Origin: Blastocystis sp. Blastoise
Taxonomy: Eukaryota; Protista; Bigyra: Opalinata
NCBI GenBank assembly: GCA_039096225.1
Contig: JBBPEB010000029.1
Span: forward strand, 248,001 to 312,000
Length of the DNA: 64,000 nucleotides
Direction of reading: 5' to 3'
The position numbers were made by a program, and so were the translations under genes. The first letter of the stretch is position 1. The number at the start of each line of letters is the position of its first letter. This document shows, one piece after another, positions 1-64,000 of the stretch. The notes beneath the pieces are model-generated. The model worked only from the letters and a program-made list of their open reading frames with translations, had not been told where the DNA came from and searched no databases.

Positions 1-119
1 TCATATACGGTTTTAAAACCGAATATGGAATTTTGACTGAGAAATGAAAAAACCGTATATACGGTTTTCTCAAAAAAAAACCGGTGATATATTCATATAC
101 GGTTTTTTGTAAATCTCTA
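1..119. mobile_element. Probable right end of a hAT-like DNA transposon entering from outside the window
   Basis: Dense AAAACCG/CGGTTTT and CATATACGG motifs in both orientations (Ac-like subterminal repeats), ending in ...AAATCTCTA, whose reverse complement TAGAG matches the start of the hAT TIR at 19751. The other end is not visible. Confidence 0.4.
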
Positions 120-424
120 GATAATATGCTTTAAAAAAGTGAATAATGTGTTGTTTCTGAAATTTAATATGAATCTCAAATAAGTTTATCTGAAAAAGAC
201 TGAATAAAAACCGCGAAAGTTGATGTTCAATAGAGTAATTTTTACAAAATTCTCATTAGTTTTTTTCAAAGATTTTCCAAGTTTTATTCTTTCTTATTTC
301 AATGTTTCATGATAATTAGACTATATTCAGCAACTTTAGGATATTTATTTATTGATTAAATCAAGGTATATCTTTTAAGAATAATAACATATTATCCTTC
401 TGTAATTATAGTTGAATTCAAGTA

Positions 425-3400
425 ATGTCAACAACAGAATTTCAATTAACTGAAGAGAAATGTATTTGAATATTATTAATAATACCTTAATCTATTTTTA
501 GATTTATTTACATTCCAAGATGAGACGCAATTGTGGATTCCAAAAGAATTTATTGAGAAGTATCCTCAATTTCCCTTTTATAATATTATTGAGCACTCTG
601 AGAAATATGATGATGGAAGTTATTATATAGATATGCTTCCTTTTCATATTGAACAAGTGATTTCTTTTTTAATGGAAGAAAACATGGATATTGATTCATT
701 AGATTTGAAAGAAAGTTATGATATATATAAAACACTTTTTGAATACTCAGTTACGATCGATAAAGAAATTCAAAGTGATTTATTATTTCATATAGAAGAA
801 TTATTCTATAAATATTTGAAAAATAATAATTGTCATGTAGATAGATATCGTTATAACTATGTCAAATCATATATGCCTATGGATTTATTTGATTTCAATA
901 GGACATCAGTATGTATAAGAGGTAATTCTATGATTATTATTTATAAATAATATTATATATATAGGATTATTTACCCCTCAACGAAAAGATGAATTATTAT
1001 ATTATTCTCTTCTTATTAAAATGATGAATATTACTCAAGTTAGTATTGAATGTAAATATATATAATAATATAATATAAATAATAATATATATATAGATGA
1101 TTATTCTTCGAATATTCCATTAGAATATATATGTCCATCATGTATTAAAGATATATTCCCTTCATTAGAAAAATTAGCAATTACTGGTATATATATAATT
1201 TTATAATAATAAATATACATATAGTAATTACACATTATAAGAAAACTGATGTATTGTTGAATCCGAATAGTGATGAATATATAATGGAATATATTCGGTT
1301 ATTAAGTGAAAATGATTATGAAATAGAGAATCCTGAAGAACATGAATATTATACTGAATCAGAAATGAATGAATATAATAAGATTTCTTCTTTAGACCTG
1401 AATAAATTATATTATTCTCAGAATATGATTGAATCCTATAATAAAAGAAGAGAAAAGAATCAATTACCTAAATTATATAAATATATCGTTAATGAAGCTA
1501 TATATACAGATGATTATTCAAGTGTAGAAACTAATGAAGAAGAAGATGAATACACATTAGATGATGAAGTCAGAATTGAATATGATTGTATATATAATAT
1601 AAGAATATTATTTAGTTTATTATTATTATATATAGATAAAACAAATGATAAAACTTTCTCGTAAATAATTATATTATTTTTATTATACATTTTATTCTGA
1701 TACATTAAATAGTATTTATCAAGTATCTACTGAACATGGTATATCTCAATTATTACTTCTTCCTTCCTATTTGTGTATTTCAAAAATTGTTTTTAATGAA
1801 TGTAAATAAATATATATAATAAATATATTAATTTATTTTAGATTGGGGTTTTTACTGTATTCCTATGTTTTGCATGAAAATATTTGAAGAAGGTGTTCTT
1901 GATTCTTTAACTACATTAAAAATTAAATCGAGTATTTTCTTTTTGAACTATTATTAATATAATAATTCTGCATAGTTAAGAAATTAACAAATAAAATTGA
2001 TAAGAATTTATTTAACAAAATAATGGCAACTCATATATTCCCAAATGTTACCGAATTTATATATGATGATGATGATAATGGCATACATATATATTTATTA
2101 TGTTATTATTATTTATAGAATGGTTCCAATTATCTTTAATAAATAAAGAATGCTTCCCTAAATTACATATTATCAAATACGATACTGAAATAAGTATATT
2201 TATTTATTAATATATAAATTATGATTCTTGATTTAGCTACTGAAAATTTTAAGTCTCTATTTCCTGTTAACTTAATGTCTATGATTGATACTATTCATAT
2301 AAATAAAATTGATAGTGGTAAAAAAGATGAAATAGCTCTTCTATTAGAGGAGATAGTTTATACTCATTCAATTCATATTGATATAAATGGTATAATTATA
2401 TGTATTATATATATTTTTACATTTAAGAATATAATACTATATATATAATTTATTATATTTGCTTATTTATAATATAGATGATTTTATTTGTTATTTGCCG
2501 CATCTAAATGAATTGTTTAAAAAGAATCTGATTTCAATTGATTATCTTTCAAGTATGAAATATTCTTTATTCTTTTAACTTATTTTTTAATATTTTTTAT
2601 ATTTTATATACTATTCTTTAAAGTTTATTCTTCTCGTTCTGCAAATATAAATTTGTTTGAGTCTATTGAAAATAATAATCAAAATATTGATAGTTTATAT
2701 ATAAGATTTGAAGGTAGTTATTAATCTTAATAATAAATACATTGTTGATATATAATAATAATACTAGTATTTATTCATTTATAGATGATAAAGATAATGA
2801 AGATGATGTCAGAAATGCATTAAAAAGATTCTTTAATACTGATATATTAAAACATTTGAATTATTTATATGTTTCATGTATTTTCTTTCTTTAATTAGAT
2901 TATTATTTTTATGTTTAATATCTATAGTTGATGATGATATAAGTGTAGAATATTTAACATGGATATCAACTCTATTTAATGACAATAAATTTAATACTAT
3001 TCTTAAATTAGAAGTTAATTGTATGTTATATTATAAAACATATGAATATATATATAGTACGTTCTATAAAAAAAGACTCATCATCGGAGGCTTTAACTGC
3101 CTATGAAAATATAGTAGAGAAATTAATTCCTAAGGCTTCTATTGTTAAAATAAAAGGTAATTATTTATATAATTATTTTTTGTAAAGATAGTTTATTTAA
3201 TTAATTTTTATTATTATTGCTAGATTGTACTCTGTCTCTTATAAATCGATTAATTCCTAAAGGTTGTTTTCATAATACAACTCAATTAGTTCTAGGTATA
3301 TATCTATTAAATGAATATAATGTTTTTACATATAATATATTACATTTCATCCTAATCTTTTTATGAATATTAATATAGATATTAAAGGTATACCAGATGA

Positions 3401-4226
3401 TAATTTTTGTAAATTATATACTACGGATAATTTCCCTCAATTAAAATCTATCAACATTTGTATATATTTTAATAATAATGTTTTTTCTCTATTATGAATC
3501 ATATATATGTATATATATACACATTTCTTTATATAAAGGTAATTTTTTTAAAAATAATACATGTATATATAGGTGACCTTTACAATAGAAAATCGTGGAG
3601 TTCTTTTATTACAACATTTTGTAGATATATGAATAATAATAACTTTCCTTGGTCAAGTTTTATCCGATTAAATGGTATGTCATAAATGAATGATTCTATT
3701 CATAGTCATAACTGTTCTTTTTCTATAGATGGCTTTTCTTGTAATGATTATATTTATGATCCAAATAATTCAATCTTTCAATGTAAATATGATACTAATT
3801 CATTTATGAATACCATTATTGGTTCAAAAAGTAAACACATATAAGCTACTACAATATTATGTATATATAGATGCAACAATGAGTCAATATGAGATAGAAA
3901 CATTATTTGATTGTATAAATGAAAATAAAACTCAAAACATAAGAAGTTTAGCATTATGTATTTATATAAATATTTTATATTCATTCTTATAGATATTTAT
4001 AATAAGGAACAATTGTCAAAACTTACTAAATGTATGACTACTGGAAAATTTCCAAAATTGAAAGAGTTCTTGTTTGTTATGAGTATATATATGTTTTTAA
4101 TATTAATAATATTATATAGATTATGATATTTCAGATAAAACAATTAATATATATAAACAACAATTAAATGATTCCACATTTATTCAAGAAAATCACGTGG
4201 ATTTTGCATTTGATACATTTCATTAA
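425..4226 (+). CDS. Multi-exon host gene: N-terminal BTB/POZ-like domain plus degenerate LRR-like repeats (expanded family)
   Basis: ATG at 425, many short GT..AG introns. Exons encode LFTFQDETQLWIPKEFIEKYPQFPF..YYID (BTB-like) and repeated FPxLxxL motifs (FPSLEKL, FPNVTEF, FPKLHII, FPQLKSI, FPKLKEF). TAA at 4224-4226. Exact exon structure not resolved. Confidence 0.6.
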
Positions 4227-5804
4227 TTCTCTTGTATATTTATATTTATAGTTTATATTATTATATATTTTTTATCAATTTCTTGTTATTATTCTTATTT
4301 ATTAACGTTTCCATACAGTTTGGATATAATTTACTGAAATATATTTTCGTGTTTTATTTGAAAGAAAGAAAATAGTTGAGATAGATAAAATATTAATTTT
4401 TTGTAACATATATACATGACATACACATAATAGAATATTATTTAATGTTTATTATGAATTTAGTGTTATAGTATTTATGATGTTTTAACTTTATAAATAA
4501 TTCTACAAAATTATAATTATTGAATAACATTTTCATATATAATGTTAAAACTGTTTTTAATTTGTTTGTATATAATATAAAAAAGTGAATGGCTTCTTGA
4601 TAAACATTTTTATGAGTATATTAAGAGAATAAATGAGATTTTAAATATTTTTTTGTTTTATTTACTATTTTTTATAATATTTTAGTGTTTATATAAAAAG
4701 TCGCTAAAAAGTATTCAAAAACAATCAAAATGTATTATTTAATGAAATACATTTTTTATTTTCAATATAGAATAGTTTATATGAAGTATTAGTTATATAA
4801 TTAAAGAGAAATACGATGAATCTAATCATAATTATATTATTATATATATTTGGAAGAAATATATTTTTATCAAACTACATTGAGAGTAATATAATATTTT
4901 GTGATTTAATTCTTATTAAGGTTATTATATATTAAATCATTTTTACATATAGAAGATTATATGAGAATTATGGACGGCATATAGTTTAATAAAATTTCAT
5001 TTAGTTATATGTATCTGTTTATTACTATATAAGCGAAACATATAAACGATATATATTTCTATTACCAATAATAATATCTTATTGAATAAAATATCAAAGA
5101 TAGTTATTCTTCATCATAGTCATATAGATAATATATTATCTATATGAATATGATGATTTAGATGTCTTCATAAATTATTGATAAAAAATATAGGGGACCA
5201 AAATAATATTCAATATTATTTTGGTAGAGTGAGAAGAAGGAGTTAGAAAGCACAGGAGTGATAATTTTATCAAGAGATTATAGAAGAGATTCTATTTGAG
5301 TAATAGAAACATATTATATAAATATATTATAAAAATAAATAAAACTTAGTAAATATAGTCAGAAATCAGGAATGATTACCAAAAGAATAGAGCTATTTAT
5401 TTCTAGATAAGTAATAGTTATCAGATATAAATGTATGGATATATTGTAAATAAAAATAGAAACGTATATATTAAAAATAAGTAGTTAGTAATCAAAATGT
5501 AAATTATGCAAGAAATATAAATTGATTAGACATACAATTCTGTTTGTAGTATCTTCTATATTTTTAATTAGTATTCAATTCGTTATTTTAAGTAAAAAAT
5601 GAAACGAAGATCCACAATGAGTTACCTATTTTTGGAAATTATTGAGATATTGTTATATATCATAATAATTATTAATCATTTAAAATAATAGTTTTCATTT
5701 TAAGTGAATAATAAGAGAATAATGAAGAAATAAAAGAATTTAATTGAAAAAATAAAAATAAACAAGGGAAAAACAATATTTATTTAATTAGCATTATTTC
5801 ATTA

Positions 5805-7370
5805 ATGGTGAAAGAAAAGGTATTATTTGATATTGATAAATTCAATAGATTGAAGGAGAATATCAATATATATGAAGAATTGATGAAAGATGTTGTTAAT
5901 GTTTTCTCAGCTGTAATGAATCTTGGTATACATTCTGGAATGTCGATTAATAGACTTATAAAACATATTGGAAATGATTATATTGAAAAGGAAGGTGAAA
6001 GAAATGAATTTGAAAAGAAATCTGTTTATAAAAGTTAAAACAACGAAAATATGAATGTCAATATGGATGCTCGTAATACTAATGATAATGATCAAATTCG
6101 ATTTACCAATAATAGTCCTATATTTCAAATATCAAAAACTATTTTAGATACTTTGAAAGGTTCTTTTATAGATGATCAACGTGAAGAAGAAAAAAGAACG
6201 AATGATGGATCTATATATCTTGATTATCCTGGAAATGATATTTTTTTTTATTATTTATTAGATTATTTGAATGGAAAGAAAATTAATTTTGATTCTTTTT
6301 GTTATGAAGAACAATTAGAAATATTAGATATTAGAATATTGTTGCTTAGTAATTCCTATAGAATTAATAGATTGTAGAGAAAGAAGAGATCGAAAGATGA
6401 AGAAATATGAAAAACAAGATGAAGTTTCTTTGATTATAAATGGAAATAAGAATGATACTATTAAAGAGTATTTAATAAAGAACGACTTATGGAATAATTA
6501 TATTATACATTATGATAAGGGATTTATTCATAAAATCCCATAGAAGATAATTTTTATATGAATAAGAAATATGAATATATTGAATATATTAGTCAATATG
6601 TAATGAATGGAACTATAGATATAGAAACTGAAAAAATTGTTTATATTGATAAAGAATTATTAGAGAAAGAAATGATTGAATTATTTGGTGATAAAAGAAA
6701 AGAAGAAACGAAAGAAGCGATGATACCCCTAAAATTCTAGCAATTAACTATTATAAATAGAGAACTTGAGATATCCTAACAAAATGGATTGGAACTGAAA
6801 AGAAATGGAAATTATTTAGGTATTATTATTAGTATATTATTATTATAATTATATATATAAAACAAGTGAACATAATTATTTTAGTTGAATTCCATAAATA
6901 TTGTGACAATAAAGGAGAAACAATAGTATTCATCAAATATAATGGTCATAATAATCATATAAATATATTTGGATATACGCTAATCAGAAATGGACTGGTT
7001 CAGGTAATATATATTATTCATATAATTAATATTCATTACATATATATACAGAATGGAAATTTTAATCAAAAGAATTTCTATGTACATTAAGTGATGAACA
7101 TAATATTCCTCCTACTCAATATGATTATACATATTATAATACTATTTTTTGAATATATTGTTCTTCTTCTTATGGTCCTATGTTTGGAGGTGGCTATGAT
7201 ATCACTATATTGGATGATTATCATATACTAATTCTACTTATTATCTTCATATTCTTATGTTACACTAAATACTCCTCAAAAAGCATTTATTATTTGTAAT
7301 ATACTAATAATTTTAAGTCTAAAATAGCTTTATTACAAAAGACTATAAAGTATGGGGAATAAATATATAA
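5805..7370 (+). pseudogene. BTB + TLDc domain protein pseudogene
   Basis: Fragments IRFTNNSPIFQISK..IYLDYPG..YLLDYLNG (BTB-like) and KWIGTEKKWKL, EFHKYCDNKGET, NIFGY, SSYGPMFGGGYD (TLDc) are broken by stops and frameshifts. Boundaries approximate. Confidence 0.6.
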
Positions 7371-7814
7371 ATATCAAATAATTTATAATAATTTTAGTCA
7401 ATCATATTGTGTATGTATTTCATTTTTGTAGTATATGTAGAGACTTTTTATACACTTTTTTAAATGTATATTTTCAATAAAAGATTTTGTAACACTATCA
7501 TTTGAATATTTATATTCTATAATATCATTTATATAAAAAATTTGACAATTTTTCGGTTTCAAGGATTTTATATGTTACTGTTTTAAATGAAATTTCATGT
7601 AAACATTATAATAATATAATTTTTACCATACACATATGAATAACTTGATTTTTTAGATGATAAAATATTTAAAAAAGTAGATAATTTAATAATGAATAAA
7701 GTATTCAAGAAAATCTAAGTAAAAATAAATAAAAAGTATATATATATATTCGAGTATATAGTATTTATATAGGAATATACAACGAATAAATAAATATATA
7801 TATATATATATAAT

Positions 7815-10800
7815 TTAGTAATATTCTTCACCATCACTATGTATTTCACCAAATGAGCGACTAGATATATCTAAATTATTATTGGTTTCTTCTATATAAT
7901 TATTCAATAATGGCATATAATCATCGATATCTATCTTATCTGTGCTACCTAAAATATATATAATTATCAATATAATTATATATATATATACATATATATA
8001 CATTTAACATTGAAAACTAAGAAATTCAAATAAGGAAATGAATCATTTATAATTAATTGTATAAATTTCTTCATATAAGTGTTGTTAATTATACCTATGA
8101 TTATAGAAACATATGTATATATATAATAATAATACCATATTGAAAATAATATTTATATATACATAAGTATAAATTTGTGATTCCTTTTGTATATGGTTTT
8201 TGTAGTTCATTATAAATATATTCAGAATAGTCAAGAAAAAGATCATAATTAAAAAGAATTCTACAATTCATTTTAATGTAATAGCATGGCTTATGAGAAT
8301 AAAAGCAGAAAGAAGGAAATATAGTAAAAAGACTTTCATTATTATCTGCTATATATAATAATAAAATAGATATAAATCATATATATAAATATAAATCATA
8401 TATATACAATAATCATCAATGACATCAAATTGTTCTAAACTTGGAAGAGAATCTGAAGAACAATTAGTGATTGCTACTATGAAAGGATAAACACATTCAT
8501 ACGGGTCTCTGTTAATATCTATATATATATATATATATATATTTAAAAATAAATATTATATATACATATATACCAGGATATCTTAGAGGACAATCTAAAC
8601 TGATTGATTGAAGATGAATTAGTTTTTTAGTATTAATAAAATCTGATATATTATTAAACATTTCAAATGGATATATCTCAGTATCGTTTGGATAATTTTT
8701 ATACTTATCACCTATATATATAATCTAATTTAAACAATATATATACGCATATAGATTCTCATTTCGTTTAAATTAATCCATAATGATAAATTTGTGGACT
8801 CATTAGTTAAAAATAAACAGTTCAGCATAAATATTGCTATATAAATAAATATGATTATATATCAATTATCATATATAAGTATTTATGTACGTAAATATAA
8901 AGTCCGGATATTGTTTGTAAATAAAGAGAGAAATTCTAATAGAATTCTATTCATTTCAGAAATTTGATTCTCATTATGGAAAACTACGAATGATTTAGTT
9001 CCATGGCCTATTGTTATATAAAAATTTAAGCATGAAACTAAATATTTAATAATTATACTAATATCAATTTTTGTGACATTATTTCAATACTTATTACGTA
9101 GAATAGGTAATAATATATTGAAGAATTTTAAATATTCATTTATTTCAAAATCATAAACTATAAATTGTAAATTTTTTGATAGCAATACTATTATTATTAT
9201 ATTTATACATACAAGTAAAATGAATTTCTATCAAATTTGTAGTATTGATAGTTTGTAGAAGATTTTGAATTTCATATATCTTATCTATTAAATCTTTTTC
9301 AATGTCTATATATATATAATAATATATTTTAATAAAATAAAAAAAATCAGAAATAATCTATGAATCTATTTCAAAAAGAGAAATATATATATATATACCT
9401 ATATTAAGACATTTTATAAAGCAATGGCTTAAATCAAATGAATAATCATGAATATACTGGTATCTTTCACTTACTACATATAATATATATTATATATATT
9501 ATATCATAATATATACTACTAATTTCTAATATATTAAAATTGATTATTTCGGAATCAAATAACTGTTTCCATAATTCATTGTACTCATGAATTGCAAAAT
9601 CAACTATATAAATATGTTATTTATAAATAACTAAAATATATTATATATATATTATTAATATACACTGAATCTTAAATTCATGATATTGTTTTATTTGACA
9701 CATAGTATTAACAAAAGATTGATTTAATAGAATAATATCGTTACCTTGATTATATATACATATAGTATCTACTAATTTAATTAAAGAAACAGGAATTAAT
9801 GATGAAATAATGCTAATACTATTTTGATAATAGGAATAGAATTCCTTATTATTAATAGTATAAATAGATAATGTAGGGAAATGATCTCTTGTTATTAAAG
9901 TAACGATTTCTTGATATAATAATATGTTAGGGTTATCTCTTGTAATTTCTATATTATATACATATAAATAATTAACAAATTGCATATATATACCATTTAT
10001 CTGCAAAGTTTTAACATTTGGAAATACATGAGTTCGTATAATTTCTATAAATAATTGTATATATTCAGGATACATACTACAGTTAATAACTATATATATA
10101 TATAGTTAAATAGAGTATAACTATAGATATACAACTATTTAGTGACATTATCTGTATATTATCAAATATTCCTTCACTTATTGATTTAAAAAATGGGGAA
10201 ATATCTGCTTCTAACAGAAAACAGTTGCGAGCTATATGTATTATGCATTATATGTATAATATACAGTTCCGAAAGTTTCTTAATTGTTTAGAAATAGGTA
10301 ATTTGAGTAGATAATTATCGATTTGATAGCAACGGTATGCATATTCACTACCACTACTATATAATATATAATAAAAAAGTATATATTGTAGCTTATTAAA
10401 ATAAATCAATATATATATATATAATACTAATAATCATAGATATATTTTGAATATGATATTGTTGGATTGGAAATATTCAGTTCTATATTTTAAAATATAA
10501 TAGAATATAGTAATAATAATATATATATATATATATATTATACGTCCATTTTCTTCAAGAAATGAAAATTTATATGTAACATAGTCATTCTTTTTAGAAA
10601 TAATAGTTTCATTGTTTTTATTAATTACTTCTTGTTTATGATTTCTTGGAATATATTCATAAAATGAATTAATATATAAATCAGGTTTCTCATTATCATT
10701 TTCATTCTTTATTTCTTCATCAATATCAATAGGTATTATTTCATGATGAATATTCTCTTCTTCTTCTTGATAGTGATTCTCATTATTTATTGATGAGTGT

Positions 10801-11120
10801 AATGTAATTGTATTATCAGGTAAAGAGAATGCATATATATCGGGCTGAGTAGAAATATATTCATCATAAGCTTCAGGATAATATTTCTTGTAATATTGTC
10901 GTTTATATTCTTTATATAATATTATATAACGAGGATCAGAAGGAGGTATACATATCTCTTTATTTAGTTCTATTACCGAAACTATATATATAAAGGTATA
11001 TATATGCTAATAAACATATATTTACTTTCAATTGTATATTCTTCTATTTTTGGAAATAGTTCATGTAAATTGGAGGGATATATATATTCATAAGGAATAT
11101 CCACATAAAATTCAACTATG

Positions 11121-11215
<95 letters not shown>

Positions 11216-11338
11216 TTATATAAAAGTGAAACAAAACTTACATTCTACTTGTACTCTTTTAATATTAAATACATCAAATAATCGTGAATATTCCTGAAAC
11301 TTTTCATTTCTTTCCTTTGTTATTTCACCTAAAAAGAT

Positions 11339-11378
<40 letters not shown>

Positions 11379-11913
11379 GAATGTATAATTGTTGTGCAAT
11401 ATGACCTTCTTTATAAGATAAATCTTCATTATAAGGTTCATAATATCTATTAATATATATTTTACATAATAATAATAATATAATATATAATTACATTGAA
11501 CAATCATTCTGTTTCATAAAAATATTTAAAAATGATTGGAGAACAGCTTCTATTTTATCCTTAATATCAATTATATCATTTCCAAAGAAATAATCTGCAG
11601 CATCTCTTATTTCACAAACTTCATTCATGGATAAAGATTCAAGTGAAATATTTCCTTCCATATATAAAATCAAAGAATCAACAGAATATCTTGAAGAATC
11701 TATATAGTAAGCATCTTCACCTTGCAAATAATTAGCAGAATTTTCAAGTGTTAGTGATAACAACGACGTTGGATATTTCTTCAAAAAAGACAATTCAACA
11801 CTTATTCTACTTTCATCGTTAAAAATGAAATCAACAGTATCTCTTGTATATTTAGAGACTGATTTTGAAGGTTTAAGACTATGTTTTTGTTGTTTAGTTT
11901 TTGAATCCATCAA
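7815..11913 (-). CDS. Multi-exon host gene, BTB/POZ-like N-terminus plus LRR-like repeats (distant paralogue of 425-4226)
   Basis: First exon VDFIFNDESRISVELSFLKKYPTSLL..YYIDSS; later exons DIPYEYIYPSNLHELFPKIEE, THVFPNVKTL, DHFPTL; TA-rich introns. 3' end approximate. Confidence 0.55.
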
Positions 11914-12186
11914 TTAATCTAGTAGTTGAATTATTTTAATTTAACATATAATATGTAGCATACTAATACAAGCAATTATCTATGAATCAAACACTATAAA
12001 TAATAATTTGATAATGAATAAATTAAAATAAATATAAAATTGTTATAGTTTTTTTTGAGATTTGATTTAGAATACTGCAAAAAGAAACTGAAATGGTTAA
12101 TTATCCAGTTTAAACCAGATAAAATATCTTTCCACGGGAATACTATTATATGGCTTTTATTTTTAATATCATTTTTAACACTAAAT

Positions 12187-13483
12187 ATGGCAGATAATTC
12201 GATATATGTATATTATAAATGATACACTGATGCTTATCATTATAAATAGTTAAAATACTATGGATCTTCAAAACATTGTGGCTATTGTGATTCAAAAACG
12301 GATGGTAGAACGTATCGTTGATAATATGAATCTATTCACTGTGTATAGTGATTATTATTCTGTTGATTATTTGACTTGCCAACAATATCAAGGTGTGTTT
12401 TTTTCCTCATTTCATTATTTATCTGTTTAGATTTGATGGATCATGGATGGAGACGTGGTGGAAAATATATTTATTTGCCTGATAACGAAAATAATTGTTG
12501 TCCTCAAATCACAGTGCGAAATTGCATGAGTACATTTTGTGCTACAAAGCATCAACAACGTGTATTTAAATTGTTATCACTAGTAATAAAATATATAACT
12601 ATAACTCTAGGTTAAGAAGCAATTCTATGATTATATTGAAGGAAAAAATCATACTGTTCCAAAAAAGAATCAAACAAAAACAACAGTTCATATGTATTTT
12701 ATTATGTTGTTTTATATTATATTAGACCCGAAATCTATAAAGAATCGATATCCACGTTGATACTTGATTCGTTTCAAAATAGTTTATCTTTGAGTTCTCT
12801 AAAAACTGTTGATTCTTCATTTATAAATGTATTTATAGGATAAGTTTTATAATATATATATATATGTTGTTTATAATATATAAGTTTTATAATATATATG
12901 CTGTTTATAATATATAAATTTTATAATATATATATGTTGTTTATAGTTATCAATAAAATATGAAAAACATATTCCATTTATTTCAAGTACATTTCTATTG
13001 AAAATATTACCAATAGTATGCCTATATATATTTATATATTATTATTATTGATATGAATAAATAACTTTATTATTGTTGACTTTTTTATTACATCTTGTTT
13101 TATTTATGATTATAATTAGATATATATTCTTTATGTAAAGTATATAAATACTATATATGTTTCTATAGATAAAAAGAGAATATAAGGGTGATATTGATTT
13201 ATTAATTCATCAATTTGAAGATAATTTACAAAGAAAAATAAAAGATAATTCTATATATTCATTTATTCAAAGTGTATCCATTCAAAAGAATTATATTAAT
13301 ATATATATTAAAGATTGTTGTATATATATATGTATATTGTATTATTAATATATTTTATATAACAATAGTGACAAAGGATATTTATTTAACAAAAGATATT
13401 CAAAATAATAATAATAATAATATACACGTAAATCCATTCTTTATAAATAAGTATATTATTATTTTAATATATATTTATAATAT

Positions 13484-13523
<40 letters not shown>

Positions 13524-14599
13524 TTATTATTCTAGTAAACCCCATATATTGACATTTTCTCTGGAAAAACCTTCTTTTATGCGTGAACTATATGAGTTAT
13601 ATAAGAAATATCAAAAAGAGGTGTTTCATGAAGATGATGTTACTGAAGAGAGTTATAAAGAAAATAATATTGATACTTGTCTCATTTATGTATATAATAA
13701 TAATATATAATATAATATTATATATATATGTATAGAGTTCTAAGGAGGATGTGTATTACGGTACATATTACTATATATGGTACCTAGATAATGTCCCTAT
13801 TGCAGTTGATATTTTAGATATTCTTCCTGGTGGTATTGTATATATATATATATTTAATTATTATTATTATTTTTAATAGAAAAGAAATAATATATATATA
13901 AATAGAAAGAATAAGAATACTAGTATTCTTTTATATATATTTGTTAATTCTTTATATATATAGAGTTCTGTATATTTCTTTTATGATCCTATATATAAAC
14001 CATTATCACTTGGAATTGTATCGATATTAAAAGAAATTGAACTTACGAAACAAGTATATATATATATTATTATTATTAATATGTATATAATAGTTACATT
14101 TACCTTGTCATTACCTTGGTTATTATGTATATAATTGTCCAAAAATGATATATAAAACTCAATTTGGTCCTTGTGAATTATTTTGTCAACAAACACAACG
14201 ATGGTATCCATTAAAAGAAGCACTACTTGCTCTACATAATAATAAGTATATATATATATATATGTTTATTTTTGATATATTACTTTTATATTTTGTTTTT
14301 ATAAATGTAAAATTAATACAATAAACATATATATATATAGAAATGGTCCTTTAAGTTTATCTTCAAGTGTTTTAGAATATAAAAATAATATACATAAATT
14401 ATATTTAGAAAAGAAAAGTCATTTTTATTGGAATTCTGATTCTTTACATATATCTATTCCTGAAGAGTATAAAGTTAATGAATATATTATATTTCCTATA
14501 TTATATATATTTTTTAAAGATGAAACAAATCTTCAAAATATATGTACGAAAACTATTCATGGATTATTATTCGTTGATAATATATTCTTTGATTTTTAA
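12187..14599 (+). CDS. ATE1: Arginyl-tRNA--protein transferase (N-end rule arginyltransferase), multi-exon
   Basis: Exons encode HCGYCDSK, LMDHGWRRGGKYIYLPDNENNCCPQITVR, VPIAVDILDILPGG, SSVYFFYDPIYKPLSLGIVSILKEI and LGYYVYNCPKMIYKTQFGPCE, all diagnostic ATE_N/ATE_C motifs. Open last exon ends at TAA 14597-14599. Confidence 0.9.
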
Positions 14600-16288
14600 A
14601 TATTTTAATTATAATTAAATATCAATAAGTTTTCTTTATTTTTTTTTATTCACATTTCTTTTTTCATATGTTTTAGAATAAGAATAATTCTATGTTTATT
14701 AATAAAAGAAAAATTTGGAATTCATGAATATATAGATAAGTATAATGATAATTTACATTGAATACAAATAATATAATAATTAAGAAATGATTTAATGTGT
14801 AATAATAACTTTATAAAAAAGAATTTCATTATGATAAACACATGTGAAATTTGATTATAAATAAAATAAAAATATTTATGACTTTATAAAAGGAATGACG
14901 ACAGAAAAAATGATAAGAATTTAATTCTTTTATGTTTTCTAGACATATGAAATAATTCTGATATTTATTTGAAGAATTAAATATCATTCACAATACTTTT
15001 CACTATAATAATTAACTGTAAACATATCAATACAACCAATCTCATTCTTAAAAAGGAATATCTTTATTCAACACTATGCTCAACAGAGAAACAAATAATA
15101 ATTCAATCATCTATTCATAATTAAATATAAATATTTATCGATATTAATGGAATATAAAAGGAAAATGAACATAAAATGATTCTATTGAAAAACATACTGT
15201 GATATATATAATATTCCTGGAAAAACTTCCTTTTTTTCTTTATCGCTTCTTTCCATCATTTAGCATATAAATACATATAACTAGAAGATATCATGAAATG
15301 GTTGACTTTAATCAAGAAAGAAACACAATTATCAGAATTTCAATATAAAATATCAATGAATAGAAACTCTCGCATTTTACCACTGTTTCTCTTATAATTC
15401 ACAGAAATTGACTGATTCTAAAAATGTTGCTAATTCGGCTATTTTGATAATAGTATAAAAATCGTGATAGCTATACAATCGGTATTTCCCAAGAAATTAG
15501 TACAAGTGATCTTATTAGTCAAGAGAGAATTCTATAGCGTCACCAGTCAAGTCTAAAAACAATGAACACCTATTGCAGTCTATAAACAAATAATTCTTAT
15601 AAAAGTCTCTCGCTATTTACCTATTTTATAGATAATAGAATATAAATAGGCTATAACAAAAAAATGTTAAAAAGGTGCTTTGTTTTTTTTATATAAAAAG
15701 ATTATTATCTTACGTCAATAGGTCTTTTCCCATAAATCAGGAAATGATATTCAGAAACTCTTCATGAATTCGTAATTGCTCCTTTTTACAAAACACTTTC
15801 GCTATCTTATTTTATTTTTCATTTTATTCTATGAATATGGAATATAATTATATATTATATTATTTTCTAAAGAGTAATTTATATGTATTCTTAATTAGTT
15901 GATTTTAAAATACATAATTAAGACAATTATAGTGATTCAATTTTAATAATGTTATCAATTTTGAGTATAAATAATTATATTATGTTTATAGATATTAGAG
16001 ATACACTTAAGCGAATTTTATAGCATTAAAAGAGGAAATTATGAAAAAATATTTTTAAAATTTAAAAAAATATCTATAATTTCTCGATGCTTTTCCTCTA
16101 AAAATTCCTTTTTCTTTATTTTAGAATGATGAAACATATTAAATCATTTATAAATGTATTATTCTATTCTATCAATGTATCAAATCTTTTATTTGACTAA
16201 ATTGAATACATGAAAAGCATTGATTCTCAAAGATGAGTGTATTTTTCTTATTAAATAAGTTAAAATAATAGTTATCAACAATGTATTG

Positions 16289-18707
16289 AGTGTGTATAAT
16301 ACATATAAGCAGAAATAATAAAGAATAACTATGAAAAAACATTAAAGATGATATTCTATAACAGATTTTAATATGAAAAGTCTTTACATATCAAAATCAG
16401 GAACATATTTTATCTGATTAATCATGTATAAATATTCATGGTAATTTTAGAGTCATCAGCTCAATGACAATAGACACCATCATAAGTGATAGATTTACTG
16501 ATATGGAATGATTGGATTATTTTGTTTTTTAGCAAATGATATCTATTTAATTGATATGACGTGAATGATGTATGTTGTATATGTCAATTGCATCATTAGA
16601 TATTTACATAAAAAGCACCAATAGAATAAAATGATGACGTCAGTATATATTGTTTTTTTAGTATTTACTGATTTGATCAGTGGAAACAGTGGAATTCTAT
16701 GTAATTTTTAAATAGCTATATCTCTGGATATAAGCAATATTTTGTCTCAGTTAAAAAAAGATAATTCGTTTCAAAAGAAACTCTAGCAGGGGACAAAATT
16801 TCAAAGCCCCACTGTCAGTCCTTGGACTGTATGTGTGTACATATCCTCTTATATTATATATATATATATAGTATTACACCTGTATGTATGATATATCATG
16901 GTCTCAAGTACCCCTGGCCTTCAAGCATACTACAAAATAACAGCAGTATGTATTTTATTAATTACTTATATTTTATATATATTCTAATAGGATATGCTTC
17001 TTATCTACTATATATAGATGACTGAAGTTAATAATAGCAATTATGTTTATGTTTCTATTCTTTGTTTTTGTATTATACTATTGATGTTCCTTCTTGTTTT
17101 GTTCTTAACTGAGAGTTATTATTATTATATAGTCACAACAAGTTATATCATAAAGATCAGTCTTTAATGGCTTAAATATGGATTTACTTGAATGTAGAGT
17201 GTTATACAATTAACAAAACAATATATATATAATAGAAATTGATATTAATTAGAAATAGATGCATTAAATCTTTGCTGATACTTTCTTTGCGCTTCCTTAT
17301 GTCTTTCAGCTTTGTTGCGATGCATAAGTTCAATCTTATCATAGTGACACTGAAGAACTTTGTACTCCTCTGATCGTAAAGGTGAATCCATTATAGACAG
17401 ATTTGTCAAATGGGTTAGGGCTTTATTAAAGGAATCAAAACGTTCCTCAGCAAGGCCAAAGGGTTCTCGAGCTGCTTTAAATACTCTAGTCATCCTTCCA
17501 AAATAGTTTTCGATAAGAATTCTATACTTATTAAACGTTATATCATTAACGCCATTAGGAAGTGATAGGAGTTCAGGATCCGATTCAGAATGGTATCCTT
17601 TATCAGCTAATATATAAACAGAACTTATAGTATCTCCTATGTTAGTGAGCATTTCATTTAATCCAGCCATTATTGCGTGCTTATTCAATCTAAACATTGA
17701 TATATCACTGTTTGATGCAGGAAGAGAAGGAGAAACATATATACACAGACCCTCATGATTGATAATATATTGAGCTGACATTCCAGGGCTATGAAATTTG
17801 TGGGAAAAAAACTTACGACGTTGGGCAAATGAAGACGATACAGCAGCGATACGTTGATGACGTCCATCGATTATAAAGCGTGAAGATTGTCCTTGCTCTG
17901 ATAGGCGCTGCTTTTCTGCTTCGCTAATCTTAGATGAAAGCTTTGGACAACCTAATGTTGTACAAAACGGTACATAGCAAGCTGCTATGGCATCTATTCC
18001 CTTTAAGAGGGCAGTTCTAACGATATTACGTTTTTCATGAACCTTAGTAGCCAATTCGCCAATAGTACAACATCTTCTTATATAAACCAAAGCCAAAAAA
18101 ATTGACTTATTTTGAGACAACGAACCTTTTCTGTTTCCTTTAAAGTTAAACATTGCTAGAAAAATAGTATAATAAGATAAATATAACATTATTGAACAAT
18201 AAATACCATCTTGTATTATCATTTCGCATCTTGAACGAGAAAAACCCAGCAATTGTTCACAAGAAGAGTCACTTAAGAGTCTGTGAAATGATTCAGGGTA
18301 GAGTGATTGCTCATCTGGATCATTAACAGTTACATCATGATCTAAGCAATAGTCCTCCACTTCCCTATCTATTTCCTCTTCTATGTCACAAGAAAACGAA
18401 TCAATCAAACTCATTTTTATTGTAAATATAATTTTTTTTTGTAAAAAGATATTGTTTTAATGTATTGTAAGACGTATTAGTTTTTTAATTAGTGCAAATA
18501 AATACATAATATACATACGTAATGACTAAAAGAGAAACATTCATACTTTATCAATAGAAATAGTACGCGTAATTAGAAAAGTACAATACGTATGTGATAC
18601 GTACAATCAAATAAAAAATGACGCAGATCAATTTGTGATAGACGTTATCAGTCGCATATGATAATTTTATTTTTTTTAGTAAGCAAATGATATGTATAAT
18701 ACACACT
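16289..18707 (-). mobile_element. PIF/Harbinger-superfamily (ISL2EU-like) DNA transposon
   Basis: Candidate TIRs AGTGTGTATAATACATAT (16289-16306) and ATATGTATAATACACACT (18690-18707), 17/18 match, flanking the DDE_Tnp_4 transposase. No clean TSD seen. Confidence 0.55.
17245..18414 (-). CDS. DDE_Tnp_4 (Harbinger/ISL2EU-type) transposase
   Basis: IIDGRHQRI, FSHKFHSPG, PASNSDI, ILADKGY, RILIENYFGRM motifs plus an N-terminal HTH-like region. Likely in-frame 51-nt intron at 18156-18206. Confidence 0.85.
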   Translation of the reverse strand: MSLIDSFSCDIEEEIDREVEDYCLDHDVTVNDPDEQSLYPESFHRLLSDSSCEQLLGFSRSRCEMIIQDGIYCSIMLYLSYYTIFLAMFNFKGNRKGSLSQNKSIFLALVYIRRCCTIGELATKVHEKRNIVRTALLKGIDAIAACYVPFCTTLGCPKLSSKISEAEKQRLSEQGQSSRFIIDGRHQRIAAVSSSFAQRRKFFSHKFHSPGMSAQYIINHEGLCIYVSPSLPASNSDISMFRLNKHAIMAGLNEMLTNIGDTISSVYILADKGYHSESDPELLSLPNGVNDITFNKYRILIENYFGRMTRVFKAAREPFGLAEERFDSFNKALTHLTNLSIMDSPLRSEEYKVLQCHYDKIELMHRNKAERHKEAQRKYQQRFNASISN

Positions 18708-20222
18708 GATCGAATATTCTTAGATGTTAATAGTTTGATATCATATGATCCACTATTATCGTAATTATTTCTTATTTTTCGCAATGATATGATAAATAAT
18801 TCTGATAATTTAAATATAGTCTGACTCGATATTCTTGTTTCTGATTTAATCTGAATATATCTGATTAATCAGTTGAATATGATTCCTCAGTATTAAAAAG
18901 AAATATAGACTCGTAGATTTATAAATGACTTATTATATGAAGAGGATCTTTATGTATTTAATAATGTGAACTATTTCTTCAAAATACTTTATACAATAAA
19001 GAATAGCAATGAAATGCTTTTAGAGAATTCAGTAGATGAATCAGCTTCATATTCTTCAACTGCTTTCAATCTGTGTATATGAATAGATTCTTGATAAATA
19101 TTAATTTATAAGTAATATAATCATAACGTAAATAGAACGAATATCATGAAATAGAGATGAATTGATTGTTCAATTGGTATACATAAGGTATATTCATGAT
19201 ATAATTTATTATAATTTGATAGAATATAGTTCTCTGTAACATCATAGAATATAAAACGTTATTATTTCAAAGACAAGCAGAGAATCACTGTTAATTGTAT
19301 TTTTCTTTTTGAAATCCGATTAGATAGTGAATTATTGAAGTTTTATTACATCATAAATCATTCTAGACTTATTAACTAACTTCTAATGAAGACAAATAAG
19401 GATTCTGATAATAATTTGTTGAAGAACTGCTAAGAATGACTCTATATTTGAAATATAGTTTTTATAAATACGATAAGAACAATCAATCATACGTTCTATT
19501 TTGTTCTTTTGATAATTCTGATACTTGAATTTCTTTTTTTAATGTAAAATTGAACTTTCTTATTAAATTCATGTGCTACTTATCGCTTAAATAGCATTTA
19601 CAAATAAAATAGAGGGAATTACACATTTTAACGATGTAAAATGATTAAAAAAGATTTAAAAGAAATAATATTTTTCACTTTTCAATTTTTCGCTTAAAAA
19701 ATATATATAATCGTGATTCTTTTTTAATACTTGTTCATTCACTTTGAAATTAGAGCTAGGAAAAAATGTGGGAAAAAGTGGGAACTTTTTCCCACATTTT
19801 CCCACAAAGAAATATCTAAATGGGAGAAATCAAAAAAGCCAGTATCTTTCTATAGATTTTCATGAATATAATGACATTTTCTGTTATTAGTTAAAAAAAT
19901 ACACAAATTGGAATAAATAACTGTTTAGTCATTTAAAAAGAAATTATTGATTATTATATATTTTTCAAAAAATAATTAGCCAATTAAAACTGATTAAAAT
20001 ACAATAGGCAACAAATAGAAACATATCAACTGGAAGTTTTAGAGATAATTCAATAAAAGTATAAATATAATGCCACCAAAATCCACTTTTTTTTAGTAAC
20101 TCAGAAAAAAGGCGCGAAATTTAGATTTCCCCACGTTTTTCTGTTTTTTTTCGCAATAGAAATTTGATAATAAGTTCATTCTTATTTGACTTGGTATTTT
20201 ATTTGATAATAACAATTAAGAT

Positions 20223-22726
20223 ATGGCTCGAATAAAAAACATATCGCAAAACAATAGTACAATATATAAGAATTATTTTAGCAATTTTCATAACTATTAA
20301 TATATATGTAGATCAAGAAATGGCTGAGAATAATCACAGAACTAGGTCTAAAACTAAAGGAAAGAGATTAGATGATGAAAACCGTGTTGAAAAGTACATT
20401 TTTAACTATATGATAATACTTATAATTATAGATCAAATGTGAATAGAATAAAGGGAAGAACGCCAACAAATGATAAATATAAACATAGAAGTAACATTGT
20501 CAATATAGATGATCGCTTGGAAATGATATATAATCCAAAGAATACTCTATTCTCAGATCGTTTCAATTTCACGAAAAGAAATAATAGGCTATATTGCAAG
20601 CTATGCCACAAAAACGTTGATTACATTAATACTAGTCATATGTATTCTCATGCTAAGACAAAAAAACATATAATAAAGAAGAGTATTATGTCATCAACTT
20701 CCTCTGATAATACAAAAGCAAATAACATAGGAAATGAATTTGAAGAAGATCTTTGTAGAACTATGGTTGCGTCCAATAGGCTTCTAATTTCAGTGGATGA
20801 TGAACCAATGAAGCAATTCGTAACTAAATATACAGGTAGAACTACTCCCTGTTATAGGACACTAAAGGATACATATTTGCCGATTATCTACGGAAAGGAT
20901 AAAGCAAAAGTAATACATATTATGGAGTCTGTTCATGATAATTCAACTTCTCCATCAAGCTGTGATGAAATGATAATAAGAGGAGACAATGAAGTTCAAA
21001 TATTTGTAGATTCTACGACCGATATATGTGGTCGAGAAGTAGTAGCAATACTAGGTAAAATTGTTAGTAACAATAAAGGTCAATATAATGATCAACAACA
21101 AGAGAACCCAATATTCCTTTTGGACATTATCAATGATAGCAATATTTCATCCTATAAATATGCATCTATTATTTATGATACATTAAAAGAATATAAAATA
21201 AAAGATACTAATGTTAAATACTTCTCATCTGATAATGCCTCAGTAATGTATAAAACAGCAGAAACTATTTCCATATTTTATCGAAATATAATTCATATTC
21301 CATGTATTTGTCATATATTGAATTTGATATGTATGGCGATTCAAGATAACCTAGAAAATTCTGATAACTTGATTCGAGGAATGAACAACTATTTCAACTT
21401 CTCAATACACAAGAAAAACTCATTAAAGGATTATTTATTGAAGAATGGATTAAGTAACGTATCTACTTTTCCCCAATTTGTTGAGACTAGGTGGTCTTCT
21501 TTCTTTAAATCATTATTATTTCATTGTAAGTATATCGATTATTATTATGATTATTTCCAGCCAATATTTGATAACGAAAAATCTAATAAACAGCTGAAAA
21601 TAATTAAGAATATTATTAATAATCCAACAAAGTATCAGGAAACCAGGATGGAATTGTTTCTTCTAAAAGGAATAAGCGAACAATTTGTTAACATAATAAC
21701 CACTCTCTCTTCTGATTCTTATCCAATTATCAATATGTATTCACTAGCAGAAGTAATTTCTAATAATATTCAAAATATAATTGATAATATTGATTCAAAT
21801 ATTAAAGAAAACACCAATACGAATATATCAATTTCTTTTGATAATTTAAAGAATAATATCCTTCAAGGTAAGATACAATACTATATATTATATATATTAT
21901 TATATATATTAATATATATGTATTATATATATATTATATGTATTATATATATATTATATATACTATATACATTATATATATTATTATATATATTATTATA
22001 TATATTATATATATTAATATATATATATTATTTATATTATTATATATATTATATATATTAATATATATATATTATTTATATTATTATATATATTATTATA
22101 TATATATTATTTATATTATTATATATAATATTAATATATATATATCTATTATAAAATGTAATATATATACAGGTATGTTGAATGCTCAAAAATTATATAA
22201 GAAATACCTTGGTGAGCAAACTCATCTATACATGATTTATAAAAATTATCATTGTTTTGATTATCTCCATTATACTCCACCTAATTCTCCATGTTCTAAT
22301 GATTTGAATCTGAATCCTTTATTTACTAATATATCTGAAAAAGAAATAGAATTATACATTAAATATTTGAAAGAGTACCAATCCAATAATAATATTTGTT
22401 CTAACTTACAGTGCATCTCTTTATTCTTGACAAAAGAAAATATTCAAGGATTTGCAAAAAATATGCCTAAAAATATTAAGAATATACAAAATATTATTTT
22501 ATCTAGTTTAAATATAGTAGTATCAAATACTCCTGCCGAAAGATTGTTTTCAAAGTATAACGATATTTTAATTCCACGAAGATCCAGTTTACAGTTTGAA
22601 AATATTAGATACTATATATTCGAATATTTCAATTTTTCTAACATTTATCCTAGTATTGGTAAAAAAGTAGAAACAAATTTATACAATGAAGATTCATGGT
22701 TATTTGAAAATGACGCTCCGATTTGA
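20223..22726 (+). CDS. hAT transposase (BED zinc finger, DDE, C-terminal dimerisation domain), 4 exons, apparently intact
   Basis: LYCKLCHK..SHAKTKKH; IFVDSTTD; FSSDNA; CICHILNL; TRWSS; SNTPAERLFS. Two short 5' introns and a TA-rich intron 21868-22172 splice in frame. Confidence 0.88.
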
Positions 22727-23120
22727 TTTGGACTAAGAAATTATCAGAATTATCTCAATTGTTTACATATTTATTTTGCTCGATAAATCAATTATTATAC
22801 ATCTGCATACTATTAAATATAAATATAATATATAATGAAATAAATACTCTTTAAAATCTATAAAAATTATGTTGATTTCTTTTATATATCTTTGAGTTAC
22901 GCTTCAATTCTATATTATTTGATTCTATATATGAATACTATATAAACTAGGGTCACGCCGCAGGTCCGGGGCCTAACGGCACCGGACCGCGGCTGCATAA
23001 AATAATAACAGTTTGGCTTTTATTTTCTTTTTTTCATTATTATATATTATCTATTATATATTATTATTTATTATTCATTATCTATTATATATTATATATT
23101 ATATATTATTATCTATTATC

Positions 23121-23523
23121 TATTATATATTATATATTATATATTATATATTATATATTATATATTATATATTATATATTATATATTATATATTATATAT
23201 TATATATTATATATTATATATTATATATTATATATTATATATTATATATTATATATTATATATTATATATTATATATTATATATTATATATTATATATTA
23301 TATATTATATATTATATATTATATATTATATATTATATATTATATATTATATATTATATATTATATATTATATATTATATATTATATATTATATATTATA
23401 TATTATATATTATATATTATATATTATATATTATATATTATATATTATATATTATATATTATATATTATATATTATATATTATATATTATATATTATATA
23501 TTATATATTATATATTATATATT
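23121..23523. repeat. (TATTATA)n 7-bp microsatellite inside the Helitron 3' region
   Basis: Period-7 array seen directly; length differs between the Helitron copies (also ~27496-28070 and ~30586-31200). Confidence 0.95.
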
Positions 23524-24099
23524 ACTTTAATAACGCTTCTTATACTCTATATGGAGAGTCACAATCATTTATTGATTGTAATCAGGTTCAATTCCTGATA
23601 TAAGAATTAAATAAATTCTTTAAATGATATCAAAAAAACTAAAAACAATACTTGAAAGAAAATTAAAAAACTATTTTGAATCATTATACATATTATTTAT
23701 TATTTTTAAAATATATTTTGTATTTATTAATAATTAAACAACTGTTTTAAACATTTTGTGAGTTTTTAAAGTCAATAACTTTAGAAATGAGTCACAATGT
23801 GAAGAACTCTGAAGTATTTTTAATTCATAAAATTTATTTAAATAAACGTAATATAATGATTTAAACTCATTTTCATACTTTTTAAAAGAATTAGAAAGCT
23901 TTAATCATAACAAAGTCAGCATTCATTCTAACTTTGACTAATAAAACATGGTTTAAAAAGTTAATATTTCTTCAGTTGTCTCAAATACTTATTTTAATCA
24001 TAAATGACTCGAAAAAGTGACTTTTAAATAGACTTTACCCATTCAAGATCCACTGTATCAAAACAGTTTCCTTCAGTCTTTTGATATAGTATAGAGTTT

Positions 24100-25440
24100 A
24101 TTATACTATTTATTGAATAAAAGTAAATGTTTTGAATCTCTGTCTTAAAGACCCTTTTTGACACATTATGAAAAGTTGACACACTTAAACTCATTTTTAT
24201 AAGCTAATATTTACATACTATACTCAGTATAGTGTTAGCTACACATTGGTCATCACTTTAAAACATTTTATAAACCTTTTGCATTTGCTCATTTACTTTG
24301 ACCAAAATATTTTCGTCCCTCCTTTTGACATAATATAGACTGTGTGGTCTAGTTATATGAAAGTGAGGGGGAATTTTGAATCTCGTCCTCTAAGTCAATC
24401 ATTTTCACATTTTTTAAAATTTATACCCCTAAACTTGATATTTTGACTCAACTTTTCTACAGTGTTCCAAAAACACGATTTTGGATAAACTGAGTGAAAA
24501 ATATTTTTTCAATAACTCTCACAACCCTTCACACATGCAGTCTCTAAAAATAGATTTTGCTATATTTTTGATATGTTGTAGAGTGTCTCTTAGTGTATAC
24601 TGAACAATATCTCGTTTCTTAAAACTCTCATTTTATGACTCACTCTAAACATATTTTTACTAATTGAAAGGCTTAAACATATTTTTAAAAGCTAATATTT
24701 TCATAGTAGACTTTATATGACTCTATAAACACATTAGTCATCACTTTAGACTTTTTAAGGACACTTTACTATTTGGTCATACACTTTGATCAACATATTT
24801 TCGTCCCTTATTTTAACATAATATAGATCATACACTCTAGTTTAATGCATAAAAGCTCTTATTTTGAATCTCGTCCTCTAAGTCACTCATTTTTACATTT
24901 TTTGAAATTTAATACCCTTAGAGTTGTTTTTTTGGCTCAATTTTTTTATAGTGCACGAAATTCACGATTTAACATAAACTGAAGTAAAAATAAATTTTAA
25001 ATAATAGTCACAACCCTTCACACATCCACTCTCTAAAAATAGATTTTGCTATATTTTTGATATGTTGTAGAGCTACTACAGCTGTACACTAATTAATATC
25101 TCTAAATTTTTTATTCAAAGTCTAAGACTATGTTTTATACATTCTTTTAAATTTGACAACCTTAAACTATTTATTTAAAGCTATTATTCATAAAATAGAC
25201 TTAATACATGATTCTAAACACATATGCAAACCCTTTTTCTTTTTAAGACACATTTTGTCATTTGCCGATACACTTTGACCTTCATAATTTTGACTCTCCT
25301 TTTAATATAGTATAGAGTATTATCTCTAGTTTATTAAATAAAAGTCATTATATTGAATCTCTCACTCTAAGACCACTTAATTCACACTTTTCAAAATTGT
25401 GACACTCAAACTCGTTATTTTAAGACTTTGTTTTAACTAT
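24100..25440. repeat. Degenerate ~488-bp internal tandem repeat of the Helitron
   Basis: GAATCTC(G/T)..CTCTAAG recurs at ~24379, 24866 and 25355; CAACCCTTCACACAT..TCTCTAAAAATAGATTTTGCTATATTTTTGATATGTTGTAGAG recurs at ~24522 and 25011. Confidence 0.8.
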
Positions 25441-27321
25441 AGTAGTTTAATGACCTATTGATTACTATGATACAATATTAGTCCATTATAAGAAGATCGA
25501 TGAAAATATCGATCACTCAAAAATCGTCCTCAGGAGCTGAAAATTGGTACACCTAGGTTTTTTGACCTCCTGAATCAGAATATGATGTCAAATTAAGAAT
25601 CTAAATTTGACCGTTAAGGCCTCACGTGTTCAATATGAAAAAGTATTAAAAAATAGATAAATATAAAGAATAAACACGGATAACGTATATTGTGGGATTG
25701 ATAAAAAATCAAGTTTACCCCATGTTTATTTTCCAATTGTCTGGTCAACAATTTTTATCGGGGTCACCCCAAAGAGCCAATCAAAAACGACTCAAAAATC
25801 ATGTTTTCTGTTTTTTTATTAATAACTTTTTAATTATTAATAATATCGCTTAACCAAATATACGGTGCACAACTACACGTTATATCGTATTGAACTGTGT
25901 CTCAACCAAAAGCTAACTCCCCGTAAGTTTAGAGGAGTTGCGGCGACAAACTATAGTATACATTAGCCAATCAAATGCATTTTCCAAAAACTGACCAATG
26001 GGAATTTTTTTGCCTATTCTCATATATATAGTAATGATATATTATGTTCTATATTATACATTTGATTTTATTTTGAATCATGATATTAATTATCTTATTT
26101 TACATTTTTAAAATCACAAGCCCTCCAAAAGGTAGTGGCGAAAAATAATAAATTGACCTCAGTAATGCTAAAATATGCTTTTAACATATGTTTAGATCAA
26201 AAGAACAAAAAATGGACAGAAATCCACATTTTTTTAGAAGAAACGTTTTTTCACTAAAATTGAGCAAAATAATCACAATATTTAGCCCACTTTTTTTCCT
26301 AGCCCTATTTGAAATGCTATATAAATACACTTAATATCAATTAGTAACTAAGAGTAATTACATATAAATCTTTTCTAAAAAATTTGCAAGTTTTAATTTT
26401 TCTTGTTTTCATTGATTCATTGTTTTTTATATAGAATACAACTCTTTTTGAAGTATTTATTTCTAAAATTATATAGAAATGCATTTCCCAAGAATAATAA
26501 TATATAATTATGTTATTTTTATAGTTGAATTCAAGTGATGTCAGAAAATAAGTCAATATTAACTGAAGATACATGTAAGTGAGCATTACTATAGACAATT
26601 TATACGTTTTTAAATTTATTTACGTTTCAAGATGAGACGCAATTATGCATTCCAAAAGAATTTATTGAGAAATATCCCCAATTACCCTTTTACGATATTA
26701 TCAAACACTCTGATAAATATGATGATGGAAGCTATTATATAGATATACCTTATTCTCCTATGAAAACAGTTATTCAATTTTTGACAGAAGAAAATAATGA
26801 TATTTCTTCTCTGAATTTGAAAGATAGTTATGATATATTTAGAACACTTGTTGAATACCCAGTTTCGATTGATAATGAAATACAAAGTGATTTATTAATA
26901 CATGTTAAAGAATTATTTTATAAATATTTGAAAGAAAACAATTTTACTGCATATGGATTATATGATTCATGTCATGAGTTATGTATGCCTATGATGCTAT
27001 TTAGTTCAGATACAATAATATGTATTAAAGGTATTAATAGTTTATTGCTTACAAATAATGTATTATAGGATTATTTACACCTAAAAGAAAAGATGAATTA
27101 TTCTATTATTCTCTTCTTATTAAAATGATGAATATTACTCAAGTTAGTATTGAATGTATAAATATGTTTATATAATATAAAGAACATATATATATATAGA
27201 TGATTACGCATCGACTATTCCATTAGAATATATATGTCCATCCTGTATTAAAGATATATTTCCTTCTTTAGAAGAATTAAAGATAACTGGTACATATATG
27301 TATTATATATATATATATATA

Positions 27322-28071
27322 CTAGGGTCACGCCGCAGGTCCGGGGCCTAACGGCACCGGACCGCGGCTGCATAAAATAATAACAGTTTGGCTTTTATTT
27401 TCTTTTTTTCATTATTATATATTATCTATTATATATTATTATTTATTATTCATTATCTATTATATATTATATATTATATATTATTATCTATTATCTATTA
27501 TATATTATATATTATATATTATATATTATATATTATATATTATATATTATATATTATATATTATATATTATATATTATATATTATATATTATATATTATA
27601 TATTATATATTATATATTATATATTATATATTATATATTATATATTATATATTATATATTATATATTATATATTATATATTATATATTATATATTATATA
27701 TTATATATTATATATTATATATTATATATTATATATTATATATTATATATTATATATTATATATTATATATTATATATTATATATTATATATTATATATT
27801 ATATATTATATATTATATATTATATATTATATATTATATATTATATATTATATATTATATATTATATATTATATATTATATATTATATATTATATATTAT
27901 ATATTATATATTATATATTATATATTATATATTATATATTATATATTATATATTATATATTATATATTATATATTATATATTATATATTATATATTATAT
28001 ATTATATATTATATATTATATATTATATATTATATATTATATATTATATATTATATATTATATATTATATA
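27322..28071 (-). mobile_element. Helitron 3'-end fragment (CTAG, hairpin, microsatellite)
   Basis: Matches 22947 onwards up to the microsatellite, then abuts the TC start of the plus-strand copy. Confidence 0.8.
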
Positions 28072-31000
28072 TCATTACTATATATATGAGAATAGGCAAA
28101 AAAATTCCCATTGGTCAGTTTTTGGAAAATGCATTTGATTGGCTAATGTATACTATAGTTTGTCGCCGCAACTCCTCTAAACTTACGGGGAGTTAGCTTT
28201 TGGTTGAGACACAGTTCAATACGATATAACGTGTAGTTGTGCACCGTATATTTGGTTAAGCGATATTATTAATAATTAAAAAGTTATTAATAAAAAAACA
28301 GAAAACATGATTTTTGAGTCGTTTTTGATTGGCTCTTTGGGGTGACCCCGATAAAAATTGTTGACCAGACAATTGGAAAATAAACATGGGGTAAACTTGA
28401 TTTTTTATCAATCCCACAATATACGTTATCCGTGTTTATTCTTTATATTTATCTATTTTTTAATACTTTTTCATATTGAACACGTGAGGCCTTAACGGTC
28501 AAATTTAGATTCTTAATTTGACATCATATTCTGATTCAGGAGGTCAAAAAACCTAGGTGTACCAATTTTCAGCTCCTGAGGACGATTTTTGAGTGATCGA
28601 TATTTTCATCGATCTTCTTATAATGGACTAATATTGTATCATAGTAATCAATAGGTCATTAAACTACTATAGTTAAAACAAAGTCTTAAAATAACGAGTT
28701 TGAGTGTCACAATTTTGAAAAGTGTGAATTAAGTGGTCTTAGAGTGAGAGATTCAATATAATGACTTTTATTTAATAAACTAGAGATAATACTCTATACT
28801 ATATTAAAAGGAGAGTCAAAATTATGAAGGTCAAAGTGTATCGGCAAATGACAAAATGTGTCTTAAAAAGAAAAAGGGTTTGCATATGTGTTTAGAATCA
28901 TGTATTAAGTCTATTTTATGAATAATAGCTTTAAATAAATAGTTTAAGGTTGTCAAATTTAAAAGAATGTATAAAACATAGTCTTAGACTTTGAATAAAA
29001 AATTTAGAGATATTAATTAGTGTACAGCTGTAGTAGCTCTACAACATATCAAAAATATAGCAAAATCTATTTTTAGAGAGTGGATGTGTGAAGGGTTGTG
29101 ACTATTATTTAAAATTTATTTTTACTTCAGTTTATGTTAAATCGTGAATTTCGTGCACTATAAAAAAATTGAGCCAAAAAAACAACTCTAAGGGTATTAA
29201 ATTTCAAAAAATGTAAAAATGAGTGACTTAGAGGACGAGATTCAAAATAAGAGCTTTTATGCATTAAACTAGAGTGTATGATCTATATTATGTTAAAATA
29301 AGGGACGAAAATATGTTGATCAAAGTGTATGACCAAATAGTAAAGTGTCCTTAAAAAGTCTAAAGTGATGACTAATGTGTTTATAGAGTCATATAAAGTC
29401 TACTATGAAAATATTAGCTTTTAAAAATATGTTTAAGCCTTTCAATTAGTAAAAATATGTTTAGAGTGAGTCATAAAATGAGAGTTTTAAGAAACGAGAT
29501 ATTGTTCAGTATACACTAAGAGACACTCTACAACATATCAAAAATATAGCAAAATCTATTTTTAGAGACTGCATGTGTGAAGGGTTGTGAGAGTTATTGA
29601 AAAAATATTTTTCACTCAGTTTATCCAAAATCGTGTTTTTGGAACACTGTAGAAAAGTTGAGTCAAAATATCAAGTTTAGGGGTATAAATTTTAAAAAAT
29701 GTGAAAATGATTGACTTAGAGGACGAGATTCAAAATTCCCCCTCACTTTCATATAACTAGACCACACAGTCTATATTATGTCAAAAGGAGGGACGAAAAT
29801 ATTTTGGTCAAAGTAAATGAGCAAATGCAAAAGGTTTATAAAATGTTTTAAAGTGATGACCAATGTGTAGCTAACACTATACTGAGTATAGTATGTAAAT
29901 ATTAGCTTATAAAAATGAGTTTAAGTGTGTCAACTTTTCATAATGTGTCAAAAAGGGTCTTTAAGACAGAGATTCAAAACATTTACTTTTATTCAATAAA
30001 TAGTATAATAAACTCTATACTATATCAAAAGACTGAAGGAAACTGTTTTGATACAGTGGATCTTGAATGGGTAAAGTCTATTTAAAAGTCACTTTTTCGA
30101 GTCATTTATGATTAAAATAAGTATTTGAGACAACTGAAGAAATATTAACTTTTTAAACCATGTTTTATTAGTCAAAGTTAGAATGAATGCTGACTTTGTT
30201 ATGATTAAAGCTTTCTAATTCTTTTAAAAAGTATGAAAATGAGTTTAAATCATTATATTACGTTTATTTAAATAAATTTTATGAATTAAAAATACTTCAG
30301 AGTTCTTCACATTGTGACTCATTTCTAAAGTTATTGACTTTAAAAACTCACAAAATGTTTAAAACAGTTGTTTAATTATTAATAAATACAAAATATATTT
30401 TAAAAATAATAAATAATATGTATAATGATTCAAAATAGTTTTTTAATTTTCTTTCAAGTATTGTTTTTAGTTTTTTTGATATCATTTAAAGAATTTATTT
30501 AATTCTTATATCAGGAATTGAACCTGATTACAATCAATAAATGATTGTGACTCTCCATATAGAGTATAAGAAGCGTTATTAAAGTAATATATAATATATA
30601 ATATATAATATATAATATATAATATATAATATATAATATATAATATATAATATATAATATATAATATATAATATATAATATATAATATATAATATATAAT
30701 ATATAATATATAATATATAATATATAATATATAATATATAATATATAATATATAATATATAATATATAATATATAATATATAATATATAATATATAATAT
30801 ATAATATATAATATATAATATATAATATATAATATATAATATATAATATATAATATATAATATATAATATATAATATATAATATATAATATATAATATAT
30901 AATATATAATATATAATATATAATATATAATATATAATATATAATATATAATATATAATATATAATATATAATATATAATATATAATATATAATATATAA

Positions 31001-31410
31001 TATATAATATATAATATATAATATATAATATATAATATATAATATATAATATATAATATATAATATATAATATATAATATATAATATATAATATATAATA
31101 TATAATATATAATATATAATATATAATATATAATATATAATATATAATATATAATATATAATATATAATATATAATATATAATATATAATATATAATATA
31201 TAATAGATAATAGATAATAATATATAATATATAATAGATAATAGATAATAATATATAATATATAATATATAATAGATAATGAATAATAAATAATAATATA
31301 TAATAGATAATATATAATAATGAAAAAAAGAAAATAAAAGCCAAACTGTTATTATTTTATGCAGCCGCGGTCCGGTGCCGTTAGGCCCCGGACCTGCGGC
31401 GTGACCCTAG
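28072..31410 (+). mobile_element. Non-autonomous Helitron, copy 2
   Basis: A|TCATTACTATATATATGAG... to ...hairpin-GTGACCCTAG|T. Reverse complement of 22947-26037, differing mainly in the microsatellite. Confidence 0.85.
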
Positions 31411-31735
31411 TATTATATATTTTTATAATAGACTTTAATGATTTCAAGTTATTATTTCCTATAAATGTTATATCTATGATTGATGCTATGAATAAATGCT
31501 GTAAATGTCACTTAATTCCCTTTAATCTGTTGAAGTTGTCTATTATTTATGTAAAACTGTCGAAACTGTCACTTATGGCAGTTAGAATCTGAATTAATTA
31601 GCCAATAAAAATCATATTCATTTTCAATATTTATAGTAGTTCTAAAAGAATATTCTTATTTTCACCGTGAATATTTTTTGTTTTTAAAAATATATATTGC
31701 TTAAATATATCTTAATATTAGTTGTCATTTCAAAT

Positions 31736-32647
31736 ATAATAATTCTTCCGTTCTTCGAACTGCAGAAGGGGGTATGCAAACCCCGCATAGAGTCTGCGCG
31801 ACGCGCGCAGCCATAAGCGGGGAAGACATCCCCCCTTTTTGTTCTCGACGGAAGAATTAATAACATTTCTGAAGTAAAATAACCATGGGAGTGTAGGGTA
31901 GTGTGTGTGTGTATTTATTTTTTCCCATGTTTATTTATTTTTAATTTATTTGTGTTCCGATTCCAACGTGAAACGTAAAGTGATCAAGGAGAAACTCATA
32001 GTAATCATAAAAGAAATAAAATACACAGTCCAACCCTCCCTTTACAGGGAATATTCATGGAAAATGGCTCCATCGTTGGTAAAGTGAGTAAAATAATCAC
32101 GGGAATACAGAAAGAAATACGAAAAGAAGCACAGAATGTGCTAAATAAACACACACCCCGACCCTCCCTTTATATAGAGAAAAGATGAAATGGATGGTTC
32201 TATCTAAAAAGAAATAATAAGAATAATCACGGGAATATATAAAAATAAAAATGTATGTATAGTGATCAATAAATAATATAAAAAGTCATGATAATCATAA
32301 AAAAATTTATATAAAAAGAGTAAAGTGATCAAGGTATGTATTTATAGTGGGTGAAAGAAAAGCTGGTGGTGGTGTGGTCTTGTAAAAAGATGTACCCACC
32401 ACCACGACTATAACGAGAGACTTTTGGAAACAAGGGTAACCGTTATGGAAATAGGATGCGTCATCGTGAATTGTCCAATCAAATTGCTTAAAATTGTAAA
32501 AATGAGGGATTTTGGAACACAAAAACACAATTATTATGGGGAAACTGGGGAAACTAAATTGTGTTCCAGTGGTTTTAGGTGGCGGCATGTATATCAATTT
32601 TCTAGAATATTCTAGAACATTCTCGAAACTTCTAGAACATTCGAGAA
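31736..32647 (+). repeat. Left terminal inverted repeat (912 bp)
   Basis: Reverse complement of 56056-56967 with about ten differences seen by eye (substitutions plus two 1-nt indels). Confidence 0.95.
32600..32647. promoter_or_regulatory. Heat-shock-element-like array (10 alternating nTTCn/nGAAn units)
   Basis: TTCtaGAAtaTTCtaGAAcaTTCtcGAAacTTCtaGAAcaTTCgaGAA at the inner TIR edge, upstream of ORF 32694. Confidence 0.65.
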
Positions 32648-32693
32648 TAATAAATTGTATTATTCGTTTTTTCTATTTTTTATACTATATATT

Positions 32694-32861
32694 ATGGATT
32701 CTCCAAAGCAATTTGCTCCAGATTATAAAGAAGGTACTTGGAAACCTTATGGAAATTTTGAAGTTGATGAATTAAGTGATAGTGATTCTGATGTGGATAC
32801 TATTCAAACTGAAAGTGAAGATGATTATGAAGATTATATAAAAAATTTTATTGATTTTTAA
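32694..32861 (+). CDS. Small acidic viral protein (55 aa), unknown function
   Basis: ATG at 32694 after the HSE array; followed by a TTGTTTAGTT 3' motif at 32889. Confidence 0.55.
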   Translation: MDSPKQFAPDYKEGTWKPYGNFEVDELSDSDSDVDTIQTESEDDYEDYIKNFIDF

Positions 32862-32935
32862 ATTAACGTTTATAAATAACAAAGCAAATTGTTTAGTTTT
32901 TAAAAATAATAATAAATAAAACAAATTAAAATTAA

Positions 32936-34426
32936 CTAATGTTTTCTACGTTTATTTCTTAATTTTTTATTTTTTGAAATACGTCTTTTTCTACGTAATC
33001 CATTACCTTCTTCGAGATCATAAAATACCTCACCATCATCTTCATCAAATGATTGAAATTCATCGTCTTCTTTTTTATTTCTTTTATTTTTATTTTCAAG
33101 AGTGACATTTTCTACTGGATTAGGAATCGGGGCTACAGGTGTAATATTTGGAGTGAATTTATTCGTGATTGCTTGAGACATTGGAACAGTATCAGGTAAA
33201 GGAACAGTAGGATCATTCATAAGAGGAATTAAATTTGGAGGATTTGAATCTTCTATAGTAATATTATGAATATTTTCTAGAGTTAGAGTATCAGGGGTAG
33301 ATGAAGGAGTTGATATAACATTATTATTTGTTTCTGTTGGATTTTCTGTTTGTGGTATTTCTTCTTCTGGATTTCTACCATACCACCAATCAGAAAAACT
33401 ATTAAATACGTTCTTTGTACCACTAACAATAGAGTTTGCAACTTTTTTAACACCATTAACAATTGGTGTTCCTACATTTGTTGCAGTATTAACAACTTTA
33501 TTAACAAATGTAGGGTTTTCTGCATAGGGAATATAATTTTTATGAAATGTTGTTGCTTGATTATCTAAAGATACCTTTTTGTTAAGTCTTTGTTCTTTAG
33601 TATCATTGCCTGACATATGAGCAAATCTAAAATAGTTATCAGCTAATATTTTATTTTTTTTCTTAGCTTCATTATCATCAGTTAATTTCCAATTATCATA
33701 TAAATTATTTCTATCACTTACAAGTTTTCCTTTAATATCATTGAATCCTTCTTGTGGATCAACATTAATATCTCTCCACCAATTCTTGAGATCTTTGAAT
33801 TTATTTGCACCATAATCAACAGCATTACTTATTCCATGAGTGATGTTATTAATACCTCCAGTTAATTTATCAGACACATTGTATACATCACTTACAGTGT
33901 GATAAATATTAGAAAATAAATTACCACCTCTAGAATATAAATAACCATCACGATCTCTTCTAGTAAAATCAATAGCACTATCAATTGTACGAGGATTTAA
34001 TAATCTAGAATATTTAGCATAATCAGACATATGATTTTGTTTCATATAAGGTAAGACATAATCATGAGCATAAATGAGTTTTCTTGTGAAATTCTTCGGA
34101 ATTCTACCATCAGGTAATAGCCCAGATCCTTCATCTATTGGTTCACTTTCTTCTGATTCTTCTAATGAACTTTGTATAATATCTTGTCTGGTTTCTGACA
34201 GATATGAATAGAATGGATTTGACGTTGCTCTATTAACCATATTACTTTCTATTCGTTTAACAGCAGCTAAAGAATTAGGAGCAATAGAATAATTAATTGG
34301 ATGACGTTCTTCTCCATCAGGAATAGATCCTGGAACAATATAATTTCGATATTCATGACCAGTAGCACGATGATTTACGCCTACTAATCCTTTATTCGAA
34401 ACATTTAAACGAGCACTTTGTATCAT
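32936..34426 (-). CDS. Putative virion core/membrane-active precursor protein with basic C-terminal tail
   Basis: 496 aa; GxG/RGG candidate cleavage sites (EGSGLL, SRGGNL, EGNGLRRKRR), amphipathic segments ending in WW, Arg/Lys-rich terminus. Confidence 0.55.
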   Translation of the reverse strand: MIQSARLNVSNKGLVGVNHRATGHEYRNYIVPGSIPDGEERHPINYSIAPNSLAAVKRIESNMVNRATSNPFYSYLSETRQDIIQSSLEESEESEPIDEGSGLLPDGRIPKNFTRKLIYAHDYVLPYMKQNHMSDYAKYSRLLNPRTIDSAIDFTRRDRDGYLYSRGGNLFSNIYHTVSDVYNVSDKLTGGINNITHGISNAVDYGANKFKDLKNWWRDINVDPQEGFNDIKGKLVSDRNNLYDNWKLTDDNEAKKKNKILADNYFRFAHMSGNDTKEQRLNKKVSLDNQATTFHKNYIPYAENPTFVNKVVNTATNVGTPIVNGVKKVANSIVSGTKNVFNSFSDWWYGRNPEEEIPQTENPTETNNNVISTPSSTPDTLTLENIHNITIEDSNPPNLIPLMNDPTVPLPDTVPMSQAITNKFTPNITPVAPIPNPVENVTLENKNKRNKKEDDEFQSFDEDDGEVFYDLEEGNGLRRKRRISKNKKLRNKRRKH

Positions 34427-34509
34427 TTTATAAAATAATTATGAATTTTAAAACAAAACAAAAAAAAAGAAATTATTTATATTATATAGTTAGTATATTA
34501 ATAGTATCA

Positions 34510-35301
34510 TTAATTATTATGAGTATTTTTTAAATAATCGTCAATATTCATTGATTTATCATTAGCTTCAACAAATAATGTTTTATTTTTGTAGAATATA
34601 TTATTATTTCCAAAAACATCACTATTGGTGCATTCAATAGGTCCATCAGTATACCATTTGAATTTATACTTTCCATAAGTGGCGTTATAATATGTTTTTT
34701 CGTCGGTATCTTGTTGTAAATTCATATCGAATTCAAATTTCTTTGGAGTATTATCATCTTCTTTATCTGGTTTCTTTTCAGTTTCAGGTTTAGTTTCAGG
34801 CTCTTTAGATGGTTTCTTTTCGGGTTCAGGTTTAGGTTCTGGTTTTGGTTGTTCTTCAGTGAAATTAGAATTCATGGATTCTGGTTGTGGTTTCACTGTA
34901 TAGTCTTCATTAGGATTTCTTACAGTATGAATAAGTTTTTCATATTGATAGTTATTAGGATTACTAGCATCATACCATATCTTACTTGTAGTAGGAATAC
35001 CATAATTCGTTTGCCATTGAGATAACATGGATGTATATCTATTTGTATCACCATTAGCTTTAGCTGAATTCATAGTAGCTATAAACATATCTTCAGGTGA
35101 TTGACCATGATTTCTTAATGCTTGAACTGCCATTGAGCTATACATAGATCCTTGTGCATTAGGATCATGTGCTAATGGTTGTACAGGTTGTTCATCTTGA
35201 CAAATATATGAATTGGGTAACCATGGATCCCAAGATTGTTTTTTCTGATTTCTTGATAAAATATCATAGAGAGTTACACTATCTCCTAAATTACTTTGCA
35301 T
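34510..35301 (-). CDS. Hypothetical viral protein with a Pro/Glu/Lys-rich linker
   Basis: 263-aa intact ORF with PKPEPKPEPEKKP repeats; no family recognised. Confidence 0.6.
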   Translation of the reverse strand: MQSNLGDSVTLYDILSRNQKKQSWDPWLPNSYICQDEQPVQPLAHDPNAQGSMYSSMAVQALRNHGQSPEDMFIATMNSAKANGDTNRYTSMLSQWQTNYGIPTTSKIWYDASNPNNYQYEKLIHTVRNPNEDYTVKPQPESMNSNFTEEQPKPEPKPEPEKKPSKEPETKPETEKKPDKEDDNTPKKFEFDMNLQQDTDEKTYYNATYGKYKFKWYTDGPIECTNSDVFGNNNIFYKNKTLFVEANDKSMNIDDYLKNTHNN

Positions 35302-35377
35302 TATTTATTGTATTAATTTAAAAATAATTATATAACAAAACAAATAATTAATTATGAAATAATAAAAGTTAAAATAA

Positions 35378-36415
35378 TTAATTTAAATGGAATTTTTTTA
35401 AGAAGAATTGAACAAGATTAATAATTAAATTAGTAGTAGTATCAAAGGATGTAGAGTTGACAAGAGCACCACCGCAACGTTCAGCATTCTCTTTTGTAAC
35501 ACCACTTCCACTAGGATTTTTAAAATAGTTATCAGCAGTTTCTTTACGTTTCTTATCATCATCAGTAGTAATCATATTATAAGCGAAATCAATAGGGATA
35601 CCAAGAGAAGGATAATAGTATTTTAATGCATTCACTACAATAGGAACAATCGTTTTAATAGTTTTAATAGCAGTATTCGCAATAATAGAATGCTTTTGTT
35701 TTGGATCCATAGGATATTCTTTATCGATAACGACATTAACAATATCACGTACAGACACATGCTCATCATTTTTAGGTAATCGTTCTTTTATATCTTGTAA
35801 TTTCTTTCTATTAGACTTTATATTATTAGAACGAATAGCCTTCTTAGCAATAATTCTTATTTGAGGAGTTACGAATTTACTTGTTTTCTTTTCTTTTTCT
35901 CGGTGACTCCCATGTTCTTTACGATGTTTCTGATGCCTTCTATGTATACCTTGACCAAATATATCATCATAATTTTCATCTTCAAGATTTGCATTATTAT
36001 AATCTTTATCATCATCAGCCATCATTTTTCTTGTTATTCTCTTTGGTTGATAAGTAGCATCATCATTATATAATTCATCATCTCTATTAGCATCTTCAAT
36101 ATGTTCTTCAAATTGTCTTTTCTTGTCTTCTTTTGCTTTTTCTTGACGTTTATTTTCTTTTCTTTTCTGATAATAATTATATCCAGCAATAGCTCCTAAT
36201 GTACCTAAGGCAGGAATAGCATAAGAAACACCATTTTTAACACTATTCCACATAGCATCTTTAGCTTGTTGAGCAACAAGTTCTTCAAAACCAGTTCCTC
36301 CATATCTTACATAACGTTTATGATAAAGATCACGTCTATTTGATTTTGGTGGTGATCCTCCAAATAATCGTGGATCACAATTTTGTTTTAAATATCTTTT
36401 TGTAATTGAACTCAT
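35378..36415 (-). CDS. Putative basic core precursor protein with a hydrophobic segment
   Basis: 345 aa; LFGGS, RYGGTG, FGQGIHRRH, SGSGV and RCGGAL motifs; hydrophobic AIPALGTLGAIAGY stretch. Confidence 0.55.
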   Translation of the reverse strand: MSSITKRYLKQNCDPRLFGGSPPKSNRRDLYHKRYVRYGGTGFEELVAQQAKDAMWNSVKNGVSYAIPALGTLGAIAGYNYYQKRKENKRQEKAKEDKKRQFEEHIEDANRDDELYNDDATYQPKRITRKMMADDDKDYNNANLEDENYDDIFGQGIHRRHQKHRKEHGSHREKEKKTSKFVTPQIRIIAKKAIRSNNIKSNRKKLQDIKERLPKNDEHVSVRDIVNVVIDKEYPMDPKQKHSIIANTAIKTIKTIVPIVVNALKYYYPSLGIPIDFAYNMITTDDDKKRKETADNYFKNPSGSGVTKENAERCGGALVNSTSFDTTTNLIINLVQFFLKKFHLN

Positions 36416-36470
36416 AACAAAACAATAAAATAATTATGGTTTATTTAACAAATTAAAATATAAAAAAAAA

Positions 36471-37508
36471 TTAATGAAAAGATGGATAACCAGAATAATG
36501 TTTTTTATTTAAATAAGGATTGAAAATGCGTCGTTGACTATCTTGTATGATTTGATCTTGTATGATTTGTAAGATGGATTCTTTAGGTTTATCTTTTTCA
36601 TCTCGTTCAATACCTTTCAATGAGACTTCTTCTTCAATAGGTAAAAACTTCTTCATTTTCTTTTCATATGTAGATACATGTTCATTAGGACGTTTAATAC
36701 CACTACCTGATACTTCACCTTGTTCTTCTCGTTTCTCTTTTTCACTATCTTCTTCTGTCCATTTCCTTTTCTTTACCATCTTATATACATTCTGTTTACT
36801 ACCACAATCAGGATTAGTCCATATTGTTAAATCATCACTACCTTGTTTTAACATAAAGAATTGATGTGGATCATTCATTAATTCTTCATCTGTAAGAATT
36901 TCATTTAGATTTGATGGCATAATCTTTAATTTATCTGGTAAGAATCCAGGATCACGTTTTAAGATTTGACTATTAATAAAGAAATGAGATACTTGACTTA
37001 ATATAGATTGATTGGTAACATCTGTATGACTTTGAAGACATATAATAGCATTCTGTTTATAATGACGACCTTTAGATAATATAGATACAATCAATTGTTT
37101 GGTTTGTCTAGATAATGGATAGATATCATCCAATACAATAAAATTATGTTCTGGTAATTTATATGTATTGACTAATTCATCAACAGTCTTAATCTTTTTA
37201 AATTTATCATCTACAGAATCATACCATTTATAATCAATTCCAGCATGTTCACAAATATCTTGAAAGGATGTATAACATTCATTCTTATTGGATGCATCAG
37301 GACAAATTACTGTGACTTGTTTATATTTATTTTTAAGATCCATAGAACATAAGAGGTTCACAGTTAAGAAAGATTTTCCTGAGAATGTTCTTGCAATAAT
37401 CAATATGAATTTTGATTCATATGTTTTATGATGGGATTTTCCATATTTAAATTCTAAGACTCCACATCCTTTACGTGTTTCTTTTAATGGATTTATTTTA
37501 TTCACCAT
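36471..37508 (-). CDS. A32/FtsK-HerA family genome-packaging ATPase
   Basis: Walker A ILIIARTFSGKS, Walker B FIVLDD, A32-type KGRHYKQNAIICLQ. Confidence 0.9.
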   Translation of the reverse strand: MVNKINPLKETRKGCGVLEFKYGKSHHKTYESKFILIIARTFSGKSFLTVNLLCSMDLKNKYKQVTVICPDASNKNECYTSFQDICEHAGIDYKWYDSVDDKFKKIKTVDELVNTYKLPEHNFIVLDDIYPLSRQTKQLIVSILSKGRHYKQNAIICLQSHTDVTNQSILSQVSHFFINSQILKRDPGFLPDKLKIMPSNLNEILTDEELMNDPHQFFMLKQGSDDLTIWTNPDCGSKQNVYKMVKKRKWTEEDSEKEKREEQGEVSGSGIKRPNEHVSTYEKKMKKFLPIEEEVSLKGIERDEKDKPKESILQIIQDQIIQDSQRRIFNPYLNKKHYSGYPSFH

Positions 37509-37577
37509 TTTTATATGATTTTAATCAACAAAACAAAAAATAATTAATGATAAGTTAAAGATAAATAAATGATTTTA

Positions 37578-38249
37578 TTAAGATGCAGTAAAGTATATAT
37601 AAAGATTTGTATTCGATAAATCAATTGGATTATTTAATTGATCATATACTTCCCATTGGATATCTGTATATTTACCATCAATACATGGAATAGATAAATC
37701 ACTTAAAGCAAATGTATTATCAAATCCTTGTTTAGCATATAAAGGAATAGAAATCAAATCATTATCTTTATTAATAATATCACAATACACACGTAACATA
37801 TAGATCTTATACCATGAAATATTTTTGGAAATATAATCATCATTATAGGTAATACATGATTCTCTTCTAAAATATTCGTCAGAAAATCCTAAATAATTAA
37901 AGAAAGTATAATTATTAAGACTTTTTCTGAATTCACTATACGTACCAAATACTTTCATATCTTTATCATAAAAAAATGCACTCGTTTTTCCAGATTCATA
38001 TATAGTCATAGTTTTACCTAATTCAATTAATTCTTCTAAGAATTCTTCCAGAGTATAATTACCAGCTGGAAATGTATGTACTGTTGCATTATTTTCAGTT
38101 ATTCTGAAAGATGGAATATTAATGATATCACTTGTATTCACTAATGTATTGATATGAGTAATATTTTTACCTACTAAATCCAAAGTATAATTGAATTGTT
38201 CATGACAGATTTGACTTGTAATTTTACTTAGATGAGATATTGATGTCAT
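37578..38249 (-). CDS. Minor capsid (penton, single jelly-roll) protein
   Basis: Pattern FPAGNYTLEEF..YLGFS..LRVYCDII..LISIPL..IQWEVYDQLNNPIDL, typical of Polinton/PLV minor capsid proteins; lies between the ATPase and MCP. Confidence 0.7.
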   Translation of the reverse strand: MTSISHLSKITSQICHEQFNYTLDLVGKNITHINTLVNTSDIINIPSFRITENNATVHTFPAGNYTLEEFLEELIELGKTMTIYESGKTSAFFYDKDMKVFGTYSEFRKSLNNYTFFNYLGFSDEYFRRESCITYNDDYISKNISWYKIYMLRVYCDIINKDNDLISIPLYAKQGFDNTFALSDLSIPCIDGKYTDIQWEVYDQLNNPIDLSNTNLYIYFTAS

Positions 38250-38345
38250 TTTTATTAAATGAATTAATTATGAAATTATAAACAAAACAATATTTTTAAG
38301 ATTAATATAAAGTTGATACAAATAAGAAAATATTATATAATTAAA

Positions 38346-39569
38346 TTAATTGGTTGCACCATCTCTAACAAATTTAACAAATATAAAATGAGCATATAAA
38401 GTATAAGTACCACTAGTAATATTTCCACCATTATATTCAGTTAATAAGGAGATATTAACTTCACAACCACTACGAGTATTGACATCAACAACACTTGAAA
38501 TAGGGAATATATAAATAGGTTGTTCATACCACTTTTCACCGTTTAAAGGAGATTGAGGATGACTATTACATCTCCAAGTATTATAAAGCATAGCATTAGG
38601 AATAATTTGTGATGGATTAGTTGTTTTATATGTAGTAGGGAAGTCCGTCTTAGGTAAGATATTTTGACCACCAATTTGGAATTGACACATCTTCAATAAT
38701 TCAGTCTTAATAGGAATCATACTCTTCTCTTGAGTTGTAAAATATAGCATACAGTAATCAGGTACGAAAACAACACTTCTATTGGATAAGAATTGTTGTG
38801 GAGTTGGTTTACCTGCTGTTGAGAATGTTTCTGTATAAACAGGTGTAGTAAATGCAGATATTTGACAATTATTAGGAATACATTTAATTAAAGCACGTGG
38901 ATCATTACCAAAATTAATATCATAAATTTGTTGAAGATGAATATAAACACGATCAAAAGTTAATGCAGTGATTTTAGTCGTACCTGTAAATAGATTCTTT
39001 AAATAATTTGTAACGAATTGCATCTTCAAAGATTTTACTTTAATAGCACAATCAAATGTACCAAGACCAGTAATAAGAGATAAAGGAATAATAACTTGAG
39101 CTTTAGTAGAACTTTGCATTCCAGCAATACTACTTAATGTTGTATTATATAAGCATTCTGTCATACTATACATAGATTTATCAATTTCATCTTTACTTAA
39201 TTCTTTAATAGTAACAAATTTTCTTGCTTTACTGGATTCAATAGAAGATTCAGAATAATTAATAAGAATATCTTGACCCGTAGGAGATACAAACGTAAGA
39301 TCTGTAGTAATTTTATCAATAATACTATAGATATTAGAATGTTGTACAACAGAACTAGTTGTAGCTGCATTTGTTGTAATATTGAAATTCAGTTCTAAGA
39401 ATGAATTACTGAAATCAATAAAAGGACTATCGACTGAATTATATAAGAATTCAAATGGATAAGGTTGATTTAATAAATCTTGACTTGTAGAAACTAGAAT
39501 AGGAATTTGTACAGGTTTAATAGTTTGATTTGCCTTTGAAGGTAAGAATTGTCTTGGGAATCCTTCCAT
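38346..39569 (-). CDS. Major capsid protein 1 (double jelly-roll)
   Basis: 407 aa, beta-rich. N-terminal FEFLYNSVDSPFIDFSNSFLELNFNIT..NIYSIID resembles Polinton/PLV MCP starts; second-roll VPDYCMLYF..PIYIFPI. Confidence 0.7.
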   Translation of the reverse strand: MEGFPRQFLPSKANQTIKPVQIPILVSTSQDLLNQPYPFEFLYNSVDSPFIDFSNSFLELNFNITTNAATTSSVVQHSNIYSIIDKITTDLTFVSPTGQDILINYSESSIESSKARKFVTIKELSKDEIDKSMYSMTECLYNTTLSSIAGMQSSTKAQVIIPLSLITGLGTFDCAIKVKSLKMQFVTNYLKNLFTGTTKITALTFDRVYIHLQQIYDINFGNDPRALIKCIPNNCQISAFTTPVYTETFSTAGKPTPQQFLSNRSVVFVPDYCMLYFTTQEKSMIPIKTELLKMCQFQIGGQNILPKTDFPTTYKTTNPSQIIPNAMLYNTWRCNSHPQSPLNGEKWYEQPIYIFPISSVVDVNTRSGCEVNISLLTEYNGGNITSGTYTLYAHFIFVKFVRDGATN

Positions 39570-39739
39570 GTTAATAATTATTGTTTATGTATTTTTTAAA
39601 TAAAAAATAAAATAATAATGATATTTTATAATTATAAAATTATTTGAAATTCATAACAAAACAAATGATTGGAATATAGAATAGAATAGAATTAATTAAA
39701 CAAGTTAACGTTAAGAATAGTAAGTAAGAAATATTAAAT

Positions 39740-41212
39740 TTAAATATCACGTACACTACGTACAGCAATCATATGTAATGTATAAGGATGCTTCTCATTT
39801 AGTTCAGTATTAATATGTTTATAAATACCAGCATGAGATGCTACACTATAAGAAGCACCAGTATCCGGTGTCCATATTTTAGTAGTTTCATTATATGTAC
39901 ATGTATATCCATCAGGAACAGTGGATGAATTAGCATGACCATATTCAATATCATGAACATCTAGATTACAATCAAAATTCATTTCTATACCACTATCTGA
40001 TTGGATATTCATTAATGCTTTAGTTGGAATAATATAAATAGGATGTTTAATCCATTCATCATATTTAAGAATAGTTTCAGGATTTGAATTATCAGCCCAT
40101 AAACAATATAAATTTTTATTAGGACAAGATAAACTAGCAGTTTCTTCATTATTGAAGACATGACCTTTAGTAGTAAGATTATGATAATACATTTGAGTAG
40201 GGAATTCAGTTTGAGGGAACATTTGAACATCACCAATCAAACAACTTTGATATTTAGGCCATACAGATGGACTAGCTACATTACTAATAGTTGTTGAACT
40301 ATAACCATTTGTAAACCAGTATAATATATATTCAGGTATAAATGGTAAAGCTCTATTGATATTGAAATGATCACTAGTTATTCTTGTATTTTGATAATCG
40401 ACTTGAATACATGTAGGTATAGTTTTATATAATTCATTCGTTTGAAATTGAATATCTTTATATGTCATTAAATTCATAGTAGCTGATTCCAATTCAAATG
40501 TCTTAAACCATTTTTCATCAGTTAGATGTAACCATTGTGTTGATAGATCTTTACCACCATTCTTGAAATAAATACTCATATTATTATCAATTAAGGATTC
40601 AATAGTACTAGTTCTAAATAACATATTGAAATGTTTAGTTAATATTAATGAATCTCCATCAACACCTAAACCACTAATAAGATATAAAGGAATAGCAATA
40701 TGAATAGATTCATTTGGATGTGCACGTATATAACGAATAGAATTCAATTCATAAGTATCTGCAGATAAATCTTCACCATACATAGATTTTTCTAAATCAT
40801 TCTTACTGATATCTTTTAATAATATCATTTTACGACCACGTGAAGCATGTGTACAATTTTCTTCATATTTCAAAGCACGATCAGATCCATCAGGTAATGT
40901 ATAAACCATTTCAACATCAGTGGAATCAATAATAGAATAAATATTAGCTTTCTGAACTAATTGATCCAAGAAATATTGACATAATTGATCATAAGTGAAA
41001 CTAACAGAAGTACCTGTTTCATCTAAATAAACAGAAACTGGTCCTTTTTTATCTGTAACAGTTGCTTTGACAGTAAGATCCAAATAGGATTGATTGAAAT
41101 TGATATAAGTATTATCCACATTAGTCCAATGATATTGAAAGATATAAGGACTTGATAGAATATCAGTATCACTTTGAATAGGAATATTATCTTTAATTCT
41201 TAAGATTCTCAT
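39740..41212 (-). CDS. Major capsid protein 2 (paralogue of MCP1 with insertions)
   Basis: Shares YINFNQSYLDL, NIYSIID, KSMY, IPLYLISGLG, IPEYILYWF, IGDVQMFPQTEFPT and PIYIIP blocks with 38346-39569. Confidence 0.7.
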   Translation of the reverse strand: MRILRIKDNIPIQSDTDILSSPYIFQYHWTNVDNTYINFNQSYLDLTVKATVTDKKGPVSVYLDETGTSVSFTYDQLCQYFLDQLVQKANIYSIIDSTDVEMVYTLPDGSDRALKYEENCTHASRGRKMILLKDISKNDLEKSMYGEDLSADTYELNSIRYIRAHPNESIHIAIPLYLISGLGVDGDSLILTKHFNMLFRTSTIESLIDNNMSIYFKNGGKDLSTQWLHLTDEKWFKTFELESATMNLMTYKDIQFQTNELYKTIPTCIQVDYQNTRITSDHFNINRALPFIPEYILYWFTNGYSSTTISNVASPSVWPKYQSCLIGDVQMFPQTEFPTQMYYHNLTTKGHVFNNEETASLSCPNKNLYCLWADNSNPETILKYDEWIKHPIYIIPTKALMNIQSDSGIEMNFDCNLDVHDIEYGHANSSTVPDGYTCTYNETTKIWTPDTGASYSVASHAGIYKHINTELNEKHPYTLHMIAVRSVRDI

Positions 41213-41307
41213 ATTTCTTTTAATTTTAAATAAAATATTAATAAATAAATAAAATTAAATAATTTTTATAAATTAATATAAATTATAATTTAATAAAATT
41301 AGAAAAT

Positions 41308-43791
41308 ATGGAACTTGATGATGATAATTATGAAGAACAGACTTCATTAGAAGAGAAGGATACTCGTATTAAAACACATGTAGTCCCTATTGATGTTCGT
41401 TGTATTGATAATCAATTCAATATACATTTATCGAATTCTATTGATATCACTAAAAATATCATTTCTTATATTGATCTTAATTTAATTGGTAGTGAAAGTG
41501 TGCCTCTATTTGATACTTTCACAAAAACACAAATATTCAAATATATAAATACTCAAGTCAATGGTAATGAACAAATTCAAACAATTACTTTAGATCAGAA
41601 AAATTATTCTATTCCTCAATTATTAGAACAATGTCATTTTGATATATGTGATAGGCCATTAATAAGTGAATCTTCTGATATTGATCCTTCTGTTAAAATT
41701 AAGAAAATTCCAACAATTACAATTAATAGAGATGATTTTTATTGTGAATTTCATATTGCTAATGCAAGACGTGGTTTTAATTTCCCAAAAGGAACTTATA
41801 CAGATATAGAATTTTGGTGGATCGCTGTTTGTTTGGTATCTTCTGTATGGTTAGATAACAAAAATCGACTGATGATGAAATATGATGATGATAATATAAT
41901 AATATATCGACCTCAAACAACTTCTTTTCCTATTCCTGTTAGAACAACAGGGACTTATTCATTAAAAGAATATGCAAATAATGGTGTATTTAGTAAGTTC
42001 ATTCATGATATTCCTACACAAAGTAGTGAAGGAACAATTGAATGTGTAATTAATGAAGATCATAAGTTCTATTTTCAAGATGTAACTTCTCCAAATATAA
42101 ATATGATTCTAAAAATGGAAAATAATTTATTTACTGGTTTATTTGACGATAATGGAACACTAAAATACACTAAAAATGAAGAAGAAATTGTTTTGCAAAG
42201 AATTACGAATCCAGTTAAAGATGATGATACATATAATTTCAAAACATTAATTACTGTTGAAGATGGATATAATACAATGATTATTCGACAAATAAGTGGA
42301 ATGGGTGGTCGAATGGAAACTACATACACAATGCCTCCAGGAGAATATACTGAACAAGAATTCTATGATTTATTAGAAAGTTCAATCAATGGATCTCCTG
42401 AAACATATTACTTCGAAATATCAAAAGATGCTCAAACGATGGACAATAAAGATGGATATATAATATATTTATCATGGCAAGGTTATGATTCAAGTTCATG
42501 GACATTTACAGCTACAGATATAGAACATTCATTATTTAAATATCGTGGTGCTTTGCATAATATACGACCTGATTTAGTTTATGATAAACAAGGATGTTTT
42601 GCATGGAATATATCTTATGGTAAACAAACCATGGATGTACAAGTTGATTTAAATACACTTGATTTAGATGGAAATTATAGGTGTTATACGAATAATAGTT
42701 TTATGAATTTCTCTGAAGCACAAGAATTAGGTGAAATATTAGGTTATAGTAAATTATATTATAACGATGCAAATAGTTATTATGGTATTCATAATATTGA
42801 TAGTAGTCGTCCAAAAGGAATGTTAATAGCTCAATCGAATATAGTAGATAATAGTCAGAATTCTTTATATTCATTTAATGTGAATAATTATAAAGGCAAT
42901 AATGAATTTCATGATATTATGAATATTAATGTGTCTCCTTATTTGAATACCATACAAGATATTATTATACGATATACTGATAAGAATAAACAATATGTGA
43001 ATTTCAATAATAATTGTATTTTAAGAGGATTCTTAGAATTCTCAGATACAGTCGATACGATTCAACCAAGTGAAACCATTAAGAAATTATGTTTGAATTG
43101 TCAAACAGCAGATACACAATTCTATGCTGAATATCCTACATTGAATATCCAAAATAAGATCTTGAAAGATATTATTATTCAGAATGATACTGATACGATC
43201 CAAGCAAATGCATCTAAATTATGTACTGGATATATAAATGGATCTTATTATCCTACATTTAGTTTTCCTTTATCGGATAAATATGTTACATATAGTAATA
43301 TAAATTCTCCAATTACAATTGATCATCATATCGATTTAAGATTTGATGAATTATTCAAAGGAAATATAATTTGTAATATATGTGAACCTAATGGTAGTGA
43401 TATTCGTTTCAAAGCTTATGATGAAGTGTATTGTGATTTTAGTACAAGTAAGAATTTAATTTATGAATTGAAGAAAACCAATGTCTATGGATATCAATAC
43501 TTAACTAATATACAAGTTATATCAGTGTATGGTCAATCCACTGATTACTTATATCCTATTTCATTAAGATGTTTTACTAATGAATATGAGAATAATATTC
43601 ATGTTATTGATACTACAAATCTACCTTATTACTATTCGAATGGTATTAAATATGAAGGTATATCGAATAAGATCAATAAGAATGTTTATTATTGTAATCG
43701 TAAATTATTAAAGTTATTACCTCATGATAATATGTTCTTTATTACTTGTGATTATCCTTGTGTTGTTTTATTAACTATCTCTTATATATAA
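41308..43791 (+). CDS. Large penton-like / receptor-binding structural protein with nested insertions
   Basis: 827 aa. Repeated penton-type motifs (LDQKNYSIPQL, FPKGTYTDIEF, MPPGEYTEQEF), LGEILGY, IAQSNIVD, IQDIIIRYTDKNKQYVNFN, then a beta-rich C-terminal extension. Confidence 0.55.
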   Translation: MELDDDNYEEQTSLEEKDTRIKTHVVPIDVRCIDNQFNIHLSNSIDITKNIISYIDLNLIGSESVPLFDTFTKTQIFKYINTQVNGNEQIQTITLDQKNYSIPQLLEQCHFDICDRPLISESSDIDPSVKIKKIPTITINRDDFYCEFHIANARRGFNFPKGTYTDIEFWWIAVCLVSSVWLDNKNRLMMKYDDDNIIIYRPQTTSFPIPVRTTGTYSLKEYANNGVFSKFIHDIPTQSSEGTIECVINEDHKFYFQDVTSPNINMILKMENNLFTGLFDDNGTLKYTKNEEEIVLQRITNPVKDDDTYNFKTLITVEDGYNTMIIRQISGMGGRMETTYTMPPGEYTEQEFYDLLESSINGSPETYYFEISKDAQTMDNKDGYIIYLSWQGYDSSSWTFTATDIEHSLFKYRGALHNIRPDLVYDKQGCFAWNISYGKQTMDVQVDLNTLDLDGNYRCYTNNSFMNFSEAQELGEILGYSKLYYNDANSYYGIHNIDSSRPKGMLIAQSNIVDNSQNSLYSFNVNNYKGNNEFHDIMNINVSPYLNTIQDIIIRYTDKNKQYVNFNNNCILRGFLEFSDTVDTIQPSETIKKLCLNCQTADTQFYAEYPTLNIQNKILKDIIIQNDTDTIQANASKLCTGYINGSYYPTFSFPLSDKYVTYSNINSPITIDHHIDLRFDELFKGNIICNICEPNGSDIRFKAYDEVYCDFSTSKNLIYELKKTNVYGYQYLTNIQVISVYGQSTDYLYPISLRCFTNEYENNIHVIDTTNLPYYYSNGIKYEGISNKINKNVYYCNRKLLKLLPHDNMFFITCDYPCVVLLTISYI

Positions 43792-43860
43792 ATATTTTAA
43801 GACATTTCATTTAAATTAAAAAATGTTTTGTTATATTATTCATTTAAAAATTATTAAAAA

Positions 43861-44283
43861 ATGGAGCCTAAATCTGTATCTGAATCCTTACATTCTTTAT
43901 CAAGTACAAGTTCAACAAGTTCAGATAGTTCAACAACTACCACATTATCAGAAGAAGAAATAGAAAAGAAAAATACTTTATTAGAATTTATTATAAAAGC
44001 TATAAAATGTTTATTTGAGAAATCAACTGAATTCTTTCAATTAATTGTTAAAAATATAGATATTCATTGTAATTGTTGTAATCCACAAACAAAGAAAGTC
44101 TATTATAAGACAATGAAAATACAACAAACTATTATTGAAGAAGAAGTCAAACATATATCTGAAGTCTTGAATGAATTAGAAGAAATTGATTCTAATCAAA
44201 ATGAATCAATACAAGAATTAGCTGTTCAATTAATGAAATTAAATATAAGTGTTGATTCTATTGTTCAATCTCTTCATTTATAA
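43861..44283 (+). CDS. Hypothetical viral protein (Ser/Thr-rich N-terminus, CNCC, coiled coil)
   Basis: 140-aa intact ORF followed by the TTGTTTTGTT motif. Confidence 0.55.
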   Translation: MEPKSVSESLHSLSSTSSTSSDSSTTTTLSEEEIEKKNTLLEFIIKAIKCLFEKSTEFFQLIVKNIDIHCNCCNPQTKKVYYKTMKIQQTIIEEEVKHISEVLNELEEIDSNQNESIQELAVQLMKLNISVDSIVQSLHL

Positions 44284-44350
44284 TTCTATGAAATGTTATA
44301 AAATATTAATAATAAATTTGTTTTGTTTATAAATAATTTAATTTTTAATA

Positions 44351-46147
44351 ATGCAATCAACAGGTTATTCAGATAAAGATTGTGAAGAATTCTTTACAAA
44401 TTGTATAGATCAATTATTACATTGGAAGAAAATACAATTATCAACAAGTATAAATTGGAAGAAATGGATAAAGACAATATGTAAGAAATTTCGTAATGAA
44501 GAACGAATTCAAATAGATGATATGGAAGAACCATTCTTTTGTGTAGAAGTGTTAACAGATCCATTCCAATTTCAAAATGTTATGCAACATACACAAACAG
44601 AAGCTCCTGGACAACAAGGTGGATTATCCAATACTACTGTAGCTAATTATATGCAAATGATTACTTATATAATGAAGAATATATCTATTTGTACAGATGA
44701 TGAAGATATCATTAATTATAAAGCATTTACTCCACAAAATATAAAGAAATGGGAACATTTATGGGGTTCTTTACAAATTGATGCTACTTATTCAAGACAT
44801 TATGAAATTACTCAGAAAATTATTAATTGTGAAGCTGATTGGGGAGAAATCATTAATATCACCAAAAAGAATTATTTAGAGAATCCTAATGATTTATATT
44901 ATGTGAATAGTTATTTATTAGTTTTAACTTATGATACATTATGTGCTCGTAATGATTATAATGATTGTGTAATCTATACTCGTGGTCAACAAATTCCTTT
45001 ATCGTTAAGAAGAACAACCAATTATATTGATTTAAATACTTTAACTATTCATGTGAATGATACAAAGAATCGATTTGAAATTGGTAAGAATGAATATCCT
45101 ACTTATCAATATTTATCAGAAGAATATTTGAATGTCTTAGCTAGATCTTTACGTTTATTTCCAAGACATTATTTATTTGTTACTGAGAATGGTGGTAAAG
45201 TACGTGATTTGAAATTTGGTGATGAATATATAAAACCACATTTAGGCTGGATTTATAAAACACAACAGAATAATTCTTTAATTAATGGTTGTGATATTAT
45301 AAGACATTTATTTGCTCAATATTATTATAGATTATCAAGAGAAGCACAATTCCAACATGATGATTCAGAACATGAATCTAAAGGTGTAGAACTCTTTGAA
45401 AACTCTATTATGAAGATGTTACATAGTCAATCAACACATATGGAAAATTATATATCTCCTTATTTATCTTCTCATTCAACTAAATTGCAAGATTTAGATA
45501 ATAAAACAAGAACATTTCATATTGATATGAATAATATTACTTATACAAGAGAAATTAATCAATTAAATAAATTATTATTTTTATGTAAACGATTTAATGA
45601 TCGTATAGAACAATATGAAGAAGACTATGAAGATGTATTTGGTAAAGAGAATTTCAATATGAAATCAGAATCCATATTAAGTAGTCTAGAACAATATTCA
45701 TCAGATAATGATACTATAATGATTACATTAAGATATTATAAAGATCTATTAAAGCATCATTATCCAGATAAAACAGATTTAGAAAATGAATTACCTGTAG
45801 GATGTTCATTAGAATCTGAAGAAGTTCCAGAGAATTCTAGAGATCGTTATAATCGTTTTATACGTAATAAACAATTATTACCTGATCATTTACATAATAA
45901 TACAACGGATTCAGAATTAACGAATACTCAAGCATCTCTTATGCAACAGAATACTCAAGATGAAAACTCTACACCTATAGTTATGAATAATTCAGATACT
46001 TATGCATTACGTAGTCTTTCTACTATGCCTCCTTTAGAACCTATTCATCGTGGTCATGGTTTATGTAAAAAACATAAAAGTAATGCATTCTTTAAAGTCA
46101 AAGTCCCTAAAAAACATTTTCATGGAATTCAATTTAAATTTTATTAA
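44351..46147 (+). CDS. Tyrosine recombinase 1 (long)
   Basis: Catalytic pattern CARNDY (R), VNDTK (K), DIIRHLFA (RH), MLHSQSTHMENY (H..Y at +9); C-terminal RGHGL plus basic tail. Confidence 0.7.
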   Translation: MQSTGYSDKDCEEFFTNCIDQLLHWKKIQLSTSINWKKWIKTICKKFRNEERIQIDDMEEPFFCVEVLTDPFQFQNVMQHTQTEAPGQQGGLSNTTVANYMQMITYIMKNISICTDDEDIINYKAFTPQNIKKWEHLWGSLQIDATYSRHYEITQKIINCEADWGEIINITKKNYLENPNDLYYVNSYLLVLTYDTLCARNDYNDCVIYTRGQQIPLSLRRTTNYIDLNTLTIHVNDTKNRFEIGKNEYPTYQYLSEEYLNVLARSLRLFPRHYLFVTENGGKVRDLKFGDEYIKPHLGWIYKTQQNNSLINGCDIIRHLFAQYYYRLSREAQFQHDDSEHESKGVELFENSIMKMLHSQSTHMENYISPYLSSHSTKLQDLDNKTRTFHIDMNNITYTREINQLNKLLFLCKRFNDRIEQYEEDYEDVFGKENFNMKSESILSSLEQYSSDNDTIMITLRYYKDLLKHHYPDKTDLENELPVGCSLESEEVPENSRDRYNRFIRNKQLLPDHLHNNTTDSELTNTQASLMQQNTQDENSTPIVMNNSDTYALRSLSTMPPLEPIHRGHGLCKKHKSNAFFKVKVPKKHFHGIQFKFY

Positions 46148-46191
46148 TTTTAAAACAAAACAACTTTTTATAATAAAAAATAAATATATAT

Positions 46192-46356
46192 TTAATTTGG
46201 TATAGCATATAAAGTATTATCTATTAAAATTCGTTTTGTTGATGACGTATTATGATATTGATCTTCACTATAAACAATTTCTTCTTTCTTAGATAAACAA
46301 TTGGATAAACAGAATAAATCTGTATCTACACATTCATTATAAGTATTATCAATCAT
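46192..46356 (-). CDS. Small ORF (54 aa) whose ATG overlaps the primase-helicase stop (TAATG)
   Basis: MIDNTYNECVDTDLFCLSNCLSKKEEIV..YAIPN*; the minus-strand 3' motif lies at 46154-46163, just after it. Confidence 0.45.
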   Translation of the reverse strand: MIDNTYNECVDTDLFCLSNCLSKKEEIVYSEDQYHNTSSTKRILIDNTLYAIPN

Positions 46357-49193
46357 TAAACCACAAATACCAATAGCATTCCCCCCTTATAGAAATTTGA
46401 AGTATGTTTTCTATGAATATTCACAATATCTATAGAATTAAATGTATCTTTACTACTTAAACAACCAAATAAAGCATTTGTAAATTTATCTAAATCTTTC
46501 TTAATCGTAAATTGATTATTATTATTCACTTTCTTATAACTATTAAAAATATCTTCAATAGTAACTACATTCAAATAATAAGGATCTATAGTAATATGGT
46601 TATCAACAAAAGATTTCAAATCATATCCTTCTGTACTACGATCAAAGAATCGTTTCTTACATTCACTTATATGATATTCATTATCTAATTCATGCATATC
46701 TAATTGCATACTAGAATAGAAATAATTACTTACTAGATAACTAAAGATAATAGAACGATTCTGATAGAATTTATCGGATAGGGTATAATCCATTTCATAA
46801 TGATTGGGTTTCAATCTCTTTTCTACTGTCTGTTTACGTTTAGGTAAATTATGATCTACATAATCTTCATATAAATTAGCATTACCAGGAGGGAAATAAC
46901 GACAACATGATGGTAAGAAACAAACTCTTCTTTCAATAGGACCAGCATTCACAGCAGTAGGTTGAATATTACTTGTCATAAATAAAGTACCCGTGAAATG
47001 AACTTTTGTAAATATATTACTGAATAATTTACGAGCACTAGCACCTTCTTTCTTTTCTGCTATTTCTTTAAATACTTTAGAAGAGAATGGATTAAATGTT
47101 TTCTTTCTACCAGTAACATCTTCTTCTATTAATTCATTCATATAATACATTGTTTTATTAGACATATCTACAATCTTAGGAGCTATAGATGTTTCTTCTA
47201 AATTATCTGGATTTACTATAATACATTGATTACTACCTACAATACGAGAAATTAAATCAGTTGTTATTGTTTTACCATTACTACCTGTACTACCATATAA
47301 TATATAAGAAACTGTTTTCTGAGTATTGACATAGAAAGCAGTGGTTAAGATACGTAACATAATACTTTCATATTTCTTATCGAATTCACAATATCTTGCA
47401 ATATGTTGTTCAAATAATTGGATAATATCTTTCTGTTCATTATTTATATTCCAACTTACATTAAATTCAGTATCAATTAATAAATCTTCAAACACCATAT
47501 CTTCTTTATGATATGGTTGGATATAATATTGTCTAGGATCTTCTTCTGTAGATTCTTTTGGATATAAATAACCAAGTTGTGTATAGATAACACGTTCTTT
47601 ATGAACCATATAAGTATCTAAATATTCTTTATAAGATTTACCATAAGTCTTCAAATAACGATTCAACCATTCTTTATAATGATATTCATTAGTAACAGAA
47701 GCAGACATTATTTTATCAACTATTTTTTGATGTTGTTCATTCTCTTTGGAATATAATCTTGATAATTTGAATTTCTCTACAATCGATTTCATAAATGTAG
47801 TTATTTTGGTTTCAAAGAAATTAATATCATAATTATTCTTACAACGTCTTAAGATATTATATTCATCAAATGTATATAAGATAAAATTATCTTTATCTAA
47901 TATAATGGAAACAATTTCATTAAATTCTAATAATTGAAATAACATAACTAATGTTTGTGAATCTACAAGATTAAAGGATTGAATACATTCTAAAATAGAC
48001 ATAAATATGAAATCATTATCATCATCTTTATTAAATAATTTATTATCCATTAATATCTTCAAAATATAATTATTCGATAAATGAGTAGGATCAACTTGTA
48101 TATGATTCCATGTAGATTCAATTACATCATCACTTCGATCATGACCATAACGTAATGAATAATTTTTAAATAATTCTAATCCTCTTGTTGTATTACAAAT
48201 CTGTTTTGCTGCACAACATAATTTATACCAAGTATTATGAGATTCAAAATAATTCATATCTTCAATAGAACCAATCAATAATAAATATCGTTCCAATAAA
48301 GCTTCTTTAGATGCTGTAGTATCCAATATAGTATCTGTAGAAATCAACATAGGAATATCTTTAATATCTTGTATAGAACATAATATAGTACGTGAACAAT
48401 TATTTAATCTTGCATAATAACGTTTATAACGTGAATATTGTTTTAATTTATAAAAGATAATAGGATTAATAATATCACTTATAATATCATCTTCATTCTT
48501 ATAATTCAATAATGTTTTGAAATAATAATGTTCATCAATTTCATCATCTATTTTCTTCCATGATTTATTGGTATATTCTTCATATAATTTATAAGTAGAT
48601 GGAGAATTATCTTTACTACAACCAAGAAACATACAACCATTATTCTTTCTGGGTTTACCAATAACATTATAATCAATGAATTCTTTTATATCTAAATTAT
48701 ATGTTTTACATAAATCAACCAATTTTGTATTCAGAATCATACTATTATATAAGAAAAATAAATAATCACCATTTACAAACCAATTTGTATATATGTGAAT
48801 TCCCCATGAATAATGTATTTCATTATGAACTGTCTTCTTATTCACTTCTTTCTTTGTATACACAAGCGAAATAAATTCTTGATTATAATAATGAATACAA
48901 TGATTACACATTTCTTCTATAAATTCATGAATAAAAGAATCTGTTAGAAAAGAAAAATCATTTGATATTTGGTGATAATCTAAATCAAACCATAATCTTC
49001 TATAATTAGTTGATGTATTACAAGGAGTACAATCAATATAATGTAGTAATTCTTTTTGATGTTGGTAATTAGTAAATAGACTTTTATAAAATGGTAAAGG
49101 ATTTGGTATAATAATTTCACTATGATTATCTTTTGAGTTATCATGATTAAAGGAACCAAAAGTATAAACAAAATGAATTTGTGAATTTTCCAT
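46356..49193 (-). CDS. AEP primase-PriCT-2-SF3 (D5-like) helicase
   Basis: RLWFDLD and WGIHIY (AEP motifs), HNTWYKLCCAAK..LFKNYS..TWNHI (PriCT-2), Walker A YGSTGSNGKT, Walker B YYMNE, LFMTSN, ERRVCFLP. First ATG at 49193. Confidence 0.9.
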   Translation of the reverse strand: MENSQIHFVYTFGSFNHDNSKDNHSEIIIPNPLPFYKSLFTNYQHQKELLHYIDCTPCNTSTNYRRLWFDLDYHQISNDFSFLTDSFIHEFIEEMCNHCIHYYNQEFISLVYTKKEVNKKTVHNEIHYSWGIHIYTNWFVNGDYLFFLYNSMILNTKLVDLCKTYNLDIKEFIDYNVIGKPRKNNGCMFLGCSKDNSPSTYKLYEEYTNKSWKKIDDEIDEHYYFKTLLNYKNEDDIISDIINPIIFYKLKQYSRYKRYYARLNNCSRTILCSIQDIKDIPMLISTDTILDTTASKEALLERYLLLIGSIEDMNYFESHNTWYKLCCAAKQICNTTRGLELFKNYSLRYGHDRSDDVIESTWNHIQVDPTHLSNNYILKILMDNKLFNKDDDNDFIFMSILECIQSFNLVDSQTLVMLFQLLEFNEIVSIILDKDNFILYTFDEYNILRRCKNNYDINFFETKITTFMKSIVEKFKLSRLYSKENEQHQKIVDKIMSASVTNEYHYKEWLNRYLKTYGKSYKEYLDTYMVHKERVIYTQLGYLYPKESTEEDPRQYYIQPYHKEDMVFEDLLIDTEFNVSWNINNEQKDIIQLFEQHIARYCEFDKKYESIMLRILTTAFYVNTQKTVSYILYGSTGSNGKTITTDLISRIVGSNQCIIVNPDNLEETSIAPKIVDMSNKTMYYMNELIEEDVTGRKKTFNPFSSKVFKEIAEKKEGASARKLFSNIFTKVHFTGTLFMTSNIQPTAVNAGPIERRVCFLPSCCRYFPPGNANLYEDYVDHNLPKRKQTVEKRLKPNHYEMDYTLSDKFYQNRSIIFSYLVSNYFYSSMQLDMHELDNEYHISECKKRFFDRSTEGYDLKSFVDNHITIDPYYLNVVTIEDIFNSYKKVNNNNQFTIKKDLDKFTNALFGCLSSKDTFNSIDIVNIHRKHTSNFYKGGMLLVFVV

Positions 49194-49279
49194 GATTATT
49201 TGACTTATAAATAATGAAAATAAATATGGTATAAAATTCAAAACAAATAATATATTAAAGATTCTAGAAGTCAGTTTTA

Positions 49280-49399
49280 GAAGCTTCTAGAACATTCTAG
49301 AACATTCAGGAACATTCTATAATAGTAAATATTACTTTATATTTTTAAATGTTCTAGAACCTTCGAGAACCTTCTAGAACCTTCTAGAACCTTCTAGAA
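49280..49399. promoter_or_regulatory. Two heat-shock-element-like arrays upstream of the primase-helicase
   Basis: GAAgcTTCtaGAAcaTTCtaGAAcaTTCagGAAcaTTC (49280-49317) and TTCtaGAAccTTCgaGAAccTTCtaGAAccTTCtaGAAccTTCtaGAA (49352-49399). Confidence 0.65.
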
Positions 49400-49508
49400 C
49401 ATCATTTTTATACTTTAGTGTTTTAAATATATATACAATAAACAAAACAATTTTCAATGATTTTTACAAGTTTATAAGTAAAAATAGAAAAATAAACAAG
49501 AAAAATAA

Positions 49509-50132
49509 TTAAATTTCAATTGGTTCTTGACTATTAATATATGTACATGAATGAGGCCATCCATTTTTATCATATAAAATACCATCCCAGAAATACATTT
49601 GTTTTGAAGGATCTCTTTTAATCTTGTTAATACTCTTAGCATGAACAACTTCATAAGTATAAACTTTACCTTTTTCATCATAAAGGAATCCATCTTCCAT
49701 ATGGAATTTCATAATATCAAAATCATCATCTTTAGAATTCGAATGTTCTTTAGAATCTTCAGAACATAAAATAGTAGTTCTATCACTTTCTAAAAGATCT
49801 TCAGTATTGATAATATCTTGAATATCTTGTTCTTCATTAAGTTGTTGAGTATAAATATCAGCAGCGAATTCTTCATAATCTTCAAGACCTTTAATAACCG
49901 CGTTTATACGTTTTAAAGCTGATCTATAGTTTTCGACTTCGAAAGAAGCAAGACGTTCTTTAGATTTTGCAATACCCAATAGATTCTTTTCTCTATTCAA
50001 TTGAGACTGATGTAAATCAATATCACGAAGAACATTCTTATGAACTTCAACAGCCTTCTTAGAATTCTTAAGAAGTTCCATACGAACAGTTTGAAGACAT
50101 TTACGGGAATCAGCAGAAAGATTAAATTGCAT
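49509..50132 (-). CDS. Hypothetical coiled-coil viral protein
   Basis: ATG at 50132, heptad-rich N-terminal half, duplicated DG(F/I)LYD(E/K)(K/N)G motif; HSE-like element at 50244-50261 upstream. Confidence 0.6.
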   Translation of the reverse strand: MQFNLSADSRKCLQTVRMELLKNSKKAVEVHKNVLRDIDLHQSQLNREKNLLGIAKSKERLASFEVENYRSALKRINAVIKGLEDYEEFAADIYTQQLNEEQDIQDIINTEDLLESDRTTILCSEDSKEHSNSKDDDFDIMKFHMEDGFLYDEKGKVYTYEVVHAKSINKIKRDPSKQMYFWDGILYDKNGWPHSCTYINSQEPIEI

Positions 50133-50530
50133 TATAATCGCGAATATCGTTACAGAGAGAAAATTTGTATTTATCAAAATGAAATAAATAATACATTTAA
50201 ATGGAATATTAAATATTCTAGGAGACAGTGTAGAATCTCTATGGAATGTTCTAGAAGGTTCATTTGATTGGCTAATTTTGTCGACTTAGCATTTTTTATT
50301 TGTGTTTCAATGACGAGTATAGTTGGCATCTGTAATCTGATTGGATAAAAAAATTAGTAAAACACAATTAGACGATGACGACGACTTGTCATACAAAATA
50401 AGCTATTCTATTGGTTTATTTTCCAGCTGGAAGCAATAGGCTTTTGTTAGCAACTGAAATGAAGAACTGTACACTAAAAATAGTATATTTAATATATTGT
50501 ATAAAAATACTTTTGAAGGTTTAAATAATC

Positions 50531-51058
50531 ATGGAAATTCCTGATAGTCTTTCTGCCAGTTTATCCCCTTTCGGTCAAGCCATGATATCCCCCTTGTTGA
50601 ATCCATTTGAAAATAGTGTTTCTGAAAATCCTATGGCTTTACCCAATGATAATGATTTCTGTTTTAATTCGCGTGACGAAATCATATTTGAAGATCCACC
50701 TCAAGAAATTCATCCAATCAATGATGTTTATGTATCTAAAAATCCAGATAGATATCATTCGGTTAACAATCAACCAATACAATTTCAAGATCAAGTAAAT
50801 ACAAATCCTAATAAGCAAGCATTATTATTTACAAATGAGGAGTTAACAAATATATCCAGTCAATTCGAATCTTTATTTCAAACTATTGAAACAGCTGATA
50901 ATATATTAAATAGTATTTATTGTACTGTTGATCATTTAAAAACAAAGATTGAAAGTCAGAAACAAGATTTGAAACAGATTCATGATGATTCTAAAGAAAT
51001 TGTTTCATTATTATCCGAATATTCTATTCCTTCTATGTCTGAAATATTTGATCATTAA
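50531..51058 (+). CDS. Hypothetical viral protein (acidic N-terminus, C-terminal coiled coil)
   Basis: 175-aa ORF followed by TTGTTTTGTT at 51081. Confidence 0.6.
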   Translation: MEIPDSLSASLSPFGQAMISPLLNPFENSVSENPMALPNDNDFCFNSRDEIIFEDPPQEIHPINDVYVSKNPDRYHSVNNQPIQFQDQVNTNPNKQALLFTNEELTNISSQFESLFQTIETADNILNSIYCTVDHLKTKIESQKQDLKQIHDDSKEIVSLLSEYSIPSMSEIFDH

Positions 51059-51144
51059 TTTATTTATTTAATTAATTATTTTGTTTTGTTTATTTTTTAA
51101 ATTAATTACACAAAGTTTAAATGGAGAATAGAATAATTTCAAAT

Positions 51145-51253
51145 AGAATTCTTGAATGGTCTAATGGATCTATTAAAGAAATATGTAACCACAGTATCAT
51201 GGTTCGATTCCGTTAAAATGTTTCCATTAGATTATTCAAGTGTTCTTTTTTTT
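51145..51253 (+). ncRNA. Putative RNA polymerase III small RNA (VA/vault-like architecture)
   Basis: A box TGGTCTAATGG 51157-51167, B box GGTTCGATTCC 51201-51211, long terminal stem with G:U pairs, T8 terminator 51246-51253. Confidence 0.65.
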
Positions 51254-51299
51254 CTAGAACCTTCTCGAACATTCTAGAACCTTCTCGAACCTTCTGGAA
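51252..51299. promoter_or_regulatory. Heat-shock-element-like array upstream of the SSB-like gene
   Basis: TTCtaGAAccTTCtcGAAcaTTCtaGAAccTTCtcGAAccTTCtgGAA (10 units). Confidence 0.65.
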
Positions 51300-51376
51300 A
51301 ATTGATTCATTTGAAAAGAATATCTAAATATATTAGTATTAAAATACTTATATTTTTACTAAATACTTAACTAAAA

Positions 51377-51970
51377 ATGTCTACAACTGAATTTAAAAAA
51401 CCTACTATTCTTGATACTTCTAACTTTAATTTACAATGGGATGACACCAAAGAAAATGCTGTTCTTTTAAATAATAATCATCGTGTATGTATTTCTACTG
51501 ATGCTACACCATGTTTATTTGGTTATATTGTTACACGTGATAAATGGACTTTATTAACAATTGAAGATGATAATCAATTATTCTTAACTGCTTATAAAGA
51601 ACTTTATCGTAAATTATGTGAATTATGTCCTGATGGTGATATTGTTAATTTTGTACGTATGGATAATGGTAAATATAAGATTACAATTAAAGTACCTATT
51701 AATGCATCGAAGAATGTTACTATTGATATTACTGATAAAAGAGATAAGAAGATTAATATCGGTAAAGATCCTAAGTTAACTTACGAAGAAATACGTGAAA
51801 AGTATATTCCACCAAATACGTTATGTAAAGTATTATTTACAATACATGGTATTCATCGTTATAATAACAAGTATTATATTGGTTTATATGCTCGTTCTAT
51901 TAAAGTCATCGATAAATCTACGAAGAATACTAATAGTAATGATACTATTATTGATTTAACTAATTTATAA
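51377..51970 (+). CDS. Probable OB-fold ssDNA-binding protein (T7 gp2.5 / NCLDV DUF2738-like)
   Basis: TPCLFGY, KYKITIKVP and IPPNTLCKVLFTIHGIHRYNNKYYIGLYARSIKV resemble the viral SSB pattern; recognised by eye only. Confidence 0.5.
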   Translation: MSTTEFKKPTILDTSNFNLQWDDTKENAVLLNNNHRVCISTDATPCLFGYIVTRDKWTLLTIEDDNQLFLTAYKELYRKLCELCPDGDIVNFVRMDNGKYKITIKVPINASKNVTIDITDKRDKKINIGKDPKLTYEEIREKYIPPNTLCKVLFTIHGIHRYNNKYYIGLYARSIKVIDKSTKNTNSNDTIIDLTNL

Positions 51971-52044
51971 ATTTTTAATGTTAAATTTATTTTTTATTAA
52001 TATATTTGTTTTGTTTATAAATAATTTTATAATTGAAATAAAAA

Positions 52045-53673
52045 ATGCAAAGTTGTATATTAGGAATGCCAAGTCCTGGTACTTTTGGTATGAATTTAAT
52101 TTCAACTGGAAAAGAATATAGGCGATATAATACACAGCCATTACATAAAATGGATCAATATAATCCAATATTTCATGAAATAGGTCCAAATTCATCTATG
52201 CCTGTAACTACTTTAGAAAGTAAAGAAATACATGATGGTAAAGAAGATGATTATGTAGATCGTTCTAAAACATTTGGTAAAGATGCTGTTCCACAAGGAA
52301 ATGGTGCATTAATTCGTGCTAGAGCAGCAGGTAAAGGTGTAATGAAAGCAGCTGGTCCAGAAGAAGATAAAATAGATGGTGAAGATCGTCAATATAAAGT
52401 ATTAAATCCATGTAAACCAAGACGTAAATCTGGTAGAGGTATTATTCCAAATAAATCAGAAATCAATAAATTAGAAAATAATCAAGGTTCTGGTATTGGT
52501 GATGCAATTAAAAATAAAGTAAAAGATATGTATCAACGAAATGTATTAGATATAAGAGATGCTATTGTAGATAAAAAAGCTAATAGAAAAGCTCGTGATG
52601 CATTAGCTATTTTAGCTCAATATGTTGGTGATGGTCATCATGATCTTGATGATGAATTCAAAAGATTCTATGATCATAAAATAAAACGTGGTGGAAAGAT
52701 TCCTATATCTGTTGCTTCAGCAATTATGAATGCAATTAAAAATAAGAAAATGATTAAGAATCCAAAATTAAGAAGAATGTTAAGACCTTCAATTATACCA
52801 AAATATATAGATTTAGATTCAGCTCAAAGTGGTGATGGTATATTAAGAGTTAAAAGAGGTGGTGGATTCTGGGATGGAGTAATGAATTATGCACCAGCTC
52901 TTTTAGGTGTAGTTGATAAAGGTATGGATTCTTTTGCTAAAGGTAGAAAAGCTTATTATGATACACATTTGGCACAACAATCAAGTGAATTAAATGATAT
53001 GGAATTTGAAATGGAAAAATTAAAACGTCAACAAGCATTAAATGAAATGAAAAAACAAATAGGTTCAGGAAATACTATAAATAAAATGTTTGAAGGATAT
53101 TATGATGTAGCTGATGAAATGCAAGATGCTCTTAACGAAGATGATAGACTACATCCACAACCCGTTGTTCAACCTCCACCACCTCCACAACAACAAGTTG
53201 TTAGACCTCCTCAACCTCAACCTCCTCAACCTTATAAACCTATGTCTCGTGATGAACAAAGTTATCCTTATAAGATTTATGGTTTCCCTCAAAATGATAA
53301 GGAGAAAGTCGATAGAAAATGGAAAGAAGATGAAAGGGATAAACGAATAGCTGCAAGAAGAGCTAAACGTAGAGGATATGGTGGTCGAGTTAAATTAAGT
53401 AAAGAAGAATTCTTAGAACGAATGAGAAGAGGAAAAGAAGCTAAAAAGAAAAGAGGTGGTGAATTGCCTCCATTGGTAACAGCTTATACAGATTTTGTAA
53501 TACCTGCACAAGTAGAACAAAGGAAACGTAAAGTAGCTAAAAATGATTTAAAACAATTACAAATTATAAAACAGAAAATGGATAATAATGAAATATTAGA
53601 TAGAGGTGAACAAATGTTTTGGAAAGAAAAGAAGTATATGTTATCAAAAAACTCAGGGGAGGGGATCTGGTAA
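52045..53673 (+). CDS. Core polyprotein precursor with many GxG/RGG maturation sites
   Basis: 542 aa, basic and Pro-rich segments; QGNGAL, AGKGVM, SGRGII, QGSGIG, KRGGKI, SGDGIL, KRGGGFW, IGSGNT, GYGGRV, KRGGEL. Confidence 0.6.
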   Translation: MQSCILGMPSPGTFGMNLISTGKEYRRYNTQPLHKMDQYNPIFHEIGPNSSMPVTTLESKEIHDGKEDDYVDRSKTFGKDAVPQGNGALIRARAAGKGVMKAAGPEEDKIDGEDRQYKVLNPCKPRRKSGRGIIPNKSEINKLENNQGSGIGDAIKNKVKDMYQRNVLDIRDAIVDKKANRKARDALAILAQYVGDGHHDLDDEFKRFYDHKIKRGGKIPISVASAIMNAIKNKKMIKNPKLRRMLRPSIIPKYIDLDSAQSGDGILRVKRGGGFWDGVMNYAPALLGVVDKGMDSFAKGRKAYYDTHLAQQSSELNDMEFEMEKLKRQQALNEMKKQIGSGNTINKMFEGYYDVADEMQDALNEDDRLHPQPVVQPPPPPQQQVVRPPQPQPPQPYKPMSRDEQSYPYKIYGFPQNDKEKVDRKWKEDERDKRIAARRAKRRGYGGRVKLSKEEFLERMRRGKEAKKKRGGELPPLVTAYTDFVIPAQVEQRKRKVAKNDLKQLQIIKQKMDNNEILDRGEQMFWKEKKYMLSKNSGEGIW

Positions 53674-54239
53674 AGAGTAAAGATGAAAAACTTATTCAAA
53701 ATTCAATGAATTGCGATAATCCTATTATATCTGATAAAACTCGTCATGTTACTCCTAGATCCCCTGATAATTTTAAACAAACTCTATTTCAATATTGTAA
53801 TATACCCAATTCTTTAATATCTCAATTATATAATTATGCTTATTTAAATAAACCTACCTCTTCTGTTGCTTGTGATCGTGCTGAAAATGTTATGAAACAA
53901 TTAAATAAAACGAATTCTCAATCTTATAATTATTATAATAGTTATGATGATTTTGAACAAAATATAGATCAAGATCAAACTAAATTTAATATGATCTTTC
54001 ATGAAAGTCCTAGTGATCCTTATAATGGTCATTTTGAAGCTGTTATTTATAATGGTAATAAAAATATAGAACACTATTCATCATTAGGAAATAAACCTAC
54101 TTTTTCAAAATCATTTATTCAAAATCATAATATTCAATATAATCCTATTCAACACCAAAAAACTACAAGTAATGCAAATGGTTGCTTTTATTATTCTTTA
54201 CTTTATTTACTTTCTAATGGAAATCTTATGCCTTGTTAA
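53619..54239 (+). CDS. Adenain/Ulp1-like cysteine maturation protease (-1 frame relative to the core polyprotein; first ATG 53706)
   Basis: GHFEAV (His), EHYSSLG (variant of the usual FDS(F/L)G), oxyanion QHQ and GCFYYSLLYL (Cys). Confidence 0.7.
   Translation: MERKEVYVIKKLRGGDLVKSKDEKLIQNSMNCDNPIISDKTRHVTPRSPDNFKQTLFQYCNIPNSLISQLYNYAYLNKPTSSVACDRAENVMKQLNKTNSQSYNYYNSYDDFEQNIDQDQTKFNMIFHESPSDPYNGHFEAVIYNGNKNIEHYSSLGNKPTFSKSFIQNHNIQYNPIQHQKTTSNANGCFYYSLLYLLSNGNLMPC
53646..53765 (+). promoter_or_regulatory. Candidate -1 programmed ribosomal frameshift signal
   Basis: In-frame slippery heptamer A AAA AAC (53646-53652), 7-nt spacer, stem AGGGGATCTGG/CTAGATCCCCT (53660-53670/53755-53765) extended by GAGTAA/TTACTC. 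Confidence 0.65.
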
Positions 54240-54325
54240 AACCTTCTAGAATATTCTAGAATCTCTAATTTATTATATTAATATTTTGTATAATTAATTT
54301 GTTTTGTTTATTATTTAATACTATA

Positions 54326-54481
54326 ATGACAAAGAAACGATTTGGCAATTACTACTTAGATCGTAGTGCAGAAACTTTAGAGAATGTAAATGAAATACTG
54401 TCAGTTATTGAAATTGTTCTTATTATTATATATATTTTACTTTACTTCTATATGTCCAAGAAACGTTCTAGAACATTCTAG
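54326..54481 (+). CDS. Small single-pass membrane protein (51 aa)
   Basis: ILSVIEIVLIIIYILLYFYM hydrophobic run followed by basic residues; HSE-like element at 54244-54261 upstream, 3' motif at 54552. Confidence 0.45.
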   Translation: MTKKRFGNYYLDRSAETLENVNEILSVIEIVLIIIYILLYFYMSKKRSRTF

Positions 54482-54583
54482 AACATTCATTTTGAACTGG
54501 CTCTATTTGTAGAATCTTTAATTTATTATATTAGTGTTTTATATAATTAATTTGTTTTGTTTAATCATTGGTTAATTTTAATA

Positions 54584-54958
54584 ATGAACAAGAAATATCT
54601 TAGTTATTCTTATTTTTGTCGTGTGATGAAGAATCTAAAAGAAGAAGGAATTAAATCCAAAAAGAATGAAATAGCGAATCTTTTAGAACAATTTTTAAAT
54701 AACAATAACAACAAAAATCTTAGTGATTTACAACTAAGTTATTGTAGAAACATGTTACTTTATATAGATGATCCTGTGATTCATCAACGTCTTGAAATGC
54801 TATTGGATAAACAATATATGAAGAATGAGAATCAATATCAAGAGGATAAGAATCTTATTCAACCCAATAATATGTTTATGCCTACTATGAAAAGTAATCA
54901 ACAACAAAATCAATACCAAAATAATAATAATAATCTATCTTTCTTACCTTTTAATTAA
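54584..54958 (+). CDS. Hypothetical viral protein (Asn/Gln-rich C-terminus)
   Basis: 124-aa ORF from ATG 54584; HSE-like element at 54466-54488 upstream, TTGTTTAGTT at 54982. Confidence 0.55.
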   Translation: MNKKYLSYSYFCRVMKNLKEEGIKSKKNEIANLLEQFLNNNNNKNLSDLQLSYCRNMLLYIDDPVIHQRLEMLLDKQYMKNENQYQEDKNLIQPNNMFMPTMKSNQQQNQYQNNNNNLSFLPFN

Positions 54959-55031
54959 TTTTTATATCCTTTTATTACTAGTTGTTTAGTTATATTCAAA
55001 ATTAAAACAAAACAAACATAAAAACATAAAA

Positions 55032-55967
55032 TTATTCAATTAATTTTTTAAATAAATTATTATTTTCTAAAGATACATAAGAATTAATATGTGTATAATC
55101 ATTATGACATAAAGCAGAAGCAGAATTTTCTATATCTTGGAATGTATTGGTTGTAGTTGTAGCATATAATTTTCTTAATGCATTAATGGTTAATTTTGGA
55201 TGGATTTGTTTTAAATGCTTATTCACAAACCAATCAAATGCTTTAGTAGTAAATCCAGTTCGTACAGAAGATTCAAATATAAATTTACGATTTGGATTTC
55301 TTTTTAAGAGTAATTCTAGATCTTCAATCAATTCTTTTGGTGCATCTAATTGAATTGTAGAGTATTTACCAGCAGTTTTATAATCATTCAATAGAATAGA
55401 ACCAGTGTGTTTCTCTTTATCATAAACAATATAATTCTTATGAATAGCTGGATCAATAGTATCTTCTGGAGTTAGAATGAATAATTGAGCATAATCAGCA
55501 CGAGCAGGAGGAAGATAGGAGTAAAAATCTAATATTAATCGTAATGGATTATAATTTTCTAATTTATCGTGATATTCATGTAAATATGGAGTCGTAATAC
55601 CATCTTTAATAAGATCTTGAATCAAAGTGCGTTTCTTATTATCCAGATATTTTTCATACATAGAATTGATAATCACATAAAATTCACACCATTTATTTAA
55701 AATACCTTCTTTATTTAATGAAGAAACATTACGTATAATAAATAATATCAATTCACATAACGATTTCATTGGACTAATTTTGATTTTACGTTCATTTACC
55801 ATATAATCCATGAATGAATAAGGATTCTTTAAGAATTCTGAGAACTTTTTAAATGGTAATGGGAAAATATATAAATTGAAATAATTGGTTAAACGTTTTT
55901 TCCAAATATCAGAATAATTTGAATTCTGTATAACCAAAAGATACTTGTCATAATTTGTATTTTTCAT
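55032..55967 (-). CDS. Tyrosine recombinase 2 (integrase- or protelomerase-like)
   Basis: PPARADY (R), LNDYKTAGKY (K), NALRKLYA (R..Y), LCHNDYTHINSY (H..Y at +9); adjacent to the right TIR. Confidence 0.8.
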   Translation of the reverse strand: MKNTNYDKYLLVIQNSNYSDIWKKRLTNYFNLYIFPLPFKKFSEFLKNPYSFMDYMVNERKIKISPMKSLCELILFIIRNVSSLNKEGILNKWCEFYVIINSMYEKYLDNKKRTLIQDLIKDGITTPYLHEYHDKLENYNPLRLILDFYSYLPPARADYAQLFILTPEDTIDPAIHKNYIVYDKEKHTGSILLNDYKTAGKYSTIQLDAPKELIEDLELLLKRNPNRKFIFESSVRTGFTTKAFDWFVNKHLKQIHPKLTINALRKLYATTTTNTFQDIENSASALCHNDYTHINSYVSLENNNLFKKLIE

Positions 55968-56055
55968 TGATTTTCTCAAGTAGAATCTTTAAAACTTCTA
56001 TTTTCAAAAGAATAATACATAAGAAAATCAAAATAAAATATCTAAGATTCTCATG

Positions 56056-56967
56056 TTCTCGAATGTTCTAGAAGTTTCGAGAATGTTCTAGAATATTCTA
56101 GAAAATTGATATACATCCCGCCACCTAAAACCACTGGAACACAATTAGTTTCCCCAGTTTCCCCAATATAATTGTGTTTTTGTGTTCCGAAATCCCTCAT
56201 TTTTACAATTTTAAGCAATTTGATTGGACAATTCACGATGACGCATCCTATTTCCATAACGGTCACCCTTGTTTCCAAAAGTCTCTCGTTATAGTCGTGG
56301 TGGTGGGTACATCTTTTTACAAGACCACACCACCACCAGCTTTTCTTTCACCCACTATAAATACATACCTTGATCACTTTACTCTTTTTTATATAAATTT
56401 TTTATGATTATCATGACTTTTTATATTATTTATTGATCACTATACATACATTTTTATTTTTATATATTCCCGTGATTATTTTTATTATTTCTTTTTAGAT
56501 AGAACCATCCATTTCATCTTTTCTCTATATAAAGGGAGGGTCGGGGTGTGTGTTTATTTAGCACATTCTGTGCTTCTTTTCGTATTTCTTTCTGTATTCC
56601 CGTGATTATTTTACTCACTTTACCAACGATGGAGTCATTTTCCATGAATATTCCCTGTAAAGGGGAGGGTTGGACTGTGTATTTTATTTCTTTTATGATT
56701 ACTATGAGTTTCTCCTTGATCACTTTACGTTTCACGTTGGAATCGGAACACAAATAAATTAAAAATAAATAAACATGGGAAAAAATAAATACACACACAC
56801 ACTACCCTACACTCCCATGGTTATTTTACTTCAGAAATGTTATTAATTCTTCCGTCGAGAACAAAAAAGGGGGATGTCTTCCCCGCTTATGGCTGCGCGC
56901 GTCGCGCAGACTCTATGCGGGGTTTGCATACCCCCTTCTGCAGTTCGAAGAACGGAAGAATTATTAT
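56056..56967 (-). repeat. Right terminal inverted repeat (912 bp)
   Basis: Reverse complement of 31736-32647; its HSE-like array (56056-56103) lies upstream of tyrosine recombinase 2. Confidence 0.95.
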
Positions 56968-58170
56968 TTTGTTTATATCTTATAAGAGTTAAACACAATA
57001 CAATAACTAATTTTTTGGCTATTTGTTTGTTAGATCACGGATTCAAAATAATTAGTAATGCCTAGAATATGATAAATAGGCACACACATAGCTGATAACC
57101 TAATTACAATCACTTGAGTAAGCTTTATTTGATGTTTCAGTTAGGCATGTAAATATTTTAAAATTTGTTTTATTTTTAAGAGTATAGTTTTAAATATATA
57201 ATGATACAAACCGGTTTACGAATAATTATTGTTATTATGAAACGATTTATTCAAATTTATATGTCACGTCGATGTGAAGAATTACATTATATTCAAAAAT
57301 TTTTATAATACTTGTTGAGTAAATTTGTTGGTTGAAAGAAAACGTTAAAACAAATCAAACTAGAAGTTTGAACTTAATGACTGATATAATGTTGTGTTCT
57401 TTTATGCTGACAAAACGAATCTCACGTTATCATATATACTTTACAAACCAAACAATCAACATATAACAGTGTCTTATAAAATATCACATCGACATTCTTT
57501 AGTAGAGAGTGTTTATAGTAATTAAAAGCAATTAATATTTTAAACTTAAGTTGAGTATTTATGGAATCAGATGTATAAATGGGTTTTTACAACATAGTAA
57601 ATAATAAATGAAGGTCAATTCATAGCTAATATTAAATCGTGAAGTATGGTTGTGACGTGTGTCTTCAAAACATTTTTTTTTTTAGTATATTACAGCAAGA
57701 GTCTTAAAGAAAACGAGGTTTAATAAAAATTGTGGAAACTACTAAAAAAGAAAAGAATATTCCATACAAATTCCATAAAGATTTTATTATTTGGTTTATT
57801 TTATAAAATATTTAAATAGATATAAGGCTAGCTGATATTGATTATGTGTATATAATTGTTTACATAATATATACACTGTTGGCACCTAATATTTGAATTA
57901 ATAATAGGTATCTAAGAAAATCAACTTCAGGCAGGATTGTTGTATACATCCATGGTTAGATAATAGTGAATCATGATCGGTGAGCAAGCTTGGGATGAAA
58001 CAAAAACTTTACTTTTAAAGGAGATTTGCCTAATCAGAAATTGAAAGAAGCCGCCTTGCAAAATGAATTTGTATATAATTATGTAGTCTTATTCTTATAG
58101 TCAGCCACTTTGGTTATGACAGTTTTATTTATAGTTGGCTTTTTAAGTTTCAATTCTGTTCTTTACACGC

Positions 58171-58810
58171 TGTATTGGTCTTCTAAGTTCTCTATTGGTC
58201 TTTTAAGTTCTCTATTGGTCTTCTACACTCTTTATTGGTCTTCTAAGTTCTTTATTGGTCTTTTAAGTGCTCTATTGGTCTTCTACACTCTCTATTGGTC
58301 TTCTAAGTTCTTTATTGGTCTTCTAAGTTCTCTATTGGTCTTCTACACTCTCTATTGGTCTTCTAAGTTCTTTATTGGTCTTTTAAGTGCTCTATTGGTC
58401 TTTTAAGTGCTCTATTGGTCTTCTAAGTTCTCTATTGGTCTTCTAAGTTCTTTATTGGTCTTCTACACTCTCTATTGGTCTTCTACACTCTCTATTGGTC
58501 TTCTAAGTTCTCTATTGGTCTTTTAAGTTCTCTATTGGTCTTCTACACTCTTTATTGGTCTTTTAAGTGCTCTATTGGTCTTTTAAGTGCTCTATTGGTC
58601 TTTTAAGTTCTCTATTGGTCTTTTAAGTTCTCTATTGGTCTTCTACACTCTCTATTGGTCTTCTAAGTTCTCTATTGGTCTTCTAAGCTCTCTATTGGTC
58701 TTCTAAGTTCTCTATTGGTCTTCTAAGTTCTCTATTGGTCTTCTAAGTTCTTTATTGGTCTTCTACACTCTTTATTGGTCTTTTAAGTTCTCTATTGGTC
58801 TTCTACACTT
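58171..58810. repeat. 20-bp minisatellite (TCTATTGGTCTTCTAAGTTC and variants)
   Basis: About 32 contiguous tandem units with a few recurring variants and no spacers. Confidence 0.95.
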
Positions 58811-58914
58811 TTTATTCGTTTATAGAGTGTATATCTTGTCTCTGTTGTCTTTTACGGACTCTATTGACTACTTATTATATATTTTGTTTAGTTGTGATCT
58901 CTAATTATTACCTT

Positions 58915-60727
58915 TGATTACTGATAATTACTTGTCATCACTCATGGTTACTTATGATTACTTTGAGTTACTTAGAGTTACTTATCATCAATGATAGTTA
59001 CTTAAAGTTACTTATTGTTAATTGAAGTTACTTATGATTACTTATCATCACTGATAGTTACTTATAATCAATGATAGTTACTTATTGTTACTTATGATTA
59101 CTGATAGTTACTTAGAGTTATTTATTATCAATGATAGTTACTCATCATCAATGATAGTTACTTATAATCAACGATACTTATGATTACTGATAGTTACTTA
59201 TGATTACTGATAGATACTTATGATTACTGATAGTTACTTAAAGTTACTTAAAGTTACTTATGATCAATGATACTTATGATCAATGATAGTTACTTATGAT
59301 TACTGATAGTTACTTATGATTACTGATAGTTACTTATCATCAATGATAGTTACTTATCATCAATGATAGTTACTTATCATCAATGATAGTTACTTATCAT
59401 CAATGATAGTTACTTATCATCAATGATAGTTACTTATCATCAATGATAGTTACTCATCATCAATGATAGTTACTTATGATTACTGATAGTTACTTATGAT
59501 TACTGATAGTTACTTATGATCAATGATACTTATGATCAATGATACTTATGATCAATGATAGTTACTTATGATTACTGATAGATACTTGTGATTACTTATA
59601 GTTACTTATGATCAATGATAGTTACTTATCATCAATGATAGTTACTTATCATCAATGATAGTTACTTATCATCAATGATAGTTACTTATCATCAATGATA
59701 GTTACTCATCATCAATGATAGTTACTTATGATTACTGATAGTTACTTATGATTACTGATACTTACTTATGGTTACTTAAAGTAACTTATGGTTACTTAAA
59801 GTTACTTAAAGTTTCTTATCATCACTGATAGATACTTATGATTACTTATAGATACTTATGATTACTTATAGATACTTATGATTACTTATAGATACTTATG
59901 ATTACTTATAGATACTTATGATTACTTATAGATACTTATGATTACTTATAGATACTTATGATTACTTATAGATACTTATGATTACTTATAGATACTTATG
60001 ATTACTTATAGATACTTATGATTACTTATAGATACTTATGATTACTTATAGATACTTATGATTACTTATAGATACTTATGATTACTTATAGATACTTATG
60101 ATTACTTATAGATACTTATGATTACTGATAGATACTTATGATTACTGATAGATACTGATACTTACTTATGGTTATTTATAGTTACTTATAGTTACTTATG
60201 ATCAATGATACTTATGATCAATGACAGATACTTATGATTACTGATACCTACTTATGATTACTGATACCTACTTATGATTACTGATACCTACTTATGATTA
60301 CTTATAGTTACTTATAGTTACTTATAGTTACTTATAGTTACTTATAGTTACTTATAGTTACTGATAGTTACTTATGATTACTGATAGTTACTTATGGTTA
60401 CTTAAAGTTTCTTATCATCACTGATAGATACTTATGATTACTTATGATTACTGATAGTTACTGATAGTTACTTATGATTACTGATAGTTACTTATGGTTA
60501 CTTAAAGTTTCTTATCATCACTGATAGATACTTATGATTACTTATGATTACTGATAGTTACTTATGATTACTTATAGTTACTTATTATCAATGATAGTTA
60601 CTCATCATCAATGATAGTTACTTATGATTACTGATAGATACTTATGATTACTGATAGATACTTATGATTACTGATAGATACTTATGATTACTGATAGATA
60701 CTTATGATTACTGATAGATACTTATGA
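58915..60727. repeat. 10/20-bp-unit minisatellite (GTTACTTATC/ATCAATGATA, GATACTTATGATTACTTATA etc.)
   Basis: Tandem arrays of related 10-mers arranged in homogenised blocks. Confidence 0.95.
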
Positions 60728-61101
60728 ATTTTTTTTTTACAATTATCTTCTTTAATGTTTGCTTATTATCTTTACAGTTCACTTTTGGTCTTTAGTGCTT
60801 ATTTTTTAAATAGCTTTGGCTATAGTTATTACTGTCTAATTATGGTATCTATGGCTCCGATATATTGAGGCTTCAATTTCATTATGTATTATGATACCGA
60901 TTTGCTGTACTTGTCTATTTTAAATACCTATTTGATTTGGTTATGATTTAATTTAATTAAACAAAACAAGATGATTTAATTATGAAAATTGGTATTAATT
61001 ATTGGTCTCTTATAGATATGTATATATATGTTTGTATGTATCTAGTCTTATGTTTGCTATTGTGATATATAATTTCATTTGAATGGTGTACTAGTTGTTA
61101 G

Positions 61102-63223
61102 TTAGACTTCAATGACTTTTAATTTCTTGGATTCGATATCAGTTTCATCCTTTCTCGAATTTCTGGCTGGCTTTTTCTTCTTCTTGTTCTCTCTTTCATT
61201 AGTGCTTATTATATCCGTCTCTGTTTCCTGTTGTTCAATCATTTCATTGGACATTATTGATTCCATTAATGAATGCAAGATTATCATGTCTTTCTTCATT
61301 TTATATGACTTATATCTTTGATAGTAAGATATAAAGTTTGCGAAATTTGTTGATGATGGTCTTCCTGATGGTCTTATAGAATACTTTGGCTTTACAACTG
61401 AAGATGGTTGGATATAGGAGATAATCGAACTACTTATTATTCTATATATAGTATAGGTTTATATATTATAAGTAATTGAGTAATAGATAAATACCTGTCG
61501 ACGTAGCCTTGATAGTACCAGTTCTTCCTCTTCATACTATAGTTCTGTTTAAATATGTTGAACAAATTACAAATTGTAACAGTGTTGTCTCTCCTCTCTT
61601 GGTTATCGTTAAGTAACTTCTTGAATAAAAGAATTGCATGAGAACATGGAAACCTTTGAAATTGGTACATACCACATGTACAAGTTTTTTTTCATAATCG
61701 ATTATATATTCTTCTTCTACTGTTATGGTTCCAGCCTTTGTTGCATCGTCATATACATAGTGGCCTATATTAGTCATCATTGAGTTGGCGTTATCAAAAA
61801 TATCTTGTATATAATCAAGGAATGGATTATTGCTGTTGGTTGCTGCTAAGTCTATTTGATATTGGTGACCATAGTTATATATTTCTATGAGCATTTGATG
61901 AACAGGAAGCTGCCTATACTTGTAGATTGCATTATTAAAAGACTCTGCTGGACTGGAAGATATATATCCATAGCGGTTACGTTTATCTTTCGGAAAGTCA
62001 ATATTATATAGGGAGCATCCTCTATACTTATTAACCTTATCAATTTGTGTAGGAGATAGTAGTGACTCATTAATAATCTTATTCCATTCTTCTTCGTCAT
62101 CTGCTAAAATTAATTGTGGCATAACAATGGATAATGGACTTCCTTTACGGCAGATCTTCTTTAAGATATGAAAAGCACAAGAAAAGGGAATACATTCATT
62201 GAATACTTTTGGAATACTGTTTTGTAGGCCTTTATCCATGTCTGAAAAGAATGATATATTATTCGTTGAACAATGTTCCTTCTCTAAAGATCTTTTGAGG
62301 TGTATCTGGAAGTTTTGCCACGTTGCAGAACATTCAACTGCATATAGACCAAAAGCTAGCAGCATTAACTTTCTTTCAATTGTAATTGTAACTGCTGTCA
62401 ATAAAGTTTGATTGGTTCTCTTCAAATGTGTTCCATCCAAGAAGATTATGGGCTGAGATATCTTTTTATATATATCAATATTTGATTTTAAACTGACGAA
62501 GTAGTATAGAAATTCATTTGATTCATTTTGATCATTAGTATTAGTAGGAGTATCTTGTTCTGTACTTGTTTCTCTATTCTCATCGGTCTCTACGTTATTA
62601 CTGTGCCCTAATAGAACTTCATCAAATAGATCATCATGAAAATCATCTATATTATTATTATTGGAATTAATAATATTGCTTCTTTCTTTTTCGTAAGTAG
62701 TATAATCTAAATAGTCTATTGCATCATATGATGCTATATCCTTATAGTTCATACCTGATGGTAAACATCCATATGCAGTGTAGTTTCCCTTAGAATTGAT
62801 TGCTTCTAATATTCCTGGAATAAGGTTAAATTTATTATCTCCTTTGGGACCAATTTTTTCTAGTACGTATCTACAGACTCCTATTGATGTATTCAATCCT
62901 TGTGTTTCTAAGTATTTCTTCATTTGAGTTGATGAATCGAAATATTTTGTTAAATTATTTTCCTTAAGATACTCTATTACTGTCTGTGAGGTGATATTCT
63001 TTTTAATTGATTTATTAGATTTATTATAAAATTAATAATTCATTGATGCAGATGAAGTCATTGCTTTAAACTTTTCAATCGTTATTCCATGAATCTCTTC
63101 GTATTCAAATATTACTATTTCGTTATTACTAATCAAACTAGAACTATTAAATGGATTTGTACTATTATTGTTATCGGTGTTGTTGTCGTTTCCATGGTTA
63201 TCATCTTCATTATTTTCAGACAC
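61102..63223 (-). pseudogene. MULE/Mutator transposase with SWIM finger, disrupted
   Basis: IIFLDGTHL, LLAFGL..VEC, FFSDMDKGL, CAFHI, SPAESFN. SWIM CTCG..FPCSH is reached only via a frameshift in the A8 run (61685-61692). In-frame TAA at 63032-63034; intron 61442-61494 leads to an RPSGRP exon. Confidence 0.85.
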
Positions 63224-63368
63224 TTCATGTTGCTCCTTGCTATATATAGAATTATATACAATATTTTTAATATATCTATATATATATCTATATATATTGA
63301 TATATAGGTTTAGAATATATGCTGATATAGGTTTAGTTGAATATTATGTAGGTATAAGAACAGATAAA

Positions 63369-63463
<95 letters not shown>

Positions 63464-63521
63464 TTTAGAATATATATGGATATGGATATAGATATATGTA
63501 GGTATAGGTGTAGTTGAATAT

Positions 63522-63558
<37 letters not shown>

Positions 63559-63739
63559 TTTATTTCATTTTGATTGTTAATAAAATAGTTTATACAGTCT
63601 ATATAGATTATAATGGTGTTGATAAAGATTGTTTTATATACCTTTTGGCAAATATTTTATATCAACCAGATTTTCTTGATTCAACTCAATATATATGTTA
63701 CAATTTCTATTACAAATCTATAAATATGTATATTATTAT

Positions 63740-64000
63740 TAATATAATATAATATAATATAATATAATATAATATAATATAATAGTATATAATAGTATAT
63801 AATATAATATAATATAATATAATATAATATAATATAATATAATATAATATAATATAATATAATATAATAGTATATAATAGTATATAATATAATATAATAG
63901 TATATAATAGTATATAATAGTATATAATAGTATATAATAGTATATAATAGTATATAATAGTATATAATATAATAGTATATAATAGTATATAATAGTATAT
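63740..64000. repeat. (AATAT)n / (AATAGTATAT)n satellite running off the window
   Basis: Seen directly. Confidence 0.9.

Follow-up and report, generated by a model that had tools for sequence, protein, structure and literature searches.

The locus examined here raises two questions, namely what kind of element it holds and what would wake it. In the window, which is the whole 64,000-nucleotide stretch of Blastocystis sp. Blastoise DNA that was analysed, the endogenous element covers positions 31736..56967 (25,232 bp). It is bounded with clean edges by a left TIR (31736..32647, + strand) and a right TIR (56056..56967, − strand) of 912 bp each. Blastn gave 98.6% identity over the 912 bp and global alignment gave 12 differing columns, which agrees with the TIRs of about 99% identity in the original prediction. 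An imperfect terminal palindrome (31740..31859), present also in the right TIR, was predicted to form a bulged hairpin of approximately 125 nt; its DNA fold had −34.2 kcal/mol (z −7.1), and 0 of 200 shuffles folded equally well. No 5–6-bp TSD was found: with the ends placed anywhere from −6 to +8 the repeat never exceeded 2 bp, and the single 4-bp match, at +9, falls within the TIR. Eighteen single-exon ORFs (124–945 aa) cover 20,490 of the 23,408 unique bases, and with two small ORFs of 55 and 51 aa the total is 20. Host genes in the flanks are cut into short exons (e.g. ATE_N and ATE_C pieces approximately 1.4 kb apart), so the picture of intron-less ORFs inside an intron-rich host was correct. 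The expected number of about 20 single-exon ORFs also held, but this copy is not fully intact and not all of its ORFs are uninterrupted: at a G-run near 46385, the primase-helicase shifts into another frame.

Structure prediction indicated that the element encodes a double jelly-roll (DJR) capsid. The model of MCP1 (38346..39569, −; pLDDT 74) had the Sputnik MCP as top Foldseek match (E 2.3e-11), and its best BFVD match was “MELD virus sp.” A0A8S5L5M3 (TM 0.65, 15% identity). Comparison with the faustovirus, PBCV-1, mavirus, and Sputnik MCPs gave VIA Z of 15–17, the values of faustovirus and PBCV-1 being close to that of Sputnik at 7–14% identity, and Pfam gave no virophage-type MCP match. MCP2 (39740..41212, −) is a paralogue of MCP1 (hhalign E 1.2e-39), and its Atlas matches were clusters with Capsid_N or Sputnik_MCP families. 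The packaging ATPase of A32/FtsK type (36471..37508, −) matched PHROG 2666 (E 1.2e-10) and has Walker A/B and GRH motifs; its 11 variants across copies had a mean identity of 98.7%. A 223-aa putative penton (37578..38249, −) and an 827-aa putative vertex (penton-like) protein (41308..43791, +) had no PDB or Pfam match, and their labels come from PxGxY motifs and Atlas look-alikes, which for the 223-aa protein were feature matches of 0.97–0.98 to unnamed, mostly viral clusters. The vertex protein has a variable inserted region (aa ~100–500), where identity between copies was 0.76–0.92 vs 0.95–1.00 at both ends. Three further ORFs are putative core proteins according to their GxG/GG motifs: a 496-aa ORF (32936..34426, −; 3 motifs), a 345-aa basic ORF (35378..36415, −; pI 9.5, 6 motifs), and a 542-aa basic putative polyprotein (52045..53673, +; pI 9.6, 12 motifs). 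A 263-aa ORF with a PEPK repeat (34510..35301, −) and a 140-aa ORF (43861..44283, +) had no family assigned.

The replicase is an AEP primase-SF3 helicase (46195..49193, −), which matched PHROG 1156 (E 2e-9) and has AEP and SF3 motifs, and its counterparts in relatives matched TIGR01613 (E ~3e-6). In this copy the ORF runs over 46356–49193 with the remainder (46195–46395) in another frame, which means that the last ~62 codons are out of frame when compared with the 1000-aa form given in 12 of 15 named records. We did not find pPolB among the 18 ORFs (Pfam at E 0.1, PHROG at E 0.05), the long ORFs being otherwise assigned, and Pfam and PHROG searches gave no RVE integrase among the element ORFs and no DNA or RNA polymerase match within the element. 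Two ORFs have the catalytic pattern of tyrosine recombinases (YR). YR1 (598 aa; 44351..46147, +) has the R-K-xxR-H-Y pattern and a C-terminal GHGL motif with no database match, and it sits in the structural block. YR2 (311 aa; 55032..55967, −) has motifs and a Pfam Phage_integrase match at E 0.084, and its 10 variants across copies had a mean identity of 99.2%. The 197-aa ORF (51377..51970, +), a putative ssDNA-binding protein (SSB) by its sequence pattern, had no relevant profile match in searches that included Pfam and PHROG.

Next to the 542-aa ORF lies a putative adenain-type protease (53706..54239, +) with GHF, YSSLG, and Q..S..GC motifs and no database match; its register is non-canonical, with the Cys out of what we take to be the adenain register. 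Relative to the 542-aa ORF, with which it overlaps, the protease frame (open from 53610) is −1. Signals for −1 frameshifting consist of an in-frame X_XXY_YYZ heptamer, a 5–9-nt spacer, a 3′ structure, and an open −1 frame, and the candidate −1 ribosomal frameshift signal at 53646..53765 (+) has all four, with A_AAA_AAC, a 7-nt spacer, and a long stem. The site folds gave z −2.9 and −3.8, and shorter folds of 69 and 96 nt gave no signal (z 0.8 and 0.3). Among the 29 slippery heptamers that are in frame, a single one had a −1 frame open for at least 60 codons. Through this candidate frameshift a core-like protein would be joined to the protease, as in retroviral Gag-Pro. The frame break may instead stem from an assembly slip at the A-run, because the 542-aa stop is common to only two records, i.e. 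one other record. Thus the functional labels of the original prediction fared differently: both MCPs (MCP1 by predicted fold, MCP2 by its alignment to MCP1), the ATPase, and the primase-helicase were confirmed, the latter two by profile matches and motifs, while the two penton-like proteins, the protease, the SSB-like protein, and the two recombinases gained no significant database match and keep their labels from motif or catalytic patterns.

We found approximately 20 collinear copies among the named Blastocystis sp. Blastoise proteins; the named records form 19 gene blocks of at least 4 genes and 3 single-gene blocks, all in window order. The copies sit on many long contigs and differ from locus to locus in their protein variants, and this copy is located in a transposon-rich island. 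Replication and recombination proteins were 98.7–99.4% identical between copies, and capsid, ATPase, and vertex genes were full length in most listed copies. A search of 1.84 billion representatives with the MCP profile gave only 11 relatives, and metagenomic relatives with an MCP of ~60% identity keep the same structural genes on 23.7–27.5-kb contigs. A predicted DJR MCP, an A32-type ATPase, a genome of 15–30 kb (here 25,232 bp) with TIRs, and a helicase-primase replicase in place of pPolB are Polinton-like virus (PLV) features, and those of Polinton/Maverick/adintovirus elements (protein-primed PolB, RVE integrase, and 5–6-bp TSD) were not found. The capsid, the lack of pPolB, RVE, and TSD, the 19 collinear blocks, and the high identity support the proposal that a divergent PLV has spread recently in an AT-rich protist. 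The gene set had been called unusual, but AEP-SF3 with YR is already described for PLVs, as is the presence of multiple MCPs; the unusual part is the cis-regulatory design. The word “Blastocystis” is absent from the main text of a bioRxiv paper on named PLV groups (Aquintovirus, Gossevirus, Trimcap, and others).

This design consists mainly of heat-shock-element (HSE)-type arrays. Eight arrays (runs of at least 4 units) in this copy lie 47–159 nt before the ATGs of 7 of the 20 ORFs, namely the primase-helicase, the putative SSB, YR2, and four small ORFs, and no capsid gene is preceded by an array; YR1 also has none. At the inner end of the left TIR, 10 alternating nGAAn units (32600..32647) stand 47 nt before an acidic 55-aa ORF (ORF55; 32694..32861, +), and 10 units at the inner end of the right TIR (56056..56103) stand 89 nt before YR2. 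Upstream of the primase-helicase ATG are arrays of 8 and 10 units (49280..49399), at 87 and 159 nt, and one of 10 units (51252..51299) is 78 nt before the putative SSB. The shorter ones precede a 207-aa ORF (49509..50132, −; 4 units at 50244–50261, 112 nt upstream), a 51-aa ORF with a hydrophobic stretch (54326..54481, +; 4 units at 54244..54261, 65 nt), and a 124-aa ORF with no family assigned (54584..54958, +; 5 units at 54466..54488, 96 nt). A 175-aa acidic ORF (50531..51058, +) with weak coiled-coil-type matches has three ATTGG boxes upstream and no array within 150 nt. We found no run of at least 4 units in 38.8 kb of flank, and all 20 matches to TTCnnGAAnnTTCnnGAA were within the element vs 0 in 100 shuffles. 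Mismatches occurred at 2 of 144 GAA/TTC positions vs 26 of 96 spacer positions, a comparison whose P value is overstated because the arrays share ancestry. In both TTCnnGAA and GAAnnTTC the spacer is strictly 2 nt through as many as 10 units, which is the HSF grid. By sequence the arrays are of HSE type: each stands upstream of a gene and has at least 3 inverted nGAAn pentamers spaced on a 5-nt grid, and they agree with the canonical HSE NGAANNTTCNNGAAN given in an excerpt of PMC6927752. Excerpts of PMC10690189 report 2–3 HSF-domain proteins in tortoise Blastocystis isolates. The arrays would be binding sites of host HSF under stress; their position ahead of putative replication and recombinase genes makes host stress, and not a helper giant virus, the likely switch.

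The 3′ ends point to the host as well. TGTTT(T/A)GTT was found 3′ of 17 of the 20 ORFs, ORF55 included and the 542-aa ORF excepted, in every case on the sense strand (in the test, 16 of 19 ORFs against a null mean of 0.12), and it exceeds the Blastocystis polyadenylation motif TGTTTGTT (PMC4159000) by one base. The human-subtype motif was not enriched in tortoise isolates (PMC10690189), and the variant seen in the element was present at only 3 of 8 guessed gene ends in the host flanks. The 3′ motif of the element suggests that a Blastocystis-type 3′-end signal may work in the AT-rich clade where it was reported not to be enriched. The scan for giant-virus promoters covered two known motifs, AAAATTGA and TCTA, and neither was enriched: AAAATTGA was at 1 of 20 genes (P 0.29), directly 3′ of the SSB array, and TCTA was at 2 of 13 array-less genes vs a null of 5.5. 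TCTA, the CroV late promoter core, does occur within the arrays, where its TA varies while GAA/TTC are conserved.

On balance, we favour the reading that this is an endogenous PLV with a predicted DJR capsid, likely of Blastocystis, and that it probably lives as a temperate virus of the nucleus, roused when the host mounts its heat-shock response. Under stress, host HSF would bind the arrays and host Pol II would transcribe an early set (YR2, primase-helicase, putative SSB, and small regulators), and YR2 would excise the element. The terminal palindromes would act as hairpin ends or origins, copied by the primase-helicase with a host polymerase, and an early product would activate the late genes, which have no arrays (capsids, ATPase, core proteins, and YR1). 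The −1 frameshift would yield a small amount of core-protease fusion, which would cut the core proteins at GxG/GG sites, and YR1, likely packaged, would integrate the viral DNA in the next cell and leave no long TSD. More tentatively, the element may represent a helper-independent lineage of temperate Blastocystis DNA viruses, a eukaryotic prophage with a stress switch in which HSF fires the excision and replication genes, with a host 3′-end signal, YR-resolved hairpin ends, and a Gag-Pro-style protease, the 24–27-kb metagenomic relatives being alike.

It is rather unlikely that the element is a helper-dependent provirophage for which an unknown Blastocystis giant virus gives transcription and replication, the arrays being its promoter or sensors of infection stress. 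The lack of a polymerase match would fit such dependence, as would the Sputnik and mavirus MCPs among the top folds for MCP1, the reliance of PgVV, Tetraselmis PLVs, and EMALEs on giant viruses, and the hexagonal particles of at most 200 nm once seen in Blastocystis according to an excerpt of PMC12835684. The TCTA within the arrays and the single AAAATTGA could be read in the same way, but neither motif is enriched, it is GAA/TTC and not the TA that is held, the 3′ motif is host-type, and an egovirus survey had no gene-flux signal for Blastocystis. We consider it improbable that the arrays are operators or origin iterons of a virus-encoded dimeric DNA-binding protein serving autoregulation, with no link to host stress. 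The palindromic TTCnnGAA unit and its place at both TIR inner ends and before several small ORFs suit this, but the strict HSF grid does not, and searches including Pfam and PHROG gave no DNA-binding domain in any ORF.

A capsid-bearing transposon that spreads only within the genome and makes no virions, with arrays boosting its copying under stress as in ONSEN, seems very improbable. The number of copies in one genome, the transposon-rich island, and the broken primase-helicase would be expected of it; against it are the full-length structural genes in most listed copies, the clustering of variation in the vertex protein's insert, and the same genes retained in the relatives. An assembly artefact joining free virus to host contigs is hardly conceivable with clean TIR edges and approximately 20 loci of distinct variants on many long contigs.

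In the cases considered here (PgVV, Tetraselmis PLVs, and EMALEs), endogenous PLVs and virophages need a giant virus to wake. The temperate PLV proposed here is a direct and cheap test case for a different waking route in a culturable host, and its putative inducible promoter and recombinase could serve as genetic tools for Blastocystis. As far as excerpts of PMC12835684 and PMC8502044 indicate, the evidence for Blastocystis viruses consists mainly of old microscopy and a single metagenomic report, respectively. In the available part of a 2023 survey, 10 Blastocystis assemblies had a blank count cell vs 285 for Proteromonas, in a column that we read as MCP matches.

Among known systems, PgVV-14T/Gezel and the Tetraselmis TsV-S2x PLVs share with the element TIRs, a DJR MCP, an A32-type ATPase, an SF3 helicase fused to a primase/polymerase, a YR (putative in the element), and early control signals before recombinase and replicase genes. 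PgVV is helper-dependent with a giant-virus promoter before the same gene classes (Yrec and TVpol), and the D5 primase without an own polymerase in Tetraselmis PLVs was read as helper dependence. Unlike these, which rely on a giant virus or on its type of promoter, the element has HSE-type arrays and a host-type 3′ motif on most genes, together with two putative YRs and two MCPs. The Blastocystis hominis MELD virus comes from the same host genus according to an excerpt of PMC8502044, and MELD viruses have a mid-size TIR-type genome and gave the best BFVD match, but the same excerpt assigns it PolB and integrase, neither of which was found here. Mavirus and the EMALEs of Cafeteria are alike in stramenopile host, multicopy integration (EMALEs up to ~2% of the genome), and MCP fold, but EMALEs have an rve integrase, mostly 3–5-bp TSDs, and CroV-type promoters in type 4, none found in the element. 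Retroviral Gag-Pro −1 frameshifting is of the A_AAA_AAC type, and the candidate signal resembles it in the slippery heptamer, the 7-nt spacer, the stem, and a structural polyprotein in frame 0 with the protease in frame −1; it differs in belonging to a dsDNA virus with an adenain-like putative protease and a long-range stem (~105 nt). The available parts of reports on the heat-activated ONSEN retrotransposon and on HSE-bearing Helitrons likewise describe mobile elements with host-type heat-shock elements; those are not capsid-coding dsDNA viruses, whereas the arrays of the element mark one gene class.

The terminal inverted repeats (TIRs) that the original prediction had put at 912 bp and about 99% identity were confirmed at both ends of the element: the left (31736-32647) and right (56056-56967) repeats are 912 bp each, with 98.6% identity and 12 differing columns. 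The first approximately 125 nt of each TIR fold as one bulged stem (terminal hairpin, z -7.1), and Rfam returned nothing above threshold in the left TIR. A target-site duplication of 5-6 bp was absent for all 18 end choices, the best being 2 bp, and the single 4-bp end match sat at an offset already within the TIR. At this single site, the joined flanks (31727-31735 and 56968-56971) would give CAAA-T-TTTG, a short palindrome and possibly a preferred target. Between the repeats, 18 single-exon ORFs of 124-945 aa occupy 20,490 of the 23,408 unique bases, and the total of 20 is reached with two shorter ORFs of 55 and 51 aa. The GC content of the element is 26.8%, against 20.5% for the host genes on the left, which are split into short exons, so the predicted contrast of intron-less ORFs with an intron-rich host was seen. 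The claim that the element is intact and uninterrupted was not confirmed: a G-run near 46385 marks a change of frame in the AEP-SF3 primase-helicase (46195-49193), so that its last ~62 codons are out of frame with the rest. Among the matches listed, 12 of 15 primase-helicase records had the full length of 1000 aa, and two (P0171 and P0175) omitted the same stretch, one of which may be the window copy's own annotation. A programmed frameshift was rejected on account of these full-length records and because the G-run does not form a canonical heptamer; the frame change is likely an assembly slip at the homopolymer.

The element represents a real, recently spread lineage of endogenous Polinton-like virus (PLV). 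Named proteins with 93-99% identity to those of the element belonged to Blastocystis sp. Blastoise, which makes this organism or a near relation of it the host, a protist rather than an animal. Their accession numbers formed at least 22 blocks, at least 19 of them with four or more genes and all in the gene order of the window; this count was taken from named protein records rather than DNA and gives a minimum. Averaged over the listed variants, identity was 99.4% for the helicase, 99.2% for YR2, 98.7% for YR1 and the ATPase, 96.4% for the capsid protein MCP1, 95.9% for its paralogue MCP2 and 92.9% for the putative vertex protein (41308-43791), which varied between copies mainly at aa ~100-500. 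By eye, the metagenomic relatives look mosaic in this same stretch, as if attachment domains had been shuffled. A search with MCP1 gave 87 matches, 83 at 55-63% identity and nearly all from ENA or Logan. As inferred from equal contig sizes, MCP1, helicase and vertex protein are linked on metagenomic contigs of 23,710 and 23,956 bp, while one of 26,864 bp joins MCP1 with MCP2 and helicase; none of the relatives among the matches listed was on a contig longer than 27.5 kb. The MCP profile found only 11 proteins among 1.84 billion representatives, and the lineage is therefore isolated; searches of IMG/VR, JGI metagenomes and GTDB revealed no related locus. A recently spread, divergent PLV fits these data, which supports the original prediction. 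Three more subfamilies, with MCPs 48-51% identical, were present in the named Blastoise records (1, 3 and 3 records; P0077, P0079, P0080, P0161 and their clusters), and two of them share a 39%-identical primase-helicase.

The virus sits in a transposon-rich island, because it is flanked by ORFs for a DDE_Tnp_4 transposase (17245-18456, minus strand, E 3e-11), a hAT-like transposase (20406-22726, plus strand, weak match) and a MULE transposase (61102-63031, minus strand, E 2e-10). Farther left, the host arginyl-tRNA-protein transferase (ATE1) gene has many short exons (12367-14599). Directly left of the virus is a foldback structure (22924-31432) with 2,948-bp arms of 100% complementarity, which contains (TATTATA)n tracts and ~488-bp internal repeats and no long real ORF; a further copy of its end, at 27301, adjoins a host gene fragment.

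The structure of MCP1 was predicted as a double jelly-roll, as the original prediction demanded of its capsid candidates; the single-sequence model reached only pLDDT 29, and an alignment of 88 sequences raised this to 74. The best PDB match of the model was the Sputnik MCP (E 2.3e-11), VIA-align gave Z 15-17 against the capsids of faustovirus, PBCV-1, mavirus, Sputnik and ASFV, where unrelated folds scored less than Z 6, and the closest predicted viral structure was "MELD virus sp." (TM 0.65, 15% identity). MCP2 is a paralogue of MCP1 (E 1.2e-39), and the two fall in separate clades in a tree of 26 selected rows. The identities of the packaging ATPase and the primase-helicase were also supported. 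The predicted gene module therefore stood for these four proteins; for the pentons, protease, SSB and two tyrosine recombinases (YR1, 44351-46147; YR2, 55032-55967), the labels follow motif patterns that we take to be those of these families, with Pfam Phage_integrase (E 0.084) as the best database match. YR1 and YR2 were not significantly similar by BLASTP (E 0.056), and the two putative pentons gave no mutual alignment (probability 2.6%). When 50,697 phage records were searched by tblastn with the ATPase, YR1, YR2 and the protease, no match was obtained, and PDB sequence searches gave no relevant match; F-box matches of the YR alignment (PDB, E 4e-4) were dismissed as a short chance match.

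The 542-aa basic ORF, a putative core polyprotein, has 12 GxG/GG motifs and overlaps the frame of the putative protease, which is open for 32 codons ahead of its ATG. Near the end of the 542-aa ORF lies A_AAA_AAC. Of the 29 slippery heptamers that are in frame, no other has a -1 frame that stays open over a long stretch. A stem starts 7 bases after this candidate frameshift site, with z -2.9 and -3.8, and -2.1 in a 136-nt window, all in windows picked after the stem was seen; two neighbouring control windows gave 0.6 and 1.2, and the 69- and 96-nt windows, which miss the 3' arm, gave no fold signal. The 542-aa ORF also lacks the motif TGTTT(T/A)GTT, which was found 18-77 nt 3' of the stop codon in 17 of the 20 ORFs (in an earlier set of 19 ORFs, the sense-strand count was 16, where the null mean was 0.12). 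This motif resembles the Blastocystis polyadenylation motif TGTTTGTT, as given in the accessible text of PMC4159000 and PMC6395660. A system for transfecting Blastocystis has been published (PMC6395660). However, the part of PMC10690189 available to us (section 8) states that a TGTTTGTT-type motif is not enriched in tortoise isolates, which counts against the reading as a host signal. In this clade, the Blastocystis 3' signal may take the form TGTTTTGTT. In the window, TGTTTTGTT was seen at 17220 (minus), 60968 (minus) and 17095 (plus), 3' of the DDE_Tnp_4 ORF, the MULE ORF and one guessed host gene end, that is, at three of eight ends tried.

All 20 occurrences of TTCnnGAAnnTTCnnGAA are inside the element, and none appeared in 100 shuffles. 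The element has eight arrays, runs of 4-10 alternating nGAAn units, against none in 38.8 kb of flank, and their pattern is that of the canonical heat-shock element (HSE) in the accessible text of PMC6927752. Every array ends 47-159 nt upstream of an ATG. Seven of the 20 ORFs are served in this way (ORF55, primase-helicase, 207-aa ORF, putative SSB, 51-aa ORF, 124-aa ORF and YR2), and the capsid, ATPase, core-like, protease and YR1 genes have no array upstream. With seeding neutral to position, mismatches hit 2 of 144 GAA/TTC letters versus 26 of 96 spacer letters, a difference whose significance is overstated, the units being related by descent. These position-specific mismatches and the placement led us to reject a plain minisatellite. 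Arrays of eight units occurred in four of 2.9 million IMG/VR contigs: L001 and the identical L004 are a plain 10-mer repeat in AT-rich DNA with few genes, L003 agrees with them fully around its array, and L002 is GC-rich. Three ATTGG (reverse CCAAT) boxes at 50267-50414 lie upstream of the 175-aa ORF, the sole early-region ORF without an array within 150 nt.

We consider it moderately probable that the element is a nuclear temperate virus induced through the host heat-shock factor (HSF). Host HSF would bind the arrays, YR2 would excise the element, replication would be based on the terminal hairpins and late genes would then be activated, with the putative protease made by frameshifting and YR1 packaged. 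Heat shock factor binding protein 1 is a brake on HSF. According to the parts of the PMC10690189 supplement available, each of three tortoise Blastocystis isolates has 2-3 HSF-domain proteins, and IPR009643 (heat shock factor binding protein 1) numbers 0 in all eight Blastocystis isolates and 1-2 in Cafeteria and Proteromonas (supplement 7). The main rival, that the element depends on a helper, appears unlikely to us, even with the precedents in the accessible text of three sources: PgVV has a giant-virus early promoter upstream of Yrec and TVpol (10.1101/2022.07.28.501842), Tetraselmis PLVs awaken upon giant-virus infection (10.1101/2025.10.09.676808) and type 4 EMALEs bear TCTA (PMC8547959). 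The helper-promoter tests covered two motifs, and neither stood out here: AAAATTGA was at chance (18 in the window versus 17.4 expected; one of 20 upstream regions), and TCTA was upstream of two of 13 array-less genes against a null of 5.5. Because HSF could also be activated by the stress of infection, induction through HSF and helper dependence can overlap.

A literature search, sparse in subscription journals, turned up neither a description of the element nor one of a PLV or virophage with HSE arrays. The PMC8502044 supplement yielded no match, and in the main text of the genome paper "virus" and "viral" each occur a single time, in neither case about such elements. The gene set is less unusual than originally predicted, since endogenous PLVs, AEP-SF3 replicases and multiple MCPs are already known from the accessible parts of PMC10120064 and 10.64898/2026.06.19.733378. 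A PLV lineage with this host-wired control design is apparently undescribed, and closed bioRxiv supplements may hold the lineage. According to the accessible text of PMC8502044, the Blastocystis MELD virus described there encodes PolB together with an integrase, whereas the scan of 18 ORFs here revealed neither pPolB nor an RVE integrase. The Polinton features were not found, and those PLV features that could be tested were; with penton and YR as candidates from motif patterns, the element appears to work like a YR/AEP-SF3 PLV.

Follow-up and report, generated by a model that had tools for sequence, protein, structure and literature searches.

Polinton-like viruses integrated in the genomes of protists (PMC10120064; bioRxiv 10.64898/2026.06.19.733378; Tetraselmis S2x, 10.1101/2025.10.09.676808) are described as elements of 15 to 30 kb with terminal inverted repeats (TIRs) and many copies per genome, and they share a double jelly-roll (DJR) capsid protein, a packaging ATPase, a protease-like gene, an AEP-SF3 helicase, and a tyrosine recombinase (YR). 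Reactivation by a giant virus is reported for mavirus and for the Tetraselmis Polinton-like viruses, with the mavirus case stated to be independent of host stress. More generally, most Polintons and Polinton-like viruses have never been seen as particles, and the known triggers of their activation are giant-virus infections. In SOS prophage induction of bacteria, a host stress sensor activates, through repressor cleavage, the genes by which an integrated virus recombines and replicates.

The element that we analyze here differs from the protist Polinton-like viruses above in having two capsid paralogues, two YRs, and host-type promoter arrays. It shares its probable host genus, and the possession of divergent virion proteins, with the MELD viruses of Blastocystis (Starrett et al., PMC8502044). 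Those viruses are reported to carry pPolB and an adintovirus-type integrase, whereas the present element carries a primase-helicase and YRs. In the text of PMC8502044 examined, there are no promoter features and the word "heat" has no occurrences. Heat shock elements (HSEs) are described in other mobile DNA, including ONSEN, Caenorhabditis Helitrons (PMC6927752), and Macrostomum LTR elements (PMC12801592), which are activated or possibly activated by the host heat shock factor (HSF).

Results

The window (the whole 64-kb stretch of DNA that was analyzed) contains an insertion bounded by TIRs (Table 1). At 25.2 kb, it falls in the range of 15 to 40 kb that is expected of a Polinton-like virus, and it encodes a DJR major capsid protein, a packaging ATPase, and a replication gene together with an integrase. 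The hallmarks of Polintons/Mavericks sensu stricto, pPolB and an RVE integrase, were absent among the element ORFs scanned. A GC profile gave ~24 to 30% for the element versus ~17 to 25% across most of the left flank. Besides its terminal hairpin, a candidate origin or recombination site, the left TIR holds a CRE-like site (32459) and a CCAAT motif (32475). Roughly 20 near-identical copies, mostly full-length, occur within a public Blastocystis annotation, and an annotated protein of Blastocystis sp. Blastoise shares 93% identity with the major capsid protein. By homology, the host is likely a Blastocystis of low GC. Queries with primase, capsid, and ATPase confirmed no locus of a relative in IMG/VR, and none was confirmed in JGI metagenomes or GTDB.

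The gene labels of the initial annotation held as far as they were tested. Fold supports the DJR capsid and motifs support the two recombinases; the primase-helicase and ATPase labels also stood, and the SSB-like gene is a weak look-alike. The predicted capsid fold (pLDDT 74) matched the Sputnik major capsid protein (E 2.4e-12) and a MELD virus (E 6e-17), with a "MELD virus sp." protein as the best structural match of the model (TM 0.66). The primase-helicase is split here into frames of 945 and 54 aa, while a 99% identical relative is a single protein of 1000 aa. Of the two families that the SSB-like protein resembles, we take DUF2738 to be an SSB; the single-sequence fold had a pLDDT of 35. 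YR1 and YR2 gave no BLASTP alignment (best E 0.056), and YR1 is therefore labeled by motif order. There was no usable family match for the 223-aa and 827-aa ORFs, which are candidate single jelly-roll minor capsid proteins, no usable Atlas match for the 207-aa protein, and no database match, including PDB, for the protease-like ORF. Among the viral ORFs scanned, there was no recognized RNA polymerase and no HSF-like or other recognized DNA-binding domain. The 175-aa protein was considered as an HSBP1-like modulator of HSF and set aside, as Pfam and PDB returned generic coiled-coil matches and no HSBP1.

Table 1. Features of the element, with positions counted from the first letter of the window
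Feature	Position	Strand	Remarks
Endogenous Polinton-like (MELD-type) virus	31733-56970		~25.2 kb; TIR pair, GC profile, DJR capsid
Left TIR	31733-32648	+	~915 bp; inner boundary is inner edge of array 32600-32647
Branched GC-rich hairpin	31740-31859		outer end of TIR; z = -6.75
10-unit TIR array	32600-32647		46 bp before 55-aa ORF
55-aa acidic ORF	32694-32861	+	no match in protein collection searched
Three ORFs (496, 263, 345 aa), presumed core/virion proteins	32936-36415	-	position, and GxG-type motifs in 2/3; no array
Packaging-type P-loop ATPase	36471-37508	-	PHROG packaging family, E 1.2e-10; no array
223-aa ORF, candidate minor capsid protein	37578-38249	-	no array
DJR major capsid protein	38346-39569	-	fold and homology; no array
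Second capsid paralogue	39740-41212	-	27% identity to first, E 2e-38; no array
827-aa ORF, presumed virion protein	41308-43791	+	no array
598-aa tyrosine-recombinase-like protein (YR1)	44351-46147	+	R/K/HxxR/H/Y motif order by eye; no array
AEP primase-SF3 helicase	46192-49193	-	PHROG DNA primase, E 2e-9
8-unit array	49280-49317		86 bp before primase-helicase ATG
10-unit array	49352-49399		158 bp before primase-helicase ATG; downstream of putative 3' signal of 207-aa gene
207-aa ORF	49509-50132	-	conserved in sibling copies
4-unit array, divergent promoter	50244-50261		111 bp before 207-aa ATG
175-aa acidic, coiled-coil ORF	50531-51058	+	no specific family
10-unit array	51252-51299		77 bp before SSB-like ATG
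197-aa SSB-like protein	51377-51970	+	weak look-alike of NCLDV DUF5871/DUF2738 clusters
542-aa basic protein, presumed core protein	52045-53673	+	9 GxG-type motif matches; no array
177-aa cysteine-protease-like ORF	53706-54239	+	H...Q...C order by eye; no array
4-unit array	54244-54261		64 bp before 51-aa ORF
51-aa ORF with hydrophobic stretch	54326-54481	+	no match in protein collection searched
5-unit array	54466-54488		95 bp before 124-aa ORF; overlaps end of 51-aa ORF
124-aa ORF	54584-54958	+	array gene, no assigned family
311-aa tyrosine recombinase (YR2)	55032-55967	-	weak Phage_integrase match (E 0.08), catalytic motif order
Right TIR	56055-56970	-	partner of left TIR, ~915 bp
10-unit TIR array	56056-56103		88 bp before YR2 ATG

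Eight perfect alternating TTC/GAA arrays had been claimed, and all were found, each inside the element, with 10, 8, 10, 4, 10, 4, 5, and 10 units in coordinate order. They are not eight separate sites: the outermost two are one TIR site mirrored, leaving seven distinct arrays. Across the window, there are nine arrays of at least three units, made up of these eight and one 3-unit array in host DNA (11286). By comparison, 30 third-order Markov simulations gave a mean of 1.4 three-unit arrays and zero with at least four units, versus the 8 observed. No near-perfect 4-unit site (11/12 core bases) exists elsewhere in the element.

The description of fixed cores and varying spacers was right about the cores, but the spacers, while they vary, are biased, with TTCxxGAA reading TA in 19 of 28 cases. 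Within arrays, spacers differ at 15 of 60 comparable positions and cores are unchanged, although the arrays are perfect by ascertainment. All eight consist of at least three contiguous inverted nGAAn units, the arrangement by which a review also defines the HSE (PMC9157408), and the first position is A in 40 of 51 units. Since the HSE in vivo is described as three inverted AGAAN units (PMC2936546), this bias matches the HSF optimum. Arrays 54244 and 54466 each sit in one of two similar cassettes, which have probably arisen by duplication; both lie between the stop of the upstream gene and the putative 3' signal of that gene.

With regard to placement, the arrays were said to precede the primase-helicase, the SSB-like gene, YR2, and small ORFs. 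This is borne out at seven start codons, where the distance from array edge to ATG is 46 to 111 bp (7/7 promoters). For the divergent 175-aa ORF, the distance to an array is 269 bp, and three ATTGG (CCAAT) boxes lie on the side of the 50244 promoter that faces this ORF. Equally, the reported absence of arrays upstream of capsid, ATPase, core, and YR1 genes was confirmed, as no array lies within 745 bp of 12 of the 20 ORFs, among them both capsids, the ATPase, and the protease. In the right arm, the core-like and protease genes are skipped even though array genes surround them. By class, arrays precede three of four replication and recombination genes versus none of 10 presumed virion genes (Fisher p = 0.011; p = 0.14 with just the four firmly assigned virion genes, and neighboring genes are not independent). 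Also weighing against host HSF as the driver of an early gene set, the YR1 recombinase has no array, and four of the seven array genes are without known function. A different motif, TGTTTTGTT, was considered as a late promoter and ruled out; it follows stops, has variants in convergent gaps, and is missing from the divergent capsid promoter.

Similar arrays occur in other sequences. About four CRESS-virus lineages provide convergent cases, with AGAAn-type arrays located 98 to 134 bp upstream of Rep or of a capsid-like gene; in loci L053, L068, L091, and L092, array and gene are separated by a TATA-like box. Among 30 distinct strings of six or more units in IMG/VR, three eukaryotic-virus loci reach an AGAAn fraction of at least 0.67, and the other 27 range from 0 to 0.57. 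An 8-unit pattern returned four IMG/VR loci, all unrelated to the element. A 10-unit pattern returned 12 JGI loci that were unrelated by tblastn and consisted of minisatellite-like runs; two looked bacterial, and by eye none of the 12 was beside an obvious hsp gene. The inverted nGAAn pattern is also present within genes of phages, which have no HSF; this counts against its specificity for HSF. Three of four tested phage genes with such internal 10-bp repeats carry Lin1244_N, presumably a phage replication initiator domain. Replication origins commonly lie inside initiator genes.

The host does appear to encode HSF. Its DNA-binding domain, IPR000232, is counted two to three times in 8 of 8 Blastocystis isolates (PMC12129017, supplement file 10), where the counts are InterPro matches, possibly of one gene, that are linked to the present host by homology. 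Within the window, no hsp gene was seen. Literature searches found no publication on the function of Blastocystis HSF.

Discussion

Our results support the reading of the arrays as HSF-type promoters. Specifically, the evidence includes the exact consensus, the AGAAn bias, the spacing to the ATG, the selective placement, the HSF domains of Blastocystis, and the lack of a recognized viral RNA polymerase or HSF-like domain. From these sequence features, we consider it likely that host HSF binds the arrays. That stress induces the integrated copies is a claim to which we assign even odds. The same balance applies to the full reading, in which the arrays would be host HSF sites driving the likely early genes of an integrated Polinton-like virus, so that under stress, proteins for replication and recombination would increase and integrated copies would likely be mobilized.

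One HSF trimer binds three inverted AGAAn units. The arrays of 8 to 10 units could therefore load about three trimers cooperatively, and proteotoxic stress, acting through HSF, would raise the primase-helicase, the SSB-like protein, one recombinase, and four small ORFs. With no recognized RNA polymerase of its own, the element would use host polymerase II, with its CCAAT and CRE-like sites and host-like 3' signal. Each TIR would end in an HSF promoter facing inward, and YR2 and the primase-helicase may act at the hairpin-forming TIR ends, such that the genome is released and copied. Capsid genes, with their short AT-only upstream regions, would be switched on later via another route. The split primase gene of the present copy counts against this reading. 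More tentative still is the idea that the family is a provirus inducible by temperature or stress in a gut eukaryote, in which host HSF would directly fire an early regulon of seven promoters, those of the recombinase and primase-helicase included, in ~20 copies with no helper giant virus.

The same sequence evidence would be expected if the arrays were true HSF sites that serve, on incoming or episomal genomes, as strong enhancers with basal or infection-triggered activity, with integrated copies silenced and unresponsive to heat. HSF is reported to need active chromatin, its binding being poor where HSEs lie in inactive chromatin (PMC2936546), and a provirus under silencing may therefore fail to respond; moreover, several viruses are described as activating HSF1 during infection (PMC9157408). 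The CRESS viruses, which do not integrate, have similar arrays before Rep, and the array design thus needs no provirus stage. Yet a recombinase is among the array genes, and the ~20 near-identical, mostly full-length copies indicate that integrated copies were recently mobile. We regard this alternative as unlikely, though it carries appreciable weight.

It is less probable that a viral protein uses the arrays as its operators or iterons, whether that protein is an initiator, the winged-helix tail of the helicase, or an autorepressor, a role that the 124- or 207-aa protein could fill. The repeats inside phage genes with Lin1244_N would fit such a role, and the four unexplained array genes could be regulators. 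However, iterons would be expected to cluster at one origin, by an initiator gene or genome end, whereas here seven sites are dispersed, each just before an ATG as fits promoters, and separated from the terminal hairpins by at least ~740 bp. In addition, the AGAAn bias is absent from phage-like arrays, and the small ORFs lack a recognized DNA-binding domain.

A further step down in probability, the sites could belong to another host factor with an HSE-like site, or to a Blastocystis HSF repurposed for an oxygen, encystation, or cell cycle signal. That our searches found no publication on this protein leaves room for that view, as do the InterPro counts of PMC12129017, which do not establish a trimerizing, stress-responsive HSF. 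The exact HSF geometry of 5-bp inverted units and AGAAn nevertheless speaks against another factor. Sites of the STAT type, for instance, have a 3-base spacer. Finally, it is very improbable that slippage and local duplication have spread the arrays as neutral 10-bp minisatellites: the 49352 array is close to a perfect 10-bp tandem repeat, the two cassettes look duplicated, and such minisatellites exist in other metagenome loci, but the spacers show 25% differences and the cores none, no arrays lie mid-coding or in the three convergent intergenic gaps, the distance to the ATG is fixed, and three distinct arrays have exactly 10 units.

If host HSF does drive the early genes, the seven array genes should rise after heat, capsid genes should follow later, and episomes should appear. 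This is directly testable, as Blastocystis can be cultured and a method for its transfection has been published (PMC6395660). Stress induction, if real, would allow such a virus to be induced for isolation and might explain the old sightings of virus-like particles reported in Blastocystis (PMC12835684). In a common eukaryote of the gut, it would also connect the activity of a virus with the body temperature of the host. With arrays also before Rep in CRESS viruses, the element could be one instance of a wider strategy.

Literature searches found no paper linking Polintons or Polinton-like viruses to HSF; the supplements of PMC10120064, PMC8502044, and the bioRxiv papers lay outside the search and may list the virus family. 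HSE-driven transposons and single viral HSEs are already known. Transposons of the LTR type are described as having HSEs in their terminal repeats, like the TIR arrays here. But HSE transposons have one promoter per element, whereas in this capsid-encoding DNA virus separate arrays precede seven genes that are presumed to belong to the same temporal class. Among viruses, host HSF is reported to raise replication or latency-exit functions from the EBV Qp promoter driving EBNA1 and from the HIV-1 LTR (PMC9157408), in each case through a single HSE among many inputs, as opposed to the multigene set of perfect arrays of 4 to 10 units found here. The likeness to SOS prophages is one of analogy, since they depend on repressor cleavage and the proposed element on an activator at its promoters, with no repressor identified. 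Should the family prove to be a stress-inducible provirus, it would be the first case in which a switch responding to a host signal is defined for Polinton-like viruses, and a eukaryotic counterpart of SOS prophage induction.

RESULTS

All eight HSE-like arrays described in the initial annotation were recovered, and nowhere else in the 64-kb window do TTC and GAA alternate over four or more units. Host DNA of the window holds one three-unit array, and no near-perfect four-unit site occurs elsewhere within the element; 30 third-order Markov simulations of the window produced a mean of 1.4 three-unit arrays and none that were longer. The array feature is genuine and sharply bounded. As had been described, the spacers vary (15 of 60 comparable positions differ within arrays) around fixed cores, which are perfect by the definition of an array. 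Because the terminal inverted repeats (TIRs) match each other up to the inner end of the 10-unit array and no further, the arrays beginning at 32600 and 56056 are a single site counted twice.

Coordinates of the arrays and associated features (window positions, except for loci with L-handles, which are from IMG/VR pattern scans)
Feature	Location	Remarks
HSE-like arrays	32600-32647, 49280-49317, 49352-49399, 50244-50261, 51252-51299, 54244-54261, 54466-54488, 56056-56103	
Viral insertion	~31733-56970	25.2 kb
Branched GC-rich hairpin	31740-31859 and mirror at right end	very ends of TIRs; folding, z = -6.75
YR1; YR2	44351-46147; 55032-55967	tyrosine-recombinase-like, 598 and 311 aa
Primase-helicase split	46192-46400	945- and 54-aa frames
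Core-like/protease-like junction	53673-53706	32 bases to protease-like ORF
TGTTTTGTT in host DNA	17220 (-), 17095 (+), 60968 (-)	
DDE_Tnp_4, hAT-like, and MULE transposase genes; long 20-bp minisatellites	17245-18414, 20406-22726, 61102-63031, 58173-60727	flanks
Host repeat element with long TATTATA arrays	27326-28196 (-); similar copies 22951-23603, 30506-31406	three in window
CRESS 5-6-unit AGAAn arrays	L053:1484-1511, L068:998-1025, L088/L095:1501-1523, L091:315-342, L092:1501-1523	most with TATA-like box before gene
Inverted nGAAn 10-bp repeats in phage genes	L006, L014, L023, L031; array at ~1501	three with Lin1244_N
AGAAn array, giant-virus contigs	L087/L094:1501-1523	46 bp before C2H2 zinc-finger gene

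The arrays lie in an insertion delimited by TIRs of ~915 bp, with no clear target-site duplication in its flanks. Each TIR closes with an inward-facing, promoter-like block made up of a CRE-like site, a CCAAT box, and an array, while the outermost 120 bases fold as a branched hairpin (0 of 200 shuffles were equally stable). The 407-aa major capsid protein has a predicted double jelly-roll fold (pLDDT 74, 62-sequence alignment), the top matches of the model being the Sputnik MCP (PDB) and a 'MELD virus sp.' protein (BFVD), and a capsid paralogue adjoins its gene. Other genes encode a packaging-type ATPase (PHROG E 1e-10), a primase-helicase (PHROG E 2e-9), and two tyrosine-recombinase-like proteins, both with the expected motif order and the 311-aa one with a weak Pfam match; the protease-like ORF was assigned by motif order alone. 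Language-model neighbors of the 197-aa protein were NCLDV DUF5871/DUF2738 clusters, a weak assignment (score 0.95, recognition below the tool's threshold); we take DUF2738 to be an SSB family. Among the scanned ORFs of the element, no pPolB, RVE integrase, RNA polymerase, or HSF-like domain was recognized. The element is a Polinton-like virus (PLV) of the primase-helicase plus tyrosine recombinase type described in PMC10120064 and 10.64898/2026.06.19.733378. The primase-helicase reading frame is broken in two here, where a 99% identical relative spans 1000 aa without interruption; either a true lesion or an error in the assembly would account for the break.

The Blastocystis sp. Blastoise annotation contains proteins that are 93% identical to the capsid and 99% identical to the ATPase. 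The remaining 86 of 87 capsid matches, at 48-63% identity, come nearly all from metagenome assemblies; capsids at 55-65% identity are encoded on metagenome contigs of 20-27 kb. Cluster listings reveal ~20 near-identical copies of the capsid, recombinase, 175-aa, and 207-aa genes in the Blastoise annotation; the family has therefore been recently mobile. The virus is located in a transposon-rich region, and the flank GC of ~20% matches a low-GC Blastocystis clade from tortoises (PMC12129017). On these grounds, a low-GC Blastocystis is the likely host. In a sibling viral copy, the SSB-like protein P0088 matches, from residue 118 onward, the end of the host repeat element with TATTATA arrays. Host mobile DNA has therefore inserted into a viral copy.

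Placement of the arrays was selective, as initially proposed. Seven of the 20 ORFs have an array 46-111 bp ahead of the ATG, one sits in a divergent promoter with an array at 269 bp, and 12 have none within 745 bp. Two arrays precede the primase-helicase; the other six genes of this set are YR2, the SSB-like gene, and four ORFs of unknown function (55, 207, 51, and 124 aa). Arrays precede 3 of 4 replication or recombination genes versus 0 of 10 presumed virion genes (Fisher p = 0.011, a count that excludes the four array genes of unknown function and two ORFs of 140 and 175 aa). This result is no more than suggestive, because the genes are clustered, and it becomes p = 0.14 when the virion set is restricted to four firmly assigned genes. 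The best internal control is the right arm, where the core-like and protease genes lack arrays even though array genes flank them. The two recombinases look unrelated, YR2 having an array and YR1 none; integration and either excision or end resolution may be shared out between them, with one recombinase acting in the late phase and one in the early phase.

The 9-mer TGTTTTGTT occurs at most 100 bases after 15 of 20 viral stop codons (32860-55040), and the element contains no other exact copy; one-mismatch variants follow four more stops. It is a one-base-longer form of TGTTTGTT, the polyadenylation element of human Blastocystis subtypes that it resembles (PMC4159000), and it likely marks gene ends. 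By its position, the primase and SSB arrays fall beyond the end of the preceding gene, in promoter space. Those at 54244 and 54466 overlap the tail of the preceding gene. The motif also appears in host DNA, including 25 bases past the stop of a flanking DDE transposase gene. Section 7 of PMC12129017 reports no enrichment of the TGTTTGTT element in the tortoise clade; that clade may use the TGTTTTGTT variant, or the virus may derive from a lineage using the element. No 3' motif follows the 542-aa core-like gene, which may share a transcript with the protease-like ORF only 32 bases away.

The Drosophila HSE in vivo consists of three AGAAN units in opposite orientations (PMC2936546). In the element, A occupies position 1 in 40 of 51 array units, with the TIR site taken once. 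An IMG/VR scan with a six-unit pattern returned 68 loci, many of them inside phage ORFs, so the inverted nGAAn pattern can arise without HSF. Lin1244_N, presumably a replication-initiator domain, was present in three of four tested phage-ORF loci. The tabulated phage-gene repeats have HSE-like geometry but prefer C/G at position 1, and are likely origin iterons. Only 3 of 30 distinct IMG/VR strings, from one giant-virus contig and two CRESS viruses, had an A fraction of at least 0.67.

A stricter five-unit AGAAn-type scan of IMG/VR returned 12 loci, six of them CRESS-like (four by Pfam Rep or capsid, one by near-identity to a confirmed locus, and one by eye). Across both scans, an array stands 98-134 bp before a Rep or capsid-like gene in about four CRESS lineages, and in L053 and L068 it lies ahead of a TATA box, far from the origin-like stem-loop. 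There are counter-cases: the L086 array is at the end of Rep, that of L044 is between convergent genes, and no promoter-like position was seen for those in L085, L090, and L093. HSF control of these small ssDNA viruses is possible. A 10-unit scan of JGI metagenomes gave 12 loci, mostly minisatellite-like and two on bacterial-looking contigs, with no relatives of the element among them.

DISCUSSION

The array pattern alone proves nothing, but taken together with its AGAAn bias, its place at promoters, and the host in which it occurs, it favors HSF. The initial reading of the arrays as HSF sites is supported on those three grounds and weakened by the same pattern in phage ORFs, where HSF is absent. 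The host factor that it called for is represented by its DNA-binding domain in the likely host genus: eight Blastocystis isolates each have two or three counts of the HSF domain IPR000232 (PMC12129017, supplement file 10), in a table that appears to tally matches rather than genes and that we read as at least one HSF-domain protein per isolate. Arrays of this kind are bound by HSF trimers, which activate polymerase II under proteotoxic stress (PMC9157408). Judged from sequence, HSF probably binds the arrays of the element.

Under stress, host HSF would switch on a presumed early gene set. YR2 and the primase-helicase would then act at the hairpin-forming ends, freeing and copying the genome, and virion genes would come on afterwards by another route. 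Whether such induction would reach integrated copies is, in our estimation, evenly balanced. Alternatively, the arrays could be basal or infection-driven HSF enhancers while the provirus stays silent; HSF requires active chromatin, and nonintegrating CRESS viruses have the same array design, yet we give this the lesser weight of a tentative reading. It is unlikely that the arrays are operators or iterons for a viral protein, a role the inverted pattern may serve inside phage ORFs, with their C/G preference. Action of another host factor or signal is quite improbable, and neutral repeats are hardly credible.

HSE-driven mobile elements include ONSEN and Helitrons (PMC6927752) as well as Macrostomum LTR elements, and single viral HSEs are known from EBV Qp and the HIV LTR (PMC9157408). 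Our literature search turned up no study in which Polintons or PLVs are under HSF control; the virus family itself may already be listed in paper supplements. Reactivation of PLVs and virophages, as described in 10.1101/2025.10.09.676808, relies on giant viruses. What distinguishes the element is a set of seven promoters whose long, perfect arrays track a gene class, in a host that can be cultured.

Follow-up and report, generated by a model that had tools for sequence, protein, structure and literature searches.

Two paralogous tyrosine recombinases in an integrated Polinton-like virus of Blastocystis and their possible division of labour

The stretch of DNA analysed here (the window, 64,000 nucleotides of Blastocystis sp. 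Blastoise) contains an integrated Polinton-like virus (PLV) of 25.2 kb at 31736..56967, an unstranded feature with terminal inverted repeats (TIRs) at both ends. The left TIR, 912 bp long (31736..32647, plus strand), is 98.6% alike to the right TIR (56056..56967, minus strand). About 20 near-identical copies of the element were found. No direct target-site duplication is visible at the one junction pair examined, where a palindromic one of 2-4 bp is possible. The outermost part of each TIR forms an imperfect palindrome. The left one (31740..31859, plus strand) consists of a 12-bp outer stem, several bulges, a GC-rich tip and a 3-nt loop; the right one (56844..56963, minus strand) is the same isomer, with 1 difference in 130 nt. 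The terminal palindromes of the preliminary description are therefore real, as the 120-nt hairpin folds with z = -7.6 and 0 of 200 shuffles are equally stable, but they are imperfect and mismatched: 82-90 of 130 nt are paired in an asymmetric stem (stability -34 to -38 kcal/mol), and the terminal 130 nt hold no perfect palindrome with arms of at least 5.

The left part of the element is read mostly from the minus strand. Three ORFs of 496, 263 and 345 aa (32936..36415, minus strand) come first; the basic 496-aa and 345-aa products carry GxG-hydrophobic sites and, judged by sequence, are likely core proteins. They are followed on the same strand by a packaging ATPase-like ORF of 345 aa (36471..37508; phrog_2666, E 1e-10), a 223-aa ORF (37578..38249) that from its position alone is possibly a minor capsid protein, and two paralogous ORFs of 407 and 490 aa (38346..41212; 27% identical). 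These paralogues are likely double-jelly-roll (DJR) major capsid proteins, an assignment made by feature search rather than fold (feature score of 0.97 to viral clusters, in one of which 10% carry a DJR-like family). Two plus-strand ORFs of 827 and 140 aa (41308..44283), which gave no match in family searches, lie directly before the first tyrosine recombinase, YR1 (44351..46147, plus strand). To its right are a primase-helicase-like ORF of 945 aa (46356..49193, minus strand; phrog_1156, E 2e-9), ORFs of 207 aa (minus), 175 aa (plus) and 197 aa (plus) within 49509..51970, a basic 542-aa protein with 11 GxG sites (52045..53673, plus strand) that is likely another core protein, a protease-like ORF of 177 aa (53706..54239, plus strand), a 124-aa ORF (54584..54958, plus strand) and the second recombinase, YR2 (55032..55967, minus strand). 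A search of sequencing runs listed no RNA run that contains the element; run X1, taken for RNA only as a guess, matched a quarter of the search words. A poly-A-like loose end occurs at 54998 in the contigs of X1, but its strand is ambiguous and no conclusion is drawn from it. These contigs do not cover the right TIR, and runs X2 and X3 gave no cover, gaps that carry no evidential weight. The DJR capsid (by feature search), the packaging ATPase, the TIRs and a size within 15-40 kb mark the element as a PLV. No related loci were found in viral-contig or metagenome-contig collections.

YR2 is a compact OLV11-like tyrosine recombinase of 311 aa. Its predicted structure (pLDDT 96.5) has the core-binding and catalytic domain fold of tyrosine recombinases and resembles XerH (Z 13.4, rmsd 4.2, 270 aligned) and Cre (Z 12.3, rmsd 4.3, 264 aligned). 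The top fold match is a protein of Aureococcus anophagefferens virus (E 7e-11, TM 0.77); this virus, if not that exact protein, has been named as a carrier of OLV11-like recombinases. YR1 is longer (598 aa), with the recombinase part in residues 1 to about 375 and a C-terminal extension of about 220 aa that YR2 does not have. Its homology to tyrosine recombinases spans both domains, as judged from HMM and profile-profile (hhalign) comparisons. The predicted structure has a low pLDDT of 52.9, and its best match, XerD (Z 7.6, rmsd 14, 171 aligned), scores level with unrelated helical proteins; the top viral fold matches of this model are the same proteins as those of YR2. Among the 168 YR1 homologues longer than 580 aa the catalytic motifs are kept almost throughout (R 168, K 167, R 167, H..Y 168), and in near-identical YR1 copies only 3 of 16 amino-acid-variable sites fall in the recombinase part (p 4e-4).

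Most of what the preliminary description said of the two genes themselves holds. Both ORFs are placed as given and keep the R-K-R-H-Y pattern (R200, K239, R318, H358 and Y367 in YR1; R156, K197, R265, H288 and Y297 in YR2). YR1 does sit in a structural-gene block, after the two capsid paralogues and the 827-aa and 140-aa ORFs; no HSE array occurs in the 400 bp 5' of it; and it ends in a GxG site (568) and a basic tail, RGHGLCKKHK being followed by a tail of net charge +8. YR2 does lie just downstream of the HSE array in the TIR, its start being about 90 bp from 56056-56103. The claim that the recombinases are distinct stands insofar as there are two intact enzymes, but they are paralogues and not members of distinct families.

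By sequence, YR1 and YR2 are members of a single family, that of the OLV11-like PLV recombinases. Direct BLASTP of YR1 against YR2 is not significant, and single-sequence Pfam and PDB searches gave weak or unrelated matches only. An HMM of 124 distant YR2 relatives finds YR1 with E 3e-11; as controls, 10 other ORFs of the element reach E 0.2 at best, and the reversed YR1 sequence goes unreported. Profile-profile comparison of the YR1 set with the YR2 family gives 98.6% over 289 columns. The closest relatives belong to Preplasmiviricota and giant viruses; the atlas clusters are 100% viral, with Preplasmiviricota commonest. YR1 and YR2 form sister clades with support of 98/94 in a 32-row tree and 81 in a 55-row quick tree, so that an old duplication is likely; the long YR1 branch could, however, join YR2 artefactually, and the outgroup was gathered with YR2 as query. 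The YR1 stem amounts to 2.7 changes per column and is followed by short tips (32-row tree). Both share Thr-His before the catalytic Tyr (9 of 9 rows shown), where 6 of 6 distant rows shown have x-Gln. The first His of H-x-x-R is replaced by Asp in YR1 and by Asn in YR2.

The pair appears to have been kept together. Of the 14 listed YR1 copies that could be checked, 12 have both recombinase genes, with accessions only 5-8 numbers from each other. A distant relative probably also keeps both, as its YR1 and its YR2 each have a longest contig of 21,800. The 24,131-bp YR1 lineage has no YR2 partner of matching size among the 15 of 27 members listed, and the 23.7-24.0-kb YR2 lineage has no size-matched YR1 partner among the 120 of 163 YR1 matches listed. 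Across lineages the YR1 domain is 57-62% identical and YR2 40-42%, which argues for long retention. It also argues against redundancy or transient module replacement, in which both genes would do the same job. Replication and integration modules do turn over in PLVs, but YR1 and YR2 are sisters rather than unrelated acquisitions, and we regard this reading as highly unlikely.

The two genes differ in their promoters. HSEs consist of three or more alternating nGAAn units. HSE-like nGAAn arrays lie at the inner end of the left TIR (32600..32647), upstream of a 54-aa acidic ORF without GxG (32694-32858); upstream of the primase-helicase-like ORF (49280-49317 and 49352-49399); among the 207-, 175- and 197-aa ORFs (50244-50261 and 51252-51299); upstream of the 124-aa ORF (54466-54488); and, at the inner end of the right TIR, upstream of YR2 (56056..56103). 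The YR2 promoter thus has three or more alternating units, as found before the replication genes. The arrays are far above chance: overlapping three-unit matches number 45 in the element versus 1 in 38.8 kb of flank, and 30 resampled sequences have a mean of 0.6 and a maximum of 2. An array lies upstream of 7 of 19 ORFs, and a GxG-hydrophobic site occurs in 0 of these 7 versus 6 of the 12 others (Fisher p 0.04). We found nothing in the literature on a Blastocystis HSF, and no earlier report of HSEs in PLVs in the open literature without supplements. Separately, TGTTTTGTT was considered as a late promoter and rejected, since it occurs between convergent genes but is missing where genes diverge.

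The C-terminal extension of YR1 shares its type of GxG site with basic proteins of the element. A GG or GxG-hydrophobic site lies within the last 45 aa in 165 of 168 YR1 homologues. These represent four lineages (<80% identity), all with a GxG/GG site and a basic tail; the site moves in position between the lineages, which are not independent. No second site is found in the remaining extension of five representatives (shuffle p 0.04-0.14 each). A terminal GG/GxG site is present in 0 of 5 YR2 lineages and in 24 of 146 distant relatives. In clan CE proteases the catalytic site contains Cys-Gly. The 177-aa ORF, which we take to be protease-like from its motifs, keeps the His motif, Asn-Gly-Cys replaces Cys-Gly in 4 of 4 sequences, and family searches matched no protease family. 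Such an apparently degenerate ORF counts against the predicted GxG cleavage of YR1. The mavirus integrase is carried in the virion and virion proteins are cleaved between GG and X and between GX and G (PMC6428243, PMC6048507), and this virus is a good precedent for the predicted packaging of YR1. The cleavage-type motifs of mavirus are like those of YR1 and the basic proteins; mavirus differs in that its integrase is of the RVE type and its clan CE protease is active, where the present element has a tyrosine recombinase and the degenerate protease-like ORF.

Based on these features we propose that YR1 is a packaged integrase and YR2 a stress-induced release enzyme. We give the whole split a probability of about 0.4, the support for this part of the preliminary description being circumstantial (promoter class, the YR1 tail, the long YR1 stem and the retention of both genes). 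YR1 would be made late and then packaged in the virion, and would attach incoming genomes with hairpin ends to host DNA; YR2 would be induced alongside the replication genes through heat-shock-type elements, its task being to release or resolve the provirus. The free genome would be linear, with mismatched hairpin ends. On entry into an unstressed cell the virus would need a ready-made integrase, YR1, because YR2 and the replication genes would depend on an inducible factor. The proposed site of action of both enzymes is the base, whether of the folded hairpin or of the extruded cruciform, and not the tip, where protelomerases act; the reaction would be a strand exchange or a Holliday-junction cut completed by host repair. 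Action at the stem base would account for the presence of the whole palindrome, unfolded, at both ends and for the lack of a clear target duplication. Against the split counts the canonical-integrase look of YR2, which is compact, the least derived of the pair and adjoins the terminus; so does PgVV-14T, in which a related recombinase is not consistently detected in particles. A fuller version, for a whole family of gut-protist viruses, is doubtful: here YR1 would be a virion-borne integrase acting via folded mismatched hairpins and YR2 an HSF-induced cruciform cutter, together making a lysogeny switch without a helper giant virus. If true, single-strand integration as in integron attC or CTX phage would have a eukaryotic counterpart in hairpin integration by YR1, and cruciform cutting by YR2 would release the provirus and re-form the hairpin ends.

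The reverse assignment, itself rather unlikely, makes YR2 the ordinary integrase/excisionase and YR1 either a late VLF-1-like enzyme, which would resolve the concatemers left by replication at the cruciform as packaging proceeds, or a DNA-binding virion component. It agrees with the compactness of YR2, its position next to the terminus and its being closest to the generic family, since integrases usually adjoin their site. Baculovirus VLF-1 is a nucleocapsid component of the tyrosine-recombinase family, and the mismatched hairpins of poxviruses arise from cruciform cutting and serve packaging. However, an integrase that is only inducible would leave the virus in an unstressed cell without one.

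It is improbable, if conceivable, that YR1 and YR2 cooperate on one asymmetric site, as XerC/XerD do or as bracovirus VLF-1 and INT-1 do. XerC/XerD act on a folded single-stranded site in the case of CTX phage. The joint retention of a paralogous pair and the asymmetric hairpin stem would fit such cooperation, and when either vlf-1 or int-1 was knocked down, bracovirus excision no longer took place (PMC3649998). The different promoter classes and the tail confined to YR1 speak against it and suggest different times of use. We also see little chance that one or both enzymes are type IB topoisomerase (TopIB)-like nicking enzymes that prime or relax DNA. The catalytic domain of YR2 matches bacterial TopIB (Z 12.9, rmsd 3.4, 173 aligned), tied with XerH, and in the family other residues stand in place of the leading His in H-x-x-R (T 66, N 35 and S 19 of 129), but over the full length, core-binding domain included, the match is to recombinases (270 aligned), and there is no other integrase among the ORFs of an element with about 20 copies.

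The preliminary description had YR2 as an excision or telomere-resolving enzyme acting on the terminal palindromes. The reading of YR2 as a protelomerase, which would refold the palindrome centre into hairpin telomeres, is largely refuted by profile, fold rank and substrate geometry alike. This reading draws on the palindromes at both ends and on an R-x-x-Y-A motif; TelA is also among the fold matches of YR2. The motif is present (NALRKLYA) but is no mark of protelomerases, as 88 of 129 family members have RxxY and 8 have RxxYA, and YR1 carries RHLFA at the same position. At E 0.01 the telomere-resolvase Pfam family matches 0 of the 129 members and Phage_integrase 24; the family profile against PDB matches integrases and XerD only; and tblastn of YR2 against phage records gave no match. 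In the structural comparison TelA (Z 6.8, rmsd 8.7, 256 aligned) and TelK (Z 5.7, rmsd 6.7, 185 aligned) fall well below XerH and Cre, and the EhV-86 resolvase ranks 46 of 50 among the fold matches. Protelomerase cuts lie 6 bp apart in a centre that is self-complementary (PMC3558466), whereas here there is a 3-nt loop between mismatched arms and no self-complementary 6-bp centre. Refolding of the centre only would give perfectly paired hairpins, the mismatches being erased in one round, and a protelomerase could not, it seems, maintain a mismatched, odd-looped hairpin. TelN, TelK, TelA and ResT share with the present system superfamily chemistry and palindromic ends (PMC3558466).

Among known systems, the OLV11-like PLVs (Yutin 2015, PMC4642659; PgVV-14T; entomopoxvirus-associated PLVs, PMC11296320) are closest, with a recombinase of the same family by sequence and fold next to the terminus, a primase-helicase, TIRs, and capsid and packaging ATPase genes. 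In the passages that describe them, each element has a single recombinase, whereas the present one has two paralogues that fall into different promoter classes, with a long tail on one of them. We found no earlier report of a PLV with two tyrosine recombinases in the open literature without supplements. Among the endogenous virophages and PLVs of Halocafeteria seosinensis (bioRxiv 10.64898/2026.07.28.741278), elements that lack a protein-primed polymerase likewise have palindromes at the TIR ends. Some of the virophages have two integrases, an RVE and a tyrosine recombinase, in contrast to two tyrosine recombinases here, and the illustrated palindrome is 52 nt beside a target-site duplication, in contrast to 120 mismatched nt without a clear one. 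Bracovirus/nudivirus VLF-1 together with INT-1 makes up a pair of duplicated tyrosine recombinase paralogues in an integrated eukaryotic virus, virion-associated, both detected in virions and needed for excision (PMC3649998); unlike this element, they belong to an unrelated lineage with direct-repeat junctions and circular products. Mavirus and bracovirus are partial precedents. In poxviruses, which do not integrate, the A22 resolvase cuts the cruciform, whereas this element is integrated and no such enzyme was found among its ORFs. Poxvirus flip-flop hairpins are incompletely paired, at -29 to -47 kcal/mol under other conditions, as against -34 to -38 here (PMC8956199).

For the integration and excision of tyrosine-recombinase PLVs with TIRs and a linear genome, a circular intermediate is presumed in the papers cited here. 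The element lends itself to a defined test of both steps: its two enzymes are small, its hairpin is a single one of 120 nt, about 20 recent insertions lie in one assembled genome, and it seems to have a stress switch. Moreover, it seems to represent a virus family of Blastocystis-type gut protists that has not been described before and that has relatives in public metagenome assemblies.

The element is a Polinton-like virus bounded by terminal inverted repeats (TIRs), and self-comparison of the window finds a single inverted-repeat pair of 912 bp, 98.6% alike (31736-32647 and 56056-56967). The TIRs enclose 19 ORFs, among them a packaging-ATPase-like gene, a primase-helicase-like gene, two tandem likely capsid paralogues (27% identical, 38346-41212), a protease-like gene (53706-54239), basic proteins with many GxG sites (a cleavage-type motif of virion proteins), and two recombinase genes, YR1 (44351-46147, + strand, 598 aa) and YR2 (55032-55967, - strand, 311 aa). 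A family search of these ORFs gave no match to polymerase B or retroviral integrase families. Another Blastocystis virus, in the available part of its description, carries both PolB and a retroviral integrase (Starrett et al., PMC8502044). NCBI-named hypothetical proteins of Blastocystis sp. Blastoise match YR1 or YR2 at 99-100% identity; 21 distinct near-identical sequences for YR1 and 10 for YR2 are spread over several megabase contigs, and thus there are about 20 recent copies of the element. More divergent YR2-clade proteins (P0200, P0201, P0358, and P0359; 31-41% identical) are named from the same host genome, which therefore holds additional element families. In its available sections, the Blastocystis genome paper does not discuss the element and uses the words 'viral' and 'virus' once each (PMC10690189).

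Both proteins are tyrosine recombinases, as the preliminary description had held, and the R-K-R-H-Y pentad is conserved in both. YR2 has 324 relatives among cluster representatives at E 0.001; in an alignment of 129 of them R156, K197, and R265 never vary, the His and Tyr columns hardly do, and 24 of the 129 match Pfam Phage_integrase. The predicted structure of YR2 (pLDDT 96.5) has a recombinase fold and matches XerH (Z 13.4, rmsd 4.2, 270 aligned), with XerA and Cre also among the matches. A pairwise search did not detect YR1 as a YR2 relative; the family HMM detects it at E 3e-11 (decoys at 0.2 or worse), and profile comparison gives 98.6% over 289 columns spanning both domains. The YR1 model is of low confidence (pLDDT 52.9), and in its fold search XerD (Z 7.6, rmsd 14, 171 aligned) ties with unrelated helical proteins, though its best viral fold matches are the same proteins as for YR2. 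Among 168 full-length YR1 homologues, 167-168 conserve each of the five catalytic residues, and near-identical YR1 copies differ mostly outside the recombinase part, which holds 3 of their 16 variable sites.

YR1 and YR2 group together at 98/94 in a 32-row tree (4 YR1, 5 YR2, and 23 distant rows, the last chosen after removing the first tree's longest branches), where the stem leading to YR1 measures 2.7; in a quick 55-row tree the value was 81. T-H precedes the catalytic Tyr in both, versus x-Q in distant rows. Given the grouping and the common T-H, the two are most likely paralogues that, judging from sequence, arose by duplication within this lineage, with long-branch attraction and a YR2-derived outgroup as caveats. 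The presence of two recombinases is real, and both are retained in near-identical copies and probably in one relative (YR1 59% and YR2 40% identical; longest contig 21,800 for both). In 12 of 14 YR1 accessions among the matches listed, a YR2 accession lies 5-8 numbers away.

Each TIR opens with a 120-nt imperfect palindrome (folding z -7.6) that has a 12-bp outer stem, bulges, and a 3-nt loop, with 82-90 of 130 nt paired. The same isomer occurs at both ends, and the element edge lies at most about 4 bases from the stem base. The mismatched hairpins of vaccinia arise, in the portion of the source available, by cutting of an extruded cruciform (PMC8956199). Mismatched hairpins would by this analysis come from cruciform cutting or nicking at the stem, not from refolding of the centre. 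For a tyrosine recombinase, one strand exchange suffices for either.

The two genes differ in their surroundings as previously described: YR2 has an upstream heat-shock-element-like array, YR1 lacks one, and YR1 bears the GxG site and basic tail. Arrays of alternating nGAAn, which we take to be the heat-shock-element consensus, precede 7 of the 19 ORFs, with the helicase and YR2 in this group; the remaining 12, including YR1 and the capsid block, lack them. One sequencing run, RNA by guess, yields 54 contigs placed on the element (most 90-99% alike) that cover parts of the 542-aa, 177-aa, 124-aa, and YR2 ORFs and give no gene ranking. YR1 alone has an extension of about 220 aa; although only 26-32% conserved, it closes in 4/4 lineages with a GG or GxG site plus a basic peptide that has a hydrophobic tip. 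Across the proteins of the element, GxG-hydrophobic sites number 15 where 2.9 would be expected, an enrichment. Mavirus virion proteins, in the parts of the reports available, are cleaved at GG/X and GX/G (before the last letter), and the integrase is packaged (PMC6048507, PMC6428243). In the protease-like ORF, an invariant Asn-Gly-Cys replaces Cys-Gly and Ser replaces the catalytic acid in 4/4 sequences. Cys-Gly is the usual motif of clan CE proteases, and the ORF may encode a conserved pseudo-protease or one with a shifted active site. Packaging of YR1 is made less probable by this lack of Cys-Gly, and also because the PgVV-14T recombinase is, in the accessible text, inconsistently detected in particles (bioRxiv 2022.07.28.501842).

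We favour, at a probability of about 40%, an assignment in which YR2 carries out stress-activated release or resolution and YR1 is carried in particles and joins the element to host DNA. Stress would switch on YR2, the helicase, and their partners; YR2 would cleave the stem base or cruciform, freeing or resolving a linear hairpin-ended genome; and late genes would yield particles with YR1 inside. In a new, unstressed cell YR1 would link the strands of the stem to AT-rich host DNA, after which repair would copy the unfolded hairpin. The reverse split, with YR2 as the integrase and YR1 as a VLF-1-like packaging resolvase, is somewhat unlikely, and joint action of YR1 and YR2 is doubtful. Topoisomerase-like action is improbable, although the YR2 model matches bacterial topoisomerase IB (Z 12.9, rmsd 3.4, 173 aligned); mere redundancy of the two recombinases has an equally small chance. 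A protelomerase, hinted at earlier from the RxxYA of YR2, is very improbable: RxxY occurs in 88/129 and RxxYA in 8/129 family members (YR1 has RHLFA), the motif being the family's ordinary helix following the second Arg and rejected as a protelomerase mark; TelA (Z 6.8, rmsd 8.7, 256 aligned) and TelK (Z 5.7, rmsd 6.7, 185 aligned) rank 30 and 41 among fold matches; and a Pfam search lists the telomere-resolvase family for 0/129 relatives. Protelomerase cuts, in the available part of PMC3558466, are spaced 6 bp about a self-complementary centre, whereas the terminal palindrome is mismatched with a 3-nt loop. Refolding of the centre alone joins strands that are paired beforehand, so it would yield a perfect hairpin and remove the mismatches within a single round.

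Single OLV11-like recombinases are already known from the portions available of PMC4642659, PMC11296320, and bioRxiv 2025.10.09.676808, 2026.06.19.733378, and 2026.10.13.758929, as are terminal palindromes accompanied by an RVE integrase and a recombinase (bioRxiv 2026.07.28.741278). In the literature listings searched, no Polinton-like virus was seen to carry a pair of tyrosine recombinases. A duplicated recombinase pair is known from bracoviruses, as far as the source is available (PMC3649998). The available part of the egovirus preprint (2024.03.23.586382) found no gene flux with Blastocystis, and thus no helper virus is in view.

The motif TGTTTTGTT has 15 copies in the element (34452-55014) versus 3 in 38.8 kb of flank, and 14 element copies lie on the gene's strand past the stop codon. 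We take it to resemble the Blastocystis downstream polyadenylation element. This pattern suggests transcription by the host polymerase and perhaps adaptation of the virus in a different Blastocystis lineage; the polyadenylation element is not enriched in tortoise-isolate genes, in the sections available (PMC10690189). Immediately past the left-TIR heat-shock-element-like array lies a strongly acidic 54-aa ORF (32694-32858), possibly an activator or DNA mimic. The flanks contain Harbinger-type (DDE_Tnp_4), hAT-like, and MULE transposase ORFs (17245-18414, 20439-22726, and 61532-62923). Just left of the virus are a 3-kb inverted repeat pair, 99.6% alike, whose members are separated by 2 kb and which has 488-bp repeats inside it (23038-31072), and a short GC-rich hairpin-like stretch within AT-rich flank (31361-31402); to the right are tandem repeats with periods of 10 and 20 bp (58024-60727).

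Follow-up and report, generated by a model that had tools for sequence, protein, structure and literature searches.

Does an integrated virus of a protist carry its own gene for a small RNA that RNA polymerase III (Pol III) makes, and what would such an RNA do? The question is raised by a 109-nt unit in the 64-kb window, which is the whole stretch of DNA that was analysed. This unit (51145-51253) has the A box, the B box and the T-run expected of a type-2 Pol III unit (Table 1). The unit is a real and well-formed candidate for an RNA gene and, judging from its sequence, is likely a transcribed Pol III gene.

Table 1. Positions of the candidate RNA gene, its parts, the neighbouring features and the surrounding element
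Feature	Position	Strand	Remarks
Candidate Pol III RNA gene	51145..51253	+	predicted transcript ~105 nt; putative start A51145, end inside the T-run
A box TGGTCTAATGG	51157..51167	+	on the 5' side of the terminal stem; matches TRGYNNARNNG (excerpts of PMC12498455)
B box GGTTCGATTCC	51201..51211	+	5' half within the predicted apical hairpin
Terminal stem, 5' arm	51145..51168	+	24 nt; pair probabilities 0.75-1.0
Terminal stem, 3' arm	51223..51246	+	pairs with 51145..51168
Apical hairpin	51187..51204	+	predicted; 5 bp, 8-nt loop; p 0.93-0.99
T8, Pol III terminator-like	51246..51253	+	first T4+ run of the unit
Upstream ORF	50531..51058	+	175 aa, no family match
Gene-end motif TTTGTTTTGTT (11 nt)	51080..51090	+	22 nt past the stop of ORF 50531-51058
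GAA/TTC pentamer array	51252..51299	+	heat-shock-element-like; 78 nt upstream of ATG 51377
Downstream ORF	51377..51970	+	197 aa, no family match
Polinton-like (MELD-type) integrated virus	31733..56970	.	~25.2 kb; terminal inverted repeats (TIRs) ~0.9 kb, 98-99%
Major capsid protein	38346..39569	-	predicted double jelly roll

The integrated virus

The unit lies inside a 25-kb, TIR-bounded element with a double-jelly-roll capsid protein, and its placement inside a virus in an earlier, sequence-only reading is confirmed. The capsid model was built from a 36-sequence alignment (the query and 35 of 87 homologues) and has a pLDDT of 71, against 29 for a single-sequence model. Its best match in the PDB is the Sputnik virophage capsid (E 1.6e-11) and its best match in BFVD is a MELD virus protein (E 1.1e-15, TM 0.61). 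Searches of the PDB with the capsid sequence gave no match. A tandem capsid paralogue at 39740-41212 is 27% identical to the major capsid protein. The capsid family is small and isolated, with 11 clusters at 50% identity among 1.8 billion, and has dozens of metagenomic members on contigs of up to 27 kb. A literature search found no description of this family.

ORF 36471-37508 has a terminase-family PHROG hit (E 1.2e-10) and, by eye, a Walker A motif, on which basis it is a putative packaging ATPase. ORF 46356-49193 matches primase-helicases, and no ORF of the element gave a PolB hit. The TIRs, the double-jelly-roll capsid and the packaging ATPase together assign the element to the polinton-like/MELD viruses. 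As had been proposed, it belongs to the same broad lineage as the adenoviruses, that of the double-jelly-roll viruses. Three further ORFs, 44351-46147 (+), 55032-55967 (-) and 53706-54239 (+), we take by eye to be two tyrosine-recombinase-like proteins and one cysteine-protease-like protein; Pfam, PHROG and NCBIfam give no support for these assignments.

For three ORFs, the nearest homologues that bear a name are labelled Blastocystis sp. Blastoise (92-99%), and 10 of the 11 members of the ATPase cluster carry the same label. Further relatives occur at 75-80% protein identity on contigs of up to 27 kb. Alignments of the ATPase and the capsid against viral and genome contigs found no relative. 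One of the proteins labelled Blastoise, P0001 from a sister copy of the virus, ends in 39 residues that match a repeat in the flank of the window (38/39). This match links the flank to the same host as the sister copies, and that host is likely Blastocystis, a gut protist.

Structure of the unit

The A box and the B box are separated by 33 nt, as originally described, which is within the 30-60 nt of the type-2 Pol III criterion. The B box is the only full match to GGTTCRANYCY in the 25-kb element. The terminal stem has 23 pairs, three of them G:U, and one U.U mismatch. Its inner part (51151-51168/51223-51240) consists of 18 bp with two G:U pairs (51158/51233 and 51159/51232). Beyond the mismatch, the outer part (51145-51149/51242-51246) adds five pairs, including one U:G. 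The 18-bp stem with two G:U pairs, the outer extension and the T8 after it had all been noticed before, and all are present. The start at A51145 is placed from the end of the stem and a pyrimidine-purine step.

In the predicted fold, the apical hairpin pairs 51187-51191 with 51200-51204 and sits in a weakly structured top domain of 54 nt. The T-arm-like loop of the sequence-only reading exists as sequence, but its fold is disfavoured: forcing the T-arm costs 4 kcal/mol relative to the 5-bp hairpin. The absence of a cloverleaf is upheld. A tRNA or tRNA pseudogene is rejected: ARAGORN finds none in the window and gives only broken models at lowered thresholds, and there is no Rfam tRNA hit. The last two T of the T8 also belong to the GAA/TTC array that follows, as part of its first unit. 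The G+C content is 28% in the unit and 12-13% in the flanking gap sequence.

Departure from chance and strand assignment

With box patterns defined post hoc from the site itself, the strict A+B pattern occurs in 0/500 dinucleotide shuffles of the 25-kb element, the relaxed A+B pattern in 12/500 and the B box alone in 4/500. With a stem pattern defined in the same post hoc way, an 18-bp contiguous stem is found in 0/2979 random 34-mers when the 5' end is fixed (maximum 13) and in 0/2000 shuffled 3' arms (maximum 15). A run of T6 or more lies within 45 nt at 3.8% of positions. The joint chance bound for boxes, stem and T-run is ~3e-8 per element if the three are independent, and it too refers to patterns taken from the site.

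The + strand folds at -34.2 kcal/mol (z -6.2), and 0/200 shuffles fold as well. The - strand has a z of -6.1. With z-scores this close, neither the fold nor the G:U pairs choose a strand. The G:U pairs that had been said to set the + strand do exist, but two G:U pairs out of two is roughly a 1-in-4 event and the argument from them is weak. The assignment to the + strand relies on the boxes and the T-run.

Stem length alone is unexceptional, with two other 17-bp, G:U-tolerant stems in the element. The unit ranks sixth among 3352 element windows, behind only a self-pairing GAA/TTC array and four TIR windows. Two of the 17 internal gaps fold below -30 kcal/mol, namely the gap of the unit and that of the array. 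When the same two boxes are sought exactly in viral contigs, 119/120 of the matches listed are tRNAs, mostly with a spacing of 31-33 nt. Because the box matches mark tRNAs elsewhere and the unit has no tRNA fold, its promoter is canonical and its body is not that of a tRNA.

Homology searches

The Rfam and tRNA-finder check that had been proposed was run and returned no Rfam family and no tRNA (ARAGORN). Across the whole window, nothing reaches an Rfam gathering score. On a 136-nt stretch, with E up to 10, there is no tRNA, VA or vault match. Five microRNA-precursor models give weak hits, all on the + strand; the best has an E of 0.0012 and reaches 26 bits where the gathering score is 100, and these hits reflect shape only. 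Rfam hits to the URE2 IRES and to snoRNAs are due to chance.

There is no second copy of the unit within the 64-kb window. The box-plus-stem pattern has no match in viral contigs and two in metagenome contigs, both tRNA-Ala of an unrelated prokaryote. The GAA/TTC array pattern has one match in viral contigs, an unrelated locus without an A/B pair or a shared ORF. Searches against phages with blastn gave chance hits only. The other B-box-like hits in the window (23585 and 30514) are part of a host repeat and are unrelated to the unit. A cruciform or recombinase site is rejected: the DNA fold is strand-neutral (-15.1/-14.9), and by what is generally known of such sites the 54-bp spacer and the boxes are unsuitable.

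Flanking genes and signals

A single homologue of the downstream ORF was found, at 92% over 66%, and bears the label Blastocystis sp. Blastoise. By eye the ORF is possibly an ssDNA-binding protein, with no support from Pfam, PHROG or NCBIfam. In run X1, both flanking ORFs have contig coverage (the upstream one partly, the downstream one at 51366-51941) and 51148-51363 has none; such runs consist of contigs, which are unable to show a short RNA, and this gap is uninformative on transcription. With 2 and 6 differences in the flanking ORFs, these contigs derive from a sister copy. Runs X2 and X3 have no contig placed on the window.

The gene-end motif TTTGTTTTGTT has 10 exact copies in the element (34452-55016), each in sense orientation after the end of an ORF, and none in the 38.8 kb of flank. 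These copies come 16-75 nt after nine listed ORFs and after the small ORF at 54326. One tail-to-tail gap contains the motif and neither head-to-head gap does. The sense orientation, the position at gene ends and the absence from head-to-head gaps suit a 3'-end signal, and the copy at 51080 probably serves the upstream mRNA in this way. Excerpts of PMC10690189 describe a downstream element with the core TGTTGTT that is present in human but not in tortoise Blastocystis isolates. TTTGTTTTGTT resembles this element. The virus may keep a 3'-end signal that its present host has lost.

GAA/TTC triple units number 45 in the element and 1 in the 38.8-kb flanks (shuffle mean 0.5, maximum 4, in 200 shuffles). 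They form eight arrays (32600-32647, 49280-49317, 49352-49399, 50244-50261, 51252-51299, 54244-54261, 54466-54488 and 56056-56103). Each array lies 47-159 nt ahead of an ATG, and none is in the capsid block. We take the arrays to fit the heat-shock element consensus. Their sequence suggests that the provirus may be turned on by the host heat-shock factor. The literature search found no description of heat-shock-element arrays in such viruses. Two small ORFs, 32694-32861 (+) and 54326-54481 (+), have 55 and 51 codons and each lie directly behind an array; the second contains a hydrophobic stretch.

The position of the unit between the gene-end motif (the probable 3' end of one mRNA) and the downstream array (the probable promoter of the next) is that of an independent gene rather than of a UTR. 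Against an independent RNA slot, ATG 51121 lies 31 nt past the gene-end motif, a gene-like spacing, and opens a frame of 31 codons. The two bases that the T8 has in common with the array also count against an RNA gene.

Comparison with known RNAs

In excerpts of PMC7589676, adenovirus VA RNA has box A in the terminal stem, which is also the part cut by Dicer, and carries box B in the apical stem. The unit is like VA RNA I/II in these box positions (with box B in an apical stem that is predicted) and in its oligo-T and paired ends (PMC7589676). It is also like VA RNA in its intergenic position and in the kind of virus that carries it, one with a linear dsDNA genome, terminal inverted repeats and a capsid of the double-jelly-roll type. 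Unlike VA RNA, it contains neither GGGU nor ACCC, has no Rfam match and is short, with a unit of 109 nt and a transcript of ~105 nt as against ~160 nt. Further differences are an apical hairpin of only 5 bp, a G+C content of 28% and a virus that integrates. To our knowledge, the protist host also differs in having no PKR, which is a vertebrate kinase. The unit is an analogue of VA RNA and not a member of the VA family. Of the earlier description as VA-like, the placement of the boxes stands and membership of the family does not.

The unit is like the vault RNAs and nc886 in size (88-150 nt for vault RNAs), A-B spacing (31-44 nt) and the type-2 internal promoter (excerpts of PMC10491885). Unlike them, it is viral and not cellular. 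The vault-like label is unsupported: there is no Rfam vault hit, and the domain table of Blastocystis, Proteromonas and Cafeteria in PMC10690189, searched by term, has 0 rows with the term 'vault'.

Like the pre-miRNAs of bovine leukaemia virus (BLV), the unit would be a viral type-2 Pol III hairpin with the A box inside the hairpin (excerpts of PMC12498455). The BLV pre-miRNAs are cut directly by Dicer, according to the same excerpts. Unlike the BLV units, which have degenerate boxes and a B box placed past the terminator, the present unit has an internal and perfect B box, and it is single where BLV has a cluster (PMC12498455).

The element is like the MELD and other polinton-like viruses (excerpts of PMC8502044) in being a TIR-bounded linear dsDNA element of middle size, and the best BFVD match of its capsid is a MELD virus protein. 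The Blastocystis MELD virus of that paper has PolB and a retrovirus-like integrase, whereas in the present element the replicase hit is to a primase-helicase and no ORF gave a PolB hit. The legend of Fig. 6 in PMC8502044 reports predicted tRNA genes in some MELD viruses, and section 3.4 of that paper describes no VA-like RNA in them.

Silencing and Pol III machinery of the host group

A lone RNase III domain is not necessarily a Dicer. Domain counts for the host group are from supplement file 7 of PMC10690189, in which rows were found by term search. In these rows, the three tortoise Blastocystis isolates have PAZ (3/1/0), Piwi (2/1/0), Argonaute N-terminal (0/0/1) and RNase III (2/1/1) domains, as well as La (2/1/2) and TFIIIC Tfc4 (2/3/2). 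The same table (PMC10690189) lists heat-shock factor (HSF) and dsRNA-binding domains in the host group. Its searched rows contain no eukaryotic RdRP in 8 Blastocystis, no Exportin-5 C-terminal domain and, in the three tortoise isolates, no TFIIIC B-block-binding domain. No row is named Dicer or GCN2 in this table, which was searched by name only (PMC10690189). PMC5608401 does not mention RNAi, Dicer or Argonaute.

Proposed function and alternatives

We propose that 51145-51253 is a viral Pol III gene for a hairpin RNA of ~105 nt whose stem serves as a substrate or decoy of the Dicer/Argonaute type, and we regard this reading as evenly balanced between right and wrong. If the RNA is transcribed, its partner is somewhat likely to be a small-RNA pathway. 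A Dicer/Argonaute substrate or decoy is the best guess because the tortoise Blastocystis isolates have PAZ, Piwi and RNase III domains, and these domains lend indirect support to the RNAi decoy or small-RNA precursor of the sequence-only reading. Counting against it are the results for RdRP, Exportin-5, Dicer and the B-block-binding domain, none of which turned up in the rows of the host table just described. By what is established for Pol III genes, the boxes would be bound by TFIIIC, Pol III would start near A51145, ~12 nt before the A box, and termination in the T-run would leave a short 3' oligo-U overhang. The ends of the transcript are predicted to pair over 24 nt, about the length of one Dicer product, below the loose 54-nt top. 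Bulk RNA from the nuclear virus might then saturate, or be cut by, RNase III/PAZ/Piwi proteins. Silencing of viral transcripts might be blunted in this way, as by the terminal stem of VA RNA. Neither arm of the stem pairs better with the 18 viral ORFs than 12 shuffled arms do. With no excess of arm pairing, a self-targeting guide is unsupported, and a decoy or a host-directed guide is favoured over self-regulation.

An unlikely alternative is a role at the DNA level, akin to the TFIIIC insulator of the sequence-only reading, in which occupancy by TFIIIC and Pol III opens chromatin or forms a barrier by the downstream heat-shock-element-like promoter and the RNA is a by-product stabilised by its stem. 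tDNA barriers are established in yeast and mammals. The terminator of the unit adjoins the array at 51252-51299, 78 nt ahead of the next ATG, and chromatin silencing would be a pressure on an integrated element. A barrier needs a B box and has no use for a 23-bp stem enclosing the A box (0/2979 controls), and a full B box is absent beside each of the seven other arrays.

Also quite unlikely is a Pol III RNA with another partner, which would lure away a stress-activated eIF2-alpha kinase or a dsRNA-binding protein, or act as a La sponge, and so keep translation on while heat stress turns on the genes of the virus. The eight GAA/TTC arrays 47-159 nt ahead of start codons would suit such a role, as would the HSF, La and dsRNA-binding domains of the host group, and kinase blocking is the main function of VA RNA (excerpts of PMC7589676). 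However, the GGGU/ACCC central domain that VA RNA requires for kinase inhibition (PMC7589676, in part) is absent from the unit, the tRNA-like T-arm is disfavoured by 4 kcal/mol and the host table, in a search by name only, has no GCN2 row. The stress-kinase decoy suggested at first is thus unsupported.

The unit is very unlikely to be a passenger, that is, a host small RNA gene, the head of a tRNA-derived SINE or a MITE that landed in one proviral copy. Its boxes are those of ordinary tRNAs, the 18-bp inverted repeat could be the end of a MITE and host repeats do insert into sister copies, as in the 39-residue tail of P0001. Yet it is single in the 64-kb window, its edges have by eye neither a poly(A) or A-rich tail nor a target-site duplication and it sits between two viral signals, neither of which is broken.

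It is highly improbable that there is no RNA gene and that the boxes arose by chance in a micro-ORF, whether of 31 aa (51121-51216) or of 37 aa (51164-51277), or in a polyadenylation hairpin like those of virophages, since despite the gene-like distance of ATG 51121 from the gene-end motif and a coding-like local G+C, boxes, stem and T8 together stay unexplained (the ~3e-8 per element, if independent and for post hoc patterns), no such hairpin is found at any other gene end and neither frame has an exact gene-end motif behind it before 51377.

Implications

Pol III RNAs of such a layout are known from vertebrate viruses and oppose PKR and Dicer. If the proposed silencing function is correct, the VA strategy extends far outside animals and RNA silencing would be its original target. 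In the open-access literature, with subscription journals outside the search, no paper joins 'polinton' with 'VA RNA' or 'adintovirus' with 'polymerase III'. Our broadest reading, which is tentative and on balance doubtful, is that protist polinton-like viruses make their own VA-like Pol III RNA against silencing. The VA strategy would then be old, or repeatedly invented, across the polinton/adenovirus lineage, would predate PKR and would here be coupled to a gene programme driven by heat-shock factor. If this coupling is true, it would imply a nuclear life cycle that is self-sufficient and is set off by stress of the host and not by a helper giant virus. The combination of heat-shock-element-like arrays and a host Pol III promoter would imply transcription by the host nuclear machinery, which bears on the replication mode of polinton-like viruses. 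These proposals are cheap to test, given a culturable host group and the many genomic copies and metagenomic relatives of the virus.

Other features of the element and its flank

A 2.9-kb inverted duplication (23107-26054/28055-31002, 100%) is flanked by (TATATTA)n, and in P0001 a gene of a sister virus is interrupted by this repeat. It is either a host repeat of recent origin or an artefact of the assembly. Part of a host repeat, 23537-23606 (+), with an inverted copy near 30503-30572, folds as a cloverleaf of 70 nt and four arms, one of them T-loop-like. Its anticodon-like loop has the centre TTA; the fold has a z of -4.2, 2/200 shuffles are as good and neither ARAGORN nor Rfam calls a tRNA there. 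Within the TIRs, the blocks 31748-31857/56843-56952 and 32363-32472/56228-56337 are G+C-rich and strongly folding (z about -5), and are candidate origin or recombination sites.

Follow-up and report, generated by a model that had tools for sequence, protein, structure and literature searches.

The analysed window, a 64,000-nt stretch of contig JBBPEB010000029.1 of Blastocystis sp. Blastoise, contains a 25.2-kb element with 18 intronless open reading frames (ORFs) of at least 124 aa. Its terminal inverted repeats and its length, which falls into the 15–30 kb range of Polinton-like viruses (PLVs), lead us to read it as an endogenous PLV. The ORFs include a P-loop packaging-ATPase-like protein (weak FtsK match), a D5-type primase-helicase and a weak tyrosine recombinase, and the latter two are present instead of a protein-primed PolB and an rve integrase, for which no match was found among the 18 ORFs, thus removing a Polinton (Maverick) proper from consideration. 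The nearest viral clusters of a capsid-like ORF of 407 aa lie at 0.97, one of them with a DJR-like assignment on 10% of its members, which is a lead only. By eye, the adjoining minus-strand ORFs at 38346–39569 and 39740–41212 resemble each other and are possible duplicated capsid genes. The palindrome TTCTAGAA occurs in 20 copies, grouped in intergenic regions and in the terminal repeats (clusters at 32600–32630, 49262–49392, 51252–51272, 54244–54476 and 56066–56096), which are possibly regulatory or origin sites, and the strongest hairpins of the element are located at 49260–49410 and 51130–51300. Host genes at 483–4700 (+) and 7300–11910 (−) are rich in introns and have BTB-like N-termini; the introns inferred in them are mostly of the type GTA..TAG, about 50 nt long and rich in AT repeats.

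The junction described here involves two overlapping reading frames of the element (Table 1). The upstream ORF encodes a protein that we infer from its composition and motifs to be a core protein, and searches against Pfam, NCBIfam and PDB sequences returned no family match for it. Its close homologs are named Blastocystis sp. Blastoise proteins, which comprise 21 distinct copies among the matches listed. All 21 end in the same 14 residues, with 23 of the 56 preceding columns varying among them, and recombination between the copies may have produced this invariant end. A 496-aa ORF of the same element (32936–34426, −), whose first 70 N-terminal residues match the core ORF at 30% identity (E 9e-6), appears from its sequence to be a second, paralogous core precursor that carries xxGG motifs and is devoid of a fused protease.

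Table 1. Features of the core-protease junction and of the element carrying it, in window coordinates
Feature	Position	Strand	Remarks
Endogenous Polinton-like virus	31733..56970	.	inverted arms 31733–32679 and 56024–56970, about 950 bp each
Core polyprotein ORF	52045..53673	+	542 aa, basic, repeated xxGG motifs; ends in YMLSKNSGEGIW followed by the stop
Protease reading frame	53610..54239	+	−1 relative to core; predicted clan CE fold
Candidate 23-nt intron GTATAT..CAG	53634..53656	+	most plausible splice candidate; product ..KEKKGG↓DL..
Slippery heptamer A AAA AAC	53646..53652	+	in phase (TCA AAA AAC)
−1-frame L-R-G-G↓D	53652..53666	+	predicted cleavage site; a cut would yield a protease of about 191 aa
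7-nt spacer TCAGGGG	53653..53659	+	within the 5–9 nt range
Predicted stimulatory stem-loop	53660..53765	+	11-bp basal helix 53660–70/53755–65, then 6-bp and 5-bp helices
Core stop TAA	53671..53673	+	top of basal helix
First in-frame ATG of protease frame	53706..53708	+	32 nt beyond core stop; likely internal Met
TTGTTTTGTT motif	54299..54308	+	first downstream of core gene; likely 3' end of shared core-protease mRNA

The downstream frame encodes the protease. Pfam, NCBIfam and PDB sequence searches gave no name for it, and its assignment to the clan CE (adenain/Ulp1-like) fold is based on a predicted model, built from 23 sequences with a pLDDT of 82, whose fold matches include the adenovirus protease adenain (Z 7.5), ASFV pS273R (Z 7.8) and poxvirus I7L (Z 6.6). 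The best 29 of the 50 fold-match rows shown are CE-type enzymes by title (Z 9.3–5.1), and a MELD virus protease matches the model at E 2.7e-5. Residues His141 (54030–54032), Gln183 (54156–54158) and Cys192 (54183–54185) follow each other in catalytic order and are invariant in all seven aligned rows, among them that of P0102, a protein with a passing match to Pfam Peptidase_C5; a replacement of the catalytic Cys by Asn was ruled out by the alignment. The position aligned with the Asp of P0101 and P0102, the usual catalytic Asp/Glu, is occupied by a Ser (54078–54080, in YSSLG) throughout the protease family, which perhaps indicates a rearranged catalytic triad. Among close relatives of the protease, a Glu two residues past the catalytic His is invariant. 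Adenain cleaves after (M/I/L)xGG, and the xxGG motifs of the core and the LRGG at the core-protease junction are putative cleavage sites.

The first-pass annotation had described the protease ORF as overlapping the end of the core ORF in the −1 frame, with a correctly phased heptamer and, 7 nt past it, an 11-bp stem continued by GAGTAA/TTACTC and GATGA/TCGTC, and this observation of overlap, heptamer, spacer and stem is confirmed. The open protease frame begins at 53610 and the core ends at 53673, so both share 64 nt. Within the stem, AGGGGAUCUGG pairs with CUAGAUCCCCU, and the helix continues with GAGUAA/UUACUC and then GAUGA/UCGUC, the latter with one G-U pair. The predicted stem-loop, which encloses an 84-nt multiloop, has a minimum free energy (MFE) of −29.4 kcal/mol with pair probabilities of 0.89–1.0. 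The search for a pseudoknot partner of the stem gave nothing better than −4.8 kcal/mol, which, like the multiloop, counts against the frameshift reading. A search of the region against Rfam returned just two sub-threshold miRNA-type hairpin matches. The spacer segment UCAGGGGA (53653–53660) can also pair with the 3' arm (53760–53767) in an alternative register, forming a duplex of −15.2 kcal/mol that accounts for 3–14% of the predicted ensemble and that might act as a possible attenuating switch. From the heptamer onward, the −1 frame contains 195 open codons, with homology setting in at 53661–53676, whereas readthrough of the core stop, which we discarded, would add 11 codons only. The proposed cleavage motif KKLRGG↓D stands with respect to LRGG↓D in the −1 frame; the preceding KK is a plain −1-frame translation, and tandem slippage would instead yield S-K-N-L-R-G-G-D.

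In-phase heptamers are not rare by themselves, with 26 in the 6,830 codons of the element. The one at the junction has the best helix starting 5–9 nt downstream (−18.1 kcal/mol versus −9.4 kcal/mol for the next), and it is the sole one where the −1 frame stays open for more than 24 codons. Helices of −18 kcal/mol or below start at 4 of the 46,382 positions of the element, and three of these belong to one non-coding intergenic palindrome. For the segment as a whole the deviation from shuffled sequences is modest, with a z-score of −2.67 for 53653–53770 (3 of 200 shuffles as good) and a weaker −1.83 for 53640–53790 (11 of 200). Upon synonymous resampling with a fixed 5' arm and an unchanged protease protein, the helix was matched in 24 and the MFE in 13 of 2000 cases. 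The codons of the junction are rare in the element and run against its AT bias, which we count in favor of a frameshift signal: AAA AAC is found only at the heptamer, with all other 28 Lys-Asn pairs of the element ORFs encoded as AAA AAT, and AAC (31 of 591 Asn codons), GGG (6 of 252 Gly), AGG (7 of 245 Arg) and the Leu codons CTG (6) and CTC (7 of 523) are all uncommon.

The transcript layout of the element would place both frames in one unit. The motif TGTTTTGTT, with at most one mismatch, is located within 230 nt 3' of 17 of the 18 ORFs (exact after 14), and the core ORF is the sole exception, as claimed earlier for the region between core and protease. Since it is found at convergent gene ends and is absent from divergent starts, the motif is likely a 3'-end signal, and core and protease would thus reside on a shared mRNA. 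Examples of the motif are located at 44318, 52006 and 54299 (+) and at 17212, 34452 and 55006 (−), and it is also present after a host-side transposase. A 51-aa ORF at 54326–54481 (+), with a hydrophobic stretch and its own 3' motif at 54552, possibly encodes a small membrane protein. At 36416–36425 (−), the motif behind the ATPase gene directly adjoins the start codon of the following ORF (36415), leaving no gap, and may cut or uncap the leader of that ORF. The motif resembles the downstream element TGTTTGTT of human Blastocystis, with one extra T. A conserved element at transcript ends has been described for human Blastocystis, and the same study (PMC10690189) reports no enrichment for tortoise isolates, where a variant element may thus have been missed.

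The protease might alternatively be translated on its own, from the ATG at 53706 or from a CUG at 53667, either from a separate transcript or by reinitiation, with the hairpin being incidental or serving another role. The ATG would give rise to a 177-aa ORF containing all catalytic residues, and the CTG at 53667 has a G at −3 and at +4. In two relatives, P0001 and P0002 (61% identical), the protease is called as a separate ORF of 177 or 190 aa, and the 190-aa calls begin at a Met in the position of this CTG. The residues of the same two proteins allow just two of the four testable pairs of the stem, so that this lineage is unable to form the same stem, which counts against its conservation. 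However, the surroundings of the ATG do not resemble those of a start site in this element: its leader has 33% GC compared to 2–22% for the other 17 starts, a T is found at −3 where 16 of these 17 carry a purine, no 3' motif precedes it, and an out-of-frame ATG at 53683, 23 nt upstream, would intercept scanning ribosomes. Moreover, protease homology begins 10–15 codons upstream of the ATG, and its Met is internal in relatives that are fused in frame and replaced by Leu in P0099, whereas the conserved GG preceding it would serve no purpose in a protein starting at this site. The 177-aa protease is absent from the protein collection, which is uninformative since, of 10 further ORFs of the element that were looked up, 3 are missing from it as well. 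On balance, we consider independent translation of the protease to be unlikely.

The principal new evidence for a fusion comes from relatives in which a single ORF covers core and protease, namely P0108 (617 aa, from ENA, in a 30-member cluster), P0104 (ENA) and P0098 (Logan), all three from metagenomes and known from gene calls only. They match the core frame of the window up to 53541–53631 and its protease frame from 53676 (52060–53541 and 53676–54236 in case of P0108), with their proteases being 53–54% identical and the last core segment homologous. The fusion that a −1 shift would make thus exists as a gene form, which supports the initial interpretation. The alignment at the junction places LRGG↓DLVKSKDEKLIQNSMNCDNP of the window next to PTGG↓TQFSKDEDKIQDAMDCDNH of P0104 and WGG↓LEESKNEKLIQEHLDCDNP of P0099, and a GG is found at the same position in P0098, P0104 and P0099 (PSGG↓TQ, PTGG↓TQ and WGG↓LE, respectively), compared to KGKG in P0108; 190 aa follow the GG in P0104, in agreement with the about 191 aa predicted for the window. 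Four relatives, P0099, P0105, P0109 and P0100, are represented by eukaryotic gene models, where joins may be predicted introns. The first three of them connect core and protease at two different points and were not counted as in-frame fusions, because these points resemble predicted introns bridging the break. Together with P0100, P0106 and P0107, they point to at least two further PLV families in the same named Blastocystis assembly that contains the 21-copy family. At the residue level, P0099, which represents a second family of split appearance, is compatible with 10 of 10 tested stem pairs, a point in favor of the frameshift, compared to 5–8 of 10 in the fused relatives. The S-K-N at the heptamer is invariant in all 21 listed core copies. 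DNA of relatives was found in none of the viral contigs, JGI metagenomes, prokaryote genomes and phage records searched, and a search for the pattern of heptamer plus stem returned 120 loci, none of them related. None of the eight branches of a protease tree is supported, and an Atlas look-up of P0108 gave just a 0.85 lead.

Nearly the same fusion could also arise if a short GT..AG intron with its end in the CAG at 53656 were removed inefficiently, in which case the unspliced RNA would encode the core alone. Three GT..YAG candidates of 17, 23 and 41 nt would restore the frame and keep the GG. The 23-nt candidate starts with GTATAT, which is the commonest donor among the introns inferred in neighbouring host genes; its product KKGG↓DL matches KKKGG↓DL, a site located further upstream in some core copies, and all 21 listed copies carry the same K-Y-M across the donor. 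These properties are opposed by the character of the host introns, which, in an unvalidated ab initio model of the neighbouring genes, have a median of about 50 nt, with 1 of 42 being 23 nt or shorter, and end with TAG in 40 of 42 cases at a GC content mostly below 20%, whereas the candidate ends in CTCAG and has 26% GC. For tortoise isolates, too, introns are described that exceed 30 nt and vary more in length (PMC10690189). GTATAT itself occurs seven times in element ORFs, three times with a YAG 20–60 nt further on, yet the 18 ORFs are read without introns and all 21 annotated copies are unspliced at the junction. Since splicing would also leave heptamer, spacer and stem unexplained, we regard it as an improbable origin of the fusion.

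Finally, the frames might be separated by an unprogrammed break, either because one A was systematically lost in assembly or because a defective lineage inherited a one-base deletion in a once in-frame fusion gene. One extra A in the run at 53646–53651 would indeed fuse the ORFs in frame, and relatives fused in frame exist. The first-pass annotation had named an in-frame fusion in other copies as a refutation of the shift, but all 21 divergent copies among the matches listed stop at the same place. Similarly, 21 other A/T runs of at least six bases lie in intact ORFs of the same copy, and relatives obtained from short reads are split as well. One of three sequencing runs provided shallow contigs, none of which spans 53580–53728, and one contig covering 53729–53881 shows three differences, all of them outside the 3' arm of the stem. 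A break of this kind, which predicts neither the 7-nt spacer nor the strongest helix of the coding region, appears very improbable.

We thus favor the view that the protease is made by programmed −1 frameshifting at A AAA AAC, with the stem-loop as likely stimulator, and assign it a probability of about 0.7. According to this mechanism, a single mRNA would begin at the start of the core and reach as far as the motif at 54299, and on it most ribosomes would terminate at the TAA at 53671 to produce the 542-aa core precursor, while a minority would slip back by one base and continue to a 731-aa core-protease fusion (536 + 195 aa), thereby rebuilding the one-ORF architecture of the fused relatives. 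By analogy to adenain and Gag-Pro biology, the fusion would be packaged along with the core, cleavage behind LRGG would release the protease with its about 191 aa, and the freed enzyme would process the other xxGG sites. Judged from its sequence, we regard the site as a genuine and well-built candidate for a recoding signal, located in a setting that is new for such signals and supported by the relatives that are fused in frame.

Such a signal would be read by stramenopile ribosomes and would alert annotators to the truncation, loss or false splicing of this protease in automated gene calls. How, and in what amount, Polinton-class viruses bring their maturation protease into the particle is the question on which tethering bears, and a family in which core and protease are linked in frame in some members and by a proposed shift in others suggests attachment to the core precursor as the route. 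Frameshifting is known from few eukaryotic DNA viruses (PMC8310308). Our literature search, which covered main texts and few subscription papers, found no paper on Blastocystis PLVs and no core-protease frameshift in Polintons or PLVs, with the available text of PMC8502044, PMC12721341 and 10.1101/2024.03.23.586382 containing nothing on this arrangement, although the supplements of PMC11071296 may annotate more. The claim that the strategy is not known from Polintons or PLVs has to be narrowed, since −1 shifts were predicted by software in adintoviruses, for pentons and for hexon–adenain ('Hexain') fusions (PMC11071296). Hexain is the closest precedent, as it concerns a Polinton-class virus and a −1 shift by which, according to the proposal, a virion protein is joined with the protease; it differs in its capsid partner, its animal hosts and in its origin from a one-sentence KnotInFrame prediction, for which section 16 of PMC11071296 cites no in-frame-fused orthologs.

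The parallel to the gag-pro sites of MMTV and HTLV extends to the heptamer A AAA AAC itself, to a spacer of 6–8 nt, with 6–9 nt being typical of −1 frameshifting, and to the connection of a structural precursor with its maturation protease (PMC12789967, PMC3835772). In contrast to retroviral Gag-Pro, the element in the window is a dsDNA virus with a predicted cysteine protease of clan CE instead of an aspartic protease, the partner is a predicted core protein instead of a capsid protein, and the stem is long and multibranched, with no pseudoknot found. With respect to its clan CE fold, the order of His, Gln and Cys and its GG-type cleavage motifs, the predicted protease resembles adenain, ASFV pS273R and poxvirus I7L, which are encoded by stand-alone genes, and it is distinguished from them by the Ser at the position of the usual acid and by two residues inserted before the Cys. 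The same domain order is found in the gut-metagenome elements P0108, P0104 and P0098, whose residues fit the stem less well and whose single ORF would imply a 1:1 stoichiometry with no need for a shift. Taken together, we lean towards a scenario where Blastocystis PLVs have converged on the retroviral Gag-Pro strategy by tethering the protease to the core precursor, either in frame or via a −1 shift at A AAA AAC, with the latter providing an evolvable dial on the protease-to-core ratio in a eukaryotic dsDNA virus.
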